From the NCBI GenBank assembly GCA_000934665.2, contig KZ538493.1, positions 1 to 64,000 on the forward strand: a stretch of 64,000 bases of DNA, read 5' to 3'. The DNA comes from Catajapyx aquilonaris. Its lineage: Eukaryota. How positions within the stretch are numbered: position 1 is the stretch's first letter; every line of letters starts with the position of its first letter. Made by a program: the position numbers and the translations under genes. The notes under the pieces are model-generated. The model had not been told where the DNA came from. It ran no database searches and worked only from the letters and a program-made list of their open reading frames with translations. Shown piece by piece: positions 1-64,000 of this stretch.

Positions 1-181
1 ACAGCAACAGCAGCTTAGAATAACTGGTTGTTTTTTTTTTCTTCTGGTGCAAAGTCAAAGCAATGTTAACGAGTAATCGTGTCACACATCCACCTTATAT
101 AAATCACTACAAAATTTTGTAAGTGATTTATATAAGCGTGGGAGGAAGCTTAAACTGATTCTAATTCATTTGTATCCAAAG

Positions 182-919
182 AGCCACCTGCCCTCCAGGG
201 ACCCTCTTCAATGTGGAATCTGCAACAAGACTTTCAACATTCCGTCTGCTCTGGTAGAATGTGTCAAATCGCATGCAGTTCGAGTTGAAGAAGAAGAGGT
301 GGTTATGCAGTCTTCTCAGTCAGAACAACAAAACAGCTTTGTGGTGCAGGGAGAATCCTCTGGGAGAAGTGCAACTCCAGAGCATCTCCAGGCAAATGAG
401 AATGAGAGGACCGTATTAAGATGCAAGAGGAGAAGAAAGGGAGAGAAAAGGACTACAAAACATGCAACTTTCTGTTGCAAATTCTGTACATATTCTACTG
501 TTGAAAAGAAAGAGTTTGTTTCTCACCAGCTGACCCATTCAGCACATGGTAAGGTCCATTTAGGAGTGAGTAAATCAAAATTTTACTGCAAATTGTGTGG
601 TGCCAGCTTCACCACCAATTATCATCGATCTCATCACATGAAAACTGTTCACCTTGGGTTAAGACCTTATGAGTGTGAAGTGTGTGGGATGGCTTTCAGC
701 CAATCAAGTCATCTGAAGCGCCACAGAATGGTCCACACAGGTGAGAAACCATTCAGTTGTCACTTGTGCCTTCAATGCTGTGGAACAAAATCTGATTTGA
801 GGAAGCATCTCCGCATACATACAGGAGAAAAGCCATATTCATGCCAATTTTGCAATTGTAAGTTCAAGGATAATTCTTCCATGAATAAGCATTTGCGAAG
901 ATATCATGCCCCAACGTGA
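182..919 (+). CDS. Terminal exon of a coiled-coil/C2H2 zinc-finger family gene (upstream exons outside the window)
   Basis: Phase-0 acceptor ccaaag|AGC at 181/182. Encodes a CxxC-x12-C-x3-H finger, one isolated C2H2 and four tandem C2H2 with HTGEKP-type linkers; stop at 917-919. Paralogous to exons at 7964, 15053, 18072, 59915 and 62590. Confidence 0.9.
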   Translation, partial: SHLPSRDPLQCGICNKTFNIPSALVECVKSHAVRVEEEEVVMQSSQSEQQNSFVVQGESSGRSATPEHLQANENERTVLRCKRRRKGEKRTTKHATFCCKFCTYSTVEKKEFVSHQLTHSAHGKVHLGVSKSKFYCKLCGASFTTNYHRSHHMKTVHLGLRPYECEVCGMAFSQSSHLKRHRMVHTGEKPFSCHLCLQCCGTKSDLRKHLRIHTGEKPYSCQFCNCKFKDNSSMNKHLRRYHAPT

Positions 920-1933
920 ACCTCACTCAATCCTGAGGTATCAGGGGACATTCCGTGGAAGAAAGTTTTGTGTGGTTTTTGAGTTGTTACAGAAGTTTCA
1001 GGGTATGAGAAATTACATTCCACTACTGCTATGGTATTTTACTACTCACAGTCAGAAGCAACTTTAGTTTTTTGTTTTATTTAAACTATTGCAACAGGAA
1101 GTTTGATATACTCAGTTCATTATGACCTAGCTGTGTCAAGATGTAGCCTACGGAACAATGCCCTGCACATGCAGAAGAATGAAATGCAAGTTAAATGCAA
1201 CACCAGGACGACCTGAGCCTGAGAAAAGACTTGGATGTGTGTTATGTACTGTGTAAATGATGGTGATGGACGAGTTGCTGAGAAAAATTTTCAGGGAACA
1301 TTATTTGTTTGTGATTTCACTGATTTGTATGAAAGTCTATTTTAGGGGCGGAGGCCCCTAAGTAAGACCGTGCAACAATTTTGAACAATGCATTTTTTCA
1401 ACATCTTCTTGTTGTTCTTGTTGTGACGCTTTTTTTATTCGCTCTAACTCAAGTTCTGCTGTAGGTAGAGTTCCTAATTTCCTAGAGATCCCTACCGTCG
1501 TGAAATGCATTCCTACCATTTGCAGCTAAACTCAATTCCTCTTCAAAACGCCGCAAAAAAATTAAAAACCACGTAAAACACGTTTCTATTTTTTTTACTC
1601 AATAACTATTTGGAATTTGGTTTCTTCATCAAAGGGCCGAATGCGCAGTAGGATGGTGCGGATCTATGTTCAAAACCTCGCAGTTCCACCTGCTGCAGGA
1701 TTTAAGTTATGATTTTTTTCCCAAATTTTTTTCAGTAAAATACTTCATTTGTTCATGATTCCATCACCTAGCAATGTCAATTCTTATTTACACCTCGCCA
1801 TATTGTTAGCGAAATGTTACCCGGCTGCCTGCCGCTGCTCTGGGGTGAACGGATAATTGTACTTATTACAGTTGAATCCAGATGTAACAGCCTCAGCTAT
1901 AACTATACAGACTTTTGGTTATGAAGGCCTGGG

Positions 1934-2855
1934 CAAAGAGCTTATACTAGGAAGAGTGGAAAAAACAGCTGGTAGCATAGCAACCGTGTCGCCAATCGAC
2001 TGACCTGCCACCTGGCGAGTCGACAGCGAAACTCGATACTGTATTGTACAATACGGTAGATAGAGGCAGTGCCGGAAATATGGCAATAAAAGCCCCAGAG
2101 GTTGGAAATAAGCTGTAAGCACTCGTATACTCTCGTTGGTGTAAAAATTGACGACAAAACACGATGTAGAACACCTGTGAATAAAATACCATCACGAAAA
2201 GCAAATTGTTTGCCAGAAGTTTATTATTGCCAATACAATAATCCCACACTCTGCGCTATACAATACACACCACGGTAGGCTACTGTACACACTGGTCATG
2301 ATGCTGAACGTGGTGGATGTACCCCCCGCTGCTATGTCCATCTTGTGGCGGGACGGGCTTGTTGTTCTTCTACCGTGAACTCGAGAGCCGTGGAGGGTCC
2401 TTTGGTAATGAAAAGAATGCGATCCGAGACCCCGTGCGCGAACAGCAGTAGTAGCACTCGGCACCCACCCCCCGACCGTCTACGCTCCACTATGCCGGCC
2501 TTGGAACTAGTTCCATTTCAAAATTCGAACGTGATTTCTAAGCAACGAGGTGATTATTTGGATTGTTAGGTGCAGGGTGGCTAGCTGCGTCGAATATCAG
2601 TTTCGGGTCCAAAATTAGTGCCTTAACCGCATACGACCTCATATTGGTCAGTTTTTAGATTTATAACTCTTAATTATGTGCCTCTTGATATTAAATCAAC
2701 ACAGTTTATTGAAATTCCTCTCGACAGCACTCGACGGTGCCGCCTAGTGGCGCCGCGTAGTGAGCCAACAGCAAAACACGTTGGCCAAACAACTGGCCAA
2801 AAAGTGGCGACGCTTGGAAACCGTTTTTTCCACTCTTCCTAGTATAAGCTCTTTG
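1934..2855. mobile_element. Non-autonomous DNA transposon (P-like or hAT-like MITE)
   Basis: 33-bp TIR CAAAGAGCTTATACTAGGAAGAGTGGAAAAAAC at both ends; perfect 8-bp TSD GGCCTGGG at 1926-1933 and 2856-2863. Confidence 0.85.
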
Positions 2856-2869
2856 GGCCTGGGCTTCGT

Positions 2870-4230
2870 TTCAGTTTAGGTCCGCAAAAACTTTCCAGTT
2901 TTCTATACATTTCCCGAATCTACTCGATGAGCTGAGTCGAATGACACTATTCCTAGAGTGCGGAAATGCTTGGTTCAAGAGTAATTGAAATTTGAAATTG
3001 CAAGTAATAACAATGAATTAAATGAAAGTAAACAAGTGTTCCTTTGTTGAGACTGTTCACTCCCATTGTTGCGTGAGGTGATTATCCGTGGAAACGTGAG
3101 AGATTCCATGGAAACGTGCTGTGATGGACAAAGAGTTCGGCGATATTATATATACACCTAGAGGAGGTACTCGGCCTGAAATGTGAGGCAGGCAACAATG
3201 CAGGCAACAATATGACCTCCAACAAGATGGCGGACGCCTGACATTATTGAACTAATTGTCGCCCAGTTGTCATTATTGGTTGTAGTCCCAGTTGCTAGAC
3301 AACTGTTAGAACAACAATATGACCTCCAACAAGATGGCGGCTGCCTCAGCCTGTCCAATGGAAAAGGATAGGGAGTACCTCCTCTAGGTATTATATTATA
3401 TAGCAGAACTCTTTGGTGATGGATGCTGAATGATGTAAATAAATGGTTGTTCTTGGTTCGTTGCTGGTTCGTTGGACATAGAACGAGAGTGTAGGAGTTT
3501 AATTTAACATCATTCAGAAGCGTCCATGGCCGAGGCATTGCATATCGGTGCTTATCAGGAATAATCGGGCAAGCCTTCCTGGAAGTAATGAGGGAGGTTG
3601 CTTGGTATCTCCTGGGCCACTGCTCGAGGCCTCTTGCCCGCCAACAAGTGTTGCTGTAAAATGAATCCTAAGCTTTTTTTAATTACTCAAGGCATGCGCC
3701 ACTCTGATTGTGTTGGTGTTATCTGTGAGGCGTTGGAGTGACCGCAACCAGTACTGTCCATCTTGTGGCCCTGCCAGGCACGGTACGTCGCCTGTGCGTG
3801 ATATTTTTAGTTTTTGCCGAGCGATAGCGGAGCTGGGCGCTTATTGTGGGCTTCTGTATCCGCAACATTTACTGTCCGTCTTGTGGCACCGCAGGCCAAC
3901 GAACGTTATTGTGGCTTTGCCACATCCACATCCGCAACACCCACATCTACGCCACCACAAGGCGGACAGTATTTCTGCGAACACACAACCCCCAAACTAC
4001 GTTTAAAATTACCATGGATATTCATTCACTCAACAATGGGAGTAAACTGTTTCAACAAAGGAACACTTGTTTATTTTCATTTATTCATTGTTATTACTTG
4101 CAATTTCAAAATTCAATTACTCTTGCACCAAGCATTTCCGCACACTAGGAATAGTGTCATTCGACTCATCTCATCGAGTAGATTCAGAAAATATATAGAA
4201 ACCTGGAAGACTTTTGCGGCTCTAAACTGC
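2870..4230. mobile_element. Non-autonomous element with about 220-bp terminal inverted repeats
   Basis: About 2870-3092 is the imperfect reverse complement of about 4012-4230 (e.g. gaatctactcgatgagctgagtcgaatgacactattcctag / ctaggaatagtgtcattcgactcatctcatcgagtagattc). Exact termini are uncertain. Confidence 0.7.
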
Positions 4231-4790
4231 ACCCTTACCGGCCTGTCCCGGCATGCTTCCATAATAAGGCCCTGGCTGCTATTTCACTCCTGATTAACGG
4301 ACTCGATTTCACCTCACCTCGGGTAGAGCACACCATTTCTTGGCCCTCGGTGGGAAAATAGAGTTTTTCAAGTACAAAAAAGTTGCACAGAGGAGACGGC
4401 AGAAGAAAATTTCGGATATTTTATTGGTCCTTCATCATTTTCGGGTGAGCTATAATATTACATTTTTGACAGATTTCAGTAATCGGTATGTATAGTCTTG
4501 TAGTAGTGCATATTGCAGCCATATTGAAAGCAGAAATCACTGTTTTCATTGGGTGACTTGGCTATAACAGACCTCGGTTATAACAAGTTACTGAGCATTT
4601 GCAAGGCATTTGTTAGTGATTTCACTGATTTGTATGGGAAAAATGTGTCTATTCAAATGCACATGTCATGGATTTCTCCAGCCCACACTGAAGAGTTTTA
4701 TCTATATTTTAATTAATGCCCCTTTTTGTCAATCCCTTGATCAGCAATGTAAATTCCAAATTCGAACGGTTCCTTGGAGGCAACGTGGCG

Positions 4791-4816
4791 TCGATCCGAA
4801 TGCGCCCAACATGGCG
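4791..4816 (+). promoter_or_regulatory. Family promoter motif TCGATCCGAATGCGCCCAACATGGCG (contains a YY1/Pho-like AACATGGCG)
   Basis: Identical copy at 16522-16547 and near-identical reverse copy at 61636-61660, each 105-145 bp upstream of a coiled-coil start codon. Degenerate versions at about 19115-19186 and 57808-57840. Confidence 0.6.
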
Positions 4817-4957
4817 TGTGCTTAGTTCTGGTTTTCTCTTCCTTTTCCTTTCTTTCTTCTCTCCTCTGAACTCATCCCATAGCTTCGTTTCCTCTCTTCC
4901 CGGCCTCTGGACAGGCTGAATCTCTGCAGTACCACTTGTCGGAATTGGTGGGGAGAC

Positions 4958-7900
4958 ATGGCCACCCAAGGACACAACTTGTTGCCCCACATTGTGTCCC
5001 TCCTGGAGCGAAGCCTGACTCAGTCGGACAGGATTGAGAGGACCATGGCAGAGGTGGACAGGAGGATGGGTCAGATGGACAGGAGGATGACTGAGATGGA
5101 CCAAAGGATGGCCAGGATAGAAGGGTTCATCCTGAAGGAACAGGAGGAGAAAGGGAGGAAGAAGAGGAGGAGGAGGACTTCTCATGAAGAAGGTTTGGTG
5201 AAATATTCAAGCCCTATCTATGCCCATTGCATTTGTGGGAACATATACAATACTGTTGCTCTCTGTTCCCTACAGAACTGCGTCATGAAAGAAGCTCTGA
5301 TGTATCTATCGAAGATCATCAGTCAGAGCAGCATGTACATCAAGGGACGTCTGCAAGTTTTGATCTACTTGGAGGGAATGGAGGGCGGGCCGAAGGACAA
5401 GTAAACACTTTGGAGGTAGAGGTGAGCTGTACATGCATTTCTGGTCAGCAGAACACCATCCGACTATTCATTATTATTATTATGGAACCAATAACTCGAA
5501 CACAATGTATGGTGGGCGAATATATGCACAGTGGGTGAATTGCCATGGGGTGAACGTGTATCGGGCAAGTCGTTACAGAACCTAACCAGAATAATCACGA
5601 TCTTTCAGGTTCTTGTTAACATTCAATCATTGAAAGTAACTTCCCATACAATAAAGTATGTGCTGCCAAACATAGCAAGGTTCCTGGCATCAAATTGTTT
5701 CATATTAGGGAATTGCCAGGGAAAATAAATATGTGCAAAACTTTGAAATTCCAATGATCTTTGTACTTATTCCTGAGAGCAGAGTTTACACCAGGTTTAC
5801 AGTGCATTTCAATGGACTCCAGCTGATATTCATCACTTTTCTGACTGACATCACATGAGAATGGAGAGGCAAACAGCTCAAAATCTTTCTCACACAATTT
5901 GAAAGTCTCTCATTTCGAATTCAGTAATTAACATTGCAATTTTTTTTTTTCATAAGCATTGAAATTAAGTTCCCAGTCCTTGTGCATGTGACATTTGGGA
6001 ATCTCAGAAGCTACATTTTTCAAGACTTCCCCACTTAACCCATGCTGGCATAGCCATATAAAGGAATTGGTTCCTTTTCCATTACGAAATCGGTCGATAT
6101 GTTGGCAATTGTCAGCTTGTTGGAATAGGGCCATGGGCTGGAAATACGCTGCCCGCAGGCCGCTTGTTTGAGACCTCTGGGGTAGAGCATTTCGTACCCA
6201 TTGTACCCAGTGAGGGTTCCTCTGTGTCCCGAAACTGCTTCACCCATCTTTCTGATGCTGTGATTGTCAGGGGCTTTGTCGTGGCGTCCCAGCCCAAAAT
6301 GGTGACAAAAGATCCCTTGTACAGTTATGGGCAGCTCTATTTTTAAAATACATCTCCATGACGAATGGATGGTGTTCAGTTGACCATGAAGCCATATTTG
6401 TAAATGGCACATCTTTCCTACTCCTGCACATGCCCATATCCTGCGCATGCACAAACTACACCACTGTACCACGTGAATCAAATCCTGCTATACAGGGTGA
6501 AGGGAAACTCATGAAAAATGGCCAGGTAGACTCATAGTACTCCCAAAACTAATATAGGGACGTGCAATTAGTTTTGGGCTCCTTTAAAGTGTAGAGGGCC
6601 GGATGGTAAAATATGAGGTAAAAACAACAAAGTACATGGGTGTTGTACCTGGATTTTCACTCTGATGTCATTTGATCACCTCTGCACATGGACAATATGT
6701 TATTGACCCAAGCCCGGATTGTTCGGAGGCCCTCGAGCTGGCTTTTGCTTCTGTAAAGCTAGCAGAACCGATGTGGTGTCATGAAACTTTGACTGCGTCG
6801 TTCGCATTAACTATGCAACGGTGCCCAAAACTAATTGCACATACCTATATTAGATTTACGAGTACTATCAGTTTACCTGGCGATTGTCAGGGAGTTTCCC
6901 TTCACCCTGTATATTTTGCCTAACTCTGGTACTTATGCTTGATGCAATGTAAAGGCATTTTTCTGCCATAAATTGTAACTAATGAAGTTGTTTTCCTTCA
7001 GGGAAACTGGAAGCAGGAGATGACTGAATTATTGACAGAACCAAATGAAGGAAGAAGGGGTGATATTATTTGCTGCATAAGTGAAATCTCATCCCTCTAC
7101 CAGAGTAATGAAGTGGGTGATTCCTTCAATGGACAATCGGAATTGCTTGTGTCTGGGCATCAGGATGTGAGTGTATTGCATTAGAACAACTACAGTATGC
7201 ACGGTTACTTGCATGCTGCATGTCAGAGAAATATTGTGGCTGAGAGGGAATTGTTGTTACTGCAAAGCATGATGTGCTCTCGTGACACAGTCAAGCTGCC
7301 AAAAGTGTGACACAAAAGCAACAACAGCTTAGAGTAACTGGTCTTGGGGGGGAAAGCCAACTCAATTTTAATATCTCTAATTCAGATAAGTAAGTTAATC
7401 AAGTAAAGCATCCACCTGGGGAGGCGGAGTGGTGCTGCGGTAACGTATGCGCCCACGCATGTTAAGGTCCCGGGTTCGATCCCTGCCCGGGAACACCCCC
7501 TTTATCTCGTGCAGAGTTCATTGGGTCACCTCTGGCTTCGTCTCGGGTGGTATTTCCTACAGACTAAACCACCCGGGGTAGTTCACTAAAAATGGCCACA
7601 TAAAGACATTGCACTGCACCGTCCACATCCCCTCCTGTCATCCTGCCCGTGCGCCCGGGTGTTACGTATAAAGGTTCCGATGTAAGTATGAGTATATAAA
7701 ATAAACGTCCGTGCTATATACCTCAGATGAGGTCAAGCACTACCTGGATTATTATTATAATTATAATTATAAGTAAAGCATCCATCTTTTCTTAATTACC
7801 ACAACCCACTCTGACCTGCATGGGGAGGACAGAGCATAGCCCATTGTCTCTACACATGTTGATTTGTTACTTTCTTATAGTTTGCACCTGAATTTTGCAT

Positions 7901-8710
7901 GCTGGTTTAGGGAGATAAAATGTGTTTTGGCCGGAGTTAATTTTTATCAATTTCTTTCCAAAGAACCAGCTGCCATCCAAGGACCCTTTTCAATGTGGCA
8001 TCTGCAACAAGACTTTCAACATTCCGTCTGCTCTGGAAGAATGTGTCAAGTCGCATGCAGTGAGAGTTGAAGAGAAAGAGGAGGTTTTACAGGCTTGGTC
8101 AGGACAACAAAACAGCTCTGTGGTCCAGGGAAATTCATCTGGAAGAAGTGTATCTCCAAAGCTTCTCCAGGAAAATGAGACTGAGAGGACCCTATTAAGA
8201 TGCAGAAGGAAAGAAAAGGGAGGGAAAGGGGCTGCGAAACCTGCATCGTTCTCTTGCAAACTGTGTTCATATGCTACCAGTGAAAAAGTGGAATTTGCTT
8301 CTCATCAGTTGGTCCATTCAGCACATGGTAAGGTTAATAAAGGAGGGAGTAAATCAAAATTTTCCTGCAAATTGTGTGGTGCCATCTTCACCACCAAATC
8401 TGGTCAGTCTGTTCATATGAAAGCTGTTCACCTTGGATTAAAGCCTTACCAGTGTGAGGTGTGTGGAATGGCATTTACCTCTCCGTTTAATAGGAAAAGG
8501 CACAGCATGGTCCACGCAGGTGAAAAACTATTCAGTTGTCACGTGTGCCTTAAATGCTGTGGAACAAAATCTGAGTTGACTAGGCATATGCGCATACATA
8601 CAGGAGAAAAGCCATATTCTTGCCAATTTTGCGATCATAAGTGCAGCGATCAGTCTAACATGAGTAAGCATGTGCTACGATGCCGCAATTTGAGCCATAC
8701 TCAATCCTGA
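4958..8710 (+). CDS. Complete 4-exon coiled-coil + C2H2 zinc-finger protein
   Basis: Exons 4958-5192 (MATQGHNLLPHIVSLLERSL... coiled coil, phase 1), 5276-5421 (phase 0), 7002-7166 (phase 0) and 7964-8710 (zinc fingers). All introns are GT-AG and the frame is continuous. The last finger ends H-x3-C. Confidence 0.85.
5600..6179 (-). mobile_element. Degenerate hAT (Charlie/Spin, GTF2IRD2-like) transposon remnant in intron 2
   Basis: Minus-strand fragments FELFASPFSCDV...YQLESIEM and FPNMKQFDARNLAMFGSTY resemble the hAT C-terminal dimerisation region. A CAGAGGTCTCAAAC terminus lies at 6166-6179. Stops and frameshifts are present. Confidence 0.65.
6493..6909. mobile_element. Tc1/mariner-type MITE
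   Basis: TA-flanked, termini CAGGGTGAAGGGAAACTC...GAGTTTCCCTTCACCCTG, with about 90-bp imperfect inverted arms. Confidence 0.8.
7418..7770 (+). mobile_element. tRNA-derived SINE
   Basis: Pol III A-box-like TGGTGCTGCGG and B-box GGTTCGATCCC; (ATT)n tail; 17-bp TSD AAGTAAAGCATCCA[C/T]CT at 7401-7417 and 7771-7787. Homologous to the copy at 9568-9910. Confidence 0.85.
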
Positions 8711-9290
8711 GGTATCAGGGGACATTTCTTGGAATTTTTTTTTCTTTGAGTTTTTGTGTGGATTTCTCCAGCCCACATTGAAGAGTTTTCACTAATTTTT
8801 CAATATCACATTAACACAATCAGGTGCACACTCTTATATTGACAGTTTACATTCCGGGTTAGAGATTGTTATCTCTCCCTCTTCATGTGAATAAACCTTT
8901 TGATCATATTAGAACACATTAACCTGTTTGGTGACATGGTTGTCTATTGAATGAAGCTCAAGTGATGTTATGGTCGTTGTTAAGGTATGGCACACCCATT
9001 CTGGTTCCCAGGAAGGTTTTTTCTTCGATTCTAAACCTGGTATAGTGAAAATAATTGCTGAAGAATGAGACTTGAGTCTTAATTCATACAGAAGTGCAGT
9101 AAAATCTCGATATAACCCTCCCGCATATAATGCCATCCCGCTTTTCATGCCCTTTTTGTCAATCCCTTGATGGGCAATGTCAATTTTTCTGCTTACAAGA
9201 CAGTGGGTGGAATTTTTGTCGTACTATTACTTACTATTAACTTAGCAGCACCAGTGTAATGCAATGATACAGCTAAGTTAAAAGTAACTA

Positions 9291-10646
9291 CAGGGTGGAC
9301 GGAAAGTTTCGGACCCCCCCCCCAANCCCCCCAGGTTTTTTAACCCTACTTTTCACAGCGTCTTTTCACATCTTTTAAAAGTCCACAGGCAGTTCTAATG
9401 TACACTATCTTTTGAAGCGTAATCTTGAGAACATCTGAGCACCTTCGCTCTCGCAATATATTCCATTAATAATTTCGCCTCTGTGACTCATCTAAACATC
9501 CTATCTGTTTTGCGTTTATTTTGCTTGTTGCCTTGGAGGACCCCTGGTCATATTCTGCGTCAGATAATTGGGTTTTTAGTGCACCGCCCTAGGGCATCGG
9601 CACAGTACCTTTATTTATGCTTAAATTTGTACAAGCTTGATACAGTTGGTCCTTTTGCCGTAACGCCCGGGTACCGCGAGCGATAGGGAGGATGACAGGA
9701 GGGGATGTGCAAGTGCAGTGCAATGACATATGTGGTCATTTTGTGAGCTCCCCTGGGTGGTTTAGTCTATAGGAAATACCACCCGAGACGAAGTCATAGA
9801 TGGCCCTAAACTCTGCACGAGATGAAGGGGGTGTCCCCGGGCTGGGATCGAACCCGGGACCTTAACATCCGTGGGCGCGCACGTTACCGCGGCGCCACTC
9901 AGTCTCCCCCATTCTGCGTCAGATAAGGTTTTTATGACCCTTTTCCATGAGTTCCCCTTCATGCAAATGTTGTGAACTCACTCCTGACCTTATTTTTCGC
10001 ATTGGTCCATAACCTGGTCCGATAAATATTTGAAAAGGAATGCATTAAATGGCGGACCCGGATGCATTACTTTCGAATTCTCACATTGGTACCATCACAT
10101 TTGTCTCCATTTTTACTTTCAAATTATTTTTTGGTGTGAAAGGACGTGAACGAACGGCTGTGTCATGTTGATTAATTTACCAAGGTAGGACTGTTTACTG
10201 TCCTTTCCCACCAAAAATTATTTGAAAGTAAAAATGGAGACAAATGTGATGGTACCAATTTGAAAGTAATGCATCCGGGTCCCCCATTTCATGCATTCCT
10301 TTTCAAATTTTTATTGGACCAGGTTATGGACCAATGCGAAAAATAAGGTCAGGAGTGAGTTCACAACATTTGCATGAAGGGGAACTCATGGAAAAGGGTC
10401 ATAAAAACCTTATCTGACGCAACAAGCAAAATAAACGCAAAACAGATAGGATGTTTAGATGAGTCACAGAGGCGAAGTTATTAATGGATTTGCGAGAGCG
10501 AAGGTGCTCAGATGTTCTCAAGATTATTATGCTTCAAAAGATAGTGTACATTAGAACTGCTTGTGGACTTTTAAAATATGTAAAAAGACGCTGTGAAAAT
10601 TAGGGTTTAAAAACCTGGGGGGGGCCGAAACTTTCCGTCCACCCTG
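9291..10646. mobile_element. Foldback Tc1/mariner-type MITE with about 460-bp inverted arms
   Basis: TA TSD at 9289-90 and 10647-48; termini CAGGGTGGACGGAAAGTTTCGG...CCGAAACTTTCCGTCCACCCTG; the arms are near-identical around a loop of about 40 bp at about 10151-10192. Confidence 0.9.
9568..9910 (-). mobile_element. tRNA-derived SINE inserted in the foldback MITE
   Basis: Perfect 16-bp TSD ATTCTGCGTCAGATAA at 9552-9567 and 9911-9926; B-box GGTTCGATCCC on the minus strand; homologous to 7418-7770. Confidence 0.9.
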
Positions 10647-11436
10647 TAGTAGAACGACGAAAATTCCGCCCTTTCACACTTATACCTCTTGATATCCCTA
10701 ATACCCAGACATATGTACTTAATCCACATATTTAATGCCAAAAGATGCATCGCAACACCTAGTTTGAAGTTCACCTTGCCAGTCTGATATTCGGTTTGGG
10801 GATCGAGAAGCCGTCCAGGGCGGAGTGGTGGAGAAGACGGGGCTAAGGAGTGATGTGGCAATAGCAGAAAAGGCTGAGCTGACAGCGAGCTGATACTTGC
10901 TGCGTCCCATTGGGATGTGGCTTGAGACCTAAGAGGGACTGGCAGAGGAACTCAAAAGTAGGCCAGCAATATGGGAATATGAGAAGTTGACAATAACAAT
11001 CAATACCTTTTTTTCCCATACACTTTGAATGTATACATGATGTACGTATGAGGATCTTTGTGGGATGGTATGGTCGCCAAAACTGCGAACTGTGACCCTA
11101 ATTAGTCACTATTATTTTGGGCACATCAGGGGACGGGGGATATTTTTGGTGTCTATGTGGTACATGTGCAGGTCAGGTCAGGTGAATGTGGTGTATTGGC
11201 ATCTATCTACGTAGCAATCAGTGAATGCAGACATTTTTTGAGAAAAGGGTGAATTAAATAGCATTTCCCGCTTATAACGCTACTTTATTTGGGCCAGTCC
11301 CTTGAAGGATGTTATACCAAGGTTTTACTTCCTTGCCTCAGGGTACAAGTGTTGGATTGGATTACTTGTGCATCCTGCAATGTAAAGACATTGTGATGCT
11401 TCACTAATCAAAACCAATGAAATGATTTTACTTCAG

Positions 11437-12000
11437 TAAAACTGGAAGCAGGAGATGACTGAATTATTGACCCAACAAAATATAGGAAGTTGGGGAAATA
11501 TTTTATATTTTATATTTATTTTACTTACCCCATTGGGAGAATATCAGCACTCCTTTAGGGGGGTGGAATACCACCATTTTGTCATGTCAATTTTTCTAAT
11601 TTTTCTTCTAACTCTGGTGCAAGGATGAAAGGACATGCTGGGTAAGGTTAGGGATTTTTGGGGAGGGGTCACAGGTGCAAGTGCAATGTCTGAAAAGGGT
11701 CATGTGCAGTCCCCCAGGAGGCTAGGTTGCCAAGACGCCTCCTTAGGCGCGGGTCAGAGACCCACTGACGCAGGCGGAAGGAACTCCCGGGCGGGGATCA
11801 AACCCGTCCCGGGTTTGATCCCCGCCCGGGAGTTCCTTCCGCCTGCAAGCCGAGACGTTACCATCTCGGCCACCACGCCTCCCCCAAGTTGGGGCAATAT
11901 TGTTGTCCGTGTGAATGAAAACCCATCCCCATGCCAGAGTAAAGAAGTGGAATATTGCTTCAGCGGACAAGTGGAATTTCATGCCTCTGGTCATGAGAAT
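11437..12000 (+). pseudogene. Dead family unit: exon-3 homolog with a stop codon and SINE insertion; zinc-finger exon deleted
   Basis: The acceptor is followed by TAA in place of GAA, then NWKQEMTELL... and ...ASGHEN|gtgagt. Downstream sequence (about 12150-12490) resembles family 3' UTR with no ZF exon in between. Confidence 0.75.
11503..11885 (-). mobile_element. tRNA-derived SINE containing a perfect internal inverted duplication
   Basis: 16-bp TSD AAGTTGGGG[A/C]AATATT at 11487-11502 and 11886-11901; A/T-rich tail at 11503-11525; 37-bp perfect stem at 11770-11806 / 11810-11846. Confidence 0.8.
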
Positions 12001-12792
12001 GTGAGTGTCTTGCTTTAGGGCAAATATACGTTATGCATATGGTTACAAGGGGATGCAGCATTGGCAGGGAACTAATGCTGTGCATATGCAACGTCTTCAC
12101 GAAGCATAAGTAAAAAAAAAGAGAGAGAGACACCCTGAATCCTGCAGTGTTAGGGAACTTTCCCAGCAAGAAAAATTTCAAGAGACAGAATAATAAGTGA
12201 ATAAGTTTGGACATGTTTTCAGTTCAGTAATATGACCTGTGTCAAAATCTAATATTAAATGCCTTGTACTGTACAAGTAAGAGAATGCTGGTGAAATGCG
12301 AGACCAGGACATGCCAACCAGGAGGCCAGACTTGGATACTGGTTGTATGCTCATGATGATAATAAGTTGCACTTGAATTTTCAGCATCTATCTCCCCATT
12401 GCCTTATAATTTGTGTGAAATTTATTATTACTGAAAATAATACACCAGACATGGACATTCCCAGCCCACATTGAAGAGTTTTAACCTATTTATTTTGGTC
12501 ATTTTCCTTCAGTCAAATAATGACAATCACCGGAGTCATGTTTTCAGATCACTGATGATGGCACCTCCGTCACTTGTTGACGTAAATACTCATTTTCATA
12601 CAATTAGAAAACCTTAGCCAGTATTGTAAAATTAATGAAGGAAGACCTGGGAAGACCAAGTCATGTAGTATTTTTAATGCAAAAAGGTATTGTGAAGTTC
12701 AAGCCATTTAGTCATTTCGAACAGCTCCGTGGAGGCCGCTCCATTCCGTTTGTGTGAACATATGCAATGCTGTTTCTCTCTATTGCCTACAG

Positions 12793-12938
12793 AAGTGCAC
12801 CATGAAAGAAGCTCTGATGTTATTATTGAAGAGCATCGGTCAGAGCAGCATCAACATGGAGGGACGACTGCAAGGTTTGATCTTCTTGGAGGAAATGGAG
12901 GGTGGGCCGAAGGACAAGCAAACACTCTGGATGTAGAG
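12793..12938 (+). pseudogene. Orphan exon-2 homolog; promoter core and coiled-coil exon deleted
   Basis: 146-nt exon (EVHHERSSDVIIEE...LDVE) with intact AG/GT. Upstream, promoter-flank sequence (gaacagctccgtggaggcc) joins directly to intron-1 sequence at about 12737. Confidence 0.7.
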
Positions 12939-13879
12939 GTAAGCTGTACCTGAATTTTTCTGCTTGAGGTTTATGGTAGGTCCACCAAATGTCAATGTTT
13001 CATTATGCTGTAGAAATGGCTAATATGAGGTCTCCCGTGGCTCGATTTGGTAGTATTATAATACAACCAAACAAAATAATTTTTTAAAAAATTTACTGGT
13101 ATAACCCTGACGGAAATTTCGTTCACCATAGCCCTAGGAAATGTTCACAGTTTATATCTTCAGGGGTATTTACGCCACTGGCGTGATATTTTTAATGGCA
13201 CGCCATCATATGCCTAAGGTTTCATTCATTTAGATAGATTAGATCAAAAACATTCCCTTCAGTGAAAAAAGGGTAGTAAGACCTCAGTGGCGGAATAAAA
13301 GTACTGAAACAAGGCTGGCGCACGTAAGACCTTCACCAATTGATTTAAGCTGTACTCAAGCAATTACCAATTTACTAATGAAATCTCCTTTCTGAAAACA
13401 AATTTGTGGAATTTCTGTCGTACTACTAGTTACTTCTAACTTAGCAGTACCAGTGTAGTGCAATGGTACTGCTAAGTTAGCAGTAACTACAGACCTATAG
13501 TTAATAGTAATAATAGTACGACGAAAATTACGTTTATGGCGTAACCTATCTGTACTGCAGGAAGTACTGCACAACCGACACCATTTCCTTCTGCAATAGT
13601 AGTGGAAGACCCGTGAAGCACGGGTTTGCTGCTGGTGGGGCTGACAGAGGGTGGCCAGTGTTGGATTCTCAGCACCCACGCGTATAAATTATACGAGTGT
13701 ATAGGCAAGAGCTGTATGGGCTGGTTCTACTGGAATATGACCTGTGAATAAGGAAAATGACGTCCTTCAATCTCTTGAATTAATAAGAACACGTTATTTA
13801 CATCCATTACTATGAAACCGTCATATTGTTGTCAACAATATGGAAAACGGAAAAACGCGGAATTTTTAGGGGGCTTTTA

Positions 13880-14029
13880 AGGCCATTTCACAAAAAAAAT
13901 GTCGCGCGGCAAACGGCGCGACTTGCGGCAAATTTTTATTTATATTTATTGTTGCCGATTGTTGGCAACAATAAAATTTGCCGCAAGTCGCGCCGTTTGC
14001 CGCGCGACATTTTTTTTGTGAAATGGCCT
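13880..14029. mobile_element. PIF/Harbinger (Tourist-like) MITE
   Basis: Near-perfect 150-bp hairpin AGGCCATTTCAC...GTGAAATGGCCT with TTA TSD. Confidence 0.85.
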
Positions 14030-14180
14030 TTAGACTCCAAACATTGCGGATTTTGGAGTTTTTCTGGACTCAGGGAAGCGTAAGACATGGGTGGGAAAAA
14101 TTTCAGTGCTCTCAGTACCCGGAAGTGGGTTAAGTATGCGTGATAAATATACAAAGATATAAAATTAAAAATTTTCACCG

Positions 14181-14370
14181 AAGCAGGTTGGTGTAGTGGA
14201 TATGGAGTCCGCCTGCTAATCGGGAGGTCCTGGGTTCGAGGTTCGAATCCCGGTGCCGGCAACTCTGACCGTGGTTTTCTGTGGTTTCCCACGGTTCCTC
14301 CAGGTGAATACCGGAGTTGTTTCCTAGTTAATAGGCCACAGCCGCTTCCTTCCATCCCTATCCCGTCCCA
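14181..14370 (+). mobile_element. tRNA-derived SINE (second family)
   Basis: A-box TGGTGTAGTGG, B-box GGTTCGAATCCC, body gtggtttccc...ccaggtgaataccgg...aggccacagccgcttccttcc typical of invertebrate SINEs; no 3' acceptor stem. Confidence 0.7.
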
Positions 14371-15052
14371 AAAAGCGAAATAAAGGTTACAAGAGTTCCA
14401 GCCAAAAAAACAAATCTCCCCCCTAAAAAGCCAGAACGGCTTCAATGGGGTATGATATTATTATAAATTACAAATTTTCAGCTTTATATTAATAGGGATT
14501 GGGTTTTGACCACTTCCAATAACCGAAAATATTATCCAAAGAATGCCTCATTTTCAAAATGTCGCGATTTTGTCCCTCGCCACAGTATTTCGCAATTTGG
14601 CTGAAACTTGATATGCAGTGTTACGGCCAAAGAGCTTGGTTACGGCATAGTTGTGTACAGAGTTGTGATTATTTTCAGAAAAATCCGAGATGGTCTCGCA
14701 ACATTTAGGCCCACTTGATTGGGAAAAAACCGCTATATATATTTGAGGATTTTGGTTTTTTGACTGCCCCAAGGTCAAAAACGAATCAAAGACAAAATGA
14801 ATGCCCATTATGAGTTACCTGTGACCTAAGGAACATGAATATGATGATGAATTTCCATGGCCAAATATCGTGTTGCATAGTGTAATCACATCCCACTCTG
14901 GCCTACATGAGGAGGACAGAGCATAGCCCATTGTCTCTACTCATGTTGAATTGTTACTGTCTCACGTTTCGCAACTTAATTTTGCATGCTGGTTTAGGGA
15001 GATAAAGGGTATTTTGGGAGTAGCTAATTTTTATCCATTGATATATCCAAAG

Positions 15053-15799
15053 AACCAGCTGCCATCAAGGGACCCTTTTCAATGTGGCATCTGCAACAAG
15101 ACTTTCAACATTCCATCTGCTCTGGAAGAATGTGTCAAGTCCCATGAAGTGAAAGTTGAACAGGAAGAGGAGGTTATGGAGGTTATGGAGGTTTCTCAGT
15201 CGGGACAACAGAACAACTTTGTGGCACAAGGGGAGTCATCTGAAGGAAGTGCATCTCCAGAGCTCCTCCAGGCAAATGAGACTGAGAGGATCCTTTCAAG
15301 ACGCACAAGGAAAGAAAAGGGAGGGAAAGGGGCCAAAAAATCCGCATCGTTCTGTTGCAAAGCCTGTGCATATGCTACCAATGAAAAGAAAGAGTTTGTT
15401 TCTCATCAGCTGACCCATTCAGCACATGGTAAGGTCCGTCCAGGAGGGAGTAAATCAAAATTTTCCTGCAAATTGTGTGGTGCCAGCTTCACTTCTAAAC
15501 TATCTCAATCTATTCACATGAAAGCTGTTCACCATGTGTTAAAACCTTACCAGTGTGAGGTGTGTGGAATGGCATTTGGCAGTCCTTCTCATCTGAAAAG
15601 GCACAGCATGGTCCACACAGGTGAAAAACCATTCAGTTGTCAAGTGTGCCTTAAATGCTTTGGAAGAAAACCTGATCTGATGAAGCATATGCGCAAACAT
15701 ACAGGAGAAAAGCCATATTCTTGCCAGTTTTGCAATCGTAAGTTCAAGGATAATTCTAGCATGCATAGACATGTCCGACGATATCATGCCGCAATGTGA
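15053..15799 (+). CDS. Intact C2H2 zinc-finger terminal exon lacking its own intact upstream exons
   Basis: Phase-0 acceptor ccaaag|AAC; 249 codons with the full finger set. The nearest upstream family exons are the remnants at 12793-12938 and 11437-12000. Confidence 0.75.
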   Translation, partial: NQLPSRDPFQCGICNKTFNIPSALEECVKSHEVKVEQEEEVMEVMEVSQSGQQNNFVAQGESSEGSASPELLQANETERILSRRTRKEKGGKGAKKSASFCCKACAYATNEKKEFVSHQLTHSAHGKVRPGGSKSKFSCKLCGASFTSKLSQSIHMKAVHHVLKPYQCEVCGMAFGSPSHLKRHSMVHTGEKPFSCQVCLKCFGRKPDLMKHMRKHTGEKPYSCQFCNRKFKDNSSMHRHVRRYHAAM

Positions 15800-16674
15800 A
15801 CCTCACTCAATTCTGAGGAAGAAAATTTTGTCGAGTTTTTGAGTTGTTACAGACGTTTCACAGTATGAGAAATCACATTTCACTACTGCCACTGTATGCT
15901 ACTACTCACAGTCAGAAGCAACTTTACTTTTTTTGTTTTATTTAAACTATTGCAACAGGAAGTTTGTGATATGTACTGAGTTCATTATGACCTGTGTCAA
16001 AATGTAAGGAACAATAATGCCCACCACATGCAGGAGAAAATAATGAAATGCAAATGAAATGCAACACCAGGACGAGCTGAGCCTGAGAAAAGACTTGGAT
16101 GTGTACTGTATAAATGTTGGTGATGGAGTTGCTGGGAAATATATTCAGGGAACATTATTTGTTGGTGATTTTATTGATTTGTATGAAAGTCTATTCAAAT
16201 ACACACGTCATGGATTTCTCCAGCCCACATTGAAGAGTTTTAACTAATTTTTAAATGTCACATTAACACAATCAAGTGGACACACTTATAATATTGCTGT
16301 GTTTACATTCCAGGTTACAGCTTGTGATGTTGCCTCGCTTCATGTGAATAAACCTTTTGATCAAATTGGAAAACATTACAACCGGCTTGGTGACATGGCT
16401 GTATATTAAATGAAGTGCCTCAATGAAGCTCATGTTGTATTTTAAATGAAAAAAGGTATCGTGAAAATGCAAGCCAGATAGTGATTTGCAATTTGAACAG
16501 TTCCTAGGAGGCCACTTGGCGTCGATCCGAATGCGCCCAACATGGCGTCAGATTAGTTCTCTACCTTTTTCCTCTGCTCCCATCGCTTCGTTTCCTCCCT
16601 TCCTCTGGACACTGGCCCATCATTCTCCCCTCTTCAAGACTGCCCTGCTTGTTCGTGGAACTGGTGAGGAGGAC

Positions 16675-18812
16675 ATGGCCACCCAACCACCAACCTGGTT
16701 GCCCCACATTGTGTCCCTCCTGGAACGAAGCCTGGCTCAGACCGACAGGATGGAGAGGACCATGGCAGAGATGGACAGGAGGATGGCCAGGATAGAAGGG
16801 TTCATCCTGAGGGAGGAAGGGGATGGAGGTTGGGTGGAATTCAGAGTCCCGGAAAGCCCTACTCTCTCATTTCTCTCTACATTATTTACTTTCTGTTCCC
16901 TACAGAACTGCATCACGAAAGAAGCCATGATGTTACCGTTGAAGATTATGAATTAGAGCAGCCTCTACATCAAGGGACTTCAGCAATTTTTGATCTTCAC
17001 GGAGGAAACTCTGGACAGGCTGAAGTAGCAAACAGGACTTTAGAAATACAGGCAAGCTGCTTGTCATTCTTCTGTGGATGTCGAGTGTTAGCATCTTCAT
17101 GGGTTTAAGGCTTTGGGGTGTTAAGGTAAAGGCCGGTATCCACGTACAAGTTTTCTCGTATACGAGGAGCCAACTGCGCATGCCCGGATACGAGGAATGA
17201 GGAAAAGTTGAAAATTTTCAACTTTAATCCCCTTTTTGGGGGACAAGAGGGGCCCTGACGCGACAAAGAGTCCGTCTCGACGTACAACATTTCTCGTGTA
17301 CGAAGACTCGCATACGAGGAACTCGCACGTTGATACTGGCCTTTAGGCTGGCTAAAGGTTCATTCACACAGCCATCTGTGTTTCTGGCGAAATATTTCTG
17401 TTTAAATCATTCTAACGATCGTTTATTTTTAAAAAGCATTTTTGAGTGAGTCCGAAGGATGATGCTTGATTCTGCTGAAGTATTGCCTAGTCACTCAAGA
17501 TGGGTTTTGCGATTTACATATTTAAGCACATTGAAATGCAAAGGAATTTTGATTAATGAAATTATTTTCCATCAGGAAAACTGCAAGCAGGAGGTGACTG
17601 AATTATTGACACTACAAAATGAAGGAAGAGATGCTGCTGTAACTATAACTGAAAACCCATCTCTATACCAGGGTAATGAAGTGAATGATTCCTTCATTGG
17701 ACAAGTGGAATTGCATACATCTGGACATGAGAATGTGAGTGTATTTTCTTTGGATATTAACATTAACCATGGTTATAGGGAGGCTGTCTGGAAGAGAAAT
17801 GTGTAGACAGGAGGGGATTGTTGGGGCTACAAAGTGTGGCATGTTCTCACGACACAGTCAAGCTGCCAAGAATGTGTCACAGCAGTAGCAGCTTAGAAGA
17901 ACTGTTTTTTTTTCTCTTCTGGTGCAAAGTCAAAGAAATGTTAACGTCTCAGTTTCTGTAAAGTAATCGTGTCACACATCCACCTTATATAAATCACCAC
18001 AAAATTTTGTAAGTGATTTATATAAGTGTCTGAGGAAGCTTAAACTGATTCAAATTCATTTGTATCCAAAGAACCAGCTGCCCTCCAGGGACCCTTTTCA
18101 ATGTGGAATCTGCAACAAGACTTTCAACATTCCATCTGCTCTGGAAGAATGTGTCAAATCTCATGAAGTGAAAGCTGAAGAGGAAGAGAAGGTTATGGAG
18201 GTTTCTGAGTTAGGACAACAACACATCTTTGTGGCACAGGGAGAATCATCTGGAGGAAGTGCATCTCCAAAGCGTCTCCTGGAAAATGAGACTGAGAGGA
18301 CCCTATTAAGATCCAGAAGGAAAGAAAAGGGAGGGAAAGGGGCCAAAAAACCTGCATCGTTCTGTTGCAAACTGTGTTCATATGCTACCAGTGAAAAGGT
18401 GCAATTTATTTCTCATCAGCTGACCCATTCAGCACATGGTAAGGTCCATCCAGGAGTGAGTAAATCAAAATTTTACTGCAAATTGTGTGGTGCCAGCTTC
18501 ACCGCTAAAGGATCTCTATCTTGTCATATGAAAGCTGTTCACCTTAGAATAAAGCCTCACCAGTGTGAGGTATGTCGGATGGCTTTTAGCAAATCTCACG
18601 ATCTGAAGCGTCACAGAATGACCCACACAGGTGAGCAACCATTCAGTTGTCATGTCTGTCATCAACGTTTTGTTGCAAAATCTTATTTGACTAGGCATTT
18701 GCGCACACATACAGGAGGAAAGCCTACTTATTCTTGTCAATTCTGTGATCATAAGTTCTCCACGAAGGAGGGGATGACTAAGCATTTGCGACGTCGCCAT
18801 GCAACAACTTGA
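16675..18812 (+). CDS. Complete 4-exon coiled-coil + C2H2 zinc-finger protein (short coiled-coil form)
   Basis: Exons 16675-16828, 16906-17051 (GC donor), 17576-17734 and 18072-18812; phases 1/0/0; frame continuous. Confidence 0.85.
17130..17342. mobile_element. PIF/Harbinger (Tourist-like) MITE in intron 2
   Basis: Imperfect TIRs AGGCCGGTATCCACGT...ACGTTGATACTGGCCT flanked by TAA/TTA. Confidence 0.65.
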
Positions 18813-19327
18813 AACCACACTCAATCCCAGGAAGAAAAAATGTATAAGAGTGTTTCCATGATGTTACAGAATAACTTAGGGTATGGGAAGGCACATTTAT
18901 ACTGAATGGTACTGTACTGCTCAGATGTAATGATTTCGATAGATTTTGTAAGTTATTTATGATGAAACATTAAAAATTTTTTGCTACTGAAGGAAATAAT
19001 TATTTTGCTTGAGACCCTGGGGGAGGATTCATTAAATGTCATTTTTGTTTTCTTCAATTATATTTATTTAAAAACTGGCTGGTACTCATTTGTTTTACAA
19101 CAGGTTCTGTGGCATCGATCCGAACACACCCTCTGTGAACAGTTCGGTTGTTACGCCAACCCGAACGGTCCTTCCCAAGATGGCCGCCCGTTAGCGTCGC
19201 TTCACCTGACTGAGCAAACTACACCCATCTTGCTCTGCCCCTTCCTCTGCCCACAGCCGGTCCGCTCCTGGCTCACTGCCTGACGCCTGGTCTGGCCCGT
19301 CTCATGGAGCGTAGAACCTGCCTGGAC

Positions 19328-21519
19328 ATGGCCAGCAGCACCCCATCAGCGGCGGTCATCCCGGTGGCGGACGTGGACGGGAGCCTACTTCAGATGCTGC
19401 GAGTCATCTACAAGATGGTCGAGAGGAGTCTGATCCAGTCGGATAGGATTGAGAAGGAGGTGCGGCGGGTGGGGCTCACGGTGCAGGACATTGGGAGAAG
19501 GGTGGGAGAAGTGGAGAGGAGGCTGGGGAGGATGGAGAGCGTCATTGTCAAGAGTGATGGTACGGGAGGACAGGACGAAGGTGAAATATGCATGTTACAA
19601 AAATGTATCATTGACGTTGTCAGGCATCTCAACATGCTGCCAACTCCACAGGTCTGCAAGAAGAGAGGAAGCGTCTTCCCAGTGAAACCTCGGCACCGCA
19701 GTATGAAGAGGAAGAATATCCGGAAGCACATGTCGAGCCGCAAATGTCATGTGGGGGTCCAGGTGTTGCAGCCGTCTTTATCCAGAAGGTGGAGCCGCCT
19801 GATGACAATTTAGAAGTTGAGGTGAGGATTCTTTTGAAATATATCTTGCAGATGTGTCGCAGAAGTGTCAACCAGAGTGCGTTGAAATAGTGCACTGTGT
19901 CATATATTTGACTGCAATGAGATACAGTTGAAAATTTTTGTTGTTAATCATAATGGACTCCTGATGATGGCTTTCTTATGTTTGGACAGGAGGAAGACTG
20001 GAAACCGGATTTGGGTGAATCCTCGCAGAGTGTTGAAGGGAATGATGACGAACCTGCTGGAGTCAATTACTCACTCATGGAGGACGGAAATAGCGAGGGT
20101 CACTCTTCAATGGGGAAACAGGAATTTTTTGCAGCAGTACCTGGCACTGTGAGTCGTACTTGGAGCATTATTTGCATTGCTTAAGAAACGTGTGTCAAAC
20201 GTGATCTGAAAATATGTAACCTGGTGGCTGATATTCCGCAATTGAAAAAAATTAATTGGCTACCAAATGTAATAATTTCCTTGAGTCGTGATATTGGTTT
20301 TCCAAATTGCGGTTACTTGCAACTAAATTTAACTTTGTGTTTCTGGCCATATTTGTAGCGTGATTTATCAAGAGCCATTGCATTATGCTGTATTCCTCAA
20401 TTTTCGAAATTAATATTTTTGCATAGTTATCGACACGAAACATAATGAAGTCGCAATACAGGAATTAAGAGTCAGCAATTTATATGCTGTTATTGAACTG
20501 TCATAATTGGCTGTGATATTTTAAAAGGATTATAAAGAATGAACATTTGATGTAATTTTATGGATAGAGTTAATAGGGGGAATTGTCAATTTTTCTATGT
20601 CACTTTGGTAGCACTTGCTCAAGGAAGGAAAGACGGCATCATATTTACTTAACAAAATGTAAACAGCTACAATCTCACCGATTGGGCTCATTCCTGTACT
20701 CTAAGGTAATGGTATACCAACTGCAATCTCTCACAGTTGTATACTTCCTCGTAGGAAATCCAGGTGAACCCTCGTGCATCCTCCCAGTACCTGGTCACCG
20801 CCGCAATCACTGGGCAAAGGGTGGGTGGCCTCTTCAGTTCAATTTCTTCATGAGTTGAACTGCTAATAACTCATTTACTTTTCCGTTTCCTGCTTGTCGA
20901 TTATTTCTTTGTTTAATTTTTTGAATTGCAATATCCCCACGTTATACTCGACCAGTTGCTTACGATATCAAGTGTTGATTGTGATTCCACACAAAAGTAG
21001 AGGACAGCATCGTTACTTTAATAGGCATTACTACATTTATTATTCGTAGTGGAATATCATGTTGAATCACATTTTGCCAGCATATATTGCCATTATCACA
21101 TGTCTGTATTTCAGCCATCAAACTGGGCACCTGTAAGTGGGAAAGAACGTGCACGAAGATACCGGCAAAGATTGAAGGAAGATCCTCTGAAATGGCAGAA
21201 ATACAAGGAAAGGGACAGACAACGGCGCATGATGAGGAAACTAGGAGGGAAAGTGGACAGCATATCTGACAAGCCACTTTGGCAGCAAGAATTGCAGCGA
21301 GAGAATTGGAAACGAAGACAGAGGAAAAGACGAATGCTAAACAAAACACTTTCAAGCACCGAAGAAGACAACTCCCAGCCTCATCCAGTTTCTGAAGCTC
21401 CGACAAAGTTGGAAGGAGTGACAAATTCGGAAGCAGTGACAAATTCGGAAGCAATGGCAAATTCGGAAGCAGTGACAAATTCGGAAGCAATGACAAATTC
21501 GGAAGCAGTGGATACATAG
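19328..21519 (+). CDS. Coiled-coil family protein ending in a basic helical domain (no zinc fingers)
   Basis: Exons 19328-19580 (MVERSLIQSDRIEKEV...; possible upstream ATG at 19304), 19652-19821, 19990-20148, an optional 66-nt exon at 20755-20820, and 21115-21519 (SGKERARRYRQRLKEDPLKWQKYKERDRQRR...RENWKRRQRKRR). Phases 1/0/0, as in the ZF paralogs. Confidence 0.75.
21418..21510 (+). repeat. 18-bp coding tandem repeat (VTNSEA x5)
   Basis: Five copies of [g/a]tg[a/g]caaattcggaagca just before the stop codon. Confidence 0.9.
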
Positions 21520-23252
21520 TAGTAAAATTATCTAGGTACGACAGCAGGTTAGTGAAATGAAGGATAGTGAACGGGAAAGACCATCACCAGGTGGAACAAT
21601 CCAGCCACTGTACATCTTGAAAAAATGAAGAAATTACTTGCCCGGCATAGGCACAGCAGCTTCAACATGTTCAGTGTGAAATGCTCCGAGATTAAATATT
21701 TGCAGACCTTTGCGGCTCACTACTGTGCGATAGTTTTTAGGTCTCGTATATTTTGCAGCAACGATTCACAGGATATGCTTTTTTCACCTTTCGCTATTCA
21801 GTACTGACCTACGTACTTTTAAGTACTTACGGACATGAAGTACTAAGCGAGAAGTATTGAGGCTTGTTAGTTCTGCTGATTTACACAGCAACTGGTGTCT
21901 ATATTTATCATGATAGCGGATTTTTGCAAGTGGAAGTGACGTGACCGTGGTGTATGTTACAATCAGGTGGAATATTTCGAGCACTGGTACAGTTCTAGTT
22001 GGGTGTAAAATTAAACTATGCACAGTCGGCAGTGAAATTATAACACTCGTGAGCATTGACAGAATGTAATGTATTCTTGTTAACATTTTAATTCTGTTAC
22101 AATTTGATTTTCATTTTTATTCGACACTGAAGGTCATATAGTTGCACAAATTGTTGCTTATAAGAAGTAGTCTCTCATGTTAAGTATATCTGCTTATCTG
22201 AACCATAGTGGGCCCTACTGTCACCGTAGCATGAGCTTTTAATTTATTCATGTTCACATGGAGTGTCGGGAAGTTCAGTGGATAATGAATTGTAAATAAT
22301 TTAAGTTTATCTTTTTCAGATTATATTAATGCAATGTTTGCATTAACAAACGATGCTGTTTTTAGACCTGTGAGGATGATTGCAAGAAAGTTGCAATCAC
22401 TGGTTAATGTATTTGTTGGAGCTGCCTCGAAAAATATTGGGAACTTCACTATCAACTTGTCTAGAGCAAAATTTTTATTTATAACGATTACGTTGAATGT
22501 TTTTTAAGAATTAATGTCTCCAATGCAGTTCCACTTCTTTGTCTGGCATGGCGTGTTGCAAAATGCTTTTAGTGTCCCTTCGTGTTGCAGTCGGAGTGAT
22601 GGATACCAGTGAAGAATTCAATAAGGTAGAAACAATTAGCAGTGCAGTGATAGATTTATTACACAATCATTTTATAGGTAAGCACGCTTTACTGGATTTT
22701 TAAAAAGTGCAACATTACACTAGTGGAATCAGCAGATTTACAAGGCTAGTATAGTCAGCGCACACTACGAGAGTCTACATGGAGCGAGACGCAAGAAAGA
22801 AGTGCTCAAAACGTTTTTTATACCACTCCGCCACTCTTTGACTGCATCTGTCACATTTTATAGGGTTATTCATGCGCCCTTCTTTTCCAGTCTCTGTATT
22901 CGCACCATTGTTGAACCTTATAAGTGCAGCGACCATGTGAACAGGTTGGAAAAATTGGCAGCAGCTTGTGTCTTTCATCATTGGAGATAGTGTGGGAAAA
23001 TAAATAATAATAAAAAAAGCCTTTCATAATGTTCTCTCTGAAATTTATTTTCCTTTTCATATCATTCTTTTTGGTTAGCGGAGGGGGTACGATGCTCCGA
23101 GGAGCTACGAGGTAAAAAAAAAAAAAAATCCAAAATGCAAACAGTGCATTTATGCTACAAATTAATAGTTCAGCAATGATCTCATGAAATGTTGCAATTA
23201 TGTTAAAAATTTGGCCCCGGGGCGGACTGCCCTCCCTTCAAACGATACTCTC

Positions 23253-23300
23253 AATCGATATATCGGCCACTATTATCGATACATCGAAAAAAGATGGCCG
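23253..23300 (+). promoter_or_regulatory. Housekeeping-type promoter of Taspase 1: DRE plus YY1-like motif
   Basis: TATCGATA at 23274-23281 with further ATCGA(TA) half-sites, and AAGATGGCCG at 23291-23300, about 110 bp before the ATG. Confidence 0.55.
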
Positions 23301-23409
23301 CCTTCTAGTGTCCTTTCTTTTTTTGTTGTTCTTCAGTCAAACTTGAACCCGGATTTTTATTCTAGGACTCGTCGCCATTCAGGGAATACCACTGCAGGTG
23401 TGCCAAGCC

Positions 23410-26400
23410 ATGAATGGATTCATCGCAGTTCATGTTGGTAAGATAATGACTCTCATGCTGTAGGATTAGTGCGGTATTGAAACCAACAACAATGGGCATG
23501 CCCAAGCGAAAGGTGACATTCTTCTAGTTAAGTTTTGGTACAAACTTGTTATTCGCACAGGTGCAGGGAATCAGTCTGCTAAGCGCAGCCCGCTGTACCG
23601 TGCGCTTTGCGATGCGTCGTGCTTGCGTGCGATGGAGATTGTCCAGTCAGGCGGGTCCGCATTGGAAGCCGCAGTTGCAGCCACGGCTCACCTGGAAGAC
23701 TCGGATCTGACCAACGCAGGGACAGGGTCCAACCTGACTGAAGCCGGAATAGTCGAGTGTGACGCAAGTGTGATGGATGGAAACTCGCTGCTGTTCGGAG
23801 GTGTGGGGGCCGCTCCTTGCGTTAAGAACCCGGTGTTGGTTGCGAAGGAGGTGTGCGTGCAGCAGGCCAAAGGATTCCTCCCGTTGGGCAGGGTTCGTCC
23901 AAGCCTGGTGGTCGGAGAAGGGGCCACTAGGTGGGCTAATAAACATGGGTTGGCCATAGTACACCCGAAGGAACTAATGAGCGGTGAGTCTCATGTTGTC
24001 AGATTCATACAGGCCAACCTGTATTCATACGAACTGTACAGTGAATGTTAAATTACTGTTTTTCAGAGGCATCCCAGAAGAGGTATCTCTCTTTTAAAAA
24101 TAGGCTGTTACAATATTACTGCAGCGAGGATGCTGAGTCTGGCGTTGTGGTCGATGGGAACAAGAAGATGAAGGTGGAGATTGTGACAGAGGATGATGAT
24201 GTGAAGGAGGAGGTTCAGGACACTATTGGTGCGGTGTGCTTGGATGGGACGGGAGGTGTCGCTGCCACTGTTTCCAGTGGCGGGATAGCCATCAAGCAAC
24301 CGGGGAGAATTGGGCAGGTGGGTTGGATTACTAGGCATAGTTTGGTCCCCTCATTAGGATAATTAATAAAGTACTAGAAAAACCCTCGCTTCACTCTCAC
24401 TTTTCTATGGCACAGGCCAAGAACGCCACTCGCTTCATTCGCGTTTTCTAGGCCTGCGGCCTGGGGTGGTGGAGCCCATTTTGTTAATCCCTCCAATGAT
24501 GATGCCCACCCCCCCAATCATATGCACCACCCCCATCCGTTCCTCCGTTTTAAGGTGCATTCACATATCCATGATTCCATATTAGAAGCAGTTCAAAATT
24601 CGACCACAATTGATTATGCAATTGAATTTTCAATTATAGCAATGTTCCAAACAAAGGGTCGCCAACACGCTGCACCGTTCCAAACAAAGGGTTGCCAACA
24701 CACAACAACGTTCCAAACAAAGGGTCACCAACACACAGCAACGTTCCAAACAAAGGGTCACCAACACACAGCAACATTCCAAACAAAGAGTCGCCAACAC
24801 ACAGCAACGTTCCAAACAAAGGGTCACCAACACACAGTAACATTCCAAACAAAGNNNNNNNNNNNNNNNNNNNNNNNNNNNNNNNNNNNNNNNNNNNNNN
24901 NNNNNNNNNNNNNNNNNNNNNNNNNNNNNNNNNNNNNNNNNNNNNNNNNNNNNNNNNNNNNNNNNNNNNNNNNNNNNNNNNNNNNNNNNNNNNNNNNNNN
25001 NNNNNNNGTTCCAAACAAAGGGTCACCAACACACAGCAACGTTCCAAACAAAGGGTCGCCAACACACAACAACGTTCCAAACAAAGGGTCCCCAACACAC
25101 AACAACGTTCCAAACAAAGGGTCCCCAACACACAGCAACATTCCAAACAAAGGGTCACCAACACACAACAATTACGTTCCAAACAAAGGGTCCCCAACAC
25201 ACAGCAACATTCCAAACAAAGGGTCACCAACACACAACAACGTTCCAAACAAAGGGTTGCCAACTTAGTTTCATTCTACCTGACACTTTCTTTTGACGTT
25301 CTCGACCGTTCTCGACCTATCCCCGGGTTCAGTGTCCATGGAGTTGGCACCCCTGATAAACAACATCCCGACCTAGTCTATGTTCGGTTTGTTTACGACG
25401 TTCCAATTCGGCCATTCTCACAGGAGAGGAGATATATGTGTCCTCATTGACGTCCAGCTAGCAATTGTGGCGTTCTTCCACCCATTGCACATGCTCGGAA
25501 TGGGGGCAAATCGGAGGCATCATGGTAACAATACGTCCAGGTAACAATGGGTGGGGGCCAATCGGCGGTAACAACAATATGAGGGTGGACCAATGAGAGG
25601 GCTTATACACACACCGCAATATGGTAGATGGGATAATGGTTTTCTGATCTTGGCTGTATCATCTGTGAGAATCATGCACATCTTTGCTGTTTAATTATTA
25701 TTATTTTTAATTTGCAGGCACAGTGTACGGAAGCATTAAATGTATCGGAACTTGGCGTTAGCATACACGGTGCTGTAAAACTTCTCGCTAATCCTGAGGA
25801 TTCCAGAGTAATGCGTAGTCAAATCTGGGACATAACTAGGTACCTCTCTATTAGTGACAGGGTTATTCATATAAAAAATTTTATTGACAAGTAGGTCTGA
25901 AGTCATAAATGATTGTGATGTGCTTATTTACAGGCTGCCATTTACGGGTGTGGCTGCTGGGCAGAATCATCCTCTAAGGTCTTTGGATTAGAGAAATCTG
26001 TGGCTGTGAGCACCAGTGGATGTGGAGAGCACCTGGTGAGGACCTTCCTAGCCAAAGAGTGTGCACAAGCCTTCTCCTCAACAGATACAATCCCAGCCAT
26101 TGCCCTACAAGATGTCATCAACGAAAAGTTTGTGGGATCACGATACTTGCAAGATGTCAACGAGAAGCTCTGCGGAGTCATTGCCGTTGGATACGCCCCA
26201 GAGGATAAAAGGGGCGACTTCGTATGTGCCCACACAACTCCAACTATGTTTGTGGGGTCGATGAGCTCTACTGACCGGCAACCCAAAGTAAGCTCTTTCA
26301 ATCGCTCGTAATTGAACTGCAAAAAAAAATTATACTCTGCACATTTTCTGCAGTTAAAATACAGATACCTTATAATGCAATGTAGATCACTGATGTACTT

Positions 26401-26576
26401 ATTTTATTGGCAAGAAGTTTAATTACATTTCACATACTTCTTAACAATGAAAATTCATGAGTTGATATTTACATTTTGTGTACTCTTTTTAGAGTGTTTT
26501 GTCCTGTATGCCTGGGCTGTCCATTATTGGACACAGCATCGCAGTGGAAGGAAGGTCCTTCTCCTTCAAAGACTGA
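23410..26576 (+). CDS. TASP1: Threonine aspartase 1 (Taspase 1), Ntn-hydrolase
   Basis: Exons 23410-23437 (MNGFIAVHV), 23561-23983 (GAG...LEDSDLTNAGTGSNL...ECDASVMDG), 24067-24317 (autocleavage site QD/TIGAV, SSGG...PGRIGQ), 25934-26287 (AAIYGCGCWA...STSGCGEHL) and 26493-26576. Phases are consistent. Confidence 0.95.
24644..25263. repeat. 33-bp minisatellite in Taspase intron 3 (contains an assembly gap at 24855-25007)
   Basis: Unit GTTCCAAACAAAGGGTCACCAACACACAGCAAC repeated head to tail with point variants and no unique spacers. Confidence 0.95.
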
Positions 26577-27486
26577 CTCGCTTACACCTTATGGAGAGGA
26601 CACGTCCATACCTGGAATATCTCGATTATAATCATGGACTCTTGTTACGTGCTCATTTTTAGTGGGTTGTGAGTGGATGATATTTTTGGTCGTCCCTGTT
26701 GTTGATTTATTCCTATGGTTGGCTAGTTTGATACAGAAAGATGCTCTGATACTGGTGATAGGAATAATTCCTGCCATTAGAAGTGGTACTTGCACTAAAG
26801 TTTAAAGAAGACACATGGTGCAAATTAAGGTCAGGTGTCTGGGAACTTGATACAAATTCAATAATTCAAACAAAATAATCAAAATCAACTTCATTTTTGT
26901 ACTGTTATGAGCCAAAAAGTAGTACTGTGCTCCCAAATATCTTCGTGCAAATTAATATCTGTTTGACGGCATATCTGTGCAATGCCAAAAAATTAAGTTG
27001 GAAAAAAATTTCAGTATGTCTTGCAAATAAATATGACAGACTTTTTCTTGAAGACAAATTAAAAATCTATGGTACCAGGTTTTATTATTTTGATTAAACC
27101 ATATTTAAAGCTTCATACACTATGTACAGTAGTACATTAAAAACCTGTGAATCGCCCATTTTTGGATTATCCTTGTTTTCCGATTATCTGGCAACATCTG
27201 TGCAGTCATTAGCACGGACAATCGGGAGTACAGTGCACTTGCAATTTTCACAACCTTGATGCCATCATCATGACTACCTCATCAGGGGTAGACATTATGA
27301 TGGCATAAAAGTCATGACAAGTGACAAAAGTCGTGACAAGTGCAAGGCTTGAGAAAGGGGTAGGAAATAAACAAATAATGACTACCTCATCATCATTTCA
27401 TGGAGGTGTCAGCACAATTTCATGACAGTCAATATCAATGTCATTACGTAAGTTATGCTTTTGTGTTATTATATTCACAAGAACTA

Positions 27487-27597
27487 GGGGTGGAATTTTT
27501 GTCCCATTGCTAGCTACTGCTAACTTAGCAGTACGATGGCCAATACTGGTCCCACTAAGTTAGCAGTAACTAGCAGTGGGACGAAAATTCAACCCTA
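27487..27597. mobile_element. Short palindromic MITE (family also at about 9205, 13407, 34891, 54107)
   Basis: Hairpin gggtggaatttttgtcccattgctagctactgctaacttag...ctaagttagcagtaactagcagtgggacgaaaattcaaccc. Confidence 0.75.
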
Positions 27598-27727
27598 GAT
27601 TTAGTAAATATTTAAAAGATGACATCTGTTGGCGAACATTTTCCTTTTTACCGGACTTCATTGGATTCAGTGTATGAAATTAACTGAGTCAGTGCATTTT
27701 TCTCTGTTGAACTGGACTTATTACGGT

Positions 27728-28502
27728 CCAGCCCCAGCCGCCTAGAATCTATGGGCTGAGAACTCGACTGCCAGGTACCAGCTATACCCCCCACCGCCAA
27801 GTTTTCCTCTTACTCGTGCGCTGAAGATACGAACAAGATATTTTACAAATAATAACAGCTCTACTTACTCTTTCATGCAAAACACAACATATGTATTGGA
27901 AACAATTTTCCTTGGATACAAGTCCGCAAATTAATTTCCAAAAAGATCGCTGTAAAATATGAAAATATGAGTACTACCGGCCAACTGTTTTTAATTATGG
28001 GATTTAATTATGAAATACGTTAAAATATACGGAATAACAATCTTGAGAACCATTCCAGAAGACTGTTGAAATCGTTGTACTTTCCGAGAAATAAATTAAT
28101 CTTTTTCTGCGACTTGCCTGTCACTTCGGATTACTCCCAAATTTACTTGCTTCTCGAAAAGTACGACTATTTCAGCAAATCCATTTGGCGCTCTTCTCAA
28201 AATTGTTATTCCGTATATTGTAACTTATGACATAACTAAATCAGCCTAAAAGTTGGCCTGTAGTACTCTAATTTCGAGTTTTTACAGCTGTATTTTTGGA
28301 AATTAATTTAGGGACTTCTATGGGAGGGAAATTGTTTTTAACACATTCATAAGGTTTTTTCCCTGAACGGGTAAGGAGAGCTGCTATTATTTGTAAAATA
28401 TCTTGTTCGTATCTTCAGCGCACGAGTAAGCACAAGTAGCGAGTGTAGCTGGTACCTGGCGGTCTAGTTCTCACCACCTAGATTCTAGGTAGCTGGGGCT
28501 GG
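27728..28502. mobile_element. Foldback element with about 370-bp diverged inverted arms
   Basis: Termini CCAGCCCCAGC...GCTGGGGCTGG; internal perfect inverted block cttactcgtgcgctgaagatacgaacaagatattttacaaataata. Confidence 0.8.
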
Positions 28503-30090
28503 CTAAGTGGATCATTTATGAAGGATTCTTTGTAAATACTATACTTATTTATTCTCTTTATGCTCATTTTTGCCTTGGCTGAGGAAGGAGTTGGGGGATA
28601 AGAATATTATAGGCAGTGACTTATTTTGTGGAATTATCGGAGTGTTGCAACTGACTGGAAATCGCAAGTTACGGGCTAGATTGTCTTAGCCATTTTTGTT
28701 GCATTACTTGTGAATCAAGTTATAAAGAAATACAACGACTTGTTTCAGAATAGCTTAAATTGTGTGAGTGAAAGCTGCCAACCATTCCAAATGGCAGCTC
28801 GGAACTGGGACCATTGATGTAATAAATCATTTAAATTCTACATCTGTGCTAAACTTGCTAGATTCCTACATTGCATTTCAGCTTAGTTCAAAATACGACA
28901 ATTTGTAAAGTACAAAAATGGAATTACATTGGCATCCCTACCTGATGGTAATAATAATAATAAATCTCAGTGGGAGTATGCAGTTTATTCATTTGAAATT
29001 TCTTGGAATTGAGGTGAGTGTGAAATATCGGTTAAACTGGCATTCAGGGGAGGACCTTCTGAAAGAACGACCTGGGTGACTATCTCTGCTTGAATTTCAT
29101 CATCTTGAGAGTTTTGAAACATGTGCGGATTCCGATAACTAAGACCGTCCCAGTAAGAGTCAGGTAATTGCAATAATTAAGTCCGACAATGTAGATAATT
29201 CAGGTGGACAAGTGACGTCACCGTGACAGTTCCTCACACACGGGTCGGAATGCGCAAGGAACAGTGAATAGGTCAAAAGTGTATTCTCTAATCTTTGGGA
29301 ATGCGCCCTACACCAGAATTCAAGAAGGGCGACTGTTCTTTTCTGACTTGGTTCCTTCGACGAATTATTTGGAGAGATTTCCATCACCGAAGGGGACAGA
29401 TTGGTCTCTGGTTGCATTGCGGCTTGCAGAATCCTCCTGGGTCCATCAGCAGAACATCTGTGGAAAGGAGGGTGTCGTGACTCCAGAAGTGGCTGTAAGG
29501 ATTTCCATGGCACTAGAGCTCAGCGTTACCACATGATTTGATCCCTATCCTACACTGGCATGTACCCTGGCCTTGTCTTGTGACTCTTCCACTCCGGTGC
29601 AGCTCTGGACCAAGGTGTGGCTCCTCTGATGTGTTATGATGTAGCGTGTGGAATTCAGTTTGCATTACGACCAATATTTATTCTTCCAAGTCATGCAGGA
29701 GACAAGTGGGTTGTAACACGCCATGATGCCACATATTATGAGAGGTTTTCATTGCAGAAACAGATATGCCATTGCCAATATTCGTATTTATTGCACAATT
29801 TTTTACATCACAGGACTGACTAGCAATGCCGCTGATTCTGATTAACAAAAATCAAATATTTTCCAAGTCAATTTATTGACCGTTGCTAATAACACAGGTG
29901 ACTGCAAGTGCCTTTACATGAGCAATTCCCAATTATTACAAAAACCGGCACAGTCAATAGCTAACTCAAGTTTAATTTATCTCGTTGACACGCGTTGACA
30001 GCATTAGCTCTTAACGGTCAGTTAAGACGCGGAAAAATGTTAAGTCATGGTGGAAGAAAATATGGAAAAAAATAATATGGAAATATCCAT

Positions 30091-30110
30091 CCAATGACGT
30101 CACTTCCGCC
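30091..30110. promoter_or_regulatory. Overlapping CRE/ETS motif upstream of the ATF7IP-like gene
   Basis: TGACGTCACTTCCG at 30095-30108, at the start of a CpG-rich stretch about 700 bp before the first coding exon. Confidence 0.5.
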
Positions 30111-30788
30111 CGCAGCAGGATGACCGGATGTCCCCCCGCGCCGTAAAATAGTTCCGCACGTGTGTATCCCTACGCCCAACGGTCGAACTATTTGCAAATG
30201 GAACGTTCTTGTGTCGTCGTCGGTGTCTCATCATCTATCGGGTCCTTTCTAACCCACTGCAGCTCTTATTTCGGCTAGTTCCCTTCTGCCCCCCTCACAG
30301 TGTCCTAAGAATGCAGATGGGAGGAGGAATAAGTCCGCTTGCATCAGACTGCTGGCGTGTCCAGATTCACGGTCAGTTTTTGGTGAAGTTTTAAAAGATG
30401 CGTACCCTTATTGGGACGTGTTGGGCAATGTCGGGGGGCTGCCTGGTAATTTGTTGGACACATTGTTGCATAACACCGGTCCATTTGGCCCGACTGACTG
30501 GGGACCTGTTTTAGCTGTCACAATAAGAGATATTTGGAGTTGTGTTGCACTAGTGTGGCATGAATAACCCACATGCCCACATGCATTTTTTTTTTAAATA
30601 GTACAAAAAAAATAGGACAAAATGTGCGAACTTGTTTTGGTCTGTCTTCAGAAAAAAAGGAGACAAGTGATGTTGCTCTCCTTCTGAGGAGCACCTTAGA
30701 TTTATTGTCAGAAAGTATGGACCTCTTGCACCACACACCTTGTAAATTGTGAATCTCTTGTCAAGATGTTTCACCCTATTCAGGAACC

Positions 30789-33432
30789 ATGGGCTCGTCT
30801 GCAGAAGATAAGGCAGGAGTAAAGCGCCAGGGAGAACTCTCCCCATCATATGACTCGACAGTGAAAAATAAAAGGATAGCCTATAGCAGTTCAAGATCTG
30901 CTGCTGAGGGAAGTAGTAAGTCCTGTACTGGAATAAAAATAGGTGACAATTCCCTCAGTGGATTGCTAAAGGCCACCAATGAAGAAACTAAGAACAAAGG
31001 AAATGCAGAAACTGTATCCTCCAATGAAGTGAACGTGGGGCACAAGGAAGACACTGCATCAGGTGACGAAACAATGACTCGGTCTCAGATGATATACCTA
31101 TCACCCAAGGTAGGCCAACATATTTCAATCATTCATTCATGTGTTACTCTATATTGTTGTGTTAATATGCCATGCAAGCAGCCAATATTTCCCACACAGT
31201 GAAACAATCCCTGAGCATCTCTTGTGTGAAAATGACATGCTAGCAGTTCTTTCAACTTTGCAAGGTGCTACTGAGCTGTAGTATTGGCAATGATTCAAAG
31301 CAGCAATACCTACCTTTGATCCATCCACATTATTTTCTTGGGTCATGGTAAACGTGTCTTTGGTGCAGTCGTGAATGGTGACACACACTTGCGTCATAAT
31401 GCAGTGATATTACAACACAGCACACATCAAACTTGCCGCACAACGTAGACATATAACTACACCATCCAGTGTTGTTGCAATGTATGGCGATATGTGATAG
31501 TTGAAAATGTAGGTTTTTGCAGATATTTTTAAGACAAAACCATTGAAATCTCTGCTTCCGTAAAACCTAGAATTTATTTAATTATTTATTTGTTTTATAG
31601 CATTTTTGAAGAGGCTTTCCAACATGCCGTACACCTTTCATTTGCACAGTAAGATTGAGCAATTTAAAACCTCGAGATGTGGGGTGGTTCTAAACTTTCG
31701 GGAAGGACTGTGCTGCTCATCATTTTCACTATTATTGTCAGTGACTGTGAAAATAAGAGTTGATAATTTAACATTTGTCTTGCCACGGGCACCTCTTTCT
31801 GATGCTGGTGTGTTGTTTGCCTATTTTTGTGTGCAGTATTAGCTGAAAGAATCCACGATTCAATAGATGGCTTTAAAACACTTCCCTTATCCTCTGTTGC
31901 ACCCACTTTGTTTATGAAAAGTGACTAATGTATTGTTGCAGGTAGGGACATGTGTATCCTGTTTACTTCACCAGCAGCACCTGAAAATAAGAAAATTATT
32001 TTGAAAGAAATTCTCTGTAAAGAACCAAGTAAAGGTTTTACCAGCATCACTCGAACAGTAGTTCTGTATAAATATTTTACATTTGGAAGCTTTCCTCAAG
32101 AGAATAGTTTCCTTTCGGCATGTGAACCCGCAAGTTTATTCCTGTTTGTTGTTTGGAACATGTATGGAGATCATTTCCATTTGCAACACTACCAACAGCT
32201 TATTTTTCTTGTTACAGGAATTAGAGGATGTGATTGTGAAGAGTGTTGTTACTGAATTGAAAGCGGGAGTCCCAAATGGAATGCATGACCAAATGGTGCG
32301 CCAACTGCAAGAGCGTATTTCACGTCTAGAGAAAGAACGTATTCTTATGCAGAAGCAAGTGAGTCTGGATCATCTGGGTTTTTGTCAATTTATTAGCCAG
32401 GAATTCTACTTTTTCTTTGTTGCCTACAGAATTCCTTCAATCTGATGTCCCTGAGTTGGTATAACTACTATATCCCTCAAACAGATGGAGACTATTTTGC
32501 ATTGAAACCAAATGCAAAATCATCTCCATCTTTTTGAGCAACATGGTACCTAGAAACAAAATAGCAGGTCACGAGCCTGCTAGTGAATACATAAAATTCT
32601 GGCTTCCTGGCTCCTAATGAATCTTTAGGACTAATGGACTTTACCTGACAATAGCTAGAGCACAAATATTCTGCAAATAACTCAAAACCACACATATTGG
32701 GCTTGGAATACGCTTGTATGCTGCCAATTTACAGATTGCTATGTAATTCACCCTGTTGTTAGAAGCAGCTGCTCCAGATTGGAAGGCATTGTGCTCCTTG
32801 AGATTCACTGGCTTTGAAAGAACTTTTCAAGGGAACATGCGTAATCATTGCCTAGCATTTGGTAAGGTTGGTCTCTATGGCATACTAAGGAGTAAAACCT
32901 GCAAGACCATTTGCAAAAAAATATATACGTAAGACAAATTTCGTTCTGCTATATACTCCTGATTATCCGGGCTAATGAATGTTGGATGCTGATACCCATT
33001 GTAACACGGCAGATGTTGAGACAATAATTTGATTACTGCTCTCCTAGATATGTATAAATTGTAATAAGGTGAGAGCGTACAGACAGAATTTTTACACTTG
33101 CTTGCATTTTACCTCTGACAGGTTTTGATATATTGTTTGTTTGTTTGTTTGTTTGTTTACCCCATTCTCAGATTCTTTGATAGTTTGATTTCCGGTATAA
33201 TTAATGCCAGCCTGTATAATTAGTGGAAACCTGACGCTCTCATGAGCCTATGTTAAAACTATTTCAGATAAGTGGCATGTCAATAGTGATCAAGGCGTTT
33301 ATTCGGGAAAGTATGGCTGCTGGGAAGCGTTTTGTTGTACCTAGGATGATGACCCGAACTGTTGGGATTCAGTTCAACACTGAGGTGAGTAGCAGTAGTA
33401 TAGTAGTAGACTCACAGGAGCCGTCAATAAAT

Positions 33433-33507
<75 letters not shown>

Positions 33508-36500
33508 ACTCACAGGAGCTGCAAGGATTTCTCTCTCCCTCTCGTCCCTCTCTCGATTTTTTGTCATTTCCAATTTTTTCAAATGTTTAATTTTGTGGGT
33601 AAATTTGAAAGGTCGGTAACGTAAAACTTCGTAAAAAGAGGGCTACCTGTAAATGTACAGCGACCCTGTTACTGAGCTACGTACATGGCCTTTTATAGGG
33701 AATTGCCCTTTTAAATTATCATGCTGACTCTCATTAACTCTTGCTCCTATGTTCTGATGACCACTAGTAAACCTCTGCAGCATACGTTCAGTTTGAAGCT
33801 GTGCATTATATATTTCCAAACAAAGTTCAGGGTTCAAATTCTGCCCAACGATTAGAAGGTGCTGCTGAGAAATGAAAAGTTGGCATTGGTACAACTTAAA
33901 CTGAGACAGTGGTGTAATAATTATTGCAAATGGAGTTTGAGCCCCTGCCATTTTTTGAGAAATCAGCCATGATTTGTTTGCCTCCACTAGGCACTGCTAG
34001 CCACTTCTAGCACGAAAAACGGGCCGAATTCATCACTTCCATTAGCATGCACAGCTGCTTCTGCAAGTCAACTGCCAGAGAAGCCAACAATTACACCTAT
34101 CCCTTCATTCAAAACTGCTGCGAAAGCTGACAATTCTGCTATTCCTCGAAGCTTATTACGGACCAATCAAATTGCTCCCCCAGTACAGAATCAAGTAAGT
34201 ACATCAGTTACAAAAATTTAGGACAAGAACATTGGAGGTGGGTCAGGAATCAAAATTTGTCACTTTTTTACTTTTCCAAACTATGACAGTTTGCATGTCA
34301 TGCAATGGTATTGGTATGGTGTGTTTCTCTTTGTCAGTCACTCTGAGTGTGTGGTGATTTGATTTGATTCAGGTGCATTGATTGATTGGTGGATATTATT
34401 TTGTAGGCTGTAAAACTTGAAATATTTGTATATTTTATGATTCTAGTGACCAGTAAGGCTAGAATAGTGAACCTGTTTTTTTTTTTTTTCCAAATTAACC
34501 TAGATCCATAGTTCAATTCCTATGGTCCCAGAAAAAAATCTGATTTGTAAATAAAACCAGCACCTGTCATTCCTCTCTTTGTAGTTTTCCTGCATCTATT
34601 GTTCAGGATTATTAGTCCCAAAGAACATGAATCCCAAACTGGTCATTTTAAAGAAAGAACAAAACGACATGCATACACAAACGTTAGAGTGTATTTGTTA
34701 CAGCAGCTAATATTTTTGTAACATGATGTACCAAGTATTAGCAAAAAAATATCATTAGTGCAATTAGGTCTCAAAAAATACAATACTGTACTCCCGATTA
34801 TCCAGGTACTGATTATAATCCGCAACACACGGATATGACCCGTGTTGTGAATTATCCATGCATCACCAAAAAATGTGTTGAATATTAGTCCCACTGATAA
34901 CTACTTATAACTGATGGCGTAAGTTAGCAGTAACTAGCAGCGGAACAAAAATTCCACCCACTGTCAATGTGTCTCGCCAACGAAGCAATACGTATAAGCT
35001 TATATCCAAAGCAGTTTTTTTCAGTTCAACCAAGAGTAAAAGAAAAGTGAACATTGGAATGATGGCAATTGCTGTGAAGCTATTCAGCTCAGAACAAAAA
35101 TTACATGCTCATACATTATGAGTAGCCATTGTGCCATTTTTCCCACCTGTTGTAAATAAACTCTTTAAGTTTTTGGTACCATTAAACTTTTCCTATAGGC
35201 TGTACTGTATGTAAACAATAGGAATGTGGTTGCCAGTTCTTGCAATGTGCGCTATTGTTTTGCATCATGGACAGGTGCCGACATGTCTCCCAAGTGCACC
35301 AGCAACAGGACCTGCTGTACAATCGAGAAGTTATTTCCCCAAATCTGGAGCGTTATATGAAAGTGCATCTATTGAGAAGAACGAACCAGTGCAACCAGTT
35401 TCGCCAGTGTTGAAGTCACCTGAAATTATTGATCTAACTAATGATGCTACTGAAGCTGAGGTGGCCAGGAATCGTGAGTGTTATATAATTGTGCATTGTC
35501 TTTTAGTTAAAAATAAATAAAAAATAAAATTTAGTCATTGTGCACACTGTTCATGACTTAATTTGACTCCTCCAGTAATGGTGCAGAGTAAAGTGTGATG
35601 ATAACTCATTCCAGTCATACAAGTTCATTCCAGTATTGTGCACAATATTGGAATATATACTAGCAGCAATGAGCCAGACATGGCTGTAGTGAGTAGCCAA
35701 CTTTGATTCATTGTTTGAAGTGTCAAATATTATAATACCTTTGTAAATTTTCACCAGAAATATTTTCAGAGGTGTTGCTCATCCCCTTCCCTTGTGCAGG
35801 TTTGACATCATCTTTGCTCAGGAAATACCGACGTATTAGGCCACTCCGAGTTGTGCCAGTGAACGAGACTGGTTCAGGATCACCGACACTTAATCAGGCT
35901 AGTTATGCATTAGTTGTGATTTTTATACTGTGAAGGAATTCGCAGGCTGAATCTCGCATATGCTTCCCCTGCAGACTTCCTCACAGGATCATGCTACCTC
36001 CCCTGGCACAAGCGGCATGTCTTCTGCAAGCATCCATTTGATCAGCCCCACCAGCTCACAGGTGTGTAATTTTTGGAGAACACCAACTGTGTCCCAATCT
36101 AGTCATAGCATTAGTTTTTAAGGCGTTTAAATTATGAGGTGAGTCCTACGCTGCCTTTCAGAGTCCATCAGGGAATTCTGCATCACCTGTTGCCACAAAT
36201 GTGGCTACTAATACTGAAGGACTTGCGAATCATACCCTCACAGTCTTGCCCTCACAGGTGGGTAAATTTTGCCAGATTACCTGGGTGGGATCTGCAATTT
36301 CTCTGGAAACAATTATTTTGTTTGAAGTGCTTTGGTATTTGGATGCTGCAAATTATAACGTCAGAAATCAGCTTCATTCCCCTCGTGCTTTTTCTGTTTC
36401 CTGTGGTTCATAAAATTTTGTGCCATGCATTTGAATGAAATGTGAAAGACCATGTGGCAATACTAGATGCCATAAGGTTTGACATTACTCATACTTTGAC

Positions 36501-39500
36501 AAAGCTCAGCATTACCGAAAATATGCAGTGTTTTATTGAATGCAGATGTTTTATTGAATCAAATGTCTACTTCCAGATGACTCGGGTTATTGCAACTCGT
36601 GGAGTAGCTAGACCTATACAAGCAGTAATTATCCACAATGGAAGTAATTCTTCGTCAGCCATCTTTTTCAACAGGGATGTGACTGTCAGTCACCAAGGTG
36701 AGTTACACCCACCTGTAGCGTGAAATCAAGTACCATCTACCATGATGATTGTTATCATACCTTTGATTTTCCAACATGACCATGCAGGGTCCTGTTTAGT
36801 GTTCTGCACATAGTACATGGTTGACATATTAGGTACTTATTTATTTTTGCCTGACTTAAATTGCACCTATCATGATTATCATAGAACCCACACGTTACTG
36901 AGATTATGCTAGTGATAATAACACTACTACCAATTTCCCACATTATTCTCAATCCAACAGTCACACCAATGAGGAATGTCATCATACAGCCTGTACCTGG
37001 GAAATCAGTAAGTAGCGATTTGACAATTTGGAATGTTTTAAATAATTGTGACACAAGATAATTATGTGACATCTCCCCATTCATTGCAGGGCCATTCATG
37101 GAGCACAGAAGTTTTCTGATTTGATTATTTTCCAATCATTATTCCATCGCTACAATATACTATTTGATGAGTCAATATAGATAATAACAATGAAATGCAT
37201 GATTGGAATGTGATCTGCACATGAAATTTTTGTCCTGCATGAATGTCCTTTGAATGAACATGGGCAGAAACAGTTGGAGGACAAAGTAGAATTCTTTTCT
37301 TACAAGCAATTTCTTCACCGAACCAGGATCAAACAGTGGTACAAAGTGCTACAGTACAACCTATTGTAGCACATGAGCATCCGTCACCTACCACAGCCAC
37401 GAGCCTATCCAATACATTATTGCGATATTCCTCAGCAAGTTCAAATGGTGTCCCAGCACCAACCATGGGGCAGTCATCAAAAATGAGCCCAGTAAGTATT
37501 GATGTGACAAAATCATTCATTACTGAATCCAACCACTTTGCCATGACCCCCGCCATACCTAGAAATTTCTGTGTTGTGCCAGTACTGGCCTCATCGGGCA
37601 GTCTTCAAAGGTACACTCAATAAGTACTAATATGACTGAACCAGCTTGTATTGCTCGAATGTGCAGTATGTATTTTTATATTTGCAGCTATAGAGTATAC
37701 TGTAAGCACATCTGAGGTAACACTTAATTGGCAATTTTTGGGAAACTTGAATGATTGTAGTGAAACGCCTTTTTTTTTACAGGTGATATCTGCGGTGAAC
37801 AAGGTTAACACATTTGTGATAACTACTGCAAAGCAACCTGCAACAACACAGCCTGATCTGTCAACTGCTACAACCCCAACCTCATCCACGGAATTGCCAC
37901 GTTCCTCTACTACTGTGACAGCACCAGCCCTGGGACAATCGACGCAACGACCCTCAGTAAATACTGATTCGACTGAACTGCATAGCACTACACACGCATT
38001 TGTCCCTATGAATGACAAGAGCCTGGGAGATAAAACTTTGCGGGATGCTGCTATGCAGACCCGAGTTCCCCAGGGTCAAAACATTACTGGGATTCAAGAG
38101 AGAGCGGAAAATGCAAGCAAGAAGTATGCAGGTGCCACGACAAGGACCTCAGAGAAGCCCACACCATCTTCCTCCACCAGTGCATATGCTGTGCCAGCTC
38201 ATGCTTCAAAAGCACCTCCTCCGAAGACTAACTGCAGGCCACTGGTTAGTTCACTTTTCTTTCAGTGCGTCCAAATATTTTGCCATATTAAACCATACTA
38301 CCATGCACATATCAGCATTGCAGAATAAATTCAGATCAGCCACAGTCCAACAATTGTAACTGATTGGCTGGCGCAAAGTTTAGTTAATTTAACTTTTATG
38401 TGCCAGTCAATATCTAGAGGTATGCAAAAAAAAAAGGGTGCCATACATTGACTGCTGTGATGCTAATTGTGGAGTAATATGGTAAACCACTAGTGTTTTA
38501 GTAACTACACTGCACTTTCCCATTGCGAACCAGGTGAAATAAATTTTTTTGTGTGTTCTACAGGGTCACCTGTTTCCATCAACCCCACCACCAATACTCC
38601 CCAACCCGGAAGTGACAAGTGGGACTTCCACCACACCAATACTGCCCAACCCAGAGGTGACACCAATACCTATAGTGGAAGCCTTCAAGAAAAATGGTGG
38701 TAAGATGTGAACTCTTATTGACACTAGGGAAACACAAAATTTACATGATGGACTATTGCAGCCATTTGCCTAAGGGTGGATATCCCTCAAGACACAAACC
38801 ATGCGGATATACGTGCTTTCCAGGTCAAAGCTCAACAGGTAAATGCCTCGGCAAATAAATCACCTCCCTGGGAAGTTGTTGGGAGCTGCAAACCCGTGCT
38901 GTTTCCAATGTGTATCACTCTATCCAAGGTGAGTGTTGGCTTAGTAGTTTTAGAAGATGTGGGCTTTTATATGCCTTCGCCATAGAAGGTTGCTGCCTGG
39001 GTACTTAGCCAACCTATCACACACCTTTTCAGCTCTTTGTTCTCAAACCACTTCCCACCCAACCACATGTTCATTAGTGCATGAGTGATGACAGTGCGGT
39101 TTGGAAATGGTGTCAAAATTTTAAAGATTGACAAATTGATGTGGATACAAAAGCACAGTACGTAGGTGACAACCTTTTATGGGGAAGGTGTACAAAAACT
39201 GGCGACAAGTGCCTCAATATTATTAAGGAGGCAACTGGGTCTGGAGAAGTGGCACAAAAATGTATCGCTTCTTTAGTATTAAAATATTTTTCATCGCACT
39301 TGTTTTTATTTCACAGCTCATTTGACCTTAATTTTAAAATAGCCCTTGCAAATGTTCAAAACTTACAATTAGTTTGTTGGCTTTAAAAAATCATGCGAAT
39401 TGTGCGAGGATTCAAGTGCAAATGAATTCTGATCACATAATTATGTGTTTACCCTAATTGTTAATAGTGTTTAATTTATTCATTTTGTTTTTCATTGCAT

Positions 39501-39626
39501 TTATTCAATCATTCATTCATTTAATTTCAGTCGGGAACAGGAACAACGTACAACTTTAGGGTGAGGGCCATGGATGTCTATGGAAGGATCGGACCTTACA
39601 GCAAAACTTGCACCATAACCTCGTGA
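30789..39626 (+). CDS. ATF7IP: ATF7IP/MCAF1/Windei-like protein (SETDB1 cofactor), divergent
   Basis: Exons include 30789-31109; 32218-32358 (ELEDVIVKSV...LQERISRLEKE, coiled coil); 33268-33384 (TRTVGIQ); 33991-34194; 35275-35474 (SIM IIDLT); several S/T/P-rich exons; and FN3 exons 38564-38699, 38762-38928 (WEVVGSCKPVLFPMCITLSK) and 39531-39626 (YNFRVRAMDVYGRIGPYS). These match the ATF7IP C-terminal pattern W-K-x-[IV]G-x-VKALPLPMACTL...Y-x-F-x-VRA-x-D-x-YGR-x-GP. Middle exon boundaries are less certain. Confidence 0.8.
33433..33507. repeat. (TAG)n microsatellite
   Basis: About 25 perfect trinucleotide units in an ATF7IP intron. Confidence 0.95.
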
Positions 39627-41500
39627 AAAGTTTCGTTGTATCAAGCTGAAAGAAGAGGCGGAAACTTGCACTAGAAGTTATTCTGATTTTTTCCACCCCA
39701 ATGACAAGGGTCATATACTTTGCCTTCTTTGATCATATGATGATGAATGTTTTTTTTTTAAAGTAGGTAAATAAGTCCAACAAGGAGTCATCCATAGAGT
39801 GTGTCGCACTTAGTTTGAGTTTTTTTCTGCATCCGCATATTATGTGACAGCACTCAGTATCAGTCCCTGCCACATAAATTTCTCTTGCTCATAATTCAGG
39901 ATCCTCCCAGGTTAATTTAATCTATAATGTGAATGTAATTCTTGGGTATTAGGATGGGGCAAGACAGATTTCTGGCCGTGGCAGCCCTTAGCAACATAAT
40001 TGCTGTCATTTAAGCCTCTCGGTAAAGATGCAGCGAATGTTGTACCTTCGTTTCACTGTGATTTTAGAATGCAGTATTAGCTGAATCCCTCCTCATGCCG
40101 TGTCACAGAGACTGCCATACTGACAATCCCCACTCTTCTTTTTCTCGTATGGCTGAGACTCCTCATTTATATTTTCCTTAACTTCCTCTAATTTTATAAG
40201 ATATAAGAAACATGAGATAGTACAACTTTTAAAAACTCAATAAGTAAGTGTACTTAGTTTTCAATTATTATATTTGAATGAGAACATTGCATTTTGACAT
40301 TTCCTTTTAAAACACGGCATCCAAAGGCATTATGTGCATTGTTAGGTAACCTTTGCAAACATTACATCTCAAAAAGGGGCATTTCCTGCATACAAATCCA
40401 GGGGAAAAAGGGGGAATGTCACACAAAAAATGTTCGTGATAAATCGAAGAAATTGCTTTATTTCTTCATGTGTCTAAAGAATAATAGGGATATCTTCACG
40501 TCATTATATGCAACTGTCACCCTTGTACCCATGGAAAGCCTCCAGGTATAAGTGTCACCTACGCTACTATTGTACTGTGCACTTGGCAGGAACCCCAATG
40601 GAATTTGGCATTCCCCCTTTTTCCCCTGGACTCTTCAAATCGATTGGAGCTCTGTGTTCATGAAAATTATAGTGAAAATAGGTCAAAATGTGTTCTTTAA
40701 TTTGTAGGTGGGGAATGTTCCTTTAAATAAGCATTCAAAAATATTAATTATTTGTAATTATTTTATTAATTATTTTTTGCCTTATTGATGTGGCCAGTAC
40801 CTGATTTACTCCCCTGGCCACCCTTAGACAGTTGAGATCTGTCGCGCCCCTCCCCATGTATGTCACTTAAAAATTCCATTTTTCTCCTTTGTTTTTATTT
40901 TGTTATATTTTTAAAAATATGTACGAGTATATTCCAACTTGTGGCCTCCCCTAGGCAATTGCCTTCTCTGCCTCATGAGACATCCAGCGCTGGATGTGGG
41001 TGGTAGGACTGATTGTGAGTGGGATTGGCCCATTTGCACATTGTTGTGATAACACAGCAAATGACGTAAGCAGAGATAATGCCAGAAGGAGGTTCAAAAA
41101 TGAGTTGCAACAGCGATTCAATTTACAGCCCTCATCTCCTTCGTTGTAGACAGCGGGATGTAAATTACAACATGTCCAATCATCTTTCAATTTTGTTCTC
41201 ATAATTCAAAGTATTGAGCCGAGTAGTTGTCATGTAAATTATTTATTCCCCCCATTGCTTACCGTTATGGTCAGGAATAATCGCTACATTTAAGTGCTGT
41301 TTTTCTTCCTCAGTTAGTGCTAGTCACAATTAGCATCTGTAACACTTATCTTGTGAAGTGATTGTTCATTATAAGTGAGAGAATAAACATTTGGATATAA
41401 TACATTGTGGATATTCATTCACCACATGCACTTAAACGTGAGTGGGGCTGCAGTAATGTGTCAGTCCAAGGATGGAAGGGCCCCAAAGCACAATGCACTC

Positions 41501-41845
41501 CAGCGGTTCTTAAACTGTCCTAGACCGTGGACCCCCTTCAGAGATCACTCGCCCTCGAGGACCCCCAAGAATTAAGTCAAAGTTTAAAGCTCGGAATTAT
41601 TTGTATTTTGTATTTCCATCATACATACATATTTCTTTCTAATATATTTAAATAAATATTTCCCTAATATATCCCTAAATAAATAAATAAATAATATTTT
41701 GTATATATTTCCCTAATATATTCCCTATATCAATTCATAACAACTGTAAACAACTGTGTGCGTATTTTTCAGAACCTTTGTGGAACACTGGTAGGGTCTC
41801 GCTGCGGACCCCTTGGGGTCCGCGGACCACAGCTTAAGAACCGCG
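41501..41845. mobile_element. hAT (Charlie-like) MITE
   Basis: Termini CAGCGGTTCTTAA...TTAAGAACCGC, GGACCCC subterminal repeats and an AT-rich core; TSD not clear. Confidence 0.65.
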
Positions 41846-42661
41846 TGCAAAATTTCTTTTAAATAAACTTATTAATTTACAAAAATCAAATCCAAGCATA
41901 TGACCCTCGATTCATTTTCCCTCTCATGAAACATCAGTTAATAATTGACATTACTTCCTAGATTGGCTCAGCCACAATTGGACGGTGTTATGCACTAATG
42001 GGGATTACACACAAAAATGTCAAAATTGAGCCAAGCCCAGGAACATACACATATAAAGGATTCAATCAGATAAAATCAACGCTGGTGAAATCTGCATACT
42101 TCTGCCATAAATGCCCAAAAAGAACACGGAATAATTATAATTTCACAGACTGTATGACCTTCAAAACCCTTTTTTTCTCAAAACCTGTTCTCACGTGGGT
42201 TGACTCATTATTGCACAACACCGTCCAATTTGCGCATATGACGTCAATTTGCCACCTCACGCCCATCAGGATGCGACACCGCGCCGTCAAATAATCCCTC
42301 TCAAATAACCGTCATTTTCCCCAACAGCTATTTTCATTAAGCAGCTGAAAATCACAAATGGCTATTTCGAATGACGATTGTTGTTGTGAGCACACGGAGC
42401 TATCTGCAAATGTAGCTACTAGGTGTCAATCAGTCCGTTGCGACTGCCCTGACCTCTAGGGTTCAGCAGGAGAACTACAGCAGGAACTATTTGCAATATA
42501 TGGAACGTTAAAAAGTAATAAGTGTTGATGATGTTTCCCAATTGATTTGATCAGAGGTTATATTGGCAACTTATTAGGGAATCTTGAGTACCTGTATCTT
42601 TTAACAGGTGATAATAACTGCAGTGAATTGCCGGTTATAAGCAATTGTGACAACTGCTGAA

Positions 42662-44416
42662 ATGGAACCTACAACACCACAGCCTGTTTCGTCAACTGCT
42701 GCAACCACAACCACCTCATCAAAGACTACCGTATCATCCACGCCATTGGGACTTGCCTTTCCCGGTTTATGCGTTGGGAGAACACATGGCTTCGGACACA
42801 CAAAGGAAGAACCCTCCGTAAGTATTACAATGACTGGCATGGTGCTATTTGTCAGGTAACTACGCTACATGAATAGGACAAAAATGTTGACATGTTCCAC
42901 AGGGTGCCCATCAACCTCTAAAACTGCCCAACCGGGAAGGGTTCACTAGTGCAGCATCCGTCCCACCCAAGCCTACAGTGGAAGCCTTCAAGGAAGATGG
43001 TGGTAAGATATGAACTATTATATAGACAGCAGGGAAACACTAAATTTACATGATGGACTATTGCAGCCATTTGCCTACGGGTAGATATGCCTCAAGGCAC
43101 GGACCCTGCAGATATATGCCTTTATGAGGTCAAAGCTCAACTGAAAAAAACTTCAAAGAAGAAATCATCAATTCCCTGGGCAACTCTTGGAGCCTACGTA
43201 GCCAAGCCACTTCCAATGTGCATCACTCTAACCCAGGTGAGAGTTGGTTCAGTAGGTTTACAAGCTGTGGGCACAGTCATGGGAGCATCGTGAATTAAGG
43301 ACCCTTCGGTGGCTTTTTAGGTCATTGTGGGGCCGAGTTACATTCCATGGATACCGCCCACGATCCATCTCTCCAAACATGATCCCAAGATTGGGCCCTA
43401 AATCATTTGAGAGCATGACATAATCCATATTTCCGATAGCAATCAAAATTTTGAACATTAAGCCATTATGTGCATTTCTAACCAAATCGTAGCTTCGTTA
43501 TCAGCTGCTATCAGTGTGCAAGTGCTTGCAGAGTATTTCAACTTAGGTTCTGAAAAGCATGCACACGTTCAAAAAGTACTTGGAATTCACTGATTACTTG
43601 GCCACCTTGGGAAGCAGAGAGATGCTCTTGTAGGTGTATCTGCACACGATCCTATAATGAGTCAGTTTGGCTAGTGGCATTGTCCTGTGTACATCTCAAC
43701 ATGTGAAAATATTTTTAAATAATCACAATGCTATGCTACTTCTCCATGCAGTTGCCTCCGCAATTGAGGCACTTGTCACAACGCAGCACCAGGTTTTATA
43801 TGACTCCCCCACAGAAGGTTGCTGCCTGGGTACCTAGCCAACCTATCACAGACATTTTTTTAGGTCTTCGTTATTCTTGAACCGCGTCCCGTCCCACCCA
43901 ACCACACTTTCAACCGCAAAGTGCATGGGTGATAGTGGGGTTTGGAAATGGCATAGGGATTTTCAAGAGGATGAATTGATGTCCATGATGAGGAACATCA
44001 GGGGGAAAAGTCTGTGGCGACTGATGATGTTGAACAAGTTGACAAAGTGTTTCGAGAGCACCACCGATTCACAATTTCTGACCTGTCCGGCATTTTACAT
44101 TAAAAAAGGACCACCACAAGTTAAAATGATAAATATCGGAGCATATTGTTTTTCATTAATATCACTCCTACTACAAATATTCATCAAGAAAATGAAAAAA
44201 TTGGCCAAAAAAAAACTTAAGATATAGACGTTAAAATAGTGTTTATTTATTTATTTTGCCTTTCAGTGCATTCATTTCATTTCATTTATCAATTAATTTA
44301 TTCAACTGTTAATATTTCAGTGCAATGTAGAAACTGCATACAACTTTCGTGTGAGTGCCATTGCTGTCTATGGAACGGTTGGACCTTGCAGCAAAATTTG
44401 CAGCATGACTCCATGA
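42662..44416 (+). CDS. Partial ATF7IP duplicate encoding an FN3-only protein (about 170 aa)
   Basis: Exons 42662-42817, 42903-43002, 43067-43236 (WATLGAYVAKPLPMCITLTQ) and 44321-44416 (YNFRVSAIAVYGTVGPCS). Splice sites and frame are intact from ATG 42662. Introns and 3' flank are homologous to 37.8-39.8 kb. There is an in-frame TAA upstream at 42638-42640. Confidence 0.65.
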
Positions 44417-46624
44417 GAAGCATGACCAAGCATTGTCAGGCTGGAGGTTGCAGAAGCAAGAGGCCAAAACCTGCATTAGAAGTCTTTCTATTTTTGTCAT
44501 GAAGGAGGGTCACCTAATTTTCCTTCTTCGATTGTGTGATTTTTTTTAAATAATTTTAGTTCAATAATCAGGATATCTAAAGAGTCATCCATAGAGTGTG
44601 TTGCACTTTATGTGAAGCTTATTAATGTTTTAATATTAGGCTATAATGAGTGAGCCTGATTTCTTCTTCATAGCATATAGGGATAGTCACAATAATGAGT
44701 ACTGCAATGACTGTGTTCATTAAGTGAGATAATAAATATTTTGATGAAATTGTGGGTGTTCATCCACCACATATAGCCTGGGATCTTCCCCATTGCATCT
44801 CATGCGGAGTTGGGTCATCCCTGGCTCCATCTGAGGTAGGACTACTTTTGACTAACCACCCAGGGGAACTCACAAGATGGCACAAAATGATTTTTGTAGT
44901 ACATGATAAGCAACAGCCGTACCCGCTATTTTTTGGAACGGCCGGCACAGAGTATGTGCTCAGATTTACTACCTGGCAGGGAGGCGCACATTACGATGCA
45001 ACGGTACGTTCTTTCATTATTTTATTTCGTTGTTTTATGGTGCACGAGGTGGTAGGGGCTGTCGCGGTGGACGAGGTGGTCGAGCGATTCGGGGTAAACG
45101 CGGGCGAAGATAGTGCCGACGACGGCTACACGAGTCAGAACCGGATGAGGGTGTGAAGTGGGACAGGACTGACCAGGGGGGCTTCTCGGTCGGAGGACGA
45201 TGGCTGGGGTCCCACAGGCGGGACATGAAGGGATTCAGGAGCGGGCTCCGTTTCCTCGGGTACGAGCCTTTGGCTTGGACACCGGCCGGGCAGGGCGTAG
45301 GGCTTGGGCTGTTTGAAATGGTTGAATGCGGTTTAATGTGATATTCTGGTTTTGTTCTGAATATTCTGATGTAATGCGAAATAAATGATTGTGCAAACAG
45401 TATGAATTTTTACTACATCCACTATCTCCCCTTCCTCCCTTCCTCCATCCCTGACTATTACCATCCCTCTCTACCTCGTGGCCATACTCCAAGGCCGGAC
45501 TTGGTTCACAGCCACGAGGAATAATACGCGCCTGGATCGCTGGAATTTTCTTAGGTTACTGCTCTACTAATTAGCTGTACAACTGAACTTTATAGTCTCA
45601 TAAATACAACTGCCTAATTTCCTAATTTTCCTCATTTCTAATAAACCGCGATTGTAATGATCCGCGGTTCTAATAATGTGCGGTTTGGATCTGATATTTT
45701 GTAATTATTGTGATACTAATAGGAGTTACAAGTCTATTTACAATTCTAATGAATGAAGGAACAATATATAGTACTTGGAAGGTGTTGTTACATAACTGCT
45801 CCACCAATGACATTAGTTATTACAGTAAATATGATGTTCGAAGGTTACAATGTGGAGTCACTGCTCTACCAATTACTCTTAAAAGTCGACTTTTCATTGT
45901 AATAAACCGCGCATCGCTTGTTCCTCGTGCTCGTGAACCAAGTCCAGCCAAGTCACCTCACTTAGTCAATAGCTTTGAAGAAAGGCTTGGCGTCCACAAC
46001 GATCTCACGACTTTGGACGGAGGAGTGGAAGGATTGGTGCCCAGACACTATCTCACAGGTTTTTGTGGCAGACGACTTGGTGCGTATTTTACGAGTGTGT
46101 TTTTGAGGGGGATTGCAATTACACCTTGCAACTACCCTCCCACCCACCCTTGCCTGCCTGCAGACATTGCCTTATTTTACCAAGTATTACCAAGTATCAC
46201 CATATCATTGTTAAATGCGTTCCTGGCCCAGTAACATGTTAAACTCCAAGTTCCTATGCCCAGCAACCGGAGAGGCCCAACCAATATGCACCCACCTTTG
46301 CAACATTCCAAGAGGCATATGTGGAATGTGTTCCTTCCCGTACATGCTACTCCAGCCCATTTTCTCTGGACTCCCCACCAGGTTGACTGTCTGTCTCTTG
46401 CCTGTGCCATCAGTGCAGCTCATTGGCGACCCCAACCGAAATGGTGGCTGTGAAATGGAAAATGTAGATTGAAACTATTGAACTACTATGCAACAGAATA
46501 GGCTGTGTACTCCAACAGACAGCTTACAAAACACAACATTAATAACAGCTTACCTGCATGGGTCAAGTGTCAAGTAGGGGAAGGGTCCGCTGAAGGAGAT
46601 AATCCTGTGTTGAACACCATTTCA

Positions 46625-48066
46625 TCAGCCAGACAAAGCTGTGCCAGTAGCTTTGGTCACAGGTTTCTGAAAATGCCTAATTACATTGTAGGCCTCAGAA
46701 GATAGCTGCTTGGTCAGGAGCGAGTTCCGCACAACCTTCAGCTTCCTCTTTAAATTTCTGCTTGACTGGTCAATGGCAACCACACACTTTCGCCACAACA
46801 TGACGTCATTCAGTGCATTGAACTCCGAATATATAATTTCTCCAATCTTGTTCATACCTAAATCGGGAAACCGTCCTTTTCCGCATATTCCAGAGCAATT
46901 GCAGTGGTATCGAACACTGTCCTTGTACATCACTAGAGTCAGGAGAACTGCCGTTCTCACAGGATTGTTGGAGGCTTCCTCCATAAGTCGCTTGATGATC
47001 GATTGAGGGTCTGATTTCATTTGGATGAACAGTCCATGAAGAGAAAATGTGTGATGGAAAAAGTGGGTAAGTGGCACTTGCTGTACAATAATGGAACATT
47101 GGGACGAGCGTTTGGGGGAAGGTGAAGTCAAAAGATATGCTTCATCTGTTCCTGTCCAATGTCTCTCTTCGGCTACAATCCCACACTGATCCTACGGCTC
47201 CTCCTCCTCCTGCTTCACTACATCTAATGCGACTCCATTGGATTGACTTGCATCGATTAATTCACGTGTGCAGCCAGCTCTTTCCAATCCCTTGTCCTCG
47301 GATGATGAAAGCAAAGTAGAAATTAATTTGTGCTGCGAAAAAAAGGAACATTAAATATACAGTGGCTGAATCTCAAACGGTTGAAAATTTTAATTCTATC
47401 AATGTCTCAGCTGAAGGTGCTCAAAATGATCATGCTACAGAAGGAGTGTATTGTAGTAAAATAAGGATCAGTTGAAATGCTACCAAGTACCTCTCGCTCT
47501 TGAACTGTCTTCCTCTTTTTCTTCCGTGACATATGCACCTGAGATGTTGATGATCCTTGAGGTGCATGAGCCTCTTCAATGATCTTCGTTTGAAGATGGC
47601 TGGAATTCTCAGGGCCACCATTTTCATCTGATGATCCCTGGGTTGCGTGCACCTCTTCTGTGATGGACTCTGTCTTAAGTGGGTTGGCATTATTTTTAGC
47701 TTCACTTCGATCCGAGTCTTCTGCTGAACGAGCCAAGTCGAACAACACCAATCTTAAGAGTGTGGAAATGATCTGTCCAAAAAATTGAAGTTAGGCTACG
47801 TAACTCTAAAACATTTCAACACCCTGAGAATCCTGTCATTAGACTGCGCCCGTCAAGTACGATACTTACCAACCCTCTATAATTGATGAGGGGCATCCAT
47901 CTCACCACCTTCACTTCTCCGCACCGTTTCTTTCCCTCCAGCTGGAGATATAATCCTCAATTCTTCCAACTCTCCTCTCGATGCCATCCACCTTCCTCTC
48001 TATTCTGGCCGACTGTTCCAGGCTCATTTCCAGAAAAGAAAGCATCCTATCCCACTGTACTTTCAT
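46625..48066 (-). pseudogene. Coiled-coil family gene with a C-terminal BEN domain, disrupted
   Basis: Exon 1 from ATG 48066 (MLSFLEMSLEQSARIERKVDGIERRVGRIEDYI) has a premature TGA at 47911-13. Exon 47772-47491 follows. The terminal exon from 47332 has an in-frame TAG at 47192-94, then a BEN-like pattern AVLLTLVMY...CNCSG..GKGRF...IGEII...WRKCVVAIDQSSRNLKR (about 47020-46745). Confidence 0.7.
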
Positions 48067-48457
48067 TCCAGTGCAAGGCAACGCAACCAACAAATCTAGA
48101 GGAAGCTGGACAGCAAATTCCCAGCGACTGCTGAGGGAAAAACGGAGCCACAAACGCCCGTTATTCCAACGCCATCTTTAGATTGGTGAGTTCCGATTCG
48201 CATCATTCATATAAACAAGCGTGGGCACTGTTCTAAAAATTAATAAAATCACAACATTGTATTTTTAACCAATTACATGAACAACGTACAAAAGCTGTGA
48301 AATATTTGTGACAACCTCATTTGATCTGTTACATGAAAAAGTGCAGTACTGTACCTTGATGTATTCTCACAGTCATGTATGGATCATTAAATTAAATTAA
48401 AAGGCTTAACACACCAAGTGGGCCACTTTCTGTAGCACTGACCACTGTCCAATGTAT

Positions 48458-49548
48458 TCAGAACCACTGCCGAATCTTGACATATCTTTTTAGCTGATGC
48501 ACTTTGCATGAGACGCTGACACTCCTGCGGTTGATGACTGTGTAAAGAGGAGGTTTGAGCATTTGATTGTAATTGGGTCTAAATGAGTAATAGCGTATGA
48601 AACTCACTGGAGGAGATACATGAGGTCCAAAGAGTGTAGGTCGGGCGTGAGGCCACAGCTTTTTCTTTAACGTCGAGCTGCAATGGCTTTCTTCAAAATG
48701 GAGCGAGCAAAATCGAGCATGCTTCTTTCCAATGCGCACTTGCTGAAGCGAATCACCGCAGTTGGCAGCACGGAGCCACTCACGGCATCTGTAATGTTGC
48801 AATACCACGTATATGGATTATGTAGTTGCACATAAAACTGGGTGTACTTAATTTGGTACATTAGAAGAACTATTCGCTACGTTTTCATTGTAATCACTGA
48901 GACTATGCGAGAGAGGAAAGCAGTGAGTGTATGTAAAATAAAACATGTTCCTAAGACACTGTTTACCACTAAACTCACTTTTTTAGTGATAGTACATTAA
49001 AAATGATTAGATATAAAAATTAGACATGATGTGCCTACACATTATAACACATGCAGTGAATTGAGAACATCGCTTGCCAATAATAATTTTTCAGACTATG
49101 ATGTGATGCAAATTTTAGGATTTCCTGGAGCATAACTACCTGAAACAATTATAAAAAGCGATAATAAAAATTAATATACCGGTACTTCATTGTGATTACA
49201 TGCGCAATACCAAGCATACGACAAATTTTTGCACAATACAAAGTGCATAAAGTTGAGATTTTTTAACATTTTAAAGATGTAAGTAATGTTTTAAGTAACC
49301 CTAGCAGTGGGGGTTCACACCTCCTGTTTTTTTATGCGCATAACTGTTATTAGAGAGTAAATTAGATTATCGGCGTTCAATTGGAAGGAGGGAAGAGTTT
49401 ATTTTTCCTTACGTTTCTGGATCATTTGGTATTGCAAAGAAAGACAATTCTGGACGTTTGTTCTTTGTGGTGTTGCATCCTGGTACCATACAGGACAATC
49501 CGTTTCTTGTGTAAGGCCTGACCAAGGTCCTGTCCACGGTGGTCCTGA
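48458..49548 (-). pseudogene. THAP-domain module, copy B (probably degenerate)
   Basis: Exons 49548-49413 (SCMVPGC...SFFAIPND) and from 48788 (CREWL...FCSLHF...LWPHARPTLF) give the C2CH THAP signature. The start mini-exon is not recognisable and the last exon is frameshifted relative to copy A. Confidence 0.7.
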
Positions 49549-49867
49549 CTGAAAACCAGAAACAAAACCAGATGCTAAAGAATGAATTGAACACTCTCGG
49601 CTCCTAACTTCCTTGTGGAGTGCACAAGTGGAATACGTTAGGATTTATCCATTGCATCGGTGATTATGAAAACTTATTGTATTTATTTAAAAAGAACATA
49701 AACTCGGTACATGAAAAATGGTGTGAAATAACACCACAGTGCCGCCCTAATTTGGTATGTTTAATGAAAAAGTACAGTACTGTACCTTTATGATGTATTC
49801 TCACAGTCACATTCACAGTAGTGTATGGATCATTAATTTAATTAAATGGCTTAACACACCAAGTGGG

Positions 49868-50873
49868 TCACTTTTTGTTGCACTGACCACTGTCCAATGT
49901 TTTCTGAACCACTGGTGAATCCTGTGCGGCACAACTGGTGAGACGCATCTTTTTAGCTGATGGACTTTCAGGGCGAGGTGCTGACACTCCTTCGGTTGAT
50001 GACTGGAAGGAGGAAGTGTTGTACATTTGATTGTAATTGGGTCTAAACGATTCAGAGTATGAAACTCACCGAAGGAGCCGCTTGAGGTCCAAAGAGTGTT
50101 GGTTGGGCATGAGGCCACAGCTTTGTCTTTAACGTCGAGGTGCACTGACTCACATCGAAGTGGAGTGAGCAAAATGTAGCACGTGGGCGCTTCTTTCCAA
50201 TACATGCTTGCAGAAGTGAATCACTACAGTTTGCAGCACAGAGCCACTCGCGGCATCTGCAAGGAAATGAATGGCCGATAATGCTGCAATACATCTTGTT
50301 AGACACGATAAATCTCATGGATTAGGTAGTTACAAATAAAACTGGGTGTACGTTATATGGTGCATTACAAGAGCATTTTCATTTCAATCACTGAGACTGA
50401 GACTGAGAGGAAAATTGTGAGTTTAAAATATAAAGACACACTGTTTACCACTAACCTGACCTCTGTGTCTTTCATTTTTCTGTTTTACATGCACAAAATT
50501 GTTCTTAAAGAGTAAACTAAATTATCTGTGAACAATTGGGAGGAGGGAAACAGTTTATTTTTAATCCCAGATTTTCCCAATTTGCTTTGAGATATGGCAT
50601 TTAAATGTAAGTATAATGATAGCTTTTTCTTACCTTTCCGGATTACCTGGTACTTGAAAGAAAGACAATTCTGGGCGTTTTTTCTTTGTAGTGTTGCATC
50701 CTGGTACCATGCAGGACTGTCCACCTACTGAGTAAGTCCTGACTGAAAAATCGAAGAAAGAAAAAAAAGGCACTAAGAATAACTTCATTATGGAGTGCCA
50801 CAAGCCGAGTTATGTTAGGATTGTGCTTGATAATAATACCTCCATTGTATTGGTGGCGATTAAAACCTGCCAT
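49868..50873 (-). CDS. Small THAP-domain protein, copy A (about 145 aa)
   Basis: Putative exons 50873-50867 (ATG GCA G, weak donor), 50742-50634 (SCMVPGC...SFFQVPGNPE), 50256-50070 (CREWL...FCSLHF...LWPHAQPTLF) and 50002-49868 (PSAKKMRL, stop). Frame continuous. Confidence 0.65.
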
Positions 50874-52312
50874 CAAATTCTTCCGAGTCCTTTACATATA
50901 AAAAATACCACATCCTACAACAGCAGATGAGTGAACCTTCTGAAACTGCAACTCGAGACTGATTAGGAAAGTTTCCCAGAGTGTGCCCGTCACAAAATAT
51001 AATCTACCCACTGCTATGGGAAGAGAAGCACTGAGTTTCACTGTCCGATCTTTCCAATGAAAACTTTCTACTATATTTAAAGGTTGGGTAAAAGAAGCAA
51101 GTTTTCATGACCAGTAACGTGAATAGCACTCAGTAGTAATCTCCTTCGCAAGCAACATGTACGTAAATACCACCTAGCAGCAAACTCAGGAATTGGAGGG
51201 AAAAAAACATTAGACAATAATTATCTGGTTCAACATTGCAGGCCGAACAAATTTATTACTCTACAATATATGATGACAAAAACTGATATAAAGCCGTTGC
51301 AATAATTGTACATCATGACAGGCAGGCAGGAAGAAAAGGCACACCCATCTAGATTCTACAAATTATTTTCCGACATCTGAATTTAAAACTGCCTATCATC
51401 TCCTATTTAACAAAAAGTCCAGCTAGTTGACAGCCAGTACGATCAATTGCAATTGCATATTTAACATTACAAGTAAGCGATACAGTTTACTCCCAACTGT
51501 TTTACTGTTTACTGTTTAACACCCAATGTGCGTTACATGCTGCCCCTTCTAATTCCCATCTCTTATTGTCATCTCTTTCCAACCTTACATTGCCCAGATA
51601 TTATCATGCCAGCTGGACATACCCATTCCGATTAGTGCACTTGGCACGATACATGCTAGAAAGCTACAAATTTTCAAAACCAGTTTGATATGGTGCAAAG
51701 GGAAAGTGATAATTTATGGATTACACGGAAAAGTTTCAATCCAGGTCTAGTATTAAAAGCAACAGTGAATATTCAGCATGCAGTTCTGAATGGAATATCC
51801 CTTTTCGCACTTGCTCCTAAATATCGTGGAGTTAAATCGAGGCTAAACTCTAAACACGAGGGTTCCATCTTACCCCACATTTTCATGTCTGGCAGTAAAA
51901 TGACTTTGTACAATATCATACACTATACTAGAGTAAAAACCAGAATAAGTAAAATCAATTAATAGCTCTAAAAAGAGGCTGAAAGGGCTCATAAAATCTG
52001 CTGATTAGGATCTTTTTCCAACCCAAAATGTCTGTGATAAAAAATTTTGAGGTTAAAATTTATTTATTTATTTTTGTTACTGTGTTGGGCTGTATGCCAT
52101 TGTGGTTAATAACGAGACCTAATATGGCATAAAATTTCACAATGTTACATTTGCCACTCATTCTAAGGTTAAAAAGCATCATCCCGTACTTAGCAAAAAA
52201 AACCAGCTAGTTTGACGCCCAGTACGATCAATGCCAATTACATATATTTAACATTACAAGTAAGCGACAGAGTTTACTTTTCTGATGTGCACATGCGCAT
52301 CCATGTGATATT

Positions 52313-55300
52313 TTATGTACAACCTGTTTGTGAATCCTTCCTCACACTTTGCACACGAGTATGGCTTCGTGCATGAATTATCAGAGCCCTTTCACGACTA
52401 AATCCCTTTCTGCACACATTGCAAGTGTAAGGCCGTATGCCATAATGCACAGCTCGAGTGTGCGCAGTGAGAGTACTTTTTTGCGTGAATCTCTTCCTGC
52501 AGCGTTCACAAGCAAATGGCTTTTCTGCATTGTGTTTTAACTGGCATGCCTTGTGGCTTCGCATGTGATATTTAAGAGCCCTTCCATGAGGGAATGCACC
52601 ACCACACACATCGCAATGCTGTATTCCACTATGAAGGCTTTTCAAATGTGCTGTGAGAGTACTCTTTTGGGTGAAACTTCTTGGACACAAGACGCATCTA
52701 AACGGCTTCTCCCCTGTGTGAATTAACTTATGATCCCTTAAATGCCCCTTGTTCTTGGTGCTGTATGAACACATATCACAGTAGTGCAGCTTTCTGGTAC
52801 CTGGTTCTGTCTTTGGAATAAGCAGTGCGGACACACCAGCATTGTCTTCCTCACTTCCTCTTTCCTCACCTGGTTGGATCACATCTGGTGTAAGAATACC
52901 AGCTGGTTCCTTTGAACTTCCAGGTTTAGACAAAGCATATCCATGTTCCTCATTGACCTCAGCTACAGTGACATGTGACTTAACACATGCTGTAAGTTCA
53001 GCTGCTTTAGCAAAAGTCTTCTTACACACTCCGCATTGATAAGTCATCCACGATGAACTAGGGTCATTCTGAAATTTAAAAAATATATATTAGCCATCCA
53101 ATTTTTCCAGAATTTCTCAAAGTACTACTTCAGTTACAGATGTACAAGGAAAGCGTAACTAACTTCTTCAACTGCAATTGGGTCAGTTGCTACCGAACTG
53201 TTAAAGGAAACGCTGCCAAAGGGATCATCTGGCTCTGATTTGACAGTTCTTCTGGCATTCCTCACATGGTCTTGTGATGTTTCAATAGTTCCATCCTCGC
53301 AGTCATCCTGCAAGATAATAATTTTTTAAATTTTTTGCATCAAAAAAGCCTGGCTTATACCATCCGTCTAAACCGTAAGAGAGAATGACAAATGTTTTTC
53401 GGATTCGGATTCAGCGGACCTTAAGTAGGTGTCATGGTCATCTTCCAGTCTGGTTTTCCGGGTTCACTCCATAGGCCAAGGTCAAGTCTAGCTTTCAATG
53501 GGAATGGGCTTGGCAATGGGAAATGAGACTGACATAATTCTATGTCATTACTGTCCAATTAGAATCGCATCACATCGTCAGTGTCATTTCCAGTTGCCCA
53601 ATGAAAAATAAAGCTACCGGTACGTTTACATGCAAGAGATTTCATCAGCGACTGAACGAAAGTAACAATCCTGTGGTATCATTTTATTTTCGCCCCCCAA
53701 ATAATTGGTCTCATCGCTCAGCAATGTACCGTACATCACTGCAACATAGCTGATCAAATCGCTCACATGTAAACGTGCCATAAGCTGCGTTTACATATGA
53801 GCGATTTGATGAGCTAAGTCTTTGCCGAGGCTGAGTAACCCAAGTAACCAATATTGTTTGAGGCAAAAATCGATTGTTAATTTCGGCCTCGGTGAAGATT
53901 TCGCTCACATGTAAACGAAGCTTTAAGGTGGAAATGAAGCTAGAGTCACTTAATGAGAATTTTATGAAAAAAACATAATTATGTTACGCAGTTTTACTGT
54001 TACGCAGTTAAAACTCCCCACCCCCGTGGGTGCCCCAGTGGTTATTACGTTGCATAGTCTATGGATAAACATAAAATGCAATTATGTTGCTGCAGAACCA
54101 TCAAGGATGGAATTTTAATCCCACTGCTATAGTTACTGCTAACTTAGCTATTCCAGTACCAACACTGGTACTGCTAAGTTAGAAGTAACTATAGCAGTGG
54201 GACGAAATCGACCGTAAATCGTTACCAAGCGCGCGAGAGTCGAGATGGGACCTATGGCTAGGCACTATGCAAATGGTCCGCAAGAGTGCTGCAAGAGTTT
54301 GAACTTTTGGACGGTCACAAAAATACCACGAAACATCACCAACACATATACGTCTCTCACTTACACATTTTATGTGTTAGTGAGAAGTGAGCAGCGCCAG
54401 TAGCACCTTGCGACCGGAACGCCCACTTTTGCTAGGACGCTGAAAATACGGCCCATAATACAGGGTGATGTCACGAAATTCGCACATAATCGCCAGGTAG
54501 AGTGCCAGAGCGCCAGCCACAAATTATAATCTATCATGACCCTCATCTTCCTCACCTACACATTTCCTTACCATTGTCACTTTTTGGTTATATACAGGGT
54601 GTATCTGAACTCAGTGCCCCGACGTATATGACTGCCTTCCTAGCCACCAGAGGATCGATTGAAGTATAGGAGTCATTATGTCTGGCAGCCGCATTACTGA
54701 GATAATTGGCCGCAAACATGTAGTACAAAATATCCTGTCGGTTAGGCCACCCATCGAACCCTCCCCCAGTCAGAAGGCTCTGGAAGGTCTGGGGGCGGGA
54801 CTTTGTTGGTTTGTTGCCCACAGGATGGTGGTAAGGCCTCTTTGGCTATAGTTACACCAGAAAATTTTATTTAAAGGTCAGGAGCGATTAGGCAAAAATC
54901 GTTAAAGAATGTATCTCAGTAATGAGGCTGCCCAGACATAATGACTCCTCTACATAAGTTGATCCTCTCGTGGCTAGGAAGGCAGTCATATACGTCGGGG
55001 CACTGAGTTCAGATACACCCTGTATACTGGCAGTGTGGAAGATGACTTACTGAAAGGTAAGGAAAAGAAAAATGAGGGAAAACAAAAAACAAACACGTCA
55101 GTTATGTTTCACCCCATTAGGGGGAACTGTGCCATTTTGGGAGGCCGGGGACTACATGTAAGATTGTCATTCTTCTCAACAGTGGCACAGTTAGTTCATT
55201 TATTGAAGAATCCAACAACTGACTTAATAACTCTCGCTGAATTTGTAACACGTGGTTTCCCACTTCCAATATTTTCACTAAGAAAGGCCCAAATGCCTTC

Positions 55301-57707
55301 CTGCCCCCCATGAGCGAATACGTCTCTGAGCTTGTCTATTGTCACACCTGCTGCAGCCATCTTGGCTATAATACCCTTAGAAATGGAACCAGCAAGTGGT
55401 GCAAGACCCAGTGCAATTTGGGCATTCTTGGCCTTGTCCTGTTGACTGCGCACAAACACTGATAATGGCACACTATGGCTGAGCAATGCACTACCAATGT
55501 CCAATGTCTTGCAGACACCTTCTAGTGCTAGCACATCGGAAGTAGCTTCGTGGGCTCCACTCGCATCATATCCGGCAACATATTTTTCTGCCAGAGCTGA
55601 CAGCTTGTAGGTGGGCTCCTTCTTCCACTTCTCCTTGTCTTCTTTGTGGAGAGACCTCATCAGTGGAAGCGTATCAGCCACACCCCATACGACACCTTCA
55701 AAACTACTGCCAAGTCCATTGCGCTTCATTGCATCCAAAAGTCTAGGTACATCAAAGGCAAAAGCATTGTGCCCCGCCAACACAACATTTTCCCCAACAC
55801 TGCGCAAGAAATCAAGGAACTTCTGCAAAGCATCTTCCACAGGTAATGCCGCCACTCCTTGACCACGGTGGAAAAGTTCTCCATCCACTACTGAGAGTCC
55901 TGTGATGGCACTTGCTGTAGCTGAGATGCTATGGGATGGTTTGGCATATACACTAAAGGGTGGGGTTCCAGAACCAGCGCATTTACCTGCGACCTGAATA
56001 ATTTCACAATTCCTGTGAAGCCCAGTAGTCTCGATGTCGAAATACACCAGCACTCTATTATCAAGCTCTGGACATGCAGATCCTGAGGGCAAGGTGGAGG
56101 CATCAGGGGCCTGAAGAAAGCCAACATCTGCCAGATATGAGACTCCTTCCCTCTGCTCCATACCTCGCCGTTGTTGGCTTCGTTGCTTCTTCACGAAGAG
56201 CCGCCTTGACTTGTATCTTTCTGAATTCTTCAGAATTCTGATCCGGTACCGTAGAGCATCTTTTCTTTTCCTAGCTTTCTCTGTCAAGATACCTGGCGAC
56301 ATGGACAGCTTCTTGAAAGTTTGGCTGGAATACGCAGTCTCCAAATTTTTCTGACTGACAGCAGCTGCCACACGGCTGTTGAGGCTGGCACTGCCTCCGT
56401 AAAACTTTGCCTTGGGAGTCTTGCTGATGACGATGCTATTGAAGCTCTCATTTGCTTGGCTTGATCCCCCCGGGGCAAGTTTTGCCATCGGCACCTAAGG
56501 CGTGAATGAGCTAGTTACGAACTATTCATACTGAATTACGGAAAGTGGACACAGTCTCTCACCTGCTTCAGCTCCCGTATCACAGCACACAAGCTTCAGA
56601 GGCAAGTACGGCACACCAACGCCCCAATTTTCGTGCACACCGGCAGCGGAACCAAGCAAAATCAGTCGAGAAATACTGCTAGAAAAATCCACCGACTAGC
56701 ACTAGTTTTTTTCTTCGTCAAACTCCCCCACCCTTGTGGGTACCAGTTCACGAATCGAATTATTCGAATCCACCGGGCAAAGACGTCACATACTGCTACG
56801 CGATAATTGGCCCGGACCTTTGCTGCGTTGCCACTTCTATCTGTCACACGCGTACATACCAACTGAACGTGTTCCAAATCCGACACAAATGAAGAGCTAC
56901 AAGCACCCCTTTCGGAACTAAACTTTTTAAAATGCCATGACAAATTGGGACCTCGTAATTATGACCGAATAAAATCGATTTCCATCCAAAAAAAATAATA
57001 TTAACCATACCTCTAAATTCCATGAAAATGGCGCCTGCGCACAAAAACTTCCAGCCGGTAATAGGCCCATATTAAATTGAGTTTAAAACACAGATTAGAA
57101 TGGAATGCATAGGATTGAACAGCATTTACTGCTGCATCGGTTGCGTATGTTTCCCTGATTTTAGCCCTTCTTATTAACATTCCAATTCTAGACTCTCATT
57201 TGATTAGCAAGTCGCTTCATTTCCACCTTAAGTAATGCAGAGGAAGCAGGTCATACCAGGCACACAAATAAGCCTGCAATATTTAAATGCGAGATACGCT
57301 AACACAGTCACCTCGGTATATACACTATGCGATGATTGTGTTATGATTCCGTCGGAGCTTCCTGCTGGAACTGGCCCACTCCGCATGTACTCTTCCGGTA
57401 AGAACTCTTGAAGAAATTCTTCACCTCCAGCGCCTTTATGGAGATAATACGAGATCAGTAAGACATACTGCGACACAGTGACTAATACCCAACCTGCTGC
57501 AGGTCGTGTCCTCCTTTCCGTCAGGATGAACCCTTCTATCCTGGCCATCCTTTGGTCCATCTGAGTCATCCTTTCGTCCATTTCTACCATCCTTTGGTCC
57601 ATTTCAGACATGGTCCTTTCCATCCGGTCAGTCTGGGCAAGGCTGCGCTCCAGGAGGGTCACAACGTATGCCAGGCTTGTGTTGGGGAGTGATGATAAGG
57701 CGGCCAT
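52313..57707 (-). CDS. Complete 4-exon coiled-coil + C2H2 zinc-finger protein (divergent finger array)
   Basis: Exons 57707-57494 (LLERSLAQTDRMERTM...MARIEGFIL), 57433-57312, 53307-53164 (VKSEPDD) and 53068-52313 (CxxC-x12-C-x3-H finger plus five C2H2). Phases 1/0/0. Confidence 0.85.
53619..53922. mobile_element. Two adjacent short PIF/Harbinger-like MITEs
   Basis: Inverted pairs ggtacgtttacatg...catgtaaacgtgcc (about 53619-53779) and agctgcgtttacatatgagcga...tcgctcacatgtaaacgaagct (about 53783-53922). Confidence 0.6.
54595..55022. mobile_element. Tc1/mariner-type MITE
   Basis: TA-flanked; TIRs of about 110 bp beginning CAGGGTGTATCTGAACTCAGTGCCCCGACG, perfect over the outer 50 bp or so. Confidence 0.9.
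55196..56494 (-). CDS. Mutator-like transposase C-terminal region fused to a DEDDh (DnaQ-like, PML-C/Exuperantia-type) 3'-5' exonuclease
   Basis: 432-codon open frame. N-terminal part SSQANESFNSIVISKTPK..YGGS.SL..RVAAAVSQKN...REGVSY is typical of Mutator-like transposase tails. ExoI YFDIETTGL, ExoII GHNAFAFD and ExoIII AHEATSD are all intact. Lies in intron 2 of the 52313-57707 gene on the same strand. Confidence 0.85.
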   Translation of the reverse strand: MPMAKLAPGGSSQANESFNSIVISKTPKAKFYGGSASLNSRVAAAVSQKNLETAYSSQTFKKLSMSPGILTEKARKRKDALRYRIRILKNSERYKSRRLFVKKQRSQQRRGMEQREGVSYLADVGFLQAPDASTLPSGSACPELDNRVLVYFDIETTGLHRNCEIIQVAGKCAGSGTPPFSVYAKPSHSISATASAITGLSVVDGELFHRGQGVAALPVEDALQKFLDFLRSVGENVVLAGHNAFAFDVPRLLDAMKRNGLGSSFEGVVWGVADTLPLMRSLHKEDKEKWKKEPTYKLSALAEKYVAGYDASGAHEATSDVLALEGVCKTLDIGSALLSHSVPLSVFVRSQQDKAKNAQIALGLAPLAGSISKGIIAKMAAAGVTIDKLRDVFAHGGQEGIWAFLSENIGSGKPRVTNSARVIKSVVGFFNK

Positions 57708-58175
57708 GGGTTCGACAAGCACAGGGGCGGCCACGGGGCAGTAAAAGTAGGCGAACGAGGCTCGAAATAGTCGGAAATGGAAAAACGTTCTATTTCCAAG
57801 AAACAGACGCCATATTTGTTGGGGCGCATTCGGGTGGTCGCTAAGTTGAACAGTTCGTAATTGAGCTACTGTGAGTGTGCTGCCATCTCTGAACGGAATG
57901 GCGAAACACATTACTGTAAAGCGAAATACAGTAGCATTGTTGATGGCCCACTCACTTGAGATACATTGTTGGCATGATCCCACCAAATCTAAGATGGGTT
58001 ATCATCAATCCATACCCCATGCCTGATTTGCAGAAATTATATAAAACTCTTCAATGACGGCTGGGAAATTCATATAACATGAATGCTGAGGATCTGAAAA
58101 GACATTTATTTCACACAAATCACAATCACATGTTGGAAAATTCTTTGGGTGTGCAAGTGCAACACATCAAAAATG

Positions 58176-58851
58176 CGAGGGTGGTACAAAAATGATGTAC
58201 AATTTATTTATTTTTGACAAAAAATTCAGGGTCGATGCAGGTAGGCAAAATAATAGCCACACACTATCGACATAACCCTCCTGGAGCCTCTCCAGGCCCC
58301 GTAGCAACCACTTTTTGGAGGTGGTGAGCAGCCACTACCGACGCACCACTACCGGACAGCTGCTCACAGTCACCAACTATCAACAATCTGAACAATGTCC
58401 TCAAATGGCGTCAGTGAAGGGATTTTGTCATGGATCTTGCTTTGACACCCACTGCCCAGATATGTCTGGTGAAAAGCAGAAAACGGCTCGAAAAAGCGAA
58501 GGCGTCGGCCTGACGGGGACAGGATTTGAACTCCGGACCTCCTGCTTAGCTGGCCAGTAGTATAGCCACTAGAACCACCATGCTCCCCGCCTCCAGTGAC
58601 TTTCATCTGTTCGAATATATTCAAAAAGTCCCTTAGCTGATGCCATTTCGAGGACATTGTTGAGAGTGAAGAGTTGTCTGGGAGTCGGTAGGCCTCACAA
58701 CCAAAAAGTGGCACCTGGAGGGCCTGGAAAGGTTGACCAGTGCGAGTGCCAGTGCATTCGGCTGCAGGACGATTCTATATAACATGTGTGCCTATTTGCC
58801 AACCTGCATGGGCAAAAAAACATATCGTAAATCATTTTGGTACCGCCTTCG
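58176..58851. mobile_element. Degenerate mariner-like MITE carrying a minus-strand tRNA-derived SINE (about 58410-58590)
   Basis: Termini CGAGGGTGGTACAAAAATGAT / ATCATTTTGGTACCGCCTTCG with internal inverted blocks. The SINE has A-box TGGTTCTAGTGG and B-box GAGTTCAAATCC. Confidence 0.6.
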
Positions 58852-59159
58852 TACTTAAACATAACCCATATTCAGGTGTTCTGTCAAGTTCTGCTTGTCC
58901 TGGTCTTGTATTTCACTAACGTTCTCCTACATGTATGAGTTTTTTCATTGATTAGATTACCTCACTTGAATATACCTTAGATTTTGACAGAGATCATGTG
59001 AAACTGAATAAATACGAAAACTTTTGGTTTGCAGGAGTTTTAAATTAAACAATAACTTAAGTTGCTTCCTCAGAGCAGTACCATACAACATCGGTACTGA
59101 AATGTGCTTTCTCAAACTCTGAAAAGTTGTTTTTCTTGCTGCGAATTTCTCCCAATACC

Positions 59160-61528
59160 TCAAGATCGAGTGTGGCTTGCACTTGCTGTATGAAGGCGTC
59201 GCACATGCACATTCATGTTATGCTTCAAGGTGAAAGTACGATTGCAAAATTGACAAGAATATGGCCTTTCTCCAGTATGTTTGCGCAAATGCTTAATCAT
59301 GTCAGATTTTGCAGCAAAACGTTTATGGCAGACATGGCAAGTGAATGGTTTCACACCTCCGTGAACCATTCCGTGATACTCCAGCTGCTGATAGTAGCTG
59401 AAAGCCATCCCACACACCTCACACTTGTAAGGTTTTAAACCAAGGTGAACAGCTTTCATATGAACAGATTGATAATATTTTGTGGTGAAGCTGGCACCAC
59501 ATAATTTGCAATAAAATTTTGTTTGACTCTCTCCTGGATGGAAATCATCACGTGCTGAATGGGCCAACTGATGAGAAGCAAATTCTCCCTTGCCATTGGT
59601 AGCATATGAACAGACTTTGCAACAGAATAAAGCAGGTTTTGCAGCCCCTTTCTCTACCTTTCCTTTCCTCTTGCATCTTTCTTGGGTACACTCAGTCTCA
59701 ATTGCCTGGAGATGATCTGGAGATGCACTTCCTCCAGAGTATTCACCCTGTACCACAAAGATGTTTTGTTGTCCTGACTGAGACATGTCCATAACCTCCT
59801 CTTCTTGTTTAACTATCACTTCATGAGACTTGATGCATTCTTCTAGAGCAGATGGATTGTGGAAAGTTTTGTTGCAGATGCCACATTGAAAAGGGTCCCT
59901 GGATGGCAGCTGGCTCTTTGGAAAGAAATGGATAAATATTAGTGTCAATCAGTCATGAAAATCCTGAGATGCTGTAATTAACTTGAAAACTTTATAATAA
60001 GCAAGGCCATGCCCCCCAATTCTTCTGATTTCTGCCAGCTTAATTATTGTGTCGTGGTCCTATAATAACACTTTGCGCAACCCACCAATCTCCTCCTGTC
60101 CGCACTATTTTTATTACAAGCATCATCCCAGGAATAATGTAGTTGCTCCAAGGCAGTACACTCACATCCTGATGCCCAGGCGGATGCAATTCCACTTGTC
60201 CATTGAAGGAATCATTCACATCATTACTCCGGTAGAGGGATGGGTTTTCAGCCACGCAGCAATCAATATCGGACCTGCTTCCTTCAGTTTGTCGCGTCAG
60301 TAATTCAGTCATCTCTTGCTTCCAGTTTTCCTAAAGGAAAATAACATCATTAATTTCAATGTGAAGCAGCAAAATGCCTCTCCATTGCAACATGTACAAG
60401 TGCTTCAATCAAATGATTTAATTCAGCAATACTTCTGTAGGCTTATGGTTCACTCTCAAATACTCTTCTTTTCACTAAACAAGTTTGAACAAGTTATTTA
60501 TAAATCTTGGGAAACAGATGGCTGTGTCATACCTTAACCATGGAACCGGGACGTAGGGTATTTAGGACCCCAAAGGAAGTAAAAATGCAAAATGCATCGC
60601 AATGAGTGACCTTGAAACGATAATGACCTAAAACTCCGTGTATTCCTTAAAAAAACTTAATTTCATGGATCAAATCTGGTTTCATAATTTTCACACCTAC
60701 CAAAATGTACATAAGTCGTTGTTTTTGGACCCATGCTCTCGTGGGGTCCAAAAGGAGACCCACGTCACGGTTCGGGGCATACACGAAAGAAAACTCTCCA
60801 CTAGAAAATTAAACTGTTGCCATTTTCAAAAACAGTATATAACAGAAAGTGCATGTTTATTTTGAATTAGCGATCATTTTATACATTGTTCAAAGAATGA
60901 TTGCATGTAGCCAACACATTGAAAAGTATTATCAAAAAATTAATAAAAATAAAAATATGGCATGTCACGGTTAATGTCACTTTCAGGCATTTCACGATTC
61001 CAGGGTTAACACCACAAAGGCCAAACCCATGATCTGAAATGCAGCATCATACGACACCGACATTTGCTTAATCTACCATAATAATCCTCAGAAGAATTAC
61101 AGATGAAGCTTACCTCCACCTCTAAAGTGTGGTTCACTAATTCAGGCTGTCCAAAAAGTGCCCCATGCATGTCAAAAGTAGCAGAAGTTCCTTGATGAAC
61201 TGGTAGATGCTGCTCTGACAGACCTTCTTCAATAGTCGTATCAGAGCTTCTTTCATGATGCACTTCTGTAGGGGGTAAAGAGTAAACGGTATTGTATACT
61301 TTACAACAAAGACAATAGGGCTTGAATTCCCAACTCAGAGCTACACCTAACCTTCATCATGAGTTGTCTTCCTCTTCCCTTCCTCTTCCCTCAGGATGAA
61401 CCCTTCTATCCTGGCCATTCTCCTGTCCATATCCGCAATGGTCCTCTCAATCCTGCCAGTCTGGGTCAGGCTTCGTTCCAGGAGGGACACAACGTGGGGC
61501 ACAACAAGGTTGGTTGTTGGGTGGCCAT
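59160..61528 (-). CDS. 4-exon coiled-coil + C2H2 zinc-finger gene with a +2 frameshift in exon 1
   Basis: Exons 61528-61352, 61265-61114, 60330-60166 and 59915-59160. An extra TG near 61500-61503 relative to paralogs gives MATQQPTLLCPTLCPSWNEA*. Exons 2-4 are intact. Confidence 0.75.
60538..61005. mobile_element. piggyBac-like MITE in intron 2
   Basis: TTAA on both sides (60534-37, 61006-09); imperfect TIRs CCATGGAACCGGGA / CCCTGGAATCGTGA. Confidence 0.6.
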
Positions 61529-61855
61529 GTCCTCCTCAGCAATATTCCAACAAGCGGTCCTTCAGCAGGGAATGGAAATGGGAGGAAAAGGAAGCGATGG
61601 CAGAAGAAGGAAAGAAAAACCAGAACTAGACAGATGCCATGTTGGGCGCATTCGGATCGACGGCACTTTACCTCCAAAGAACTGTTCAAAATGTAAATCA
61701 TTTTCTGGGTTGAATATGTCACAATGCCCTTCGCAATTAAAATATAACATCTTCAAAAGTGGGCTGGATAAATCCATTAAATATGTACCTCAAAGTCAGG
61801 AAAGTCAGGAGAGTTCAAGAAAGGCCCCCCCGATACATCAAGATTGGGTGTGTAT

Positions 61856-63212
61856 TCACGTTGTCGTATGAATACGTTGCACATGCAGAGTCATGGCATG
61901 ATTCCAGGTGGATTTATGATTACAAAATGGGCAAGAACATGGCTTCTCTCCTGTATGTTTACGCAAATGCTTCTTCAAATCAGATTTTGTAGCAAGACAT
62001 TTAAGGCACACGTGACAACTGAATGGTTTCTCACCCGTGTGGACCATTCTGTGACGCTTCAGATCATGAGATTTGCTGAAAGCCTTCTCACATACCTCAC
62101 ATTGGTAAGGTTTTAATCCAAGGTGAACAGATTTCCAATGATCTGATAAAGAGTATGTAGTGGTGAAGCTGGTACTGCACAATTTGCAGTAATATTTTGA
62201 TTCACTCCCTTCTGGACGGACCTTACCATGCGCTGAATGGGTCAGCTGATGAGAAACAAATTCTACCTTTTCATTGGTAGCATATGAACACACTTTGCAA
62301 CAGAATGAAGCAGGTTTTTTGGCCCCTTTCCCTCCATTTTCTTTCCTTCTGCATCTTAATAGGGTCCTCACAGTCTCATTTGCCTGGAGACGCTTTGGAG
62401 ATGCACTTCCTCCAGATGTTTCTCCTTGTACCACAAAGCTGTTTTGCTGTCCTGAGTGAGCCTGCATAACCTCCTCTTCCTGTTCAACTTTCACTTCATG
62501 GGACTTGATGCATTCTTCCAGAGCAGATGGAATGTTGAAAGTCTTGTTGCAGATTCCACATTGAAAAGGGTCCCTGGATGGCAGCTGGCTCTTTGGATAA
62601 GAATGGATAAAAATTACTATCAACCAGTCATGATAATAATCCTAAGATGCTTCTGTAAATAACTTGCACACTTTATAATAAGGGATAAAGATTATCCATC
62701 CCTTCCAATTCTCCACGTTGGAAGAAATCCACATGATCGCTTATGTTTGAAATACAGATTTCACCCCTTCTGATCCGTCTTTCCTGCAATTCATTAAGCT
62801 AATTATGCCATGTACATCCTTACAAACTTTTGCTTCCTTCCCTAAACCAGCAGGCAGGCAGAATAAATTGAAGCAAGCTGCACAAAATTTCCGCTGCCAT
62901 TATGACACTTTTGGCAGCATGATGTGTCATAGTCCTACTGCAACAGTCTTCCCAGCCCACTAATCCCCTCCTGTCCACATTATTTCTCTTCCAAGCAGCA
63001 TCCCCATAATCATGCATAATGTAGTTGTCCCGAGCCAATACACTCACATTCTCATGTCGAGATGCATGCAATTCCACTTGTCCACTGAAGGAATCACTGG
63101 CTTCATGACTCTGGTGTAGGGATGGGTTTTCAGTTACACAGTCAACAGTCACATCAACGCTTCCGTCATATTCTCGTGTAGGTAATTCTGGCATATCCTG
63201 CTTCCAGTTTTC
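61856..63212 (-). CDS. Exons 3-4 of another family C2H2 zinc-finger gene (5' exons outside the window)
   Basis: Exon 3 at 63212-63048 (ENWKQDMPEL...RHEN|gtgagt) and exon 4 at 62590-61856 with the full finger set. Confidence 0.85.
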
Positions 63213-64000
63213 CTGCAAGAAAATAACTCCTTTAGTTTTAATGTAAAGCAGAAAGATGTCCTTGCATTGTAATATGCACATATCATCCAACAGGAACACA
63301 CAACAATTTTTTGTGACTATGAAACACTTTGGTACAATCAAATGTCAGCCATAAGGCACATTCATAAAACCACTTCTTTTTTTAAAAACTTTAACTGTAT
63401 AATTTTTTTAACAATGTTGCAGGAAACTGAAATGGATTTGTGAATGGACCTTGAGCCAGTCAACATCCCAAAGGCCTAACCCATGCACAGTGTGTCCAAA
63501 TGCGGGATTGCTTGCACAACAATGGAAAAAGCAAATTGGCCGAGTCCTGTCAAATCTGCCCTAACGTAAGAAATTAATGTCCGAACAATAATAAGAATTT
63601 CTTTGGTAGGTTCCATTGATAAGGGTTTTATACCAGGCAGGTATACTCATGTCGAGTGTTTGCCTGCCACCGTTTTGTGCATATTCAGTCAACTTCTAAT
63701 GGTCACGGAAGAAAGGTCACCGCATTTCCACATTCAGGCTCATCAGGATTTTGAGCTGCGCATAAAATACCTCTGGCTAAGTAATACTAACTCTCTTGCA
63801 GCAATTTGAATGTGACCTTGAAATGTTGGCAGCAGTGGTTCTTTTGTTGAGGATTGCATTATGCGCATATCATAACATTCCTCTCATTTTAAAGACGAAA
63901 AAGTGGATTTCACAAAATTTCACTTCAAATCACACATTAAAAGAAAGACTAGACTCCCCAGGTATAGATTAATTCGTTTCAATGTGGTCACATTTTTCTA

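Follow-up and report, generated by a model that had tools for sequence, protein, structure and literature searches.

A tandem-duplicated C2H2 zinc-finger gene cluster with putative coiled-coil heads in Catajapyx aquilonaris

Does the 64,000-nucleotide stretch of Catajapyx aquilonaris DNA analysed here (the window) carry a coiled-coil head that has been joined to interchangeable C-terminal domains, or is it the site of a zinc-finger family that has duplicated in tandem? The original prediction favoured the former, with a C2H2 array, a basic helix or a BEN domain attached to one conserved head. The window holds seven zinc-finger exons and six head exons (Table 1), and we give a probability of about 0.7 to the reading that they form two inverted arms of a tandem-duplicated, lineage-restricted C2H2 family, whose members would self-associate through their coiled-coil heads.

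Table 1. Exons, exon-like pieces and conserved upstream blocks of genes A to I in the window
Feature	Position	Strand	Description
Gene A terminal exon only	182..901	+	zinc-finger exon; tblastn with B exon 4: 67.5% identity, E 1e-97; five regex fingers
Gene B 25-nt block	4793..4817	+	165 nt upstream of ATG, exact match
Gene B exon 1	4958..5192	+	coiled-coil head of four heptads with a basic tail; phase-1 donor GTTTGG
Gene B exon 2	5276..5421	+	acidic, His-rich linker, ends LEVE
Gene B exon 3	7002..7166	+	GNWKQEMTELL...
Gene B exon 4	7964..8710	+	C2H2 array and stop codon
Gene C region	11440..12000	+	two exon-3-like fragments (11440-11514, 11893-12000) upstream of an exon 2
Gene C exon-2-like piece	12789..12943	+	profile match
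Gene C zinc-finger exon	15053..15781	+	72% identity to B exon 4
Gene D 25-nt block	16524..16548	+	151 nt upstream of ATG
Gene D exon 1	16675..16828	+	head with two heptads
Gene D exon 2	16906..17051	+	linker; GC donor (GCAAGC)
Gene D exon 3	17576..17734	+	part of open model
Gene D exon 4	18072..18812	+	C2H2 array
Gene E exon 1	19328..19559	+	diverged head, longer N-terminus; alternative donor at 19580
Gene E putative exon 2	19652..19821	+	acidic, ends LEVE; read from sequence, open model
Gene E putative exon 3	19990..20148	+	EEDWKPDLGE...; open model
Gene E putative last exon	21115..21519	+	Arg/Lys-rich, then five VTNSEA-like repeats; in-frame phase-0 acceptor, inferred join
Gene F putative last exon	46625..47080	-	BEN-like; weak PDB match to BEND3 BEN domain
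Gene F putative exon 3	47222..47332	-	weak donor (GTAGTG or GTGAAG) required, ahead of in-frame stop
Gene F putative exon 2	47491..47723	-	acidic linker containing RKKKRK
Gene F exon 1	47925..48066	-	most diverged head; phase-1 donor GTGCGG
Gene G C2H2 exon	52313..53068	-	diverged; last finger broken by deletion
Gene G exon-3-like exon	53164..53307	-	acidic, phase 0 to 0; read from sequence, missed by profile
Gene G exon 1	57494..57707	-	head with four heptads; phase-1 donor GTTGGG
Gene G block variant	57811..57833	-	before ATG; alignment
Gene H exon 4	59160..59915	-	C2H2 array
Gene H exon 3	60166..60330	-	profile match and open model
Gene H exon 2	61114..61265	-	linker; profile match and open model
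Gene H exon 1	61352..61529	-	head with two heptads; ATG 61528 out of frame, 2-nt insertion near 61500-61503
Gene H 25-nt block	61634..61658	-	130 nt upstream of ATG, 1 mismatch
Gene I exon 4	61856..62590	-	C2H2 array
Gene I exon 3	63048..63212	-	profile match

The six head exons that had been predicted are all present, at ATGs 4958, 16675 and 19328 on the forward strand and 48066, 57707 and 61528 on the reverse strand. The ATG is in frame with the head module in five of them; the exception is gene H (61528), with a 2-nt insertion just 3' of the ATG. A profile built from the six heads matches exactly those six open reading frame (ORF) pieces in the window (E 2e-36 to 3.5e-21; next piece, E 0.68), and a profile from the heads of B, D, G and H alone recovers E (E 6.7e-9) and F (E 1.6e-5), with nothing besides the heads at E <= 1 among the 2,106 six-frame pieces of the window. 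The order within the head is a short variable N-terminus, the signature LLERSLxQ[ST]DR[IM]ER, two or four unbroken heptads and a closing R[IM]ExFI. The closing motif, proposed as [MLV]-x-R-[IM]-E-x-[FYV]-I, is found in 6/6 heads; the opening motif is exact in half of them (B, D and G), while the E copy ends in K, H has G for D, and F carries three differences. Against the B/D/G/H profile the E and F heads score 32 and 22 bits, no higher than the unrelated bacterial heptad proteins of the large profile search described below (35-93 bits), so that the case for kinship of E and F rests on the signature, on placement at an ATG, on the phase-1 donor and on location within the cluster.

Within the heptads, positions a and d are Met, Ile, Val or Leu, position e is Asp or Glu, and position g is Arg. 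Hydrophobic residues occupy 10/10 a/d positions in B and G, 6/6 in D and H, 16/19 in E and 11/13 in F, scores that were attained in 0 to 4.1% of 1000 shuffles per head, and the difference in head length is exactly 14 residues, or two heptads. AlphaFold2, run on the six-sequence alignment, gives a single helix over residues 8-76 (mean pLDDT 89.7), and the profile matches of the head in the PDB are exclusively coiled coils. The heads thus combine unbroken heptads, hydrophobic a/d positions and a helix, as a coiled coil does, and the head is predicted to be one amphipathic helix of heptads, 35-65 residues long. It is probably a lineage-specific self-association domain, although the heptad pattern and the helix prediction leave oligomerisation and stoichiometry to be inferred. 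The dN/dS ratio of the heads is 0.25-0.62 in the 11 of 15 pairs for which it was computable, an imprecise estimate from a small sample; the four saturated pairs all involve F, and the pairs of head E with other heads give 0.25-0.60.

The core of the cluster consists of the four-exon genes B, D and H. Open GT/GC-AG models with phases 1/0/0 run to 430 aa in B, 399 aa in D and 416 codons in H, the last counted from the frame of the module, as there is no open splice model of H from ATG 61528. Open splice models with the predicted phases of 1/0/0 could be built for B, D, E, F and H. Both B and D seem intact, as does H save for the 2-nt insertion 3' of its ATG; since H is otherwise open through its four exons, this defect would be recent or an assembly error. 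The C2H2 nature of the terminal exons is clear from the Pfam zf-C2H2 scores of B exon 4 (73.6 bits) and of the G exon (86.8 bits), against a cut-off of 25.2, and from the 4-5 regex fingers per terminal exon in the seven zinc-finger exons. Similarity among the paralogues is restricted to the exons and about 200 nt 5' of the ATG, and the long introns do not align. The upstream similarity includes a conserved 25-nt block, with three matches in the window (0 expected), which is absent from E and F.

Genes A and I reach us in part: the remainder of A lies upstream of the window, and exons 1 and 2 of I were not found within it. In the C unit the head profile detected no head exon in the window, and the misplaced exon-3-like fragments point to rearrangement or decay. 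For G (head at 57707) neither an exon 2 nor an open join to the zinc-finger exon was detected, and the read contigs are one base short at 52477, inside a finger. From their sequences, G and C are most simply taken as decaying copies.

Genes E and F are the ones on which the proposal of exchanged C-termini depends. Both have open models with phases 1/0/0 through predicted joins (321 or 328 aa in E, 313 aa in F), and their middle exons are acidic, as had been anticipated, but no homology of these exons to the middle exons of the core genes was detected: neither BLASTP nor the profile relates putative exon 2 of E to B exon 2, or its putative exon 3 to the core exon 3. The basic exon of E, for which searches of families, structures and the Atlas gave no match, may be open by chance. 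For the last exon of F, searched against 177,635 distinct PDB sequences, the BEN domain of BEND3 (7v9i_A) is a weak match, at E 0.26 in first place and E 0.16 in second; three sub-ranges of this exon gave no Pfam family at E <= 10, no homologues were found, and its single-sequence fold (pLDDT 36.7) is unusable. Of the C-termini originally proposed, the C2H2 arrays are real (with the G join not open and H frameshifted), whereas support for BEN is weak and no match to the basic exon was found; terminal-exon swapping would have to be read from the open models of E and F, which have only the head and the phase pattern in common with the zinc-finger genes. The comparison suggests that E and F are old, diverged duplicates in which the head has been retained, and which may have acquired other 3' exons (basic and BEN-like). 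Just upstream of F, on the same strand, lie two THAP-like ORFs (48461-48817 and 50055-50321), with partial matches to Pfam THAP of 28.1 and 24.6 bits (cut-off 23.9) over profile positions 28-87 and 18-87 of 87.

None of the 24,736 models of Pfam-A reaches its cut-off on the six heads, and for 3/6 heads not a single family is listed at E <= 1. As originally stated, the head is not a KRAB, SCAN, BTB or ZAD domain: none of the four is listed for the six heads at E <= 1, nor is any of them matched by exon 3 of B and E at E <= 10. The head profile, run against 1.84 billion proteins, gave 126 matches, all to generic heptad-repeat proteins, mostly bacterial and mostly multi-repeat (x-[IM]-D-x-R-[FM]-x-x repeats), which align to profile positions of about 25-60, the heptad part. 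Taken literally, this is the result, matches to generic coiled coils only, that had been named as counting against the prediction; however, the signature or a zinc finger occurs in 0/126 of these proteins, and the likeness is compositional and periodic. We read the generic matches as a sign that relatives are absent from the library, rather than as proof of a generic head. Relatives of the head were found in none of the protein collections searched, nor were the zinc-finger proteins of the window itself. What stands of the proposed lineage-specific module is thus a real, conserved, family-specific helical head, at the N-terminus of clustered C2H2 genes and without a named family.

Several other explanations of the locus deserve attention. 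It is possible, though not the reading that we prefer, that tandem duplication has left E, F, G and H as dead or decaying remnants, that the zinc-finger architecture alone is functional, and that the downstream basic and BEN-like ORFs are parts of other genes or of no gene at all. The insertion that splits the ATG of H from its module, the broken last finger and lack of exon 2 or an open join in G (together with the one-base difference of the read contigs), the headless C unit with its misplaced fragments, and the missing upstream block of E and F all fit such decay; yet the head ORFs of E and F are still open with their heptads kept, the dN/dS of head E is that given above, splice-compatible models are open for both genes, and H is otherwise open across four exons. 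We consider doubtful the original idea of a portable effector or oligomerisation module, swapped by terminal exons onto C2H2 arrays, a basic helix and a BEN domain to give a hetero-oligomerising repertoire. The E and F heads were indeed found by a profile that excluded them, their fully open models lead with the family phases into the basic and BEN-like exons, a BEND3 BEN domain ranks first or second among the PDB matches to the F exon, and the F linker contains RKKKRK. Against this, no resemblance between the middle exons and the core exons 2 and 3 was detected in either gene, so the common part is one exon and not a three-exon chassis; BEN is missed by Pfam even at the permissive threshold, in an exon for which no homologues were found; the matchless basic exon of E lies in a 164-codon stop-to-stop frame, which by our estimate is within the chance length for 64 kb; and the model of F requires a weak donor just ahead of an in-frame stop. 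The fuller version, in which an undescribed zinc-finger-associated coiled-coil domain defines a new transcription-factor subfamily, has been captured by the BEN-like exon in F and the basic exon in E, and lets finger-bearing and finger-less paralogues co-assemble into mixed oligomers, is in our opinion unlikely; if true, it would amount to a built-in means of combining or dampening DNA-binding specificities within one young cluster.

The head might also be already named, or the family already described, and have been missed because the proteomes of this lineage are absent from the searched libraries. The absence of the window's zinc-finger proteins from the protein collections makes the lineage seem unrepresented, and some zinc-finger-associated domains, such as FiNZ, are outside Pfam. 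We nevertheless find this improbable, given that Pfam-A holds nothing above cut-off, that the exhaustive profile search did not return the signature, that we found no paper on coiled-coil-headed zinc-finger clusters in the literature, and that FiNZ, a 28-residue Glu-rich sequence unique to cyprinids according to PMC10547256, is unlike a 35-65-residue Arg/Met heptad helix. Most improbable of all is that the whole unit is the cargo of a mobile element and not a host gene family. Over some zinc-finger exons the word depth in the DNA runs reaches 5-25 times the level of adjacent unique sequence, and high-copy repeats are interspersed with the genes; but most of the high-depth bins lie in introns and flanks, and head F and the interior of gene G are at single-copy depth. 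The spliceosomal introns, the conserved promoter-proximal block and the diversifying finger contacts are as in host families, and no transposase or reverse-transcriptase family was found at E <= 0.001 in 48 ORFs (chosen from 93 of at least 95 aa), or at E <= 1 in 20 others (ORFs and exon pieces), with Pfam.

Under the preferred reading of a tandem-duplicated C2H2 family, the canonical member would have four exons with phases 1/0/0, encoding the head, two acidic and probably disordered linkers (exons 2 and 3) and a five-finger array. The head may form a parallel coiled coil, by which the factors would act as dimers or higher oligomers, possibly mixed among paralogues, with a presumably nuclear and regulatory function. 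DNA specificity would be supplied by the finger arrays and would be diversifying among the paralogues. In a comparison of genes A, B, C, D, H and I, pairwise identity is 36% (107/300) at the contact positions of the fingers (-1, 2, 3 and 6), but 72% both at the other finger positions (934/1305) and in the non-finger columns of exon 4 (1503/2095). Such divergence of DNA-contact residues suggests ongoing evolution of specificity, as in transposon-targeting families.

In lineage-specific zinc-finger families, the N-terminal domain by which the family is defined (KRAB, SCAN, ZAD or FiNZ) sets the role of the DNA-bound factor, and to our knowledge very few domains of this kind have been described. 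A coiled-coil head in which the number of heptads varies among paralogues would be a minimal route to multivalent finger arrays, and the family could be an easy system in which to see how oligomerisation shapes target choice. Its overall logic would be that of the SCAN-, BTB/POZ- and ZAD-headed C2H2 families, which have self-association heads, occur in tandem clusters with lineage-specific expansions, and likewise place an N-terminal protein-protein domain before a linker and a C-terminal C2H2 array. These heads are folded multi-helix or alpha/beta domains, whereas the one described here is a single heptad helix, by prediction, with no Pfam match. The KRAB zinc-finger proteins are also clustered and fast-duplicating, with divergent DNA contacts and small separate 5' exons for the non-finger module, but no KRAB match was found in exon 1 or exon 3 here. 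Among heads that self-associate, the ZAD is reported to homodimerise (PMC5009728). BEN factors and THAP proteins are reported (PMC6317261 and PMC13631171) to combine a sequence-specific DNA-binding domain with a coiled coil, a likeness to gene F, which may pair its head with a BEN-like exon and is adjoined by the THAP-like ORFs. The FiNZ proteins of cyprinid fish, as portrayed in PMC10547256, are likewise a large zinc-finger subfamily, whose defining mark is a short N-terminal sequence that is restricted to the lineage and resembles no known domain; the present head, a longer Arg/Met/Asp heptad helix, is set apart from FiNZ by the description of the latter and not by its sequence. Judged from its gene sequences, then, the head family is a lineage-specific zinc-finger family of a known sort, with a head that is new to the protein-family libraries.

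The zinc-finger genes of the window appear, from their sequence, to form a family restricted to their lineage and equipped with an association domain at the N-terminus, which is an already known design. The window is eukaryotic, with spliceosomal-type exons and GT/GC-AG boundaries, and its gene units, A to I (table below), were mapped by tblastn with the exons of gene B, by profiles of exons 2 and 3, and by a splice-boundary solver. Across all units, seven exons encode fingers and six encode the head, which is the coiled-coil helical module of exon 1.

Coordinates of the features in the window
Feature	Positions	Strand	Remark
Gene A, zinc-finger exon	182-901	+	remainder of gene outside window
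Gene B, exons 1-4	4958-5192, 5276-5421, 7002-7166, 7964-8710	+	430 aa
Gene C, exon 2	12789-12943	+	
Gene C, fingers	15053-15781	+	
Gene D, exons 1-4	16675-16828, 16906-17051, 17576-17734, 18072-18812	+	399 aa
Gene E, model	19328-19559 (or 19580), 19652-19821, 19990-20148, 21115-21519	+	
Gene F, model	48066-47925, 47723-47491, 47332-47222, 47080-46625	-	
Gene G, exon-3-like acidic exon	53307-53164	-	
Gene H, exons 1-4	61529-61352, 61265-61114, 60330-60166, 59915-59160	-	
Gene I, exons	63212-63048, 62590-61856	-	
25-nt block	4793-4817	+	
25-nt block	16524-16548	+	
25-nt block	61634-61658	-	
25-nt block variant, before G	57811-57833	-	
THAP ORFs	48461-48817, 50055-50321	-	28.1, 24.6 bits (cut-off 23.9)
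Exonuclease ORF	55199-56494	-	Pfam RNase_T 40.6 bits, PML_C 39.3 bits, both above cut-off
Asparaginase_2-family gene	23470-24359, 25919-26308	+	
High-depth repeat bins	53339-55339, 56674-57340, 60676-61342, 44001-44667, 45335-46668		

Six first exons sharing this head had been predicted, with ATGs at 4958, 16675 and 19328 on the forward strand and at 48066, 57707 and 61528 on the reverse strand, and all are present. A profile of the six was run against every ORF piece of the window in six frames; it matched these six and no others (E 2e-36 to 3.5e-21), and the next-best piece stood at E 0.68. When the profile was built from B, D, G and H only, it recovered E (E 6.7e-9, 32 bits) and F (E 1.6e-5, 22 bits), and no others at E <= 1 among 2,106 pieces. 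The layout is a variable start, then the signature LLERSLxQ[ST]DR[IM]ER, then a heptad run; the closing motif of the original prediction holds in all six heads, and its opening motif is exact in three and only approximated in the remaining three.

The heptad a and d positions are hydrophobic (I, V, M, L) without interruption in B and G (10/10 each) and in D and H (6/6 each), as are 16/19 of them in E and 11/13 in F; these scores were reached by 0 to 4.1% of 1000 shuffles, depending on the head. Asp/Glu and Arg were read from the alignment at the flanking heptad positions, as is usual where salt bridges form between helices. Head lengths are exactly 14 residues apart, which equals two heptads. 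AlphaFold2, given the six-sequence alignment, folded residues 8-76 of B as a single helix (mean pLDDT 89.7), and pairwise dN/dS was 0.25-0.62 in the 11 of 15 pairs for which it was computable, the other four all including F, with saturated synonymous sites. Together, the heptad pattern, the predicted helix and the dN/dS values support a translated, constrained helical module. Prediction of a two-copy complex of the B head gave a score of 0.07 (mark 0.32).

No Pfam-A family exceeded its cut-off for any of the six heads, the best being DUF7310 (17.7 bits, cut-off 40), and three heads had no family at all at E <= 1. A PDB profile search with the head returned 39 sequences at E <= 10, all of them generic coiled coils, including GCN4-fused adhesin stalks, reovirus sigma-1 and KCNQ1 tails. 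Among 1.84 billion representative proteins, searched exhaustively, the head profile had 126 matches at E <= 1e-3, of which two reached E <= 1e-10; no match reached E <= 1e-30. All 14 of those that were read are heptad-repeat proteins; a script screen of the full 126 found neither the signature nor a C2H2 finger, and one stretch covered most of the profile in eight. Word-index protein searches yielded nothing with the head against longer proteins (39 candidates) or with residues 1-135 of the zinc-finger exon (99 candidates), and the best ESM Atlas score of the head, 0.85, was under the useful range. A metagenome scan with the head alignment passed one of 596 pattern matches, a small heptad-repeat protein of bacterial origin, encoded on a GC-rich contig, which does not usefully count as a relative. 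Generic coiled coils are thus literally the sole HMM matches, the very outcome that the original prediction had listed against itself. In our reading, these libraries contain no relative at all, even the window's own zinc-finger proteins being absent from them. Relatives outside the 64 kb window were found in none of these protein, PDB, Atlas and metagenome searches, nor did the literature searches turn up a paper on a coiled-coil-headed zinc-finger cluster. On the sequences compared, the signature part is confined to the heads of the window's zinc-finger family.

In their splice models, the core genes B, D and H join the head through two acidic linker exons to a C2H2 array; these models are open and share the predicted phases 1/0/0, that of H being taken in the module frame. 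Relative to B, gene H carries a 2-nt insertion between ATG 61528 and the head module; the boundary solver found no open model from that ATG, and all four exons are open in the module frame. In sequencing run X1, one contig (depth 125 of 587) is two letters short at the insertion site, 61503, a loss not seen in run X2 from the same sample; this weak signal is compatible with an in-frame paralogue or allele. The donor of exon 2 in gene D is GC (GCAAGC). Gene C has misplaced exon-3 fragments (11440-12000) and no head detectable in the window by profile or tblastn, and exons 1 and 2 of gene I were not found within the window. Paralogues resemble one another in nucleotide sequence only in their exons and over some 200 nt before the ATG, no alignment being obtained across the long introns. 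Within that upstream stretch, 130-165 nt before the ATGs of B, D and H, lies a 25-nt block, GATCCGAATGCGCCCAACATGGCGT, with zero to one mismatch. It is better conserved than the coding exons (3 matches versus 0 expected), none was found upstream of E or F, and it is probably a shared promoter element; its AACATGGCG part looks like a candidate YY1-type site. Long antisense ORFs lie opposite the head exons (4712-5206 on the reverse strand, 61326-61868 on the forward strand, others similar), one example being a 165-codon Pro/His/Leu-rich frame; we take them for a by-product of repetitive heptad codons, not genes.

The C2H2 arrays are clear by Pfam. Among A, B, C, D, H and I, pairwise identity is 36% (107/300) at finger contact positions -1, 2, 3 and 6, compared with 72% at the remaining finger positions (934/1305) and 72% in the non-finger columns of exon 4 (1503/2095), a divergence that bears the mark of diversifying specificity among these genes. 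Five runs cover the window, four of them probably DNA; the fifth, run X5, consists of low-depth genomic contigs, in which splice joints were looked for and not seen, the joints present connecting paralogous or repeated sequence. Word depth is about 30-55 in unique parts of the window, 183-198 and 837-980 in bins over the H and I finger exons, 122-140 and 470-480 in bins with heads G and H, and 40-53 over head F; word depth is not copy number, and these values hint at close paralogues of the finger genes elsewhere in the genome. Very high word depth in the DNA runs (up to ~40,000 versus ~35 for unique sequence) marks high-copy interspersed repeats, which sit inside the introns of G, H and F and in the sequence flanking these genes. 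The window also holds an Asparaginase_2-family gene in large exons (86.3, 36.6 and 29.1 bits), broken by a 153 N gap (24855-25007) and a PNKGSPTH-like tandem repeat. Pfam on 48 more of the 93 ORFs with >= 95 aa added just one asparaginase piece, and neither Rfam nor tRNA scans of the window gave any hit.

The original prediction further held that one head had been set before interchangeable last exons, a C2H2 array, a basic helix or a BEN domain. The C2H2 part of this is clear, the BEN exon has a weak PDB match and none in Pfam, and the basic exon matches nothing. Gene E has one open model, all GT-AG, in phases 1/0/0. Neither BLASTP nor profiles related its exons 2 and 3 to the core exons, the sole resemblances being LEVE closing exon 2 and EEDWK opening exon 3, both small, and its Arg/Lys-rich last exon had no match in families, structures or the ESM Atlas (best score 0.83, under the useful range). 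Gene F is likewise open in phases 1/0/0, its exon 3 relying on a weak donor immediately before an in-frame stop. For its last exon, there was no Pfam match up to E <= 10, a word-index search against longer proteins gave no homologues from 183 candidates, and AlphaFold2 run without an alignment was unusable (pLDDT 36.7). Against 177,635 PDB sequences, a BEN domain of BEND3 came first (E 0.26) and then second (E 0.16). Because BEN had been predicted beforehand, we take this match as moderate support, with perhaps slightly better than even odds that the exon encodes a BEN domain. Genes E and F could be partners that lack fingers, or else relics; full swapping, in which the head moved onto other last exons, is unlikely, with a probability of some 0.2 to 0.25.

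Two partial THAP-domain ORFs lie just upstream of head F, on the same strand and in single-copy sequence. At these ORFs the DNA contigs contain a joint going back 1,454 nt, from 49962 to 48509, suggestive of tandem duplication. The ORF of head F runs upstream of its ATG beyond a strong acceptor-like site near 48131, so that gene F might possess THAP-bearing 5' exons.

The head of gene G is good and ends at a phase-1 donor; the finger exon of this gene is diverged, a deletion disrupting its last finger, and no exon 2 was detected. The boundary solver gave no open solution for joining the head to the finger exon, either through the exon-3-like exon or directly. At 52477, one base of an A-run within a finger is missing at full depth from the contigs of X1 and X2, DNA runs from one sample, implying a frameshift in either the window or the sample. 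The gene looks degenerate. Between its head and finger exon lies an intronless 432-codon ORF, whose PDB matches are DEDDh exonucleases, TREX1 and TREX2 among them (best E 1.7e-26). The inner bins of this ORF (55340-56673) have single-copy word depth, and its 3' end falls in a bin with a high-copy repeat. A direct junction of head G with this PML-C/TREX-like ORF was rejected, the acceptor at the ORF start being out of phase with the phase-1 donor. PML-C/TREX-like genes are reported in PMC10123124 for jawed vertebrates, notably fishes, so that the window might plausibly derive from a fish-like vertebrate.

The head would probably mediate self-association of these factors through a parallel coiled coil, acidic exons 2 and 3 would provide effector regions or flexible linkers, and DNA would be read by five fingers whose specificities diverge between paralogues. 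The SCAN-, BTB- and ZAD-headed families have the same design, whereas the head here is a much simpler module. Clustered, with diverging contact residues and in repeat-rich surroundings, the genes may also be likened to transposon-targeting zinc-finger families. The FiNZ sequence, as described in PMC10547256 and PMC11603059, is 28 residues long, Glu-rich and unique to cyprinids.
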